DNA of 64,000 nt from Isurus oxyrinchus. Its lineage: Eukaryota. The stretch spans positions 29,946,001 to 30,010,000 of the forward strand of contig JANJGN010000012.1 of assembly GCA_026770705.1 (NCBI GenBank). Direction: 5' to 3'. The stretch's first letter is position 1. The number at the start of each line of letters is the position of its first letter. The notes beneath the pieces are model-generated. The model was not told the DNA's origin. It made no database searches and saw only the letters and a program-made list of their open reading frames with translations. The translations under genes and the position numbers were made by a program. Of the stretch, positions 1-64,000 are shown in pieces.

Positions 1-141
1 TGTTGTTTCAACATGGCAAGCTATGTTACTAATTTTCATCATCTGGGCCTGCTAAGAAGTTGATTATTTGGCCAGACTTTTAGAATGTTATTCCACATTT
101 TTTGTGTACTCCCTTAAGCCTATCACCTCTTTTAATAACAG

Positions 142-279
142 CAGCAACAGAAACTTCAACTGGAAGTACACAGACATCCACAGCAGCTGAAAGTACAATA
201 GCACAAACTACAGTGAGCTCCACTGAAACATCAATAACTGAAACAACAACAGCCACTACTCCATTCCCATCACCAAGTG
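142..279 (+). CDS. PTS exon, short A' type (138 nt, phase 1-1); also at ~16723, 23345, 27586
   Basis: taacag|CAGCAACA...CCAAGTG|gtgagt; (A)ATETSTGSTQTSTAAESTIAQ...PFPSPS. Confidence 0.85.
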
Positions 280-3200
280 GTGAGTATACGTAAGCACCCT
301 TTCCAGCTATAACCTTCTCAGACCAGTCAAATGCAGGAATGTATAAACACATAAAGAAATGTGAGAAATTATACTACTCGTGGATTGTTGGCTAGAATGA
401 TGCATTAGACAATTGTGCCCTCATGGCTTTTGGTGTTATACCCTCATTAAAACGAATTTCCGATACATTACTCAGGATCTTCCATTAATTATCGGATTTA
501 ACAAATCATAGAGCATAACCTTTGTGCAAAACCTTTGATATACTCTCCATGTTCACTGCTTACCTCGATAAAACATTGCCTGTTTGAATGTTGGCAGCAG
601 AAACATCGTCTTCAAGTACACAGACATCCATGGCAGCACTGACCTCTACGTTTGCTCCTCCCTCAACAAGTGGAACAGCATCAACATCCACCGCAGGCTC
701 TACTGAAGGGTCAACAACTGAAGAATCGACAGTCACTACGTCACTCCCAACAACAAGTGGTGAGAATACAAAAGCACTCTTTGCATGCATTCCATTATGA
801 ATTCATTCAAACTGCTGGGAGATAGACTCACGTACCCAAAAGCTATTGAAACTTTACAGTAGTATGTTGTTGTTATCATTTCTCAGAGTTAATGTTATGT
901 CAAATAGTCTTGGTACAATTCACAATTCCCGGCCATGTTATCAATCTTCATGTCTTTCAGCAAATGCGAGTTCCAATGAAATGTGGGGCACAAATTTCAT
1001 TCAAAGACTTTAATATATTGTTCCATCCATTTCAATTCCCTGAATAACATTGTATCCCTTCTTCAATCACAGCGGCACAAGCATCTGCAACAAATACACA
1101 GACGTCCACAGTAGCACTTACCTCTTCATCAGCTTCTGCCTCAACAAGTACAATAGCACCAACATCAACAGAAACATTGACATCCGAGGCATCGACAGTG
1201 ACAACCTCACTACCTTCATCAAGTAGTGAGTATCTGTGTGCTCTCTAATCAGTTCTAATATTCTGATTCCTTTCACCTACTGAATGTTGAGAAACAGACA
1301 ATGGACTTGGAAGAAAAGAATACAGCATGATGTTGGTCGTGAATATGCAGAGTAGAATAACATGCAAATGCCATTGTTTTGATTAATGCTTTGCAACATG
1401 GACATTCATTACTTGCTTTCCATATTTGACGAAGAAGGGAACTTTTCAGCTATGATATAATGATGTTGTTCCAGGCATTATGTATACCCATTCAGTCTAT
1501 ATTCAATTTTAATTATAGCAACTGCAGAAATTTCAACTGCAAGTACACAGACATCTACTACAGCACACGTCACCACATCAGCTCCTGCCTCAAGCAGTAC
1601 GATATCATCGAAAATTGCCGGGAGCTCTACAAAAGCATTGACAACTGCAGTAACATCAATCACAACATCAATCCCTTCAACAACTGGTGAGTATATGAGT
1701 GCTGTCTTAACAATTTGACCATCCCTGATCCTTCCAACCCACTCTGAGGTTTAAAAGACTAAATTGGAGACCTGTCAAACGATTCTCGCAAGGTGCTGGC
1801 TACAATTGCCCCAAATAGAATAATGCGCAGATGAGATTTGCTCAGTACTTTTATTTCAACATGGAGAGCTATGTTACTAATTTTCATGAGCTGGGAGTTC
1901 TAAGAAGTTGATTTCTTGGGCCACACTTTTAGAATGTTGTTCCAGGCTTTTTGAGTGCTCCCTTAAGCCAAACACCTCTTTTAATATCAGCAGCAACAGA
2001 AACTTCAACTACAAATACACAGACATCCACAGCAGCAGAAACCGCGACATCAGATTCTGTCTCAACAAGTGCAACAGTACAAACTACAGTGAGCTCAACT
2101 GAAACAACAATAACTGAAGCAACAACAGCCACCACTCCACTCCCATCAACACGTGGTAAGTATACAAAAGTACACTTTGCAGACATTACATTCTCAGTCC
2201 AGTCAAAATGCAGAAATGTACAAACACTTAAAGAAATGTGAGAAATTATTCTACTCGTGTATTGTTGGCTAGAATGATGCATTGGACAATCATACACTCG
2301 TGACATTTGGTGAAATGCCCTCAGTTAAAATGAGGCTACGATACATTACTCAGGAGCTTCCATTATTTCTCAGTTTTAACAAAATATAGAACATAACCTT
2401 TGTGCAAAAGCTTTGATATACTCCCCATGCTCTCTGCTTACCTCAATAAAACATTACCTGTTTCGACGATAGCAGCAGATACATCATCTTCAAGTACACA
2501 GACATCCACGACAGCACTGACCTCGACATCAGTTCCTGCCTCGACAAGTGGAACAGCATCACCATCCACCACAGGCTCTACTGAAGGGTCAACAACTGAA
2601 GAATCAACAATCACTACATCACTCCCAACAACAAGTGGTGAGAAAATGAAAGAACTCTTTGCTACCATTTCATTACGAATTCATTCAAACTGCTGCACGA
2701 TATAAACACGTACACATAAACTATTAACACATGACAGGAGTATTTTGTTGTGAGAATTTCCCAGTGTTCATGTTATGTGAAATTGTCTTGGAGCTCAAAT
2801 GCAGTCACAATTCCCGGCCACGTTATCTTTCTTAATGTCTTTCAGTAAATGCAAGTTCGAACAAAAAGTGTGGCATATAAATTGTTAAAAAAACTTAAAT
2901 ATATTGTTCCATTCTATTCAATTCCCTCAATAAGAATATATCCCTTTTTCAATCCCAGCAGCAGCAGTATCACCAACAAATAAACAGACATCCACCGCAG
3001 CACTGACCTCTACATCAGCTCCTGCCTCGACAACTGGAACAGCATCAACATCCACCGCAGGCTCTACTGAAGGGTCAATAACTGAAGAATCGACAATCAC
3101 TACGTCACTCCCAACAACAAGTGGTGAGAAAACGAAAGCACTCTTTGCATCCATTCCATTATGAATTCATTCAAAGTGCTGGGAGATAGAATCACGTATT

Positions 3201-6200
3201 CAAAAGCTGTTGATACACTACAGTAGTATGTTGTTGTTATAATTTCCCAGAGTCAATCTGATGTCAAACTATCTTGGTACTTTAACGCTGCCACAATTCC
3301 CGGCCACGTTATCTTTATTCGTGTCTTTCAGCAAATGCGAGTTCCAGCAAAATGTGGGGCACAAATTTCATTCAAAAACTTTAATATATTGTGTCATCAA
3401 TTTCATTTGCCTCAATAACATTGTATCCCTTCTTCAATCACAGCGGCACAAGCATCAACAACAAATACACAGACGTCCACAGTAGCACTGACCACTTCAT
3501 CAGCTCCTGCCACAACTAGTACAATAACAGAAACATCTACAGCAAGCTTGACAGAAACATCGACATCTGAGGCAACGACAGTGACAACCTCACTCCCATC
3601 ATCAAGTGGTGAGTAGCTGAGTGCCATCTATTCAGTTTTAATATTCTGTTTTCTTCCACCTACCAAATGTTGAGAAACAGACAATGGACTTGTAAGAAAA
3701 TAATATAGCATGAAGTTGGTCATGAATATGCAGAGTAGAATAACGTGCAAATGCCATTGTTTTGATTAATGCTTTGCAACATGGACATTCATTACTTGCT
3801 TTGCATATCTGACGAAGAAAGGAACTTTTCAGCTATGATAAAACGATGTTGTTCCAGGCAATATGTATACCCATTCAGTCTATCCTCAATTTTAATTATA
3901 GCAACTGCAGAACTTTCAACTGCAAGTACACAGACATCTACTACAGCACAAGTCACCACATCAGCTCCTGCCTCAAGGAGTACGATATCATCGACAACTG
4001 CCGGGAGCTCTACAAAAGCATCAACAACTGCAGTAACATCAATCACAACATCACTCCCTTCAACAAGTGGTGAGTATATGAGTGCTGTCTTAACACTTTG
4101 ACCATCAATAATCCGTCCAGCCCACTCTGAGGTTTAAAAGACTAAATTGGAGATCGATCAAACGATTCTAGCAAGGTGCTAGCTACAATTGCCACAAATA
4201 GAATAAGGCGCAGTTGAGATGTGCTCAGTACTTTTATTTCAACATCGTGAGCTATGTTACTAATTTTCATGATCTGGGAGTTCTAAGAAGTTGATTATTT
4301 GGGCCAGACTTTTAGAATGCTGTTCCATGCTTTTTGAGTGCTTCCTTAAGCCTAACACCTCTTTTCATAACAGCAGCAACAGGAACTTCAACTGCAAATA
4401 CACAGACATCCACAGCAGCAGAAACCTCGACATCAGCTTCTGTCTCAACAACTGCAACAGTAGAAACTCCAGTGAGCTCAACTGAAACAACAATAACTGA
4501 AGCAACAACAGCCACCACTCCACTCCCATTAACAAGTGGTGAGTATACAAACGTACACTTTGCAGACATTACATTCTCATTCCAGTCAAAATGCAGAAAT
4601 GTACAAACACTTAAAGAAATGTGAGAAATTATTATACTCATGTATTGTTGGCTAGAATGTTGCATTGGACAATCATACACTCGTGACATTTGGTGAAATA
4701 CCCTCAGTTAAAATGAGGCAACGATACATTACTCAGGAGCTTCCATTATTTCTCAGTTTTAACAAAACATAGAGCATAACCTTTGTGCAAAAGCTTTGAT
4801 ATACTCCCCATGCTCTCTGCTTACCTGTTTCGATGATAGCAGCAGATACATCATCTTCAAGTACACAGACATCCACGGCAGCACTGACCTCGACATCAGT
4901 TCCTGCCTCGACAAGTGGAACAGCATCACCATCCACCACAGGCTCTACTGAAGGGTCAACAACTGAAGAATCAACAATCACTACATCACTCCCAACAACA
5001 AGTGGTGAGAAAATGAAAGAACTCTTTGCTACCATTTCATTACGAATTCATTCAAACTGCTGCACGATATAAACACGTACACATAAACTATTAACACATG
5101 ACAGGAGTATCTTGTTGTGAGAATTTCCCAGTGTTCATGTTATGTGAAATGGTCTTGGAGCTCAAATGCAGTCACAATTCCCGGACACGTTATCTTTCTT
5201 AATGTCTTTCAGTAAATGCAAGTTCGAACAAAAAGTGTGGCATATGAATTGTTAAAAAATCGTTCATATTTTGTTCCATTCTTTTCAATTCCCTCAAAAA
5301 CATTATATCCCTTTTTCAGTCCCAGCAGCAGCAGTATCACCAACAAATAAACAGACATCCACCGCAGCACTGACCTCTACATCAGCTCCTGCCTCGACAA
5401 GTGGAACAGCGGCAACACTCACCGCAGAGTCTACTGAAGGGTCAACAACTGAAGAATCAACAATCACTACGTCACTCCCAAAAACAAGTGGTGAGAAAAC
5501 GAAAGCACTCTTTGCATCCATTCCATTATGAATTCATTCAAAGTTCTGGGAGATAGAATCACGTACTCAAAAGCTATTGATACATAACAGTATAATTTCC
5601 CACAGTTAATGTGATATCAAACTATCTTGGTAGTCTAATGCTGCCACAATTCCCGGCCACGTTATCTTTCTTCGTGTCTTTCAGCAAACGCGAGTTCCAA
5701 CGAAATGTGGGGCACAAATTTCGTTCAAAAACTTTAATATATTGTTCCATCCATTTCAATTCCCTGAATAACATTGTATCCCTTCTTCAATCACAGTGGC
5801 ACAAGCATCAACAACAAACACACAGACGTCCACAGTAGCACTGACCTCTTCTTCAGCTCCTGCATCAACAATTACAATAGCACCAACATCTACAGCAAGC
5901 TCGACAGAAGCATCGACATTTGAGGCAACAACAGTGACAACCTCACTCCCTTCATCAAGAAGTGAGTAGCCGTGTGCTCTCTAATCAGTTCTAATATTCT
6001 GATTCCTTTCACCTACTGAATGGTGAGAAACAGACAATGGACTTGTAAGAAAAGAATACAGCATGGAGTTGGTCATGAATTTGCAGAGTAGATTAACGTG
6101 CAAATGCCATTGTTTTGATTAATGCTTTGCAACATGGACATTCATTACTTGCTTTGCATATCTGACGAAGAAAGGAACTTTTCACCTATGATATAATGAT

Positions 6201-9200
6201 ATTGTTCCAGGCTTTACACTACCCATTCAGTCTATATCAATTTTAATTATAGCAACTGCAGAAATTACAACTGCAAGTACACAGACATCCACTACAGCAC
6301 AAGCCACCACATCAGCTCCTGCCTCAAGGAGTACGATATCATCGACAACAGCCGGGAGCTCTACAAAATCATCGACAACTGCAGTAACATCAGTCACAAC
6401 ATCAATCCCTTCAACAACTGGTGAGTATATGAGTGCTGTCTTAACACTTTGACCATCTCTGATCCTTCCAGCCCACTCTGAGGTTTAAAAGACTAAATTG
6501 GAGATCGGTCAAACGATTCTCGCAAGGTGCTGGCTACAATTGCCACAAATAGAATAATGCGCAGATGAGATTTGCTCAGTACTTTTATTTCAACATGGAG
6601 AGCTATGTTACTAATTTTCATGATCTGGGAGTTCTAAGAAGTTGCTTATTTGGGCCAGACTTTTAGAATGTTGTTCCATGCTTTTTGAGTGCTCCCTTAA
6701 GCCTAACACCTCTTTTAATAACAGCAGCAACAGAAACTTCAACTGCAAATACACAGACATCCACAGCAGCAGAAACCGTGACATCAGCTTCTGTCTCAAC
6801 AAGTGCAACAGTACAAACTACAGTGAGCTCAACTGAAACAACAATAACTGAAGCAACAACAGCCACCACTCCACTCCCATCAACAAGTGGTAAGTATACA
6901 AAAGTACACTTTGCAGACATTACATTCTCAGTCCAGTCAAAATGCAGAAATGTACAAACACTTAAAGAAATGTGAGAAATTATTCTACTCGTGTATTGTT
7001 GGCTAGAATGTTGCATTGGACAATCATACACTCGTGACATTTGGAGAAATACCCTCAGTTAAAATGAGGCTACGATACATTACTCAGGAGTTTCCATTAT
7101 TTCTCAGTTTTAACAAAACATAGAGCATAACCTTTGTGCAAAAGCTTTCATATACTCCCCATGCTCTCTGCTTACCTCAATAAAACATTACCTGTTTCGA
7201 CAATAGCAGCAAATACATCATCTTCAAGTACACAGACATCCACGGCAGCACTGACCTCGACATCAGTTCCTGCCTCAACAAGTGGAACAGCATCAACATC
7301 CACCACAGGCTCTACTGAAGGGTCAACAACTGAAGAATCGACAATCACTACATCACTCCCAACAACAAGTGGTGAGAAAATGAAAGAACTCTTTGCTACC
7401 ATTTCATTACGAATTCATTCAAACTGCTGCACGATATAAACACATACACATAAACTATTAACACATGGCAGGAGTATCTTGTTGTGAGAATTTCCCAGTG
7501 TTCATGTTATGTGAAATGGTCTTGGAGCTCAAATGCAGTCACAATTCCCGGACACGTTATCTTTCTTAGTGTCATTCAGTAAATGCGAGTTCCAACAAAA
7601 AGTGTGACATATAAATTGTTAAAAAATCTTTCATATTTTGTTCCATTCTTTTCAATTCCCTCAAAAACATTATATCCCTTTTTCAGTCCCAGCAGCAGCA
7701 GTATCACCAACAAATAAACAGACATCCACCGCAGCACTGACCTCTACATCAGCTCCTGCCTCGACAAGTGGAACAGCGTCAACACTCACCGCAGACTCTA
7801 CTGAAGGGTCAACAACTGCAGAATCGACAATCACTACGTCACTCCCAACAACAAGTGGTGAGAAAATGAAAGAACTCTTTGCTACCATTTCATTACGAAT
7901 TCATTCAAACTGCTGCACGATATAAACACGTACACATAAACTATTAACACATGACAGGAGTATCTTGTTGTGAGAATTTCCCAGTGTTCATGTTATGTGA
8001 AATGGTCTTGGAGCTCAAATGCAGTCACAATTCCCGGTCACGTTATCTTTCTTAATGTCTTTCAGTAAATGCAAGTTCGAACAAAAAGTGTGGCATATAA
8101 ATTGTTAAAAAATCGTTCATATTTTGTTCCATTCTTTTCAATTCCCTCAAAAACATTATATCCCTTTTTCAGTCCCAGCAGCAGCAGTATCACCAACAAA
8201 TAAACAGACATCCACCGCAGCACTGACCTCTACATCAGCTCCTGCCTCGACAAGTGGAACAGCGGCAACACTCACCGCAGAGTCTACTGAAGGGTCAACA
8301 ACTGAAGAATCAACAATCACTACGTCACTCCCAAAAACAAGTGGTGAGAAAACGAAAGCACTCTTTGCATCCATTCCATTATGAATTCATTCAAAGTTCT
8401 GGGAGATAGAATCACGTACTCAAAAGCTATTGATACATAACAGTATAATTTCCCACAGTTAATGTGATATCAAACTATCTTGGTAGTCTAATGCTGCCAC
8501 AATTCCCGGCCACGTTATCTTTCTTCGTGTCTTTCAGCAAACGCGAGTTCCAACGAAATGTGGGGCACAAATTTCGTTCAAAAACTTTAATATATTGTTC
8601 CATCCATTTCAATTCCCTGAATAACATTGTATCCCTTCTTCAATCACAGTGGCACAAGCATCAACAACAAACACACAGACGTCCACAGTAGCACTGACCT
8701 CTTCTTCAGCTCCTGCATCAACAATTACAATAGCACCAACATCTACAGCAAGCTCGACAGAAGCATCGACATTTGAGGCAACAACAGTGACAACCTCACT
8801 CCCTTCATCAAGAAGTGAGTAGCCGTGTGCTCTCTAATCAGTTCTAATATTCTGATTCCTTTCACCTACTGAATGGTGAGAAACAGACAATGGACTTGTA
8901 AGAAAAGAATACAGCATGGAGTTGGTCATGAATTTGCAGAGTAGATTAACGTGCAAATGCCATTGTTTTGATTAATGCTTTGCAACATGGACATTCATTA
9001 CTTGCTTTGCATATCTGACGAAGAAAGGAACTTTTCACCTATGATATAATGATATTGTTCCAGGCTTTACACTACCCATTCAGTCTATATCAATTTTAAT
9101 TATAGCAACTGCAGAAATTACAACTGCAAGTACACAGACATCCACTACAGCACAAGCCACCACATCAGCTCCTGCCTCAAGGAGTACGATATCATCGACA

Positions 9201-12200
9201 ACAGCCGGGAGCTCTACAAAATCATCGACAACTGCAGTAACATCAGTCACAACATCAATCCCTTCAACAACTGGTGAGTATATGAGTGCTGTCTTAACAC
9301 TTTGACCATCTCTGATCCTTCCAGCCCACTCTGAGGTTTAAAAGACTAAATTGGAGATCGGTCAAACGATTCTCGCAAGGTGCTGGCTACAATTGCCACA
9401 AATAGAATAATGCGCAGATGAGATTTGCTCAGTACTTTTATTTCAACATGGAGAGCTATGTTACTAATTTTCATGATCTGGGAGTTCTAAGAAGTTGCTT
9501 ATTTGGGCCAGACTTTTAGAATGTTGTTCCATGCTTTTTGAGTGCTCCCTTAAGCCTAACACCTCTTTGAATAACAGCAGCAACAGAAACTTCAACTGCA
9601 AATACACAGACATCCACAGCAGCAGAAACCGTGACATCAGCTTCTGTCTCAACAAGTGCAACAGTACAAACTACAGTGAGCTCAACTGAAACAACAATAA
9701 CTGAAGCAACAACAGCCACCACTCCACTCCCATCAGCAAGTGGTAAGTATACAAAAGTACACTTTGCAGACATTACATTCTCAGTCCAGTCAAAATGCAG
9801 AAATGTACAAACACTTAAAGAAATGTGAGAAATTATTCTACTCGTGTATTGTTGGCTAGAATGTTGCATTGGACAATCATACACTCGTGACATTTGGTGA
9901 AATACCCTCAGTTAAAATGAGGCTACGATACATTACTCAGGAGTTTCCATTATTTCTCAGTTTTAACAAAACATAGAGCATAACCTTTGTGCAAAAGCTT
10001 TGATATACTCCCCATGCTCTCTGCTTACCTCAGTAAAACATTACCTGTTTCGACAATAGCAGCAAATACATCATCTTCAAGTACACAGACATCCACGGCA
10101 GCACTGACCTCGACATCAGTTCCTGCCTCGACAAGTGGAACAGCATCAACATCCACCATAGGCTCTACTGAAGGGTCAACAACTGAAGAATCGACAATCA
10201 CTACATCACTCCCAACAACAAGTGGTGAGAAAATGAAAGAACTCTTTGCTACCATTTCATTACGAATTCATTCAAACTGCTGCACGATATAAACACGTAC
10301 ACATAAACTATTAACACATGGCAGGAGTATCTTGTTGTGAGAATTTCCCAGTGTTCATGTTATGTGAAATGGTCTTGGAGCTCAAATGCAGTCACAATTC
10401 CCGGCCACGTTATCTTTCTTAATGTCTTTCAGTAAATGCGAGTTCCAACAAAAAGTGTGACATATAAATTGTTAAAAAATCGTTCATATTTTGTTCCATT
10501 CTTTTCAATTCCCTCAAAAATATTATATCCCTTTTTCAGTCCCAGCAGCAGCAGTATCACCAACAAATAAACAGACATCCACCGCAGCACTGACCTCTAC
10601 ATCAGCTCCTGCCTCGACAAGTGGAACAGCGGCAACACTCACCGCAGACTCTATTGAAGGGTCAACAACTGAAGAATCAACAATCACTACGTCACTCCCA
10701 AAAACAAGTGGTGAGAAAACGAAAGCACTCTTTGCATCCATTCCATTATGAATTCATTCAAAGTTCTGGGAGATAGAATCACGTACTCAAAAGCTATTGA
10801 TACATTATAGTAGTATGCTGTTGTTATAATTTCCCACAGTTAATGTGATATCAAACTATCTTGGTAGTCTAACGCTGCCACAATTCCCGGCCACATTATC
10901 TTTCTTCGTGTCTTTCAGCAAACGCGAGTTCCAACGAAATGTGGGGCACAAATTTCGTTCAAAAACTTTAATATATTGTTCCATCCATTTCAATTCCCTG
11001 AATAACATTGTATCCCTTCTTCAATCACAGTGGTACAAGCATCAACAACAAACACACAGACGACCACAGTAGCGCTGACCTCTTCATCAGCTCCTGCATC
11101 AACAATTACAATTGCACCAACATCTACAGCAAGCTCGACAGAAGCATCGACATCTGAGGCAACGACAGTGACAACCTCACTCCCTTCATCAAGAAGTGAG
11201 TAGCCGTGTGCTCTCTAATCAGTTCTAATATTCTGATTCCTTTCACCTACTGAATGTTGAGAAACAGACAATGGACTTGTAAGAAAAGAATACAGCATGG
11301 AGTTGGTCATGAATTTGCAGAGTAGAATAACGTGCAAATGCCATTGTTTTGATTAATGCTTTGCAACATGGACATTCATTACTTGCTTTGCATATCTGAC
11401 GAAGAAAGGAACTTTTCACCTATGATATAATGATATTGTTCCAGGCTTTACACTACCCATTCAGTCTATATTCAATTTTAATTGTAGCAACTGCAGAAAT
11501 TTCAACTGCAAGTACACAGACATCCACTTCAGCACAAGCCACCTCATCAGCTCCTGCCTCAAGGAGTACGATATCATCGACAACTGCCGGGAGCTCTACA
11601 AAAGCATCGACAACTGCAGTAACATCAATCACAACATCAATCCCTTCAACAACTGGTGAGTATATGAGTGCTGTCTTAACACTTTGACCATCTCTGATCT
11701 TTCCAGCCCACTCTGAGGTTTAAAAGACTAAATTGGAGATCGGTCAAACGATTCTCGCAAGGTGCTGGCTACAATTGCCACAAATAGAATAATGCGCAGA
11801 TGAGATTTGCTCAGTACTTTTATTTCAACATGGAGAGCTATGTTACTAATTTTCATGATCTGGGAGTTCTAAGAAGTTGCTTATTTGGGCCAGACTTTTA
11901 GAATGTTGTTCCATGCTTTTTGAGTGCTCCCTTAAGCCTAACACCTCTTTTAATAACAGCAGCAACAGAAACTTCAACTGCAAATACACAGACATCCACA
12001 GCAGCAGAAACCGTGACATCAGCTTCTGTCTCAACAAGTGCAACAGTACAAACTCCAGTGAGCTCAACTGAAACAACAATAACTGAAGCAACAACAGCCA
12101 CCACTCCACTCCCATCAACAAGTGGTAAGTATACAAAAGTACACTTTGCAGACATTACATTCTCAGTCCAGTCAAAATGCAGAAATGTACAAACACTTAA

Positions 12201-15200
12201 AGAAATGTGAGAAATTATTCTACTCGTGTATTGTTGGCTAGAATGTTGCATTGGACAATCATACACTCGTGACATTTGGAGAAATACCCTCAGTTAAAAT
12301 GAGGCTACGATACATTACTCAGGAGTTTCCATTATTTCTCAGTTTTAACAAAACATAGAGCATAACCTTTGTGCAAAAGCTTTCATATACTCCCCATGCT
12401 CTCTGCTTACCTCAATAAAACATTACCTGTTTCGACAATAGCAGCAAATACATCATCTTCAAGTACACAGACATCCACGGCAGCACTGACCTCGACATCA
12501 GTTCCTGCCTCAACAAGTGGAACAGCATCAACATCCACCACAGGCTCTACTGAAGGGTCAACAACTGAAGAATCGACAATCACTACATCACTCCCAACAA
12601 CAAGTGGTGAGAAAATGAAAGAACTCTTTGCTACCATTTCATTACGAATTCATTCAAACTGCTGCACGATATAAACACATACACATAAACTATTAACACA
12701 TGGCAGGAGTATCTTGTTGTGAGAATTTCCCAGTGTTCATGTTATGTGAAATGGTCTTGGAGCTCAAATGCAGTCACAATTCCCGGACACGTTATCTTTC
12801 TTAGTGTCATTCAGTAAATGCGAGTTCCAACAAAAAGTGTGACATATAAATTGTTAAAAAATCTTTCATATTTTGTTCCATTCTTTTCAATTCCCTCAAA
12901 AACATTATATCCCTTTTTCAGTCCCAGCAACAGCAGTATCACCAACAAATAAACAGACATCCACCGCAGCACTGACCTCTACATCAGCTCCTGCCTCGAC
13001 AAGTGGAACAGCGTCAACACTCACCGCAGACTCTACTGAAGGGTCAACAACTGCAGAATCGACAATCACTACGTCACTCCCAACAACAAGTGGTGAGAAA
13101 ACGAAAGCACTCTTTGCATCCATTCCATTATGAATTCATTCAAAGTTCTGGGAGATAGAATCACGTACTCAAAAGCTATTGATACATTACAGTAGTATGC
13201 TGTTGTTATAATTTCCCACAGTTAATGTGATATCAAACTATCTTGGTAGTCTAACGCTGCCACAATTCCTGGCCACGTTATCTTTCTTCGTGTCTTTCAG
13301 CAAACACGAGTTCCAACGAAAAGTGGGGCACAAATTTCGTTCAAAAACTTTAATATATTGTTCCATCCATTTCATTTCCCTCAATAACATTGTATCCTTT
13401 CTTCAATCACAGTGGCACAAGCATCAACAACAAATACACAGACGTCCACAGTAGCACTGTCCGCTTCATCAGCTCCTTCCTCAACAAGTAAAATAGCACA
13501 ACAATCTACAGCAAGCTCGACAGAAACATCGACATCCGTGGCAACGACAGTGACAACCTCACCCCCTTCATCAAGAAGTGAGTAGCCGTGTGCTCTCTAA
13601 TCAGTTCTAATATTCTGATTCCTTTCACCTACTGAATGTTGAGAAACAGACAATGGACTTGTAAGAAAAGAATACAGCATGGAGTTGGTCATGAATTTGC
13701 AGAGTAGAATAACGTGCAAATGCCATTGTTTTGATTAATGCTTTGCAACATGGACATTTATTACTTGCTTTGCATATCTGACGAAGAAAGGAACTTTTCA
13801 CCTATGATATAATGATATTGTTCCAGGCTTTACACTACCCATTCAGTCTATATCAATTTTAATTATAGCAACTGCAGAAATTACAACTGCAAGTACACAG
13901 ACATCCACTACAGCACAAGCCACCACATCAGCTCCTGCCTCAAGGAGTACGATATCATCGACAACAGCCGGGAGCTCTACAAAATCATCGACAACTGCAG
14001 TAACATCAGTCACAACATCAATCCCTTCAACAACTGGTGAGTATATGAGTGCTGTCTTAACACTTTGACCATCTCTGATCCTTCCAGCCCACTCTGAGGT
14101 TTAAAAGACTAAATTGGAGATCAGTCAAACGATTCTCGCAAGGTGCTGGCTACAATTGCCACAAATAGAATAATGCGCAGATGAGATTTGCTCAGTACTT
14201 TTATTTCAACATGGAGAGCTATGTTACTAATTTTCATGATCTGGGAGTTCTAAGAAGTTGCTTATTTGGGCCAGACTTTTAGAATGTTGTTCCATGCTTT
14301 TTGAGTGCTCCCTTAAGCCTAACACCTCTTTTAATAACAGCAGCAACAGAAACTTCAACTGCAAATACACAGACATCCACAGCAGCAGAAACCGTGACAT
14401 CAGCTTCTGTCTCAACAAGTGCAACAGTACAAACTACAGTGAGCTCAACTGAAACAACAATAACTGAAGCAACAACAGCCACCACTCCACTCCCATCAAC
14501 AAGTGGTAAGTATACAAAAGTACACTTTGCAGACATTACATTCTCAGTCCAGTCAAAATGCAGAAATGTACAAACACTTAAAGAAATGTGAGAAATTATT
14601 CTACTCGTGTATTGTTGGCTAGAATGATGCATTGGACAATCATACACTCGTGACATTTGGAGAAATACCCTCAGTTAAAATGAGGCTACGATACATTACT
14701 CAGGAGTTTCCATTATTTCTCAGTTTTAACAAAACATAGAGCATAACCTTTGTGCAAAAGCTTTCATATACTCCCCATGCTCTCTGCTTACCTCAATAAA
14801 ACATTACCTGTTTCGACAATAGCAGCAAATACATCATCTTCAAGTACACAGACATCCACGGCAGCACTGACCTCGACATCAGTTCCTGCCTCGACAAGTG
14901 GAACAGCATCAACATCCACCACAGGCTCTACTGAAGGGTCAACAACTGAAGAATCGACAATCACTACATCACTCCCAACAACAAGTGGTGAGAAAATGAA
15001 AGAACTCTTTGCTACCATTTCATTACGAATTCATTCAAACTGCTGTACGATATAAACACATACACATAAACTATTAACACATGGCAGGAGTATCTTGTTG
15101 TGAGAATTTCCCAGTGTTCATGTTATGTGAAATGGTCTTGGAGCTCAAATGCAGTCACAATTCCCGGACACGTTATCTTTCTTAGTGTCATTCAGTAAAT

Positions 15201-18200
15201 GCGAGTTCCAACAAAAAGTGTGACATATAAATTGTTAAAAAATCTTTCATATTTTGTTCCATTCTTTTCAATTCCCTCAAAAACATTATATCCCTTTTTC
15301 AGTCCCAGCAGCAGCAGTATCACCAACAAATAAACAGACATCCACCGCAGCACTGACCTCTACATCAGCTCCTGCCTCGACAAGTGGAACAGCGTCAACA
15401 CTCACCGCAGACTCTACTGAAGGGTCAACAACTGAAGAATCGACAATCACTACGTCACTCCCAACAACAAGTGGTGAGAAAACGAAAGCACTCTTTGCAT
15501 CCATTCCATTATGAATTCATTCAAAGTTCTGGGAGATAGAATCACGTACTCAAAAGCTATTGATACATTACAGTAGTATGCTGTTGTTATAATTTCCCAC
15601 AGTTAATGTGATATCAAACTATCTTGGTAGTCTAACGCTGCCACAATTCCTGGCCACGTTATCTTTCTTCGTGTCTTTCAGCAAACGCGAGTTCCAACGA
15701 AAAGTGGGGCACAAATTTCGTTCAAAAACTTTAATATATTGTTCCATCCATTTCATTTCCCTCAATAACATTGTATCCTTTCTTCAATCACAGTGGCACA
15801 AGCATCAACAACAAATACACAGACGTCCACAGTAGCACTGTCCGCTTCATCAGCTCCTTCCTCAACAAGTAAAATAGTACAACCATCTACAGCAAGCTCG
15901 ACAGAAACATCGACATCCGTGGCAACGACAGTGACAACCTCACCCCCGTCATCAAGTGGTGAGTAGCTGAGTGCCATCTATTCAGGTTTAACATTCTGTT
16001 TTCTTTCACCTACTGAATGTTGAGAAACAGACAATGGACTTGTAAGAAAATAATATAGCATGAAGTTGGTCATGAATATGCAGAGTAGAATAACGTGCAA
16101 ATGCCATTGTTTTGCTTAATGCTTTGCAACATGGACATTCATTACTTGCTTTGCATATCTGACGAAGAAGGGAACTTTTCAGCTATGATATAACGATGTT
16201 TTTCCAGGCATTATGTATACCCATTCAGTCTATTCTCAATTTTAATTATAGCAACTGCAGAAATTTCAACTGCAAGTACACAGACATCCACTACAGCACA
16301 AGCCATCACATCAGCTCCTGCCTCAAGTAGTACAATATCATTGACAACTGCCGGGAGCTCTACAAAAGCATCGACAACTGCAGTAACATCAATCACAACA
16401 TCACTCCCTTCAACAACTGGTGAGTATATGAGTGCTGTCTTAACACTTTGACCATCACTAATCCTTCCAGCCCACTCTGAGGTTTAAAAGACTAAATTGG
16501 AGATCTGTCAAACAATTCTAGCAAGGTGCTGGCTACAATTGCCCCAAGTAGTATAATGCGCAAATGATATTTGCTCACTACTGTTGTTTCAACATCGCAA
16601 GCTATGTTACTAATTTTCATGATCTGGGAGTTCTAAGAAGTTGATTATTTGGCCAGACTTTTAGAATGTTATTCCACACTTTTTGTGTACTCCCTTAAGC
16701 CTATCACCTATTTTAATAACAGCAGCAACAGAAACTTCAACTGCAAACACACAGACATCCACAGCAGCTGAAAGTACAATGGCACAAACTAAAGTGAGCT
16801 CCACTGAAACATCAATAACTGAAACAACAACAGCCACTACTCCATTCCCATCACCAAGTGGTGAGTATACGTAAGCACCCTTTCCAGCTATAAACTTCTC
16901 AGACCAGTCAAAAAGCAGGAATGTATAAACTCAAAGGAATGTGAGAAATTATTCCACTCGTATATTGTTGGCTAGAATGATGCATTGCACAATCGTGCTC
17001 TCATGGCTTTTGGTGTAATACCCTCAATAAAACGAGGTTCCGATATATTACTCAGGATCTTCCATTAATTTTCAGTTTTAACAAATCATAGAGCATGAAC
17101 TATGTGCAAAAGCATTGATATACTATCCATGTTCTCTGCTTACCTCGATAAAACATTGCCTGTTTGATTGTTGGCAGCAGAAACATCGTCTTCAAGTACA
17201 CAAACATTGACAGCAGCATTGACCTCTACGTCTGCTCCTCCCTCAACAAGTGGAACAGCATCAACATCCACCACAGGCTCTACTGAAGGGTCAATAACTG
17301 AAGAATCGACAATCACTACGTCCCTCCCAACAACAAGTGGTGAGAAAGCAAAAGCATTCTTTGCATCCATTCCATTATGAATTCATTCGGACTGCTGGGA
17401 GATAGAATCACGTACCCAAAATCTATTCAAACTTTACAGTAGTGTGTTGTTGTTATAATTTCCCAGAGTTAATGTTCTGTCAAATAGTCTTGGTTCAATT
17501 CCCAATTCCCAGCCATGTTATCTTTCTTCGTGTCTTTCAGCAAATGCGAGTTCCAACGAAAAGTGGGGCACAAATTTCGTTCAAAAGCTTTAATATATTG
17601 TTCCATCCATTTCAATTCCCTGAATAACATTGTATCCCTTCTTCAATCACAGCGGCACAAGCATCAACAACAAACACACAGACATCCACAGTAGCACTGA
17701 CCTCTTCATCAGCTCCTGCATCAACAATTACAATAGCACCAACATCTACAGCAAGCTCGACAGAAGCATCGACATCTGAGGCAACGACAGTGACAACCTC
17801 ACTCCCTTCATCAAGAAGTGAGTAGCCGTGTGCTCTCTAATCAGTTCTAATATTCTGATTCCTTTCACCTACTGAATGTTGAGAAACAGACAATGGACTT
17901 GTAAGAAAAGAATACAGCATGGAGTTGGTCATGAATTTGCAGAGTAGAATAACGTGCAAATGCCATTGTTTTGATTAATGCTGTGCAACATGGTCATTCA
18001 TTACTTGCTTTGCATATCTGACGAAGAAGGGAACTTTTCAGCTATGATATAATGATGTTGTTCCAGGCTTTACACTACCCATTCAGTCTATATTCAATTT
18101 TAATTATAGCAACTGCAGAAATTTCAACTGCAAGTACACAGACATCCACTACAGCACAAGCCACCACATCAGCTCCTGCCTCAAGGAGTACGATATCATC

Positions 18201-21200
18201 GACAACTGCCGGGAGCTCTACAAAAGCATCTAAAACTGCAGTAACATCAATCACAACATCAATCCCTTCAACAACTGGTGAGTATATGAGTGCTGTCTTA
18301 ACACTTTGACCATCTCTGATCCTTCCAGCCCACTCTGAGGTTTAAAAGACTAAATTGGAGATCGGTCAAACGATTCTCGCAAGGTGCTGGCTACAACTGC
18401 CCCAAATAGAATAATGCGCAGATGAGATTTGCTCAGTACTTTTATTTCAATATGGAGAGCTATGTTACTAATTTTCATGATCTGGGAGTTCTAAGATGTT
18501 GCTTATTTGGGCCAGACTTTTAGAATGTTGTTCCATGCTTTTTGAGTGCTCCCTTAAGCCTAACACCTCTTTTAATAACAGCAGCAACAGAAACTTCAAC
18601 TGCAAATACACAGACATCCACAGCAGCAGAAACCGTGACATCAGCTTCTGTCTCAACAAGTGCAACAGTACAAACTACAGTGAGCTCAACTGAAACAACA
18701 ATAACTGAAGCAAAAACAGCCACCACTCCACTCCCATCAACAAGTGGTAAGTATACAAAAGTACACTTTGCAGACATTACATTCTCAGTCCAGTCAAAAT
18801 GCAGAAATGTACAAACACTTAAAGAAATGTGAGAAATTATTCTACTCGTGTATTGTTGGCTAGAATGTTGCATTGGACAATCATACACTCGTGACATTTG
18901 GAGAAATACCCTCAGTTAAAATGAGGCTACGATACATTACTCAGGAGTTTCCATTATTTCTCAGTTTTAACAAAACATAGAGCATAACCTTTGTGCAAAA
19001 GCTTTCATATACTCCCCATGCTCTCTGCTTACCTCAATAAAACATTACCTGTTTCGACAATAGCAGCAAATACATCATCTTCAAGTACACAGACATCCAC
19101 GGCAGCACTGACCTCGACATCAGTTCCTGCCTCAACAAGTGGAACAGCATCAACATCCACCACAGGCTCTACTGAAGGGTCAACAACTGAAGAATCGACA
19201 ATCACTACATCACTCCCAACAACAAGTGGTGAGAAAACGAAAGAACTCTTTGCTACCATTTCATTACGAATTCATTCAAACTGCTGCACGATATAAACAC
19301 ATACACATAAACTATTAACACATGGCAGGAGTATCTTGTTGTGAGAATTTCCCAGTGTTCATGTTATGTGAAATGGTCTTGGAGCTCAAATGCAGTCACA
19401 ATTCCCGGCCACGTTATCTTTCTTAGTGTCATTCAGTAAATGCGAGTTCCAACAAAAAGTGTGACATATAAATTGTTAAAAAATCTTTCATATTTTGTTC
19501 CATTCTTTTCAATTCCCTCAAAAACATTATATCCCTTTTTCAGTCCCAGCAGCAGCAGTATCACCAACAAATAAACAGACATCCACCGCAGCACTGACCT
19601 CTACATCAGCTCCTGCCTCGACAAGTGGAACAGCGTCAACACTCACCGCAGACTCTACTGAAGGGTCAACAACTGCAGAATCGACAATCACTACGTCACT
19701 CCCAACAACAAGTGGTGAGAAAACGAAAGCACTCTTTGCATCCATTCCATTATGAATTCATTCAAAGTTCTGGGAGATAGAATCACGTACTCAAAAGCTA
19801 TTGATACATTACAGTAGTATGCTGTTGTTATAATTTCCCACAGTTAATGTGATATCAAACTATCTTGGTAGTCTAACGCTGCCACAATTCCTGGCCACGT
19901 TATCTTTCTTCGTGTCTTTCAGCAAACACGAGTTCCAACGAAAAGTGGGGCACAAATTTCGTTCAAAAACTTTAATATATTGTTCCATCCATTTCATTTC
20001 CCTCAATAACATTGTATCCTTTCTTCAATCACAGTGGCACAAGCATCAACAACAAATACACAGACGTCCACAGTAGCACTGTCCGCTTCATCAGCTCCTT
20101 CCTCAACAAGTAAAATAGCACAACCATCTACAGCAAGCTCGACAGAAACATCGACATCCGTGGCAACGACAGTGACAACCTCACCCCCTTCATCAAGAAG
20201 TGAGTAGCCGTGTGCTCTCTAATCAGTTCTAATATTCTGATTCCTTTCACCTACTGAATGTTGAGAAACAGACAATGGACTTGTAAGAAAAGAATGCAGC
20301 ATGGAGTTGGTCATGAATTTGCAGAGTAGAATAACGTGCAAATGCCATTGTTTTGATTAATGCTTTGCAACATGGACATTCATTACTTGCTTTGCATATC
20401 TGACGAAGAAAGGAACTTTTCACCTATGATATAATGATATTGTTCCAGGCTTTACACTACCCATTCAGTCTATATCAATTTTAATTATAGCAACTGCAGA
20501 AATTACAACTGCAAGTACACAGACATCCACTACAGCACAAGCCACCACATCAGCTCCTGCCTCAAGGAGTACGATATTATCGACAACAGCCGGGAGCTCT
20601 ACAAAATCATCGACAACTGCAGTAACATCAGTCACAACATCAATCTCTTCAACAACTGGTGAGTATATGAGTGCTGTCTTAACACTTTGACCATCTCTGA
20701 TCCTTCCAGCCCACTCTGAGGTTTAAAAGACTAAATTGGAGATCAGTCAAACGATTCTCGCAAGGTGCTGGCTACAATTGCCACAAATAGAATAATGCGC
20801 AGATGAGATTTACTCAGTACTTTTATTTCAACATGGAGAGCTATGTTACTAATTTTCATGATCTGGGAGTTCTAAGAAGTTGCTTATTTGGGCCAGACTT
20901 TTAGAATGTTGTTCCATGCTTTTTGAGTGCTCCCTTAAGCCTAACACCTCTTTGAATAACAGCAGCAACAGAAACTTCAACTGCAAATACACAGACATCC
21001 ACAGCAGCAGAAACCGTGACATCAGCTTCTGTCTCAACAAGTGCAACAGTACAAACTACAGTGAGCTCAACTGAAACAACAATAACTGAAGCAACAACAG
21101 CCACCACTCCACTCCCATCAACAAGTGGTAAGTATACAAAAGTACACTTTGCAGACATTACATTCTCAGTCCAGTCAAAATGCAGAAATGTACAAACACT

Positions 21201-24200
21201 TAAAGAAATGTGAGAAATTATTCTACTCGTGTATTGTTGGCTAGAATGATGCATTGGACAATCATACACTCGTGACATTTGGAGAAATACCCTCAGTTAA
21301 AATGAGGCTACGATACATTACTCAGGAGTTTCCATTATTTCTCAGTTTTAACAAAACATAGAGCATAACCTTTGTGCAAAAGCTTTGATATACTCCCCAT
21401 GCTCTCTGCTTACCTCAATAAAACATTACCTGTTTCGACAATAGCAGCAAATACATCATCTTCAAGTACACAGACATCCACGGCAGCACTGACCTCGACA
21501 TCAGTTCCTGCCTCGACAAGTGGAACAGCATCAACATCCACCACAGGCTCTACTGAAGGGTCAACAACTGAAGAATCGACAATCACTACATCACTCCCAA
21601 CAACAAGTGGTGAGAAAATGAAAGAACTCTTTGCTACCATTTCATTACGAATTCATTCAAACTGCTGTACGATATAAACACATACACATAAACTATTAAC
21701 ACATGGCAGGAGTATCTTGTTGTGAGAATTTCCCAGTGTTCATGTTATGTGAAATGGTCTTGGAGCTCAAATGCAGTCACAATTCCCGGACACGTTATCT
21801 TTCTTAGTGTCATTCAGTAAATGCGAGTTCCAACAAAAAGTGTGACATATAAATTGTTAAAAAATCTTTCATATTTTGTTCCATTCTTTTCAATTCCCTC
21901 AAAAACATTATATCCCTTTTTCAGTCCCAGCAGCAGCAGTATCACCAACAAATAAACAGACATCCACCGCAGCACTGACCTCTACATCAGCTCCTGCCTC
22001 GACAAGTGGAACAGCGTCAACACTCACCACAGACTCTACTGAAGGGTCAACAACTGAAGAATCGACAATCACTACGTCACTCCCAACAACAAGTGGTGAG
22101 AAAACGAAAGCACTCTTTGCATCCATTCCATTATGAATTCATTCAAAGTTCTGGGAGATAGAATCACGTACTCAAAAGCTATTGATACATTACAGTAGTA
22201 TGCTGTTGTTATAATTTCCCACAGTTAATGTGATATCAAACTATCTTGGTAGTCTAACGCTGCCACAATTCCTGGCCACGTTATCTTTCTTCGTGTCTTT
22301 CAGCAAACGCGAGTTCCAACGAAAAGTGGGGCACAAATTTCGTTCAAAAACTTTAATATATTGTTCCATCCATTTCATTTCCCTCAATAACATTGTATCC
22401 TTTCTTCAATCACAGTGGCACAAGCATCAACAACAAATACACAGACGTCCACAGTAGCACTGTCCGCTTCATCAGCTCCTTCCTCAACAAGTAAAATAGC
22501 ACAACCATCTACAGCAAGCTCGACAGAAACATCGACATCCGTGGCAACGACAGTGACAACCTCACCCCCGTCATCAAGTGGTGAGTAGCTGAGTGTCATC
22601 TATTCAGGTTTAACATTCTGTTTTCTTTCACCTACTGAATGTTGAGAAACAGACAATGGACTTGTAAGAAAATAATATAGCATGAAGTTGGTCATGAATA
22701 TGCAGAGTAGAATAATGTGCAAATGCCATTGTTTTGCTTAATGCTTTGCAACATGGACATTCATTACTTGCTTTGCATATCTGACGAAGAAGGGAACTTT
22801 TCAGCTATGATATAACGATGTTTTTCCAGGCATTATGTATACCCATTCAGTCTATTCTCAATTTTAATTATAGCAACTGCAGAAATTTCAACTGCAAGTA
22901 CACAGACATCCACTACAGCACAAGCCATCACATCAGCTCCTGCCTCAAGTAGTACAATATCATTGACAACTGCCGGGAGCTCTACAAAAGCATCGACAAC
23001 TGCAGTAACATCAATCACAACATCACTCCCTTCAACAACTGGTGAGTATATGAGTGCTGTCTTAACACTTTGACCATCACTAATCCTTCCAGCCCACTCT
23101 GAGGTTTAAAAGACTAAATTGGAGATCTGTCAAACAATTCTAGCAAGGTGCTGGCTACAATTGCCCCAAGTAGTATAATGCGCAAATGATATTTGCTCAC
23201 TACTGTTGTTTCAACATCGCAAGCTATGTTACTAATTTTCATGATCTGGGAGTTCTAAGAAGTTGATTATTTGGCCAGACTTTTAGAATGTTATTCCACA
23301 CTTTTTGTGTACTCCCTTAAGCCTATCACCTATTTTAATAACAGCAGCAACAGAAACTTCAACTGCAAACACACAGACATCCACAGCAGCTGAAAGTACA
23401 ATGGCACAAACTAAAGTGAGCTCCACTGAAACATCAATAACTGAAACAACAACAGCCACTACTCCATTCCCATCACCAAGTGGTGAGTATACGTAAGCAC
23501 CCTTTCCAGCTATAAACTTCTCAGACCAGTCAAAAAGCAGGAATGTATAAACTCAAAGGAATGTGAGAAATTATTCCACTCGTATATTGTTGGCTAGAAT
23601 GATGCATTGCACAATCGTGCTCTCATGGCTTTTGGTGTAATACCCTCAATAAAACGAGGTTCCGATATATTACTCAGGATCTTCCATTAATTTTCAGTTT
23701 TAACAAATCATAGAGCATGAACTATGTGCAAAAGCATTGATATACTATCCATGTTCTCTGCTTACCTCGATAAAACATTGCCTGTTTGATTGTTGGCAGC
23801 AGAAACATCGTCTTCAAGTACACAAACATTGACAGCAGCATTGACCTCTACGTCTGCTCCTCCCTCAACAAGTGGAACAGCATCAACATCCACCACAGGC
23901 TCTACTGAAGGGTCAATAACTGAAGAATCGACAATCACTACGTCCCTCCCAACAACAAGTGGTGAGAAAGCAAAAGCATTCTTTGCATCCATTCCATTAT
24001 GAATTCATTCGGACTGCTGGGAGATAGAATCACGTACCCAAAATCTATTCAAACTTTACAGTAGTGTGTTGTTGTTATAATTTCCCAGAGTTAATGTTCT
24101 GTCAAATAGTCTTGGTTCAATTCCCAATTCCCAGCCATGTTATCTTTCTTCGTGTCTTTCAGCAAATGCGAGTTCCAACGAAAAGTGGGGCACAAATTTT

Positions 24201-27200
24201 GTTCAAAAGCTTTAATATATTGTTCCATCCATTTCAATTCCCTGAATAACATTGTATCCCTTCTTCAATCACAGCGGCACAAGCATCAACAACAAACACA
24301 CAGACATCCACAGTAGCACTGACCTCTTCATCAGCTCCTGCATCAACAATTACAATAGCACCAACATCTACAGCAAGCTCGACAGAAGCATCGACATCTG
24401 AGGCAACGACAGTGACAACCTCACTCCCTTCATCAAGAAGTGAGTAGCCGTGTGCTCTCTAATCAGTTCTAATATTCTGATTCCTTTCACCTACTGAATG
24501 TTGAGAAACAGACAATGGACTTGTAAGAAAAGAATACAGCATGGAGTTGGTCATGAATTTGCAGAGTAGAATAACGTGCAAATGCCATTGTTTTGATTAA
24601 TGCTGTGCAACATGGACATTCATTACTTGCTTTGCATATCTGACGAAGAAAGGAACTTTTCAGCTATGATATAATGATGTTGTTCCAGGCTTTACACTAC
24701 CCATTCAGTCTATATTCAATTTTAATTATAGCAACTGCAGAAATTTCAACTGCAAGTACACAGACATCCACTACAGCACAAGCCACCACATCAGCTCCTG
24801 CCTCAAGGAGTACGATATCATCGACAACTGCCGGGAGCTCTACAAAAGCATCTAAAACTGCAGTAACATCAATCACAACATCAATCCCTTCAACAACTGG
24901 TGAGTATATGAGTGCTGTCTTAACACTTTGACCATCTCTGATCCTTCCAGCCCACTCTGAGGTTTAAAAGACTAAATTGGAGATCGGTCAAACGATTCTC
25001 GCAAGGTGCTGGCTACAACTGCCCCAAATAGAATAATGCGCAGATGAGATTTGCTCAGTACTTTTATTTCAATATGGAGAGCTATGTTACTAATTTTCAT
25101 GATCTGGGAGTTCTAAGATGTTGCTTATTTGGGCCAGACTTTTAGAATGTTGTTCCATGCTTTTTGAGTGCTCCCTTAAGCCTAACACCTCTTTTAATAA
25201 CAGCAGCAACAGAAACTTCAACTGCAAATACACAGACATCCACAGCAGCAGAAACCGTGACATCAGCTTCTGTCTCAACAAGTGCAACAGTACAAACTAC
25301 AGTGAGCTCAACTGAAACAACAATAACTGAAGCAACAACAGCCACCACTCCGCTCCCATCAACACGTGGTAAGTATACAAAAGTACACTTTGCATACATT
25401 ACATTCTCAGTCCAGTCAAAATGCAGAAATGTACAAACACTTAAAGAAATGTGAGAAATTATTCTACTCGTGTATTGTTGGCTAGAATGATGCATTGGAC
25501 AATCATACACTCGTGACATTTGGTGAAATGCCCTCAGTTAAAATGAGGCTACGATACATTACTCAGGAGCTTCCATTATTTCTCAGTTTGTACAAATCAT
25601 AGAGCATAATCTTTGTGCAAACGCTTTGATATACTCCCCATGCTCTCTGCTTACCTCAATAAAACATTGCCTGTTTCGACGATAGCAGCAGATACATCAT
25701 CTTCAAGTACACAGACGTCCACGGCAGCACTGACCTCTACATCAGTTCCTGCCTCGACAAGTGGAACAGCATCAACATCCACCACAGGCTCTACTGAAGG
25801 GTCAACAACTGAAGAATCGACAATCACTACATCACTCCCAACAAAAAGTGGTGAGAAAATGAAAGAACTCTTTGCTACCATTTCATTACGAATTCATTCA
25901 AACTGCTGCACGATATAAACACGTACACATAAACTATTAACATATGACAGGAGTATGTTGTTTTGAGAATTTCCTACTGTTCATGTTATGTGAAATGGTC
26001 TTGCAGCTTAAATGCAGTCACAATTCCCGGCCACGTTATCTTTCTTAGTGTCTTTCAGTAAATGCGAGTTCCAACAATAAGTGTGACATATAAATTGTTA
26101 AAAAATCTTTCATATTTTGTTCCATTCTTTTCAATTCCCTCAAAAACATTATATCCCTTTTTCAGTCCCAGCAGCAGCAGTATCACCAACAAATAAACAG
26201 ACATCCACCGCAGCACTGACCTCTACATCAGCTCCTGCCTCGACAAGTGGAACAGCGTCAACACTCACCGCAGACTCTACTGAAGGGTCAACAACTGAAG
26301 AATTGACAATCACTACGTCACTCCCAACAACAAGTGGTGAGAAAACGAAAGCACTCTTTGCATCCATTCCATTATGAATTCATTCAAAGTTCTGGGAGAT
26401 AGAATCACGTACTCAAAAGCTATTGATACATTACAGTAGTATGCTGTTGTTATAATTTCCCACAGTTAATGTGATATCAAACTATCTTGGTAGTCTAACG
26501 CTGCCACAATTCCTGGCCACGTTATCTTTCTTCGTGTCTTTCAGCAAACGCGAGTTCCAACGAAAAGTGCGGCACAAATTTCGTTTAAAAACTTTAATAT
26601 ATTGTGCCATCCATTTCATTTCCCTCAATAACATTGTATCCTTTCTTCAATCACAGTGGCACAAGCATCAACAACAAATACACAGACGTCCACAGTAGCA
26701 CTGTCCGCTTCATCAGCTCCTTCCTCAACAAGTAAAATAGCACAACCATCTACAGCAAGCTCGACAGAAACATCGACATCCGTGGCAACGACAGTGACAA
26801 CCTCACCCCCGTCATCAAGTGGTGAGTAGCTGAGTGCCATCTATTCAGGTTTAACATTCTGTTTTCTTTCACCTACTGAATGTTGAGAAACAGACAATGG
26901 ACTTGTAAGAAAATAATATAGCATGAAGTTGGTCATGAATATGCAGAGTAGAATAACGTGCAAATGCCATTGTTTTGCTTAATGCTTTGCAACATGGACA
27001 TTCATTACTTGCTTTGCATATCTGACGAAGAAGGGAACTTTTCAGCTATGATATAACGATGTTTTTCCAGGCATTATGTATACCCATTCAGTCTATTCTC
27101 AATTTTAATTATAGCAACTGCAGAAATTTCAACTGCAAGTACACAGACATCCACTACAGCACAAGCCATCACATCAGCTCCTGCCTCAAGTAGTACAATA

Positions 27201-30200
27201 TCATTGACAACTGCCGGGAGCTCTACAAAAGCATCGACAACTGCAGTAACATCAATCACAACATCACTCCCTTCAACAACTGGTGAGTATATGAGTGCTG
27301 TCTTAACACTTTGACCATCACTAATCCTTCCAGCCCACTCTGAGGTTTAAAAGACTAAATTGGAGATCGGTCAAACAATTCTAGCAAGGTGCTGGCTACA
27401 ATTGCCCCAAGTAGTATAATGCGCAAATGATATTTGCTCACTACTGTTGTTTCAACATCGCAAGCTATGTTACTAATTTTCATGATCTGGGAGTTCTAAG
27501 AAGTTGATTACTTGGCCAGACTTTTAGAATGTTATTCCACACTTTTTGTGTACTCCCTTAAGCCTATCACCTATTTTAATAACAGCAGCAACAGAAACTT
27601 CAACTGCAAACACACAGACATCCACAGCAGCTGAAAGTACAATAGCACAAACTACAGTGAGCTCCACTGAAACATCAATAACTGAAACAACAACAGCCAC
27701 TACTCCATTCCCATCACCAAGTGGTGAGTATACGTAAGCACCCTTTCCAGCTATAAACTTCTCAGACCAGTCAAAACGCAGGAATGTATAAACACAAAGG
27801 AATGTGAGAAATTATTCCACTCGTATATTGTTGGCTAGAATGATGCATTGCACAATCGTGCTTTCATGGCTTTTGGTGTAATACCCTCAATAAAACGAGG
27901 TTCTGATATATTACTCAGGATCTTCCATTAATTTTCAGTTTTAACAAATCATAGAGCATGAACTATGTGCAAAAGCATTGATATACTATCCATGTTCTCT
28001 GCTTACCTCGATAAAACATTGCCTGTTTGATTGTTGGCAGCAGAAACATCGTCTTCAAGTACACAAACATTGACGGCAGCATTGACCTCTACGTCTGCTC
28101 CTCCCTCAACAAGTGGAACAGCACCAACATCCACCACAGGCTCTACTGAAGGGTCAATAACTGAAGAATCGACAATCACTACGTCCCTCCCAACAACAAG
28201 TGGTGAGAAAGCAAAAGCATTCTTTGCATCCATTCCATTATGAATTCATTCGGACTGCTGGGAGATAGAATCACGTACCCAAAATCTATTCAAACTTTAC
28301 AGTAGTATGTTGTTGTTATAATTTCCCACAGTTAATGTTCTGTCAAATAGTCTTGGTACAATTCCCAATTCCCAGCCACGTTATCTTTCTTCGTGTCTTT
28401 CAGCAAATGCGAGTTCCAACGAAAAGTGGGGCACAAATTTCGTTCAAAAGCTTTAATATATTGTTCCATCCATTTCAATTCCCTGAATAACATTGTACCC
28501 CTTCTTCAATCACAGTGGCACAAGCATCAACAACAAACACACAGATATCCACAGTAGCACTGACATCTTCATCAGCTCCTGCATCAACAAATACAATAGC
28601 ACGAACATCTACAGCAAGCTCGACAGAAGCATCGACATCTGAGGCAACGACAGTGACAACCTCACTCCCTTCATCAAGTAGTGAGTAGCCGTGTGCTCTC
28701 TAATCAGTTCTAATATTCTGATTCCTTTCACCTACTGAATGTTGAGAAACAGACAATGGACTTGTAAGAAAAGAATACAGCATGGAGTTGGTCATGAATT
28801 TGCAGAGTAGAATAACGTGCAAATGCCATTGTTTTGATTAATGCTTTGCAACATGGACATTCATTACTTGCTTTGCATATCTGACGAAGAAAGGAACTTT
28901 TCAGCTATGATATAATGATGTTGTTCCAGGCTTTACACTACCCATTTAGTCTATATTCAATTTTAATTATAGCAACTGCAGAAATTTCAACTGCAAGTAC
29001 ACAGACATCCACTACAGCACAAGCCACCACATCAGCTCCTGCCTCAAGGAGTACGATATCATCGACAACTGCCGGGAGCTCTACAAAAGCATCGACAACG
29101 GCAGTAACATCAATCACAACATCAATCCCTTCAACAACTGGTGAGTATATGAGTGCTGTCTTAACACTTTGACCATCTCTGATCCTTCCAGCCCACTCTG
29201 AGGTTTAAAAGACTAAATTGGAGATCGGTCAAACGATTCTCGCAAGGTGCTGGCTACAATTGCCACAAATAGAATAATGCGCAGATGAGATTTGCTCAGT
29301 ACTTTTATTTCAACATTGAGAGCTATGTTACTAATTTTCATGATTTGGGAGTTCTAAGAAGTTGCTTATTTGGGCCAGACTTTTAGAATGTTGTTCCATG
29401 CTTTTTGAGTGCTCCCTTAAGCCTAACACCTCTTTTAATAACAGCAGCAACAGAAACTTCAACTGCAAATACACAGACATCCACAGCAGCAGAAACCGTG
29501 ACATCAGCTTCTGTCTCAACAGGTGCAACAGTACAAACTACAGTGAGCTCAACTGAAACAACAATAACTGAAGCAACAACAGCCACCACTCCACTCCCAT
29601 CAACAAGTGGTAAGTATACAAAAGTACACTTTGCAGACATTACATTCTCAGTCCAGTCAAAATGCAGAAATGTACAAACACTTAAAGAAATGTGAGAAAT
29701 TATTCTACTCGTGTATTGTTGGCTAGGATGATGCATTGGACAATCATACACTCGTGACATTTAGTGAAATACCCTCAGTTAAAATGAGGCTACGATACAT
29801 TACTCAGGAGCTTCCATTATTTCTCAGTTTTAACAAAACATAGAGCATAACCTTTGTGCAAAAGCTTTGATATACTCCCCATGCTCTCTGCTTACCTCAA
29901 TAAAACATTACCTGTTTCGACGATAGCAGCAGATACATCATCTTCAAATACACAGACATCCACGGCAGCACTGACCTCGACATCAGTTCCTGCCTCGACA
30001 AGTGGAACAGCATCACCATCCACCACAGGCTCTACTGAAGGGTCAACAACTGAAGAATCGACAATCACTACATCACTCCCAACAACAAGTGGTGAGAAAA
30101 TGAAAGAACTCTTTGCTACCATTTCATTACGAATTCATTCAAACTGCTGCACGATATAAACACGTACACTTAAACTATTAACACATGACAGGAGTATCTT

Positions 30201-33200
30201 GTTGTGAAAATTTCCCAGTGTTCATGTTATGTGAAATGGTCTTGGAGCTCAAATGCAGTCACAATTCCCGGCCACGTTATCTTTCTTAATGTCTTTCAGT
30301 AAATGCAAGTTCGAACAACAAGTGTGGCATATAAATTGTTAAAAAAACTTAAATATATTGTTCCATTCTATTCAATTCCCTCAATAAGAATATATCCCTT
30401 TTTCAATCCCAGCAGCAGCAGTATCACCAACAAATAAACAGACATCCACCGCAGCACTGACCTCTACACCAGCTCCTGCCTCGACAACTGGAACAGCATC
30501 AACATCCACCGCAGGCTCTACTGAAGGGTCAATAACTGAAGAATCGACAATCACTACGTCACTCCCAACAACAAGTGGTGAGAAAACAAAAGCACTCTTT
30601 GCATCCATTCCATTATGAATTCATTCAAAGTGCTGGGAGAGAGAATCACATATTCAAAAGCTGTTGATACACTACAGTAGTATGTTGTAGTTATAATTTC
30701 CCAGAGTCAATCTGATGTCAAACTATCTTGGTACTTTAACGCTGCCACAATTCCCGGCCACGTTATCTTTCTTCGTGTCTTTCAGCAAATGCGAGTTCCA
30801 GCAAAATGTGGGGCACAAATTTCATTCAAAAACTTTAATATATTGTGTCATCAATTTCATTTGCCTCAATAACATTGTATCCCTTCTTCAATCACAGCGG
30901 CACAAGCATCAACAACAAATACACAGACGTCCACAGTAGCACTGACCATTTCATCAGCTCCTGCCACAACTAGTACAATAACACAAACATCTACAGCAAG
31001 CTTAACAGAAACATCGACATCTGAGGCAACGACAGTGACAACCTCACTCCCATCATCAAGTGGTGAGTAGCTGAGTGCCATCTATTCAGTTTTAATATCC
31101 TGTTTTCTTCCACCTACTGAATGTTGAGAAGCAGACAATGGACTTGTAAGAAAATAATATAGCATGAAGTTGGTCATGAATATGCAGAGTAGAATAACGT
31201 GCAAATGCCATTGTTTTGATTAATGCTTTGCAACATGGACATTCATTACTTGCTTTGCATATCTGACGAAGAAAGGAACTTTTCAGCTATGATAAAACGA
31301 TGTTGTTCCAGGCAATATGTATACCCATTCAGTCTATCCTCAATTTTAATTATAGCAACTGCAGAACTTTCAACTGCAAGTACACAGACATCCACTACAG
31401 CACAAGTCACCACATCAGCTCCTGCCTCAAGCAGTACGATATCATTGACAACTGCCGGGAGCTCTACAAAAGCATCAACAACTGCAGTAACATCAATCAC
31501 AACATCACTCCCTTCAACAAGTGGTGAGTATATGAGTGCTGTCTTAACACTTTGACCATCAATAATCCTTCCGGCCCACTCTGAGGTTTAAAAGACTAAA
31601 TTGGAGATCGGTCAAACGATTCTAGCAATGTGCTAGCTACAATTGCCACAAATAGAATAAGGCGCAGTTGAGATGTGCTCAGTACTTTTATTTCAACATC
31701 GTGAGCTATGTTACTAATTTTCATGATCTGGGAGTTCTAAGAAGTTGATTATTTGGGCCACACTTTTAGAATGCTGTTCCATGCTTTTTGAGTGCTTCCT
31801 TAAGCCTAACACCTCTTTTCATAACAGCAGCAACAGAAATTTCAACTGCAAATACACAGACATCCACAGCAGCAGAAACCTCGACATCAGCTTCTGTCTC
31901 AACAACTGCAACAGCACAAACTCCAGTGAGCTCAACTGAAACAACAATAACTGAAGCAACAACAGCCACCACTCCACTCCCATTAACAAGTGGTGAGTAT
32001 ACAAACGTACACTTTGCAGACATTACATTCTCATTCCAGTCAAAATGCAGAAATGTACAAACACTTAAAGAAATGTGAGAAATTATTCTACTCATGTATT
32101 GTTGGCTAGAATGATGCATTGGATAATCATACACTCGTGACATTTGGTGAAATATCCTCAGTTAAAATGAGGCTACGATATATTACTCAGGAGCTTCCAT
32201 TATTTCTCAGTTTTAACAAATCATAGAGCATAACCTTTGTGCAAATGCTTTGATATACTCCCCATGCTTACCTCAATAAAACATTGCCTGTTTCGACGAT
32301 AGCAGCAGATACATCATCTTCAAGTACACAGATGTCCACGGCAGCACTGACCTCTACGTCTGCTCCTCCCTCAATAAGTGGAACAGCATCAACATCCACC
32401 ATAGGCTACACAGCAGGGTCAACAGCTGAAGAATTGACAATCATGACGTCACTCCCAACAAGTGGTGAGAAAACGAAAGCACTCTTTGCATCCATTCCAT
32501 TATGAATTCATTCAAAGTGCTGGGAGATAGAATCACGTACACATAAACTATTAACACATGACAGAAGTATCCTGTTGTGAGAATTTCCCAGTGTTCATAT
32601 TATGTGAAATGGTCTTGGAGCTCAAATACAGTCACAATTCCCGGCCACGTTTTCTTTCTTCGTGTCTTTCAGGAAATGCGAGTTCCAACAAAAAGTGGGG
32701 CATATAAATTGTTAAAAAAACTTTAATATATTGTTCCATTCTTTTCAATTCCCTCAATAACAATATATCCCTTTTTCAGTCCCAGCAGCAGCAGTATCAC
32801 CAACAAATAAACAGACATCCAGCGAAGCACTGACCTCTACATCAGTTCCTGCCTCGACAAGTGGAACAGCATCAACATCCACCGCAGGCTCTACTGAAGG
32901 GTCAACAACTGAAGAATTGACAATCACTACGTCACTCCCAACAACAAGTGGTGAGAAAACAAAAGCACTCTTTGCATCCATTCCATTATGAATTCATTCA
33001 AAGTGCTGGGAGATAGAATCAGGTTCTCAAAAGCTATTGATACATTAGAGTAGTATGTTGTTGTTATTATTTCCCAGAGTTAATGTTATGTCAAATAGTC
33101 TTGGTACAATTCTCAATTCCCGGCCACGTTATCTTTATTCGGGTCTTTCAGCAAATGCAAGTTCCAACGAAAAGTGGGCCACAAATTTCGTTCAAAGACT

Positions 33201-36200
33201 TTAATATATTGTTCCATCCATTTCAATTCCCTGAATAACAATGTATCCCTTCTTCAATCGCAGCGGCACAAGCATCTGCAACAAATACACAGACGTCCAC
33301 AGTAGCACTGACCTCTTCATCAGCTTCTGACTCAACAAGTACAATAGCACCAACATCTACAGCAAGCTCGACAGAAACAATGACATCCGAGGCAACGACA
33401 GTGACAACCTCACTCCCTTCATCAAGTAGTGAGTATCTGTGTGCTCTCTAATCAGTTCTACTATTCTGATTCCTTTCACCTACTGAATGTTGAGAAACAG
33501 ACAATGGACTTGTAAGAAAAGTATACAGCATGAAGTTGGTCATGAATATGCAGAGTAAAATAATGTTCAAATGCCATTATTTTGATTAATGCTGTGCAAC
33601 ATGGACATTCATTACTTGCTTTCCATATCTGACGAAGAAGGAAACTTTTCAGTTATGATATAATGATGTTGTTCCAGGCATTATGTATACCCATTCAGTC
33701 TATATTCAATTTTAATTATAGCAACTGCAGAAATTTCAACTGCAAGTCCACAGACATCCACTACAGCACAAGTCACCACATCAGCTCCTGCCTCGAGCAG
33801 TACGATATCATCGACAACTGCCGGGAGCTCTACAAAAGCATCGACAACTGCAGTAACATCAATCACAACATCAATCCCTTCAACAACTGGTGAGTATATG
33901 AGTGCTGTCTTAACACTTTGACCATCTCTGATCCTTCCAGCCCACTCTGAGGTTTAAAAGACTAAATTGGAGATCTGTCAAACGATTCTCGCATGGTGCT
34001 GGCTACAATTGCCACAAATAGAATAATGCGCAGATGAGATTTGCTCAGTACTTTTATTTCAACATGGAGAGCTATGTTACTAATTTTCATGATCTGGGAG
34101 TTCAAAGAAGTTGATTTCTTGGGCCAGACTTTTAGAATGTTGTTCCAGGCTTTTTGAGTGCTCCCATAAGCCTACCACCTCTTTTAATAACAGCAGCAAC
34201 AGAAATTTCAACCGCAAATACACAGACATCCACAGCAGCAGAAACCATGACATCAGCTTCTGTCTCAACAAGTGCAACAGTACAAACTACAGTGAGCTCA
34301 ACTGAAACAACAATAACTGAAGCAACAACAGCCACCACTCCACTCCCATCAACAAGTGGTGAGTATACGAAAGCACGCTTTGCAGACATTACATTCTCAG
34401 TCCAGTGAAAACGCAGAAATGTACAAACACATAAAGAAATGTGAGAAATTGTTCTACTCGTGTATTGTTGGCTAGAATGATGCATTGGATAATCATACAC
34501 TCATGACATTTTGTGAAATACCCTCAGTTAAAATGGGGCTACGATACGTTACTCAGGAGCTTCCATTATTTCTCAGTTTGTACAAATCATAGAGCATAAC
34601 CTTTGTGCAAACGCTTTGATATACTCCCCATGCTCTCCGCTTACCTCAATAAAACATTGCCTGTTTCGACGATAGCAGCAGATACATCATCTTCAAGTAC
34701 ACAGACGTCCACGGCAGCACTGACCTCTACATCAGTTCCTGCCTCGACAAGTGGAACAGCATCAACATCCACTGCAGGCTCTACTGAAGGGTCAACAACT
34801 GAAGAATCGACAATCACTACGTCCCTCCCAACAACAAGTGGTGAGAAAACAAAAGAACTCTTTGCTACCATTTCATTACGAATTCATTCAAACTGCTGCA
34901 TGATATAAACACGTACACATAAACTATTAACATATGACAGGAGTATGTTGTTTTGAGAATTTCCCAGTGTTCATGTTATGTGAAATGGTCTTGCAGCTTA
35001 AATGCAGTCACAATTCCCGGCCACGTTATCTTTCTTAGTGTCTTTCAGTAAATACGAGTTCCAACAAAAAGTGTGGCATATAAATTGTTAAAAAAACTTA
35101 AATATATTGTTCCATTCTTTTCAATTCCCTAAATAAGAATATATCCCTTTTTCAATCCCAGCAGCAGCAGTATCACCAACAAATGAACAGACATCCGCCG
35201 CAGCACTGACCTCTACATCAGCTCCTGCCTTGACAACTGGAACAGCATCAACATCCACCACAGGCTCTACTGAAGGGTCAACAACTGAAGAATCGACAAT
35301 CACTACGTCCCTCCCAACAACAAGTGGTTAGAAAACAAAAGCACTCTTTGCATCCATTCCATTATGAATTCATTCAAAGTGCTGGGAGATAGAATCACGT
35401 ATTCAAAAGCTATTGATACACTACAGTAGTATGTTGTTGTTAAAATTTCCCAGAGTCGATGTGATGTCAAACTATCTTGGTAGTCTAATGCTGCCACAAT
35501 TCCCGGCCACGTTATCTTTCTTCGTGTGTTTCAGCAAATGCGAGTTCCAACAAAAAGTGGGGAATAAATTTCGTTCGAAACCTTTAATATATTGTGCCAT
35601 CCATTTCATTTGCCTCAATAACATTGTATCCCTTCTTTAATCACAGCGGCACAAGCATCAACAACAAATACACAGACTTCCACAGTAGCACTGACCGCTT
35701 CATCAGCTCCTGCTACAACAAGTACAATAACACAAACATCTACAGCAAGCTTGACAGAAACATCGACATCTGAGGAAACGACAGTGACAACCTCACTCCC
35801 TTCATCAAGTGGTGAGTAGCTGAGTGCCATCTATTCAGTTTTAACATTCTGTTTTCTTCCACCTACCGAATGTTGAGAAGCAGACAATGGACTTGTAAGA
35901 AAATAATATAGCGTGAAGTTGGTCATGAAAATGCAGAGTGCAATACCGTGCAAATGCCATTGTTTTGATTAATGCTTTGCAACATGGACATTCATTACTT
36001 GCTTTGCATATCTGACGAAGAAGGGAAATTTTCAGCTCTGATATAACGATGTTGTTCCAGGCATTATGTATACCCATTCAGTCTATCCTCAATTTTAATT
36101 ATAGCAACTGCAGAAATTTCAACTGCAAGTACACAGACATCCACTACAGCACAAGTCACCACATCAGCTCCTGCCTCAAGCAGTACGATATCATCAAAAA

Positions 36201-39200
36201 CTGCCGGGAGCTCTACAAAAGCATCGACAACTGCAGTAACATCAGTCACAACATCAATCCCTTCAACAACTGGTGAGTATATGAGTGCTGTCTTAACACT
36301 TTGACCATCTCTGATCCTTCCAGCCCACTCTGAGGTTTAAAAGACTAAATTGGAGATCTGTCAAACGATTCTCGCAAGGTGCTGGCTACAACTGCCCCAA
36401 ATAGAATAATGCGCAGATGAGATTTGCTCAGTACTTTTATTTCAACATGGAGAGCTATGTTACTAATTTTCATGATCTGGGAGTTCTAAGAAGTTGATTT
36501 CTTGGGCCAGACTTTTAGAATGTTGTTCCATGCTTTTTGAGTGCTCCCATAAGCTTACCACCTCTTTTAATAACAGCAGCAACAGAAATTTCAACTGCAA
36601 ATACACAGACATCCACAGCAGCAGAAACCGTGACATCAGCTTCTGTCTCAACAAGTGCAACAGTACAAACTACAGTGAGCTCAACTGAAACAACAATAAC
36701 AGAAGCAACAACAGCCACCACTCCACTCCCATCAACAAGTGGTGAGTATACGAAAGCACGCTTTGCAGACATTACATTCTCAGTCCAGTGAAAATGCAGA
36801 AATGTACAAACACATAAAGAAATGTGAGAAATTGTTCTACTCGTGTATTGTTGGCTAGAATGATGCATTGGTAATCATACACTCGTGACATTTGGTGAAA
36901 TACCCTCAGTTAAAATGAGGCTACGATACATTACTCAGGAGCTTCCATTATTTCTCAGTTTTAACAAATTATAGAGCATAACCTTTGTGCAAAAGCTTTG
37001 ATATACTCCCCATGCTCTCTGCTTACTTCAATAAAACATTGCCTGTTTCGACGATAGCAGCAAATACATCATCTTCTAGTACCCAGACATCCACGGCAGC
37101 ACTGACCTCTACATCAGTTCCTGCCTCGACAAGTGGAACAGCATCAACATCCACTGCAGGCTCTACTGAAGGGTCAACAACTGAAGAATCGACAATCACT
37201 ACGTCCCTCCCAACAACAAGTGATGAGAAAACAAAAGAACTCTTTGCTACCATTTCATTACGAATTCATTCAAACTGCTGCATGATATAAACACGTACAC
37301 ATAAACTATTAACATATGACAGGAGTATGTTGTTTTGAGAATTTCCCAGTGTTCATGTTATGTGAAATGGTCTTGCAGCTTAAATGCAGTCACAATTCCC
37401 GGCCACGTTATCATTCTTAGTGTCTTTCAGTAAATGCGAGTTCCAACAAAAAGTGGGGCATATAAATTGTTAAAAAAACTTTAATATATTGTTCCATTCT
37501 TTTCAATTCCCTCAATAAGAATATATCCCTTTTTCAATCCCAGCAGCAGCAGTATCACCAACAAATAAACAGACATCTGCCGCAGCACTGACCTCTACAT
37601 CAGCTCCTGCCTCGACAACTGGAACAGCATCAACATCCACCGCAGGCTCTACTGACGGGTCAATAACTGAAGAATCGACAATCACTACGTCACTCCCAAC
37701 AACAAGTGGTGAGAAAACGAAAGCACTCTTTGCATCCATTCCATTATGAATTCATTCAAAGTGCTGGGAGATAGAATCACGTATTCAAAAGCTATTGATA
37801 CACTACAGTAGTATGTTGTTGTTATAATTTCCCAGAGTCGATGTGATGTCAAATAGTCTTGGTACAATTCACAATTCCCGGCCACGTTATCTTTCTTCGT
37901 GTCTTTCAGCAAATGCGAGTTCCAACGAAAAGTGGGGCACAAATTTCGTTCAAAGACTTTAATATATTGTTCCATCCATTTCAATTCCCTCAATAAGAAT
38001 ATATCCCTTTTTCAGTCCCAGCAGCAGCAGTATCACCAACAAATAAACAGACATCCACTGCAGCACTGACCTCTACATCAGCTCCTGCCTCGACAAGTGG
38101 AACAGCATCAACATCCACTGCAGGCTCTACAGAAGGGTCAACAACTGAAGAATCGAAAATCCCTGCATCACTCCCAACAACAAGTGGTGAGCATATGAAA
38201 GCACAATTTGCAGCCATTCCACTTTGAATCCTTTCAGTCTGCTGGAAGGTATACAACAAGTATCAAAGGATTACAGGAATATGTTGATGCCTATAATTTC
38301 CCAGGGTTAATTATATTTAAAATTATCTTGGTGCTCTGATGCTGTTACAATTCAAGTCCATGTTATCTTTCTCAGTATTGTCATTCTCTCTGAGTTTGTT
38401 CAAAATTTAGAGCATAATTTACGTGCATAAACCTTATTATATTGTTCCATCCTTTTTAATTTCCCTTAAACAAAGCATCATCATTCAAAGCATCATCATA
38501 CAAATACAGACGTCCACAGCAGCAGGAGCGTCTACATCAGCTCCTGCCTCAACAAGTACAATAGCACCAACATCTACAGCAAGCTTGACAGAAGCATCAA
38601 CATCTGAGGCAAAAACTGTGACAACCTCACTCCCTTCAACAAGTGATGGGTACTGAGTGCTCTCTACTCAGTTGTAACATGCTGATTTCTTTTGCATACT
38701 GCAATTTTACAAATAAATAATGGAAATGTAAGAAAATAATATAGCATTATGTTGGCTATGAATATGCAGAGTAGAATAATCTGCAAATGTCATTTTGTGA
38801 TTAGTGCTTTCCAACATGGCCATTAATTGGTTGCATTGCATCACAGGCAAAGGTGACTTTTCAGCTCTAATGTTTCAATGTTGTTCCAGGCATGTTTACA
38901 CATCACATTAAGTCTATCTTCTATTTTTAGTAACAGCAGCAGCAGAACAGTTGACTGCAAATATACAGACCTCCATTGCAGCAGGAGCCTCTACATCAGC
39001 TCCTGCCTCAACAAGTACGATAGCATTGAGAACTGCAGTGATATTAATCACAACGTCACTCCCTTCGACAAATGGTGAGTGTATAAGTGCTGTCTTAAGA
39101 TTTCGACCATTTTTAATCATTCCAGCCCACTCCGAGGTTTAAAAGCCGAAATTGAAAATATATCAAATGATTATAGATTATAGCATGACGCTGGCCTAAG

Positions 39201-42200
39201 TGGAATAATGCACAGATGAGATTTGCTCATTACTGTTTTTTCAACATGGTTAGGTATGTTACTAATTTTCAAGGTATGAGAGTTCTAAGAAGTTGATATT
39301 TGGGCTAGACTTTTAGTATTTTGTTCCATGCTTTTTGTGTACTTCCTTAAATCTATCACCTCTTTTAATAACAGCAGCAACAGAAACTTCAGCTGCAAAT
39401 ACACATACATCCACAGCAGCAGAAACCTCAACATCAGCTTCTGTCTCAACAAATACATTAGCGCAAACAACTACAGTGAGTTCCAATGAAGCATCAACAA
39501 CTGCAGCAACAACAGGCACTACTCCACTCCCATCAACAAGTGGTGAGTATATGAAAACACGCTTTGCAGCCATTCCATTATGAACCCTTTCAAACTGCTG
39601 AAAGGTAGAGGCATGTACACAAAAGGTATCAAAAAATTACAGGGGTATTTTGTTACCTATAATTTCCCAGGGTTAATGAGATGTTAAACACTCTTGGTAC
39701 TTTAATGCTGTCACAATTCCCGGACATGTTATCTTTCTCATCTTGTTCATTATATGTGAGTTTTGACAACAATTAGAGCACAATTATCATTCAAAAACCT
39801 TAATATATTGTTCCATTCTTTTAATTTCCCTCAATGACAATATATCCTTTCTTTAATCACAGCTGCAGAAGCATTGACAATAAATACACAAATGTCAACA
39901 GCAGCGCCGACCTCTACATCAGCTCTTGCGTCAACAAGTAGATTAGCACCAACAACTGCAGCAACTGCACCTGAACCATCAACGACAATGACAACTTCCC
40001 TCCTTTCAACAAGTAGTGAGTTCACAAGTGCTTTCATATTAGTTGTATCTTTCTCATTCTTTTCAATATTTTGCAAGTTTATAAATATAGAATGGGAAAG
40101 TAGCACAAGATTATAGTATAATGTTGGTATAGGATGTTTGTAATGCCCTTGACTTTGACTAGAGGCACTGGATTCAAGTCCAACTCCAGGACTTTTTAGC
40201 TTTGGATGGAGCTTTCATATTGCAGTTCAGTAGGTTGATAATCAGCCTGCTAATCCTTCTAACACTTCCCACTATTCCCCAAAGAGGAAAAAGTGTGTGT
40301 GAAGATAACAAACAAACTAACTTCTGCCGTATCTTGGAGGGTGGGTCATTGATGGAGCAGTTGAAGATGGTTGGATCTAGACATCACCCTGAGGTTAGTG
40401 AGATGTAAGTATGCAGATTAAAGCATTGCAGCATATGTGATGGTGAGGTGAGGCTATGATTATGAGTTATAAATCTTGGCTGATGCTAATGTAGCAGTTA
40501 AAATCTGAGAGTAACAATTCCATGATTAAGATTGATGATACGCATACTCCACATTCTGCTTTTATACCTCATGGGGTCAAGGTCATTGTTGTAAACGTGT
40601 TTAGGTGCCTGCAGAACTAGTGGTCCTGCAGGGGCACCCAACAGCAGAAAGGATATGCTTTTGGAGTGCCCCCTCCACCAACCCTCTGAAAGGGAAAATC
40701 CAGCGCTTGTCAGCCCATTAAGGACCATAGTGGTAATTTGTGTGTGGAACCGGAAGACGTAGGTAGGGTTCTAAATGAATACTTTGTATCAGTGTTCACA
40801 AGTGAGAGGAACGACATGGGTATGGAAATCAGGCAGAAGGACTGTAATATAACTAAAGAAATTAGCATAGAAAGGGAGGAAGTTCTGGAGGGAGGAGTAA
40901 TGGTACCACACTGGCTGTCCTCCAGTCCGCTGGCACCTCTTCTCTGGCCAGAGAGGTATTGAAAATTATTGCCAGTGCCCCTGCTATCTCCTCCCTTGTC
41001 TCACTCAACAGCCTGGGATATATTTCATCCAGGCCTGGACATTTATCTACTTTTCAGCCTGCCAGACCACTCTGTAATGTAATGAGAAAATAGCTACCAG
41101 AAATTTAAAGAAGTTCTGAGGTTAAATATATTCAATCTCTTCTAGCACTTGCAGCTCAGTGCTTACTTCCTATCATTGGGTTGAACAGCAGAATATGAAG
41201 CATATCCAGAGAGTTCAGGAACAACCCCTTTCTCCCACCACCACTCCATGTACAGCGTTAACTGTCAGGACATGGGGAACTGGGCAGAGAAACATCCACC
41301 TTGAATCTGGGGTATGTGAATTGAATGAGTACAAGTTTGGCAGAGCTGGTGTATGCTCCAATATTAAATCCCCATACCTCATATTGTGTCAACAGCGGAA
41401 TTCTACCCCTTGCTCACCTCACGCAGCAATTTCATAATCTGAAGGTAAAAGAAAAGGGTGACTGTTGGATGCATGAATATTTGTGTAACAGTCTTGAATG
41501 TTCTATTTTCTGCAACAGAATCATCATCTATTGTGACACCATCAGGAAGAGAAACCCCTTCTACATCCATTCAAATCTCAACAAATGTACATGCAACAAG
41601 CTCAGCAGTGCTGGTGACCACCAGTGAAGCAGCCACAACACAAACAACCAGCCCAATGACAGGTACAGGCAGGAACAACATTGAGATGTATATTTATGTA
41701 GCAAAGTTCTCTCAATTATTTTGATCTTTGTCAAAGAAGTGTGTTTTTGTACCATCATTTGAAATGTTTTCCATTTTTGTAATTTGAAATATCTGTGATA
41801 TTTTGAACTCATAGAGTCATAGAGGTCTACAGCACAGAAAAAGGCCCTTCCGCCCATCGAGTCTGCGCCGGTCAAACAAGTACCTAACTATTCTAATCCC
41901 ATTTTCCAGCATTAGGCCCATAGCCTTGTATGCCATGGCATCACAAGTGCACATCCAACTACTTCTTAAATGTTATGAGGGTTTCTGCCTCTACCACCCT
42001 GTCAGGCAATGAGTTCCAGATTCCCACCACCCTTTGGGTGAAAACATTCTTCCTTATATCCCCTCTAAACCTCCTGCCCCTTACCTTAAATCTATGCCCC
42101 CTGGTTATTAATCCCTTCACCAGGGGGAAACGTTCCTTCCTGTCTACCCTATCTATGCCATCATAATTGTATACACCTCAATCATGTGCCCCCTGAATCT

Positions 42201-45200
42201 CCTGTGCTCCAGGGAAAATAACCCCAGTCTATCCAATCTCTGCTCATAACTAAAACCCTCCAGCCCAGGCAAGATCCTGGTAAATTTCCCCTGCACTGTC
42301 TCTATTGCAATCATATTCTTCCTTTAATGTGGTTTTCAGAACTGCACACAATACCCTCGCTGTGGCCTAACCAACGGTTTATACAGTTCCAGCATAACCT
42401 CCCTACTTTTATATTCTACGCCTCAGCTAATAAAGGCAAGTATCCCATATGCCTTCTTAACCACCTTATCTACCTGTCCCGCTACCTTAAGGGACCGGTG
42501 GACATGTACACCAAGGTCCCTCTGATCCTCGGTACTTCCCAGGGTCCTACCATTCATCGTGTACTCCCGTGCCTTGTTTGTCCGGCCCAGGTGCATCACC
42601 TCACACTCATCTGGATTAAATTCCATTTGCCACTGATCAGCCCATCTGACCAGCCCGTCTATATTCTCCAGTAATCTAAGGCTATCCTCCTCACTATTTA
42701 CTACCCCACCAATTTTTGTGCCATCCGCGAACTTACTGATCAACCCTCCTGCATTCAAGTCTAAATCATTTATATATACCACAAACAGCAAGGGACACAA
42801 CACCGATCCCTGTGGAACCCCACTGGACACAGGCATCCAGTCACAAAAACACCCCTCGATCATCACCCTCTGCTTCCTGCCACTCAGCCAATTCTGGATC
42901 CAATTTACCAAACTGCCTTGGATCCCATGGGCTGTTACCTTCGTTATCAGTCTCCCATGTGGGACTTTATCAAAAGCCTTGCTGAAGTCTAAGCAGGCTA
43001 CGTCAAATGCATTACCCTCATCTACACACCTGGTCACTTCTTCGAAAAATTCAAATTGGTCAGACAATGACCTCCCCTTAACAAAACAATGCTGACTGTC
43101 CTTGATTAATCCCTGCCTCTCCAAGTGTAGATTAATTCTGTCCTTCAGAATTGCTTCCAATATTTTCTCCACCACTGAGGGTGGACTGACTGGCCTGTTG
43201 TTCCCTGGTTTATCCCTTCCTCCTTTCTTGAATAATGGTACCATGTTGGCTGTCCTCCAGTCCTCTGGCACCTCTTCTCTGGCCAGAGAGGTATTGAAAA
43301 TTATTGCCAGCGCCCCTGCTATCTCCTCCCTTGTCTCACTCAACAGCCTGGGATACATTTCATCCGGGCCTGAAGATTTATTTACTTTTAAGCCTGCCAG
43401 ACTACTTAGAATTTTTTCCCTTTCTATGCTAATTTCCTTAGTTATATTACAGTCCTTCTGCCTGATTTCCATACCCTTGTCGTCCCTCTCACTTGTGAAC
43501 ACTGATACAAAGTATTCATTTAGAACCCTACCTACGTCTTCCGGCTCCACACACAAATTACCACTATGGTCCTTAATGGGCCCTACTCTTTCCCTAGTTA
43601 TCCTCTTACTCCTAATGTAAAATAACTTTGGATTTTCCTTTATTTTACCTGCCAATGATTTTTCATGCTCCCTTTTTGCTCTCCTAATTTTGTTTTTTAA
43701 GTTCCCCCCAACACATTCTATACTCCTCTGGGGCTTCTGCTGTTTTGAGCACTCAGTATCTGCCATTAGCCTCCCTTTTTCTCTTTATCCAATCCTGTAT
43801 ATCCCTCAACATCCAGGGTTCCCTGGATTTGTTGGTCCCACCCTTTGTCTTTACTGGAATATGTTGGCTCTGTACTCTCCCTATTTCCTTCTTGACTGAG
43901 TCCCACTGCTCTGACGCAGATTTACCTAAAAGTAGCTGCTCCCAGTCCACTCTGGCCAAATCATATCTGATCTTACTAAAATCGGCCTTCTCCAAATTTA
44001 GAACTCTGATTTCTGGCCCATCCTTGTCCTTTTCCATAACAAACTTGAATCTAACGGAGTTATGATCACTATCTGCAAAATGTTCCCCCACTGATACCTC
44101 TACCACTTGCCCGGCTTCATTCCCTAAAATAAAGTTCAGGACCACTCCCTCGCTTGTAGGACCTTCTACGTGCTGGCTTAAAAAGCTCTCCTGGATGCAT
44201 TTTAAGAATTCCGCTCCCTCTAAACCTATCACACTATGACCAACCCAGTTAATGTTGAGAAGTTGAAATCCCCCACTATTACTTTATTTTTACACTGAAC
44301 TATCGAGAGGTGGAAGTAGATTTCTCCCCATGCAGACTTTGGGCAGTGAGCCGGTGGAGTGCACCATTCAGTCACCCAAAGACATGTCACTGTATCCCTC
44401 TCCGCAGATGCTGTCAGACCTGCTGAGTTTTTCCAGGTATTTTTGTTTTTATACTTTATTCCTCCACAGGCTGCATTGCAGCAGTCTTTGCCAATGAAAT
44501 CTACACCTAAATCACTGGTGTGAACTTAGCTTAGTTACTGCTGTAATCATGCTAAAGACTGATGAAAAATTTAAGTCTTTTTCAATTAGATGTAATTAAG
44601 TTTTTAATGGAGTAGTATGCCAGAATTACTTCTGAATACCCAATTTAGCCCTGATAATAAAATTTTATTAGCGTGAAACCACATTCCCTCAGAAGAAAAT
44701 TATGTTGTAGAACTTTAAAAAAACAAAAATCAAAATAATTCTTATGTAGCTGTTGTGTTTTGCTCCTTTATGTCTTTCCCTTAAGTCAAATGTATGAACC
44801 AAGCCTTATTTCAGTTTCTGTGCAATGACTTAAATTTAATAGATGTTTCCTGTTTATTATTTCCTGCTTTGTCTTCTATGAGGATATTTAAATCTAGTTG
44901 GTTAACAACTTTCCTGCTCGACTGAGAGGGTGCCAAATTCAAGCTGATAGTGGAAGAATAGAAATCTCTGCTGGCAAAGCCATTAACAGTCTGTGGACAA
45001 CTGTAAATGAGTGAACAGCGAAAGCTGTTCCTTTACCATTCTCAGCCAAATCTGAGCTAATAATTTGTTTTGCATCTTTTTCTTTTATAGTGGAACCCCC
45101 CATTGTACCTGTTACAGTCAATCCAAATCAAGAAACACAGGCAAAAGAATTTAATGTAACCTTCACTATGCTTACACTGTCATTCACACCAAGTCTACAA

Positions 45201-48200
45201 AATCTCAGTTCACCGTTGTACATTGCAAAATCAAGCAACATTCGTGAAGAGGTATGTTATTTAAGTCATTTGGAAAGAAAATCTTATATTTCATTGAATT
45301 TCTCAAGCTAAAATGCAACATTTTAATTTTCTACAGCTCAATAACCTGTATGCCAATAGCAAAGTAAAATCAACATTCTTGCGTTGTCAGTCTGTATCTT
45401 TCAGGTAAGAAATTAAATATTACTCCAAAAACTCCAAGTTAAACTGAATCCATGACATATATTGATGTTCCAGTGACCTGGACTTATTACATAAAACAAA
45501 AATAAAATTATAGAAGTGTTAGAAAATGACTTTCTCAATGTCATGGTCTGATCAGGTAATTTCCTAACTGCATTGTTTCAATCCCCACACATCCAACCTT
45601 CCTCAATCTAACAGAATTGGTCCTACTATCCATCTCACAAAGTGAAAGTCACCTCAAATTACTGTAAGTGTGCGACTGTGAAATACTTCCTCCATCTTGG
45701 CTCTGTGAGAATCATTTGCCTCAGACATTGAATAATGTACTGTAGATGAACAGGGGATGCCATAAGAACATAACATTACAAAATCCTGAAATAATAGGGC
45801 AGAGAAAACTGCAGAGTATTGAGTTTGACAGAGCTACGCCAATATACTTGTTAATTATTACCTTATTCGAGACAAAAAATAAGATCAGACAATATGGCCA
45901 GAATTTTATGTGTTCCCCCCCCACACCACCTCCCCCCACAACTGTCCACCCCAAGGAGGAGAGGGGGAGGCGTTGGGTAAGGGACCTGGCAGGTTGGGGG
46001 CATAAAATTGGGCACCATATTAGCAGCACCATGCCTGTTGTCTCTGATATTTTACCAACAGTGGGAGAGATCTTGGGCAGCCTGCTTATCTATGGGCCAA
46101 CTAAGGCTCTAAAGTGCCCAGCTAATAGCCAATTAAAGGACTCTTGCCCCTGCCAATGATATTTTACCAGCGGCACAGGGTGTCCAAGTCACTTGGCGAG
46201 GTTACCTGGTAAAACCTGGCAGCATTGTTAAAACTAGGGAGGGGGAAGGGTGGTTCCTATTCAGGCACCCTGTGCCAAATGAAAATCTCTCTGAAGTACT
46301 CTTCCCCTACCATGTGAGTCGCCTTTCTGCGCACCCAAACCCAGCCTTTAGCCCCCTTGTTGGGGACTGCCATTGGCCCCTGCAGTACCCTGGTATAACC
46401 TGGATATCCAGCTCCATGACTCTTCTTGATATGTCTGTCCCAGTGGCACTGTTAGGATGAGAGAGCTACTGGCCATCTGATTGGCTGGCAGCTCTTGGAG
46501 GCAGGACTCGTGCCCTTTCCAATGGGGGAAGAAGTTCTGCCCCCAGCAAATTAACGAGCTGACAGCTGTTATGTTGGTAGGGGCAACCTGAAAAATCAGA
46601 GGTGGGTTTGACCCAACTTTTAAGCCGGCCTATCGTTTCTGTGTAAAATTCCCACTAAAAATCATAGTATGTTCTTTCAGCCTCAGATGTAAATGCAGCA
46701 AGTACAAAGGATTTGCAATGAAACAAAGTTATTGAGGAATGTCCTTTTGGATGTAGGAAAGTGATGGAGAACACATCCAATCACAATGCTTTGTCCAGTG
46801 AGTTTAAGATTCTTGTACTGCAAGGCTTCAGCAACTTTCTGTTGACCTGGGTCAGGACCAAGTGCAACACATCCACTAAACTGGTATTGAGTTCTGGAGT
46901 AATCCTCCTACCACTGAATAACCTCAGCCTTCTCAATGTGTACAGCCACCAAAATGTACAGAACTGTGAAAAATCCTCACTGTCTTTTCAAACACCACAT
47001 AATGTACCAACATTCAAAAGAAAATTATTATTTAGTTGACTTCAGAAATCTAATCCGCAAACAAATTCTGAATGGAGCTTTCTAATGTTGAAAACTAGTG
47101 ACCTGGAATTTGTCGAGTTTCTGATGGTGACTAGTCAGCTTTCACCATCATTACAGGGCAGGTTAATGCAGAAATCCTGAAGCTGCAGCGTGTGATTCAT
47201 TGCTCTGCCAGGTCAGGAGCAAAATGAAGCTGCACCATGGATCCACCAACACTATTCCCCACTCATGCATATCGACCCCACACATCCCACCCATCCACCC
47301 TCCAACTGCAACCCCCCCCCCCCCCCCCCCGCCGATCTATCCATAGCCAGCAATCAGTGAAATCAATCGATTTGCCAAAAACTCCCCTTTTCCACTCTCA
47401 TATCACTGTAAGAAACCCCCAGAAAGTTAAGCTGTTTTCAATGAGGCGTCAATATCAGTGCTCAACGGGCAGAATTTTACATTCGTGTGCGGGCACGCGC
47501 CCAACATGCCGGAATGTTGTTTAGGTTTCCTAAAGCTAATACTGATTATATGAAAACTTTATTTTAAAAATAAAAACATGTCCCATCTCATCTGAAATAG
47601 TCACATGGGGGGGTCATGTTTCATTTAATTTTTAATGCTTCTAATAATGTCTTTAAAAAACGCTTCAGTCTCCGTGCCTCAGGGAGATTGAAATGCCTTT
47701 TCGCATGCATGCGCGAAAGAGCATTGGACCCGACTCTCCCTCCTTCCCACCACCATCACACCACCCCCCACCCCTGCCCGCCCGCACAGGTCTGCTACCA
47801 CTCATTATCCATGCTAGGTGGGCCTTAATTGGCCTGCCCCATGAAATCGCTGTGCCAAGCCGATCACGGACGGCTCCACGATCACCCCCGCCTGCTCCTA
47901 CTGAGCCTGCCCGACCGATGTAAAATCCTGGCCAATATTTCTAACTTAACTCCATGTGAATGTCACAATCTTTATTTTGCTCTCTGTAAATTTTTTTTTA
48001 AAGTGATTTGGTTATATATGCTATTAATTTCCTGATTGGCTGTCTATAAGTATTCTTTAATGCAAATGGCTACTGGGATAGCTGGGGCTGATGTTATTGC
48101 AGCCTGGCGATGGGAATCCCCATAAAGTAATGTTACAATCAATTGCTTATTGAAAGAGTGAAATTTCTCGCCAGAGAAATTGCAAAATCTCTCAACGAGG

Positions 48201-51200
48201 CTTTCTATGAGCTGAATGGCTAGTGCTCTTGCTTTGCTGCTGACCACAAAACCCCAGCCATTCAATCATTCAGCGTAATGTTTAAAATTTTAAAACAATT
48301 TAACCACCTGGTGTTTGTATGTGGCAGACCTGCAAGTGATGGAAACAGTACGGTTGAGGCAATCTGCACTTTGAGTGCTAATGCCCAGCAAGTTGATAAA
48401 GTTCTACTCTACCATGAATTCCGAGACAACACAGGGGGCATTGACACCTTAGGAATATATTCACTAGACAGCAACAGCCTCCTTGTCAATGGTAAATGGT
48501 CATTTTAATTAAATATCTATTTAATTTTGCATACACTGTAAGTGGTTGAATCTTTATTTCAGAGGCATTCTTTCTCGTGCTGCTCTTTCATCCTGCAACC
48601 ACCTCACTTGCAAACAATGCTCTGTACTCACTAATCACTTGGCTCACCTCAGCCCTGATTCTCTGCTACTCTTGATCTGTTGACTTCCTCACCCTGGGTC
48701 TGCTGCCTCTCACTCACTCTTATCCACTCCTGATGATTTGATCCCATCTTTCTATTGCTGTGTTGGCTCTTGCTTATTCATTGGTGAAGCTAAAAGATAA
48801 ATGAGCAAAAGCAGTCATTGTTACTTCCATTTTAGAATTTTGAGTAGTTCATTTTAATCCAAAATATGTGACTTCCTATCCAAGCCATTACATGTATCTG
48901 ACACTTGTTTAATTTATATCTGACTCATGTAATTAATTGCAATTTTAAAGGCAAGTATTTTAACTAGCTTAAGTTTTCCTTTCCATTGTTTGATTTTTCA
49001 GGTTACCATGAATCAGCTGTTTTAACCAGTAAGTATGATAACTATCTCTGTCCAGTTAATATTGCTGTTTAATATCTCTACCAGGTACCCATTGAATTAG
49101 TTTCACATGTAATCTTATGACAGCTTGACTTGAGTCAAAAATCACATTATGAAGACTTGTTCTGTGTCACAGTGAAATTATAAGCACATTCTCTAGAGCT
49201 CTGTTTAGGAACACGCTAGAACTAATACACAAAATAAACATTCACTATTGTGCCAGCCGTGTATCAGTTGGTAGCACTGCCACCTATGCGTAAGAAGCTT
49301 GCAGGTTCAAGTCCCACTGCAGGACTTAAGTGCAACAATCTACACTGGCATTCTTGTGCAGTGCTGCACTGTCAGTGTTGCAGCCTCGCTACTGGAAGTA
49401 AAAGATTCCACACAATATTTTGAAAAAGAGCAGTGAGTTATCTCTCAGCCAATATCACAAAAACAGTTTATCTGGTCATGATCACTTTGCTGTATATGGG
49501 TTTCCTGCATTAAAGCAATTACTACACTTTGAAAAAGTGCTTTGGGACATCTTATGATCACAAAAGGTACTACATAAGTGTAAGAATTTTCTCTTTACTT
49601 TATTGTAGGACTTAAACTGAAAGCTAAATACGATTGCCTGAAAGCATATTGGCCAGGATTTTCCAATCCTGTCCACCACTGGGATCTTCCAGTTCCTCCA
49701 AAAGCCAATGGATTTTTGGCTGGCCCACTGCATCCCCCACAGCGGATCCTGCCAATGTGGGGCTGGAAAATCCTGGCCACGGTTTAAACTTTTAAAATTC
49801 AGAAATGGAAATTCCAGTTGCTGAAAGGTCTGATGAGTGGGTAACATGGGAATTAAAAATAAAATCTAGTGCTCAATAAACCATCATTCAGTCAGTATAG
49901 CCAGTGACCACACTGAGCAAGTAGTTTTTTTAACTCAGATGCTTGTATATTTGCTACAATTGTAACAGTACAATTATACATTCATTCCTTTCTTTATTGA
50001 AAAAGGCACTGTCCATTAATGTTGCCAAAAAGTTTACACCTCAGCTGACTGATGAGTTCCCGCGAAATCTGCTTAGTCAAAATGCTAGGTAATAAAATGC
50101 AATCTATTTCTAGCTTGATAAAAAAATGAATTTGTGTAGAAAATTAAACATCACACACAACTGTCCTTTTAATCATATTCCCAGGTTTTCAATGACATAA
50201 ACAGGAAGAGATTGGTTATAGAATGAGATATGTGAGATATTAGTGTATGAATGTTTAACATTTACACCTGAAATTTATTTTGGCTATCTTAGTGGAAATG
50301 TCAACCCTTCAAAATAAATGTGTTTTAATATGTCTGCTAAAATATCAAACAGTGGGATTTCAGGTAACTGTATTGAGGAAGAAGAGGAAGATGTAATCAG
50401 AATGACAGGAGACTTGTGTGGAGCATAAAAATGCATAGACCACTTAGGCTGAATGGACTACTTCTATTCTGTACATTCTGGGCAAGAAATTGAGCTTGAT
50501 ATTACCCAATATTTGAGCACTTTAAATGCCCATAGAGATAAAAAATGGTGTCTGCAATACATTCTGCCGAATGCCATCTTGGTGCTGTTGTTAGCATGTG
50601 TACAGTGTATGACAAATGAAATTATAGAGAGGAGGCAGATTGTGAGATCAATCAACATGCACCACTGATTCGAGCACAGCACTGCCATTTTGGAGCTCAA
50701 TGCCCCAGCCAACTCATATAGCTTATTGTCACCCTCCATAACAATATACACCCGTTTTAATAACAGCAACAGAAACATTGACAAATACACAGACCTCCTT
50801 GGTAGAACAGACCTCTACATCAACTCCTGCCTCAACAAGTACAGTTGCACCAACAACTACAGTGAGTTCTATGAAAGCATTGACAACTAAAGAAAACACA
50901 ATCATAACATCACTCACTTCAACAAGTGGTGAGTACATGAGTGCTCTCTTTTCAGTGATACTATTCCAATTCCTTTTAATCTACTGCAAGTTCAAAAACA
51001 TAAAGTAACATCTGATGATTATTGTTTTATTACTAAGTTGAATTATGTATGAGTTCTAAGAAAATGATTTTTGTGCTAAATGTTTGGATGTTATTCCAAA
51101 GTTTTTGTATACCTCATTAAGTCAATAATCACTTTAATAACAGCAGCATCAAAATCTTTGGCTGCAAACATATACGCAGCCATCCACTGCAACACCAACC

Positions 51201-54200
51201 TCTACATTAGCTCTACAATTACGACATTGTACTCAACAAGTGCAATAGCACCAGCAACTACAGCAAGCTCAACTATAGCACTGACAACTGAAGTAACAAC
51301 AATCACATCATCGGTCCCTTCAACTAGTGATGAGTGAACTAGTGATCTCTGATCAGTTGCGCCATTCTAATTCCTTTAACTGTATCGCAAGTTTAGGACC
51401 ACATTACAGAAAAATAACAATCCTTTCAGTCTGTGGGAAGTTGAAAGCACAACCTGGAAGTGACAAAAGGTTATGGTAGTATGTTGTTGGCCATAATTAC
51501 ACATTGGAGAATCAAGTGCAAATGACATTAAGTGCTCTACCACTGTTGCAATCTGGTGATGTTACATTACTCAGGAATTTTCATTAATAATGCATTATAA
51601 AAATATATAGAGCACGACATTTGTACCAAAATATTAATATATTTTTTCATGCTTTTCATTTGCCTAAATAACAATATACACCTATTTTACATACAGTAAC
51701 CTTGACTGCAAGTACACAGATCTCCACTACAGCACTAACCTCTACATTAGCTCCTACCTCAACAAGTTCAATAGCATCAACAATTACAGTGAACGCTACT
51801 GAAATATCAACAACTGAAGAAATGTCAGTCACTAAACTACTCTAATCCACAAATGGTGAAAATGCAAAAGCTCTCTGTTCAGCCATTCCATTATGATTCT
51901 GTTCAATCTACTGAAAATTAGAAACTCATACTAGAAAAGTAACTAAAGATTACAGTAGTATGTTGGCTATAATTATGAATGGAAGAATCAAGAACAAATG
52001 ACTCGGTGCTTTACTGATTTTGTAACATGGCTATGTTACATAACTCAGTAACATAGAGCATAACATTTGTTCAAAATTATTAATATGTTTTTCCAAGCCT
52101 TTTTGCTTTCCAAAATAACAATGTCAACTTTTTAAAATAACAGCAGCAGAATCATCAACAGCGAATACACGGATCTCCACTGCAGCCCAAACCTCTGTAG
52201 CAGCTCCTGCTGCAACAAGTACAATAGCACCAACAACTACAGCGACCACAATTGAGGAATCAACAACTGAAGCAACAACATTGACAACATTACTCCCTTC
52301 AATAAGTGGTGAGTACACATGTGCTCTCTTACCAGTTGTACAATTCTGATTCCTTTCCACCATCTTCAAGTTTAATAAGACATAATTGAAAATTAGAAAA
52401 AGATTATAGTTGTACATTATAGGCTACAAGTATATATGGGAGAATAATGTGCAAGTGATATTTTGTGCATTGTTGCTGCTGCAACATGGCTAAATTGTGT
52501 TATTTATAATTCACTATATATGGGTTTCAACAAAACATCAAGTATAACTTTTGAGCAATAATCTTAATGTGAATCCATTCGGAATCCTTTCAATCTGCTG
52601 GATATATGTTATAATCCTGAAAAAGTGACAAAAGATTATAGGAGTATGTTGTTGGCCCTAATTACACATGGGAAAATCATGTTCAAATGACACTTGGTGC
52701 TCGACTGTTGTTGCAACCTGGCAATGCTATGTTACTCAGTAGTTTTCATTATATATGCATTATAACAAAACATATAGCACAACATTTGTGGAAAACATTA
52801 ATACATTGTTTCGTGCTTTTCATTTGTTTCAAGAATATACATCAAATTTAATAACAATGGCAGAGTCTTCAAGTGCAAATACACAGGTCTCTATTGCAGC
52901 ACCGACCTCTACATCAGCTCCTGCCTCAAGCACAATAGCACCAATGACTACAGGGATTTCAACTGAAGCATCAATAACATCACTCCCTTCAACATATGGT
53001 GAGTAGACATGTGCTCCTTTCTCACTTTTACCTCTGGTTCCTTTGAATCGACTGTAACTTCAGAAGTGCATAATGGAAATGTAACAAAAGATTATAACAT
53101 GATGTTGTCTACAACTACACAGAGTAGAATAATGTGCAAATGCCATTTGGTGATTACTACTATTAAGCAGGATTATGTTACAATATTAAGTATGTTGCAT
53201 TACAGATGCATCTAAGAGGGTAATTTTTGGGCTACATTGTTCATATTTTATTCCATGCTTTTTATATATGTCATTAAGTGTATCACTTTTTTTAATGAAA
53301 GCAGCAACAGAAGCTTCAACTGCAAATACATATACATCCACAGAAGCACAAACCTCGACAACAGCTTCTGTCTCAACAAGTACAATAGCACCAACAACTG
53401 CAGTGAGCTCCACTGTAACAGCAACAACTAAAGCAACAACAGGCACTACACCACTCCCATCAACAACTGGTGAGTGTACGAGAGCACACTTTGCAGCTAT
53501 TCCATTTTGAATCTTTTCAATCTACTGGATATTAGAAACACACACTGGAAAACTATCAAAAGGTTTAGTAGTATGTTGTTGGCTTTAATTACACATGAAC
53601 AAGTACAATAGTACCAACAACCACAGCACACTATTCCAATGCATCGGCAACTGAAGCAACATCACTCCCATCAATAAGTGGGCAGTATATGACAGCTCTC
53701 TTATCAGGCATTCCATTCTGATTCCTTTCAATGAATTCAATGTTTAGAAACACATGATGGAAAAATACCACAAATTATAGAATGATGCTGGCTACAAACA
53801 TGCAGAATAGAATAATGTGCAAATGACATTTGACAATTACTGCTATTGTAACATCTCTATGTGTATGTTACCATGAAAATTGCACTTTATGAGTTTTAAC
53901 AAAGCGACTTTTGTGCTTTAATATTAGTATGTTGTGCCGTGCTTTTTGTTCACCTCATCCGTGATATCAACTATTTTAATAACAGCAACAGAGACTTTGA
54001 CTGAAAATATACAGACATCCGCTGCAGCAACAAACTCTACATCAGCTCCTGCCTCAACAAGTACAATAGCACGAATAAGTAAAGTGAGCTCTATGGAAGC
54101 ATCAACAACAGAAGCAACAACAATTATGCCATCACTCCTTTCAACAAGTGGTGAGAACATGAGTGCTCTCTTGTTAGTTATACAATTCTGATTCCTTTCC

Positions 54201-57200
54201 ATTTTCTGATCAGTTTCTCCTGGTCTTCAAATGTTCGTTAACCATTCCCTACTGCAGCCAGAATGCACCTAAATCCTGTCTGGCTTTAAGAAGTGAAGGC
54301 TAGCTTTATTGAGGTAGTCTCACAGGAAATTATGCCCACTTGCGAAGCGTGTAGCCACTGAACAATGGATTCAACACTGTGTTGCATATCATAATCATTA
54401 TAATTAACAGGCTGCATAAAGTTTGCATGCTGCCTGCGTTACATTGAATGGACACAATTGGGTGTTGCAGTCCCTGCGCCCAATTTTGGAAGTTATCCAT
54501 CTTAACCATTCTTGTTGGTTCTCCCTTGTCTTCAACTGCTCTTTAGCCAGTTCTATTCCCTACACCAACATCATGCACCTTACCTTTAACAGGACATGTG
54601 CCGATTTGGGGGGGCGGGCTATCTGTTTTAGCACCCTTGGTGGTCTACTGCTGTTAAAATATGCCTTTGTTAGATTACTGAGTAATGTGCGTTATATATG
54701 AGTTTTAACCAAATATAGTGCTACATTATTGCTTTCTGTTTTCCTGAATAACTATGTCACCTCTTTTAATAACAACAGAAACATTATCTACAAGTACACA
54801 GATTTCCACTGCAACACCATACTCTACATCAAGTAAAATTACACCAACACCTTCAGCAAGCTCTACTGAAGTATTGATAACTGAAGCAGCGACAATCACA
54901 AAATCGTCAACTGGTGAGTAAACTAGTGCTCCCTTATCAGTTGTTCAATTCTGATTCCTTTAAATTCACAGCAAGTAGATTAGAAAAGAAACAAACTATT
55001 TTAGTGGTATACGGCCAGCAAAGGATTTGTAAGAGAAAATCAGGTACAAATGACACTTGGTGCTTCTTTGCTGATGTTAGGTCACTGAGTAATTTGCACA
55101 GTATATGAGTTTTAACATAGTAGTATTTTTATAATGCACATAACTTGCTACATTGTTCCTTGTTTTCTGTTTTCCTCAATAACATAATCATATTTTCATA
55201 ACTAAAACAGTAACTTCAGCTGCATATAGACAGACTTCTACTACAGTACAGACCTCCACATCAGCCCCTGCCTCAACAAGCATTGTAGCACCAACAACTA
55301 CAATGAAATCTACTGAAGCATCGATAACTAAAGCAACAACAATCACAACACTCACTTCAACAAGTGGTGAGTACACTATGATTTTATCCACTAGTCCTCC
55401 TGATTCCATTCAACCTACTGCAAATTTAGAAACAATAATGAAACAATAACAAAACATTGCCTAGTATGTTGTCTGCTGCAATAATGTGGAGGAAAATCAT
55501 GATGAAATAACACTTGTTTCTTTGCCATTGCAACAGGGCTGTCAACTCACAGGTTTATTTGCATTATATAAGTGTTTTAACAAATGTTGTAATTGTCTTT
55601 AATGTACAGTTCTTCGTATGTAATTCCAAATTTTCTGTTTGCTTCAATAATATCGTGAACTACCTTCACAGGAACAAGAGAATTATACACTTCCACTGCA
55701 GCAGTGATCTCGACATCAGGACCTGCTCCAAGTACAACTGTACGAGCAACTACAGGGAACTCTACTCAAGCATCAACAACTAAATCAAAAACAATCTCAA
55801 CAACATCATTCACTTCAGCAACAAGTGGGTACATTGTAGCATTATTAACAAGGTCCTGATTTTAACGATCACAACTTGGCATAAATCAGTCAAGCCAGTT
55901 GAAATAGCGGGTGTCAGCTAACCGCACTGATCAACCTTCCTTCCCAGTGTGTCCCCATATTAACCTGCTCTTTTGAGCAGCTGAGCAGGAAACCTTCAGG
56001 AAGAAAGGAGGGTTCAGTTTAACCAAGCAGATTAGGTTTGTTGCTATCATCAGCAGTAACAGAAAAATTGACTCACCATACCCATATTGGGTTACCCCCA
56101 CGCCCCCCCCACCCCCAGTCAAGTAGCTAAAGTTACCTCATGGTGCGGGTCTCTCCCCACCATGTGTAAAAGGCAGCACTGGAATTAGGCCCTTGGATGG
56201 ACATAAACTGAGGAGGCATTTTAAAATTTCTGATAGGTTGGCAGGAAGCTAACCTGCTGGATTTTATATGGCCCTCTCCTTCAAACCCACCAGCGAGGGA
56301 TTGTAAAATCCTGCTCTAGGTTTTTAATGCATTCGTATGCCAGAATTACTTCTGACAACTTCTTTGGCCCTGAAAGAATAATTTTACACATGTGGAATCT
56401 CATTCCCTCAGAAAAAAATAGATGTTGCAGGCTTTAAAATAATTAAAATAATTTTTTATATACGTTTTGTGCTTTGCTCCTTTATGTCTTTCTGTTAATA
56501 GCCTATGTATCAAGCAAGCTCTTTCACTTTCTGTACAATGATTCAGATTTAACATATATTTCCTGTTTATTATTTCCTGCTTTTTCTTTTATGAGGACTC
56601 TTCAACTGATTGATTAAATAGCTTTAGTGCTGCTTTCCAGCTTACACACAAAGGAGAAGGGTGCCATGTTCAAACTGATGGTGGGAGAATAAAAATTTCC
56701 ATTGACAAGACCACTAAAAGTCGGTCAGCAATGGCTCGAAAGGTGAATAGTGAAAGCTGTTCCATTGCCACTGTCAGCTAAATCTGAGCCAATAACTTAT
56801 AATCCTGACTGGGATAGATTTTGATTTTTTGACCTCACTTTGCTTCGCATCTTTTTCTTTTATAGTGGAACCTTCAATTGTACCTGTTACATTCAATCCA
56901 AATCAAGAAATGCAGGCAAAAGAATTTAATGTAACCTTCACTGTGCTTACACTGTCATTCACACCAAGTCTACAAAGTCTCAGTTCACCGTTGTACATTG
57001 CAAAATCAAGCAACATCCGCAAAGAGGCAAGTATGATAGCTGTGTCACTGAGAAGAGAATATTATATTCCATTGCATTTTTCATACTAAAATGCAACATT
57101 TTAATTTTCTACAGCTCAATAACCTGTATGCCAATAGCAACATAACATCAACATTCTCGAGTTGTCAGTCTGTATCTTTCAGGTAAGAAATTAACTATTA

Positions 57201-60200
57201 CTCCAAATATTCCAAGTCAAATTGAATCCACAACATATATTAATGTCCCAGTGACCTGGATTTATTAGATAAAACAGAAATAAAATATAAAAGTGTCAGA
57301 AAATGACTTTTTCAATGTCTTGGTCCAATCAGGTAATTTCCTAACTGCATTGTTTCAATCACCACACACCCAAGCTTCCTCAACCTAACAGAACTGATCC
57401 AACCACCGACCTCACAAAGTGAAAGTCACCTCAAATTACCATAAATATGGGATTGTGATGCTCTTCCTACATTGTGACTCTACATAATTGAATAAGTTAC
57501 CTGTAGATAAGCAGGTGATGCCAATGAATCTCCCCCTTTATAAGGTTACAAACATCCTAAAATATTAGGGCAGAGAAAACCACAGAATATTGAGTTTGAC
57601 AGAACCAAGCCAATATCTTTGTTAGTTATTATCTTCTTCAAGACAACAGCGGGGGGCATAACATAGGGCACCTTGGCAATGGCAGGAGTACTTCTGCTCG
57701 TCTGTAGGCTAATTAAGGCCTTACCTGGCCAATTAATAGCTTCTTAAGGGCCTCTTCCCACTATATTTGACCAGAGGCAGGAGTGCCTAGAGCACATGGT
57801 GAGTCTGCGCTATCTAGGAGGCTGTCTCCTGTTCAGCCATCCTATCACCAACAGAGCCAGCTGTCCCCAAGTTATTCCTCCCATGATTCTGTGTTCCCTT
57901 ACCGCCCTCCTGAACCCAGCCCTCTTCTGCCTTCACTGGAGCCTGCCAGTTGAGCCCCAGCAAAACCTTGGGCTTACCCAGTTTCATGGTTCCTCTGATT
58001 GCAAACTCTCTGTAGTCCCAGTTGAGGTAACTGCTCCTTCTGGCATTGCTGGGATTTGAGAGCTGTTGGCCATCTGATTGGCAAGAACTTCCTAGCCTAT
58101 GAGATCTGAAATCCTACCCCGAGCCAATGAACTGGCTGATGGTTATTAAATTGACTTGTGCCATCCCAGCCAAGTGGAGACCCTAAAGGAAAGACATCTG
58201 CCATCCTTGCTTTGTCTGGCCTACATGTGACTCCATACCCAAAACGATGTAGTTGACCTTTAACTGCCCTCTGAAATGGCCTATTAAGCCACTCAGTTCA
58301 AGGGCCATTAGGGATAGGCAACAAATGCTGGCCTTGCCAGTGATGCCCACATCCCATGAAATAATAAACTTTTAAAAATATGGAGGGGCCACCACCTATG
58401 CAGAAATATTCCCCCACAAATCACAGTATTTCCTTTGAGCCTCAGATGTTAAAGTAGCAGGTACACAGGATTTCCCTTAACCAATGCTGTTGAGGAATGT
58501 CCTATTAGATGATTGGAAAATGATGGAGAACACATTCAATCACAATGCCTTATCCACATGTGGCCAGGTAAGCTAATTCTACTGAAAGGCTTCAGCAACC
58601 TAGGGCAAAATCGTCCGTGCCCACTGGCGTCAAGTGTGTTCAAGGGTATGGTGGACAATATGGCGAGAAGGCCAAAAACCAGTTTCACGACATCGTTAAA
58701 CCAATTTGCGATCATCTGCTCAGCCTGTTGGTGGGCCGCGTTCCCCACCGCAGGATGTCGGGAACCTCATTGTAATCCATCAGCATATCATTATAAGGCC
58801 AGCCCACCGGACTTACCCACCGCGCCCCCCCCCGCCCCCCAACCCAGCCTGGATCATCTGCCCACGTCAGCGGGAACACAAACCAGTGCAGAACATGTCT
58901 TGACAGCTTTAACGTGCAGGACTTGGGACTTACCGCCAGGGCCTTGTTCACATCACCAACATCCGAGGAGCAGAAGATGCTGGAGCCTGACAACAACGGG
59001 ACCCTGGAAGAGCATCCATGACATGCTGGGTGGGTTCTCATGGACATGGCTCTGCTACAAAGCAGCTCACGGAAGTTGGAAAGTCACCCCTGATGCTCAC
59101 GATGGATAATGCTTGAGGGGATGGGAGAGGAAGGTCTAGGATCAACTGGGAGAGAAAGAAGTGTCAAGGGTGTGAGGTTGGGGAGAGGATTGAAGGTGTT
59201 TGGGGGTGATTTTGTGGGGAGGGGGGTAACGGGGGAGAAGATGGCAACTGGGGAGGTAGGTGTAAAGGGGGTGGAATGGAAGGAGTTTGTAGGAGGAAGG
59301 AGTGCAGCAAGGGGAAGGAGTCCAGGAGGAGGGAGTCTGAAGGGAGGAAGGAGTGCAGAGAAAGGAGGGAGTAAGGGTGGAGGAAGAAGTAAGGGTGCGG
59401 GAAGGAGTCAGGAAGGGGGAAGGAGTGAAGCTGGAAGAAGAAGTGAGGGTGTCTGAGGGAGTCAGGAAGGGGAAGGGACTAAGTGGGTAGGGAGTCCAGG
59501 GGGGTGGGATGAAGAGGGGGGAAGGGGTTCTGGAGGGAAAGTGTTCTGGGGGGGAAGGGGTCCAGAGGAATGTAGCATTTCTGAGGTGGGTGGGGGGTGG
59601 GCGGGTGGGGGGGTGGAAGGGGTCTGGAGGGGGGGAGGTGTTTCAGGGTGGGGGGGGGTGAAGGGGTTTGGAGGGGCGATGTCCAGGTGAACGTGCAAGG
59701 GAGGGGTCTGATCGGTCCATGACTGCCTCCTGGGGAGCAAACTGAGGGTGGGCGGGGTATGTGGGAATGGTGAGAATGACCGAGGGCAGATTGAAACAGT
59801 AGGGTAGAAGGGTGAGGGTTCAACAGTAGCGGTAGAAGGGACAGTGAGGGTGGTTGATGGGGACTCAAAGGCAGACACGGACCCTGGGGGTGAGACAGAA
59901 GAGGTTGGGGAGGTGAATGTGGATGGGGGTGGGATTTGCGGAAAGAAAGGGAATGTGCACATTCACCTGGATATCCCCGATGGAAAACGATTGTGACTGG
60001 TAGGTCACGGAGGGGAGGTGGAAGGTGAAGCCAGGGGGCGTAAACTGTAATGGGGGTAAGGAAATGGGTGACTGGGGAGGGGAAAGGATGGGGTAGCTGA
60101 CGAAAACGTGAATCCAAACCATGCTGTCTAAACTGAAAGTGAAATGACAGTCGTGGTGGGTGAGATCAGGTGCTGCATAGGAGTATGACCATTGGGTGGG

Positions 60201-63200
60201 CAGAATGCAGGTCAGCTCAGATGGACAACTGAAAGTGAACCCCAGCAGGCAGCATTCAAAATGCTCAGGACATTGAGATGAGTGTGAAACGTGAAGGATC
60301 CGCGTGCATGGGAATTCTTGCAGAAGGCTCTGAAAGGCCCTGCCATACACATACTTCTCCCTCCAGAATCACTCGTTGGCCAGCTGCTCCATCTGCGGTG
60401 AAAGAGGATGAGTTTGAGGGGTTCACAGGCAAAGGGGACTCGGAGGGCGAGGACAGCCTCAGATTCCTGACTGGATGATCCAGGAGTGTCCAGCTGCTGC
60501 TCCTCCTCCCTTTGGGTGCCCGGGGGCCCCAGCCTGACTCCTTGAGAGGAAGAAGCACCTGGAGGGACATTGAGCTGCCCCATTTCCCTCTCGTGTTGCC
60601 ACTGCAGGAACTCACCTGTGACTCCCGCGATGGAGTGCAGGTCTGCACACATCTCCGTGTTCTGCTGGACCAGGGTCTCCATGGCCTCCGCCTTCCTCCC
60701 CATGGAGACCTTCATACATGCACATGTGGGTAGCACTTCATCAGAGAACAGGCGGATGCACTCCTCCAACTCACGTGCCACTCTGTTGAGAGCTTCCAAC
60801 AGCTCTGCATGATGTTCCCATGCCTTCTGCTGATTCTCCAGGATAAGCTGGAAGGCCAAATCCAGAGGCTTGTCATCTGACTTGGACCTCACAGGTGCCT
60901 GATCCCCAGCAGTCCTCCGAGTGCTCACATGACCCTGCCTCCTGCTGCTGCGGGCAGGTGTCTGTGCAGTGACCACCAGATTGTGAAACTGATCCTGCTC
61001 TAGATTTAGGTCCAACTGAGGTGTGTGTGTCTGCACTGGTGGAGGGTGTGGGTTAGCGTTATGACGGGTCTTCCAGGCTGCTTATTTCCAGCTCTTCAAT
61101 GAAGGAGGTGTCCTCTTGGTTGGAGGTGAGGACCTGGATGGATCGAGACGGGCTGGCTGAGGCTGTCAGTCACTACGCAGAGCTCCCTGTGAACCAAAGT
61201 AGAGATAATTAGTGCATGGCAGCAGAGTCAAAAGCAGGAGAGGGAGCTTTCATATTTGTGTTGAGAGAGGGGTGATGTGGTGCAGGATCCTCATGAGGGG
61301 GTAAGTTGCCGACCTCATTGTCGCTGCAGGCACAGTCCGCACCCTCACCAGTCAGTGCAGTGGCATGCTCCTCAAAGAGAGTGAGGGGCCTAATGTGGGC
61401 CACTCCACCCCCGGTCTGGGACCTCTTCCTGCTGATGTGAGTCAGCTTCTCCTGAGTGAAAACAAGTAGAGAGAGTGTGATCAGGACACAGGGCACTGCG
61501 TAGAATGTTTGTGTGGTGAGTGGAGCCATGGACGGGAAGAGGACGCGAGCTCAAGAGGATATGAGCCTGATGGAAATTTGAGGGCGTGTGAGAGAATTAG
61601 TGGTGTCCCTGTGGATCTGTGATGGGTCTGTGAGTGTGTGAATTGAGAGTGACAAGATGAGTGAGTTAGCCTGGCGGAATGTATGAGACCATTCATCCTG
61701 CAGTAGCACTGGGTGGCTGTCCTCTTTTGCAGGGCATTAGTGCTGACCACTGCTGCCACCACCTCCCATGCTGGATTGGTGATGCCACTGGCTCTCTTGT
61801 GGCAAGAGAAGGGATAGAGGACATCACAGCAGGCCTTGACGGCATCCAAAAGGTGCTCAAGGGACCCGTCACTAAACCTGGGGCCTGCAGTCTTTTTGCT
61901 TTCCGTGCAGCAGTCATGGGTTGGAAGCACTGAGAGGTGTGCGCATGGCTGCATTTTAAATATGGAGCTTGGCATGATGAAGCGGCGAGGTGATGGCATG
62001 ACAGGCAAATAAGAGCCTGTCCGCCGTGGAAACAGCGTGTTTCCTGGGAATACGTAATTAATTTGGGACAATACGGCGTGAAAAGCCGCCATTGCGGCCG
62101 GCAGGTAAAACATGGTTTTAATTGCCCGCTACTGCACTTAGTGCAAATCTGGGACTATTCTACCCCTACTGTTGAGTTGGGTCAGTGGCCAATTGCAACA
62201 TATGCACTAAACTGGCATTGAGTTCTGAGTAATTAAGCTTTCTGCTATTGAATAACCTCAGCCTTCTCAACGTGCACAGCCACCAAAATGGACTGAGCTG
62301 TAAAACAGCCTGCCTTTTCAAGTATCATGCACCATTATTTAAGAAATTATGTGCAGAATTTTGCCATCGGCGAGCAGGGGGCGGGGCCCACTCGCCGATG
62401 CGTAAAATGATGCAGGATGACGTTGGGCGGAACCCCCGACATCACCCCCGCCCGACTTAAATTTTCAGGAAGGCGGGGGCGCAGCAAAATCATCTGCAGG
62501 CCCGCTGATCTGTCAATGGCCACTTGAGGTCATTGACAGGATCAATTAAGCAACTAAAGGACCTGCCCGTCCAACCTTAAGGTTGGCGGGGAGGCCAGGA
62601 GCCCTGGCGGCAAATAGAGAAAACATGAAACCTCATCCACCGGTGGGATGAGGTTTCATGCAGGGTTTTAAAAATTGTAATAAAGTTATTCTGTAAATTA
62701 TGAACATGTCCCAACTCATGTGACATTGTCACATGAGGGGGACATGAAAGGGAATTTTTTTTTTCCATTTATAATATTTTTCAAAGTCTGGGCGATCTCC
62801 CTCGCTTTCAGGGATTCCCCCCTGCCCGCACAGGGAGCGCATAGTACTTCCCACCGGAGGTCACGCTGGGCGGGCCTTAATTGGCCCGCCCATGTAAAAT
62901 GGTGGTGTGGCCCGCTTCGCTGGCGGGGATCAGCTCCGTGCCCGCAGGAGATTGGGTCGGGCCCGCCTGCCCAACAGACAGAAAATTCTGCCCCATGTAT
63001 ATGTCCCAATCTTTATTTCACTCTCTGTAATATGTTTTAAAAGTTATTTTATTAACTTTGCTTTTCATTTCCTGGTTGGTTGTCTATGAGAATTTTTTAA
63101 TGTTGTTGGTTACTTGGACATCTTGATGACATCACTGCAGCTTGATGCTAGAAATCCCCATTAAGTAATGCCACAATCAATTGCACATTGAGAGTTAAAG

Positions 63201-63517
63201 TTCTCTCCACAAAGATAGCGAGATGCCTCAGCAAGGCTTTCTTTGAGGTCAGAGGCTAATGTCCATGCTTTGCTGCTGACTGCAAATTTCAGCTATTCAA
63301 TGTTGTGTTTAAAATTTTAATAAAACAAATTAACATGTATGTGGCAGACCTGCAAGTGATGGAAACAGTACAGTTGAGGCAATCTGCACTTTCAAAAAGA
63401 ATGCGAATGCCCAGCAAGTTGATAAAGTTCTACTCTACCATGAATTCCGAGACAACGCAAAGGGCATCACCACCTTAGGAACTTATTCGCTGGACAGCAA
63501 CAGTCTCTTTGTCAATG
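142..63517 (+). CDS. MUC16: Partial multi-exon giant mucin gene, MUC16/CA125-like: ~85 PTS exons, linker, SEA1, ~11 PTS exons, SEA2; continues beyond both window ends
   Basis: AG..GT-bounded, frame-preserving phase-1 PTS exons are followed by SEA-domain exons whose sequence and splitting resemble the MUC16 repeat (FNVTFT.../LNNLY..C..FR/P..EAIC..LY.EF..LG.YSLD..SL.VNG). Orthology is inferred from remembered similarity only. Confidence 0.75.
598..759 (+). CDS. PTS exon, B' type (162 nt, phase 1-1); also at ~17178, 23800, 28041
   Basis: tggcag|CAGAAACA...ACAAGTG|gtgaga; ETSSSSTQTS...TSLPTTS. Confidence 0.8.
1073..1225 (+). CDS. PTS exon, D type (153 nt here, 165 nt in most copies, phase 1-1)
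   Basis: aatcacag|CGGCACAA...TCAAGTA|gtgagt; AQASATNTQTSTVALTS...SLPSSS; missed by the ORF track because it has no start codon. Confidence 0.85.
1519..1686 (+). CDS. PTS exon, E type (168 nt, phase 1-1)
   Basis: aattatag|CAACTGCA...ACAACTG|gtgagt; TAEISTASTQTST...SIPSTT. Confidence 0.85.
1991..2155 (+). CDS. PTS exon, A type (165 nt, phase 1-1)
   Basis: atatcag|CAGCAACA...ACACGTG|gtaagt; ATETSTTNTQTSTAAET...PLPSTR. Confidence 0.85.
2473..2637 (+). CDS. PTS exon, B type (165 nt, phase 1-1)
   Basis: acgatag|CAGCAGAT...ACAAGTG|gtgaga; ADTSSSSTQTST...SLPTTS. Confidence 0.8.
2959..3123 (+). CDS. PTS exon, C type (165 nt, phase 1-1)
   Basis: atcccag|CAGCAGCAGTA...ACAAGTG|gtgaga; AAVSPTNKQTST...SLPTTS. 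Confidence 0.85.
38937..40015 (+). CDS. Three diverged terminal PTS exons of array 1 (38937-39074, 39375-39542, 39863-40015)
   Basis: Each has AG/GT boundaries, length 138/168/153 nt, phase 1-1 and an open PTS frame, but is clearly more diverged than the internal copies. Confidence 0.75.
40713..41072. mobile_element. CR1 LINE ORF2 fragment with internal inversion
   Basis: 40713-40887 is the reverse complement of ~43407-43583; 40898-41072 is a direct match to ~43233-43406 of the nearby CR1. Confidence 0.85.
41519..41662 (+). CDS. Unique Ser/Thr-rich linker exon (144 nt, phase 1-1)
   Basis: ttttctgcaacag|AATCATCA...ATGACAG|gtacag; SSSIVTPSGRETPSTSIQ...TTSPMT. Confidence 0.75.
41809..44283 (-). 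mobile_element. 5'-truncated, inactive CR1-clade LINE (shark HER1-like); ORF2 endonuclease tail and reverse transcriptase
   Basis: ORFs 43753-44232 and 42423-43766 carry CR1 motifs (VPEDWRTANMVPLFKKG, LDFSKAFDKVPH, GVPQGSVL, FADGTK for FADDTK, RDLGVHV). There is a frameshift at ~43760. The 3' tail reads ...TGCTGTAGACCTCTATGACTCTATGA on the minus strand. Confidence 0.95.
42423..43766 (-). pseudogene. CR1 reverse transcriptase ORF remnant
   Basis: RT domain motifs are present; the catalytic (F/Y)ADD is mutated to FADG; the ORF is truncated by a stop before the normal C-terminus. Confidence 0.9.
44385..44452. repeat. Short fragment of an abundant chondrichthyan interspersed repeat
   Basis: CAGATGCTGTCAGACCTGCTGAGTTTTTCCAGGTATTTTTGTTTTT resembles a repeat I recall from shark genomes; family not determined. 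Confidence 0.5.
45091..45251 (+). CDS. MUC16: SEA domain 1, exon a (161 nt, phase 1-0)
   Basis: cttttatag|TGGAACCC...GAAGAG|gtatgt; VEPPIVPVTVNPNQETQAKEFNVTFTMLTLSFTPSLQNLSSPLYIAKSSNIREE. Confidence 0.92.
45337..45404 (+). CDS. MUC16: SEA domain 1, exon b (68 nt, phase 0-2)
   Basis: ttttctacag|CTCAAT...TTCAG|gtaaga; LNNLYANSKVKSTFLRCQSVSF(R), comparable to MUC16 LKPLFKSTSVGPLYSGCRLTLLR. Confidence 0.92.
45896..46655. mobile_element. Degenerate Harbinger-type MITE
   Basis: Left end GGCCAGAATTTTA, right end TAAAATTCCCAC; GC-richer interior; related sequence at ~57650-58415 in the duplicated intron. Confidence 0.55.
47467..47933. mobile_element. Harbinger-type MITE
   Basis: TIRs GGGCAGAATTTTACAT / ATGTAAAATCCTGGCC; flanks AAC/AAT (imperfect 3-bp TSD). 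Confidence 0.75.
48328..48491 (+). CDS. MUC16: SEA domain 1, exon c (164 nt, phase 2-1)
   Basis: gtggcag|ACCTGCA...GTCAATG|gtaaat; PASDGNSTVEAICTLSANAQQVDKVLLYHEFRDNTGGIDTLGIYSLDSNSLLVN(G). Confidence 0.92.
49002..49028 (+). CDS. MUC16: SEA domain 1, 27-nt micro-exon d (phase 1-1)
   Basis: gatttttcag|GTTACCATGAATCAGCTGTTTTAACCA|gtaagt; (G)YHESAVLT, equivalent to the GF/GY-starting short exon after MUC16 SEA repeats. Confidence 0.85.
49250..49596 (+). mobile_element. tRNA-derived SINE, DeuSINE/SacSINE1-like, degenerate
   Basis: A-box-like TATCAGTTGG, B box GGTTCAAGTCC, Deu-like core GTAAAAGATTCCA..TATTTTGAAAAAGAGCAG, and tail AAAGGTACTACATAAGTGTAAG..TCTTT. Confidence 0.7.
49651..49778. mobile_element. 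128-bp MITE with perfect 15-bp TIRs
   Basis: GGCCAGGATTTTCCA ... TGGAAAATCCTGGCC. Confidence 0.85.
50405..50480 (+). mobile_element. Eroded CR1/SINE 3' tail fragment
   Basis: TGTGGAGCATAAA..CATAGACCACTTAGGCTGAATGG..CTTCTATTCTGTACATTCT resembles CR1-type 3' ends. Confidence 0.5.
50767..55824 (+). repeat. Second, older and diverged PTS exon array (~11 monomers). Apparently intact exons: 50767-50928, 52144-52308, 52864-52998, 53302-53469, 53986-54150, 54779-54913, 55211-55366, 55672-55824. Damaged: ~51144-51329, 51697-51855, ~53600-53680
   Basis: Same exon motifs (TQTST..TSAPASTSTIAPT..SLPSTS G|gtgag) and homologous introns as array 1, but non-identical copies; intact exon lengths are multiples of 3 and phase 1-1. 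Confidence 0.85.
55852..56316. mobile_element. Degenerate MITE
   Basis: Left GGTCCTGATTTTA, right TAAAATCCTGCTC; same TIR style as the other MITEs. Confidence 0.45.
56866..57026 (+). CDS. MUC16: SEA domain 2, exon a (161 nt), GC donor
   Basis: cttttatag|TGGAACCT...AAAGAG|gcaagt; EPSIVPVTFNPNQEMQAKEFNVTFTVLTLSFTPSLQSLSSPLYIAKSSNIRKE. Confidence 0.88.
57115..57182 (+). CDS. MUC16: SEA domain 2, exon b (68 nt)
   Basis: ttttctacag|CTCAAT...TTCAG|gtaaga; LNNLYANSNITSTFSSCQSVSF(R). Confidence 0.92.
58181..58378 (+). mobile_element. 3' end of a shark retroposon (LINE/SINE tail) nested in a MITE remnant
   Basis: ...CAGTTCAAGGGCCATTAGGGATAGGCAACAAATGCTGGCCTTGCCAGTGATGCCCACATCCCATGAA plus A-rich tail; absent from the paralogous intron at ~46590. 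Confidence 0.7.
59110..60095 (+). repeat. G/purine-rich low-complexity tract within the Harbinger element
   Basis: Runs of GGAGGAAGGAGT-like units and many G3-G8 tracts. Confidence 0.85.
60212..61917 (-). pseudogene. Harbinger Myb/SANT-like (trihelix) DNA-binding protein gene, ~3 exons, decayed
   Basis: PRFSDGSLEHLLDAV...AWEVVAAVVSTNALQKRTATQC..RMNGL (61670-61900), then EKLTHISRKRSQTGGG (from 61451), then a coiled-coil-like segment (60212-61036); frameshift near the ATG and a damaged first donor. Confidence 0.8.
62351..62993. mobile_element. Harbinger-type MITE
   Basis: TIRs GTGCAGAATTTT / AAAATTCTGCCC; flanks TAT/CAT; interior related to 47467-47933 (GGGCCTTAATTGGCC core). Confidence 0.78.
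63348..63517 (+). CDS. MUC16: SEA domain 2, exon c (170 nt, phase 2-1)
   Basis: gtggcag|ACCTGCA...GTCAATG|gtaaat; PASDGNSTVEAICTFKKNANAQQVDKVLLYHEFRDNAKGITTLGTYSLDSNSLFVN(G). Confidence 0.92.
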
Positions 63518-64000
63518 GTAAATGCTCATTTTACTCCAATATCTATTTAATATTATTTGCACTGTAAACAGTTTAAAACTTTATTTCAAAGGCATTGTGT
63601 CTCCAGCTGCTCTGTCATCCTGTCAACACCTCCCTCGCAAATGATGGTCTGTCCTTCCTAATCACTTGACTCACCTTACTCTAGTCTACTGGCTGTCTGC
63701 CACTCTTGATCAGTTGGCTTCATCATCCTTGGTCTGCTGCCTCTCACTCACTCTCATTCACTCCTGCTTTTTGATTCCAGCTTGCTATTGTTCTGCTGGC
63801 CCCTGCTTATTCATCGTTAAATCAAAGAGATAACAAAGACAAAACACACATTATTGTACTTTCCATTTAGCATTTCAGAAGTTCAATTTCTTACAAAATG
63901 TGGAACATCTTATCCAAGCCATCACGTTTCTGACTCTTATTTAATTTACAACAAACTCATGTAATTAATTGCAATTTTAAAGGCAAGTATTTTAACCAGT

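Follow-up and report, generated by a model that had tools for sequence, protein, structure and literature searches.

Higher-order repeats of a Thr/Ser-rich exon–intron unit in a probable MUC16-like gene of Isurus oxyrinchus

Mucin genes with one repeat per exon, and coding genes in which exon–intron units form higher-order repeats (HORs), have both been described. In chicken Muc13 (and in zebrafish) one exon equals one PTS repeat; the chicken gene combines one SEA domain with no fewer than 12 repeats of 20 aa, nearly identical to one another, and its authors propose splicing-controlled length and an ancestral vertebrate design (PMC1552070). The monomers of the coding gene NBPF/Olduvai are 1.6 kb long with two exons, come in three types and, counted as exon plus intron, are about 18% apart, while their 3-mer HOR copies are about 1–2% apart; these HORs, which include variants without one monomer, are explicitly likened to alpha satellite, for which the same paper quotes monomers 20–40% apart and HOR copies under 5% (PMC9584774). 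In the MaSp2 silk gene of Argiope, exon–intron pairs with several sub-units per exon are repeated, their recently gained introns are homogenised and alternate in type, and variant ensembles differ in whole units that were gained or lost (PMC9779670). Each repeat of human MUC16 spans five exons and ~1900 bp and has a tail rich in S/T/P, and the amino domain, about 12,000 aa long, is encoded by 9 exons (PMC3431878); VNTR length in this gene is nearly invariant (PMC13345508). A full-text literature search, whose coverage left most subscription papers outside, listed no publication that describes an exon array in a shark MUC16 gene or HORs of mucin exons.

We analysed a 64,000-nucleotide window of Isurus oxyrinchus DNA (GCA_026770705.1, contig JANJGN010000012.1, positions 29,946,001 to 30,010,000). 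Our results make it probable that the window holds an exon–intron unit, Thr/Ser-rich and repeated, that belongs to a shark MUC16-like gene; its copies are likely spliced into a glycosylated mucin stalk, and unequal crossing-over and gene conversion likely turn them over. The array is a larger variant of the systems above and no new kind of system. The first-pass annotation of this DNA had overlooked the published exon–intron HORs inside genes (NBPF, PMC9584774; MaSp2, PMC9779670).

The array and its gene context

We found at least 81 Thr/Ser-rich, phase 1-1 exon-like units of 138–171 bp at 142–38186, with introns of ~290–320 bp between them; the count is a lower bound, and the array continues past the left window edge. 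The 81 predicted exons amount to 13,344 nt, or 4,448 codons, of which Thr makes up 33%, Ser 24% (57% together), Ala 14% and Pro 5%, and neither Cys nor a stop codon occurs in any of them. An AG acceptor stands at the homologous place in 81/81 units and a GT donor follows in 80/81. Since each unit is of phase 1-1 and a multiple of three in length, any number could be gained, lost or skipped without a shift of frame. One unit (37222) has an AT donor and another (35326) a weak one. The window is free of N, and Tandem Repeats Finder, at its period limit of 500, reported partial 486-bp arrays only. Four array exon peptides matched no Pfam family, and a protein homologue search with one class-C exon as query passed none of 945 candidates, a weak test given low complexity and a 2000-aa ceiling. 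No conserved intronic motif stood out by eye from its surroundings in 19 introns.

Downstream, on the same strand, lie two MUC16-type SEA modules (Table 1), so placed that the large PTS region is N-terminal to SEA; this gene context, too, had escaped the first reading. The two modules share 77% DNA identity. Single SEA exons match Pfam SEA below cut-off and exon 1 alone gave only chance matches against the PDB; for exon 3, the top structure matches are MUC16 SEA domains (8gkl, 7sa9, 8vm1). In a homologue search with SEA exon 3, 9 of 24 candidates passed, all from sharks and rays, and 8 of them are named mucin-16-like, a name that comes from automatic source annotation. The last two exons of module 2 agree exactly (56/56 and 22/22 residues) with white-shark XP_041061456.1, a protein that continues the module with SEA matches in 8 stretches (439 bits; MUC16 structures first) and a C-terminal hydrophobic stretch, beyond the part covered by the window, visible by eye. 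This public model begins at SEA module 2 and leaves the array out.

Table 1. Features of the window
Feature	Position	Strand	Basis
Homogenised array, 81 phase 1-1 PTS exon-like units	1..38186	+	exon calling, classing
Old 4-mer A'-B'-D-E, 6.6% from three younger 4-mers	142..1990	+	unit comparison
2853-bp tandem duplication, origin of the 6-mer	5050..10600	+	self-match
C/B chimeric monomer	7687..8172	+	diagnostic sites
6622-bp super-unit (5+5+4), two copies	11960..25203	+	self-match
4-mer with A' and B'	16723..18581	+	class comparison
4241-bp super-unit (5+4), two adjacent copies, about 1.6% apart	20963..29444	+	self-match
Old single copies, array order kept: C-like (start 38016), D-like (38476), E-like (38931), A-like (39375), D-like (39863)	38016..40015	+	tree, nearest neighbours
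Unique phase 1-1 PTS exon	41519..41662	+	protein match
SEA module 1	45091..49028	+	exons, SEA profile, structure match
SEA module 1 exons	45091-45251 (phase 1-0), 45337-45404 (0-2), 48328-48491 (2-1), short 49002-49028 (1-1)	+	
Second old unhomogenised block, 11 exon-like PTS units	50767..55824	+	exon calling, tree
SEA module 2	56866..63517	+	exons, protein match
SEA module 2 exons	56866-57026 (GC donor), 57115-57182, 63348-63517	+	

Over 37 aa, the unique PTS exon shares 70% identity with the residues immediately before the first SEA in Heptranchias XP_067824340.1, and the order of PTS repeats, unique PTS exon and SEA is common to the window and this protein. Moreover, the ~54-residue unit is present in three other sharks: a profile of window peptides found 8 units in the Heptranchias protein, 8 in that of Rhincodon and 2 in that of Mustelus, with best-domain scores of 77, 78 and 93 against shuffle maxima of 45, 33 and 38 (50 shuffles each). 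By its sequence, then, the array is the predicted N-terminal mucin part of a shark MUC16-like SEA gene. Human MUC16/CA125, the elasmobranch mucin-16-like proteins and the window all have tandem SEA domains and an N-terminal Ser/Thr region, and the splitting of SEA over three exons plus a short one is also shared with MUC16; the likeness comes from SEA sequence. Unlike human MUC16, the shark gene divides its S/T region among more than 81 small exons whose introns are homogenised, and places PTS exon blocks also between SEA modules. As in Muc13, each PTS repeat is bounded by splice signals and is frame-symmetric, but the shark units are of 54 aa, number at least 81, fall into four to five classes arranged as higher-order repeats and belong to a multi-SEA gene.

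Classes, higher-order repeats and block copies

Clustering and segmentation of the units gave exactly the string of unit sizes that the first-pass annotation had read, 4,5,5,6,5,5,5,4,5,5,4,5,4,5,5,5. The 4-mers A'-B'-D-E do begin at 142, 16723, 23345 and 27586, and are 1849–1859 bp long; the 5-mers A-B-C-D-E span 2351–2383 bp, and a single 6-mer, A-B-C-C-D-E, of 2853 bp lies at 6725. Lags between exact 14-mers peak at 6622, 4241, 10863, 2381/2382, 2853 and 27454, and additionally at 486 and 1859, so that all the proposed periodicities (lags 486, 1859, 2381, 4241 and 6622) were recovered. Class order is unscrambled in 16/16 complete units.

Exons are 0.91–0.98 identical within a class and 0.60–0.76 between deep classes, where introns reach 0.55–0.60. 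A tree built from 89 distinct units sets each of A, A', B, B', D and E apart as one side of a starred branch, and class C needs two changes because unit 38016 is basal to B+C; over all 9 groups, labels change 10 times, against a shuffled mean of 60.7, and 0/200 shuffles were as low. Sub-types of D and E run across unit boundaries. The expected clustering by class was thus seen, though not as five clades: B and C, whose bodies are 85% alike in the exon, are one young lineage pair, and the deep lineages on this sequence evidence number four (A, B/C, D and E). The proposal that all monomers descend from one exon–intron unit held up well. For each of the 21 class pairs, the introns align better than shuffled controls (z 3.2–46), and array introns align full-length to those of the old end units and of the downstream block, which together indicate common descent. 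The three intron motifs named as shared evidence do link some classes, but none reaches A: TAGAATAA, at 3 mismatches, is in 16/16 D and 16/16 E, CACAATTCCCGG.. is limited to B, B' and C plus a single end unit, and ATATATTGTTCCAT lies mainly in B, B' and C.

As in HORs of the Willard type, the monomers are far more diverged (24–40%) than the copies of the n-mers (0.2–10% for all HOR copies, 0.2–8% for the 5-mers) and cluster by position in the unit, C with its two changes being the exception. Centromeric alpha satellite expands in layers, with a young centre and older flanks. The shark array likewise has identity that peaks in its centre and drops toward both ends, and the alpha-satellite comparison of the first-pass annotation fits in its numbers, with neither a sequence relation nor a role in centromeres implied; differing from alpha satellite, the array measures 38 kb rather than megabases, is under open-frame constraint and has a top level of 2–3 copies. 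Its sequence is unrelated to that of NBPF, from which the array differs in 480-bp single-exon monomers, 4-, 5- and 6-mers and nested block copies, and its unit and intron are old, unlike the recent introns of MaSp2.

Of the three levels claimed, monomer and HOR stand and the iterated super-HOR does not. Behind the 6622-bp lag stands a match of 10.45 kb at 98%, some two and a half periods long with two core copies, the 4241-bp unit has two adjacent copies and one more, and the flanks fit neither; what the 'super-HORs' record is block duplication of recent date, two or three times over. The junction of the 2853-bp duplication is the chimeric monomer at 7687, which follows C at 58/58 diagnostic sites up to exon position 66 and B at 41/41 from 186. 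In the 4-mer at 16723, A' carries a 27-nt in-frame deletion, and B' has an upstream intron of B type and a downstream intron of C type (28/41 sites C, 6 B). B' therewith looks like a B/C chimera reciprocal to the one at 7687, judging from these sites; alternatively, it may be an unduplicated ancestor with uneven rates. The supposed decaying end does consist of diverged units, which are old single copies of array lineages (nearest-neighbour identity 0.62–0.76) and not decayed ones as a whole, although the D-like copy at 38476, with its acceptor out of frame and its donor GT lost, is likely dead.

Could the super-units be artefacts? The monomers and 5-mers might be real and the 6622-bp and 2853-bp pairs assembly duplications, such as two haplotypes placed in tandem. 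Not one mismatch separates the 2853-bp pair over about 1.5 kb (nor over 5300–6550), the 6622-bp copies differ by 0.31%, and the best public sequencing run shares 0.56 of sampled words, with no contig that spans a unit. However, the 6622-bp copies differ over 6.5 kb by 20 substitutions, mostly transitions, and by no indel, and the variants are confined to the two copies or recur in other units, though allelic copies would likewise differ by substitutions. Match edges fade gradually in a window that holds no N, and the block divergences form a graded series of 0, 0.3, 1.6, 3, 5–6 and 10%. We consider an assembly origin of these pairs unlikely. The contigs of four sequencing runs (4/4 runs from 4 studies under three organism labels; 4 of the 24 listed, DNA-type contigs only) covered all 30 bins of the one 4-mer compared, each with 129–202 diverged contigs, introns included; one of the four is possibly the run from which the window itself was assembled and is left out of the independent evidence. 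The runs listed included no RNA run, which has no bearing on expression. None of 12 listed contig joints at the 4-mer was clean. Single contigs reached about 14 times (in the possible source run) and 11 times (in another run) the depth of long contigs of the same run, a hint of collapsed identical copies that gives no copy number.

Constraint on the reading frame

The array was said to be under coding constraint, and this is true of the open frame and stop codons only, while amino acids, at dN/dS ~0.85–0.9, drift near neutrality. Among 177 exon variants (distinct alleles against the class consensus, not independent events) there were 0 stop alleles, where the intron mutation spectrum predicts 5.6–6.2 (P about 0.002–0.004), an expectation drawn from variants younger than the class founders, with 3/15 class-C introns excluded from the intron rate and the exons of those three retained. 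As many as 1037/4367 array codons are one step from a stop. Internal exon indels are multiples of three in 3/3 cases and intron indels in 0/16 (Fisher P 0.001), a result independent of acceptor choice since indels were counted donor to donor. In contrast, dN/dS detected no amino-acid selection within classes (0.89, P 0.46 against neutrality) or between lineages (0.84), and variant densities are similar in array exons and introns. Among the indels listed, one base is missing at 18200, within exon E, in contigs of two sequencing runs (one contig each).

This pattern bears on whether the class order itself is selected, the 5-mer and 4-mer grammar either spacing glycans or charges periodically (B/C and A are Glu-rich, E bears Lys/Arg) or serving as a code for regulated splicing. 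The classes are never scrambled in the 16 complete units, and Heptranchias units also alternate weakly between two types, a and b (units 1, 3 and 5 are 72–80% alike and 54–61% identical to 2, 6 and 7, with unit 4 intermediate). In-register unequal exchange, however, keeps order without selection, amino acids drift, the D and E sub-types cross unit boundaries, and window classes compared with Heptranchias units (35–65% identity) show no clear best class and no one-to-one mapping. An adaptive hierarchy therefore seems improbable to us. Selection holds the frame open and is nearly indifferent to the placement of Thr, Ser and Ala, so the HOR order most likely just follows from how the blocks were duplicated and does not serve as a code.

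Less probable still is a mostly untranslated intronic satellite derived from mucin exons, in which few units are spliced and clean frames reflect recent homogenisation from intact founders. The dN/dS near 1, the alike variant densities, the dead units at the array end and in the second block (an in-frame stop in 51697, the usual donor lost at 51144, a fragment at 53612) and the public model without the array would all agree with it, but variants that arose after the founders still give 0 stops of about 6 expected, in-frame indels are confined to exons, and homologous units occur in protein models of three other sharks. Rfam found 0 matches in the whole window and so gives no ground for a structured-RNA reading.

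Proposed history and product

We propose that A, B, D and E diverged from an ancient unit of ~480 bp, and that a second B-type body, placed behind a D-type acceptor, became C and so produced the 5-mer. The points of crossover are visible in the chimeric monomers: misaligned exchange between B and C bodies would have removed a unit, leaving the 4-mer and B', and the same exchange would have added one, giving the 6-mer and the 7687 chimera. Larger out-of-register exchanges would then have duplicated blocks of 2853, 4241, 6622 and 27,454 bp. The 81 exons are likely included in mRNA; the array units would be spliced into a glycosylated stalk of more than 4,400 residues ahead of the tandem SEA domains of a membrane mucin, a stalk missing as a whole from the public white-shark model.

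More tentatively, the shark MUC16 stalk may be a cassette-exon satellite of an ancient 54-codon exon–intron unit, expanded independently in each lineage to HOR arrays of at least 80 exons, with its length set twice, by germ-line copy number and by per-cell in-frame skipping, and with public models missing more than 4,400 residues; as part of this possibility, the unit would occupy the place that one S/T linker exon has in each repeat of mammalian MUC16. The array supports the multi-exon PTS domain as an old vertebrate design and extends that proposal to a MUC16-like gene. It is also a small, readable case of HOR birth, with monomer divergence, chimeras, 4-, 5- and 6-mers, block copies and stranded old ends, in which introns beside exons provide a built-in neutral control and a test bed for HOR formation with and without selection.

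Exon-like units and their reading frame

The left 38 kb of the window (GC 40%, no N) is a tandem array of monomers, each an exon-like unit and an intron. Searching with a nucleotide profile of 12 window exons gave 99 matches, from which a spurious one at 46668 and one on the minus strand were removed. The array units measure 138-171 bp and begin and end in phase 1. Their acceptors are AG, in most cases as part of an in-frame NAGNAG run, and 80 of the 81 have a GT donor. They comprise 64 distinct DNA versions and 4,448 codons (Thr 33%, Ser 24%, Ala 14%, Pro 5%; no Cys and no stop). The GT to AT donor change is common to three unrelated units (37222, ~38628 and ~51330), all of which have an in-frame GT 3 nt further upstream; most units carry tandem 3-nt alternatives at both splice sites.

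Repeat units and SEA-domain modules of the mucin gene (PTS, Thr/Ser-rich mucin repeat)
Feature	Position	Strand	Number	Basis or place
Array units	142-38186	+	81	nucleotide profile
Older units after array	up to 40015	+	4	nucleotide profile
Single PTS unit	41519	+	1	nucleotide profile
Second PTS block, older units	50767-55824	+	11	nucleotide profile
SEA module 1	45091-49028	+ (same strand as array)	four exons	downstream of array
SEA module 2	56866-63517	+		after 11 older PTS units

The first-pass annotation had placed the array under coding constraint, which holds for frame and stops but not for amino acids. Counting distinct alleles against class consensus, we observed 56 synonymous and 121 non-synonymous changes in exons and no change to a stop, versus 54.5, 133 and 6.2 expected from the intron mutation spectrum (the intron rate excludes 3 of the 15 C introns); the P value for zero stops was ~0.002-0.004. 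The within-class dN/dS-like ratio was 0.89 (P 0.46), and the pooled dN/dS between 12 lineage representatives, whose pairs are not independent, was 0.84. Internal indels, counted donor to donor, were multiples of three in all 3 cases within exons and in none of the 16 within introns (P 0.001). Thus, the reading frame is kept while residues drift, the expected behaviour of a mucin domain. Counter to a kept frame are the AT donor at 37222 and the loss of a single base within exon E, seen in one contig each in two other runs.

Class order and array history

Clustering reproduced exactly the unit string read in the first pass (4,5,5,6,5,5,5,4,5,5,4,5,4,5,5,5), with 4-mers (A'-B'-D-E) starting at 142, 16723, 23345 and 27586, and a single 6-mer (A-B-C-C-D-E) at 6725, among 5-mers (A-B-C-D-E). 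Exact-word lags were 486, 1859, 2381, 2853, 4241, 6622, 10863 and 27454 bp, in agreement with the periodicities claimed near 480, 1860, 2381, 4241 and 6622 bp. A maximum-likelihood tree was built from 89 distinct units, the remainder of 95 (53612 and 41519 excluded) after removal of six exact duplicates. In it, a starred branch sets apart each of A, A', B, B', D and E, but class C needs two changes; instead of the five clades expected, there are four deep lineages, A+A', B+B'+C, D and E. The descent of all monomers from one ancestral exon and intron unit is supported, because intron alignments scored higher than their shuffled controls for all 21 class pairs (z 3.2-46, with 30 shuffles each) and 19 introns, including those of old units, aligned end to end. 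Three intron motifs quoted as signs of this kinship are present, but each marks some classes only.

Class C joins a D-like acceptor side to a B-like body. In the extra monomer of the 6-mer, at 7687, all 58 diagnostic sites up to exon position 66 are of type C and all 41 from position 186 onwards are of type B; this monomer forms the junction in a 2853-bp tandem duplication, which has 0 mismatches over 1.5 kb. All four copies of B' are B on the upstream side, while their downstream sites are C at 27-31 of 41 and B at 6-7. On the simplest reading, misaligned exchange between B and C would add or remove one unit, giving the 6-mer and the 4-mer.

The 4241- and 6622-bp repeats proposed as a super-unit level are present, but are recent block copies. 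The array centre reads PQR PQR QR (P and Q, 5-mers; R, a 4-mer); the two PQR copies differ by 20 substitutions and 0 indels across 6.5 kb, and the QR pair by 1.6%. At the 27,454-bp lag, units at 2-4.7 kb match units at 29.4-32 kb, 1.6% apart. Logan contigs from four runs (four studies, three organism labels) covered all 30 bins of one 4-mer, introns included, with 129-202 contigs each at identities from <90% to >99%; therefore, a multi-copy, diverged exon-intron array exists outside the present assembly. These contigs are too short to span super-units, and it is improbable that single super-units are assembly artefacts.

Identity to the nearest neighbour is mostly 0.98-1.00 in the centre; it falls to 0.90-0.99 in the flanks and to 0.62-0.76 at 38-40 kb. 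The end units, earlier taken for a decaying end, branch at the base of B/C, D, E and A, following the order of the array, and one (38476) looks dead. The array expanded from the middle, leaving stranded old ends and not young copies in decay.

Relation to known repeat architectures

The array is real and well explained by ordinary tandem-repeat dynamics within a mucin gene. In chicken Muc13, every PTS repeat has its own exon, a design proposed to be ancestral and to allow splicing to control length (PMC1552070); NBPF exon-intron monomers make 3-mer higher-order repeats, which have been likened to alpha satellite (PMC9584774); the introns of Argiope MaSp2 are homogenised and alternate in type, and its ensembles vary (PMC9779670); in human MUC16, the repeat is a 1900-bp unit of five exons (PMC3431878); and human mucin VNTRs have degenerate array edges, with MUC16 VNTR length nearly fixed (PMC13345508). 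The part available of a vertebrate mucin survey makes no mention of MUC16 (PMC4948705). A search of full-text articles found no publication on the shark locus, which is a large, apparently undescribed variant of known architectures. That copy number and exon skipping together set mucin length is a tentative idea.

The ~54-residue unit occurs eight times in the Heptranchias model (XP_067824340.1, P0004), eight times in a Rhincodon protein (P0008) and twice in Mustelus, in each case scoring above 50 shuffled sequences of matched composition; another of the nine shark and ray proteins (P0001) gave a weaker signal, and four of the nine had no unit domain >15 bits. Heptranchias units alternate weakly, a hint given that gene models may skip exons. 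Within P0008 (residues 70-394), four of seven units are alike and resemble window class D (up to 71%), hinting that the D type may be old. The Heptranchias order is PTS repeats, unique PTS exon, SEA, and its unique exon matches that at 41519 (26/37); the Mustelus order is SEA, two PTS units, SEA.

The MUC16-like gene and neighbouring elements

SEA exon 3 matches SEA structures of human MUC16 (E 2e-5 to 3e-4). It also matches nine proteins of sharks and rays, mucin-16-like by name in eight; the shark SEA exon boundaries probably correspond to those of the human MUC16 repeat. Module 2 exons 2 and 3 are identical to white-shark XP_041061456.1, whose first 31 residues equal window 57091-57183 and so begin within the intron, probably because exon 1 ends (57026-57032) in a textbook GC-AG donor, AG/GCAAGT, just before the public model's start. 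This model therefore lacks the array. The modules (44597-48967 and 56317-63999) are an old tandem duplication, with 77% identity in DNA, introns included. The PTS block and SEA may have been copied together, since 53305 in the second block groups with class A.

The second intron of module 2 holds a GC-rich 3.6-kb insertion (58500-62200), transposon-like by appearance, with long minus-strand open frames (60212-61081, 61481-62128) and a purine-rich minisatellite (59277-59561); a Pfam search of it gave no match. A LINE fragment, presumably CR1/L2-like, lies in the intron preceding module 1 (41820-44283, minus strand), with a 453-codon open frame containing a reverse-transcriptase domain (Pfam RVT_1, E 1e-26). 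At 40713-41071 lies a 360-bp portion of this LINE in rearranged form, partly inverted and partly direct (93-96%).
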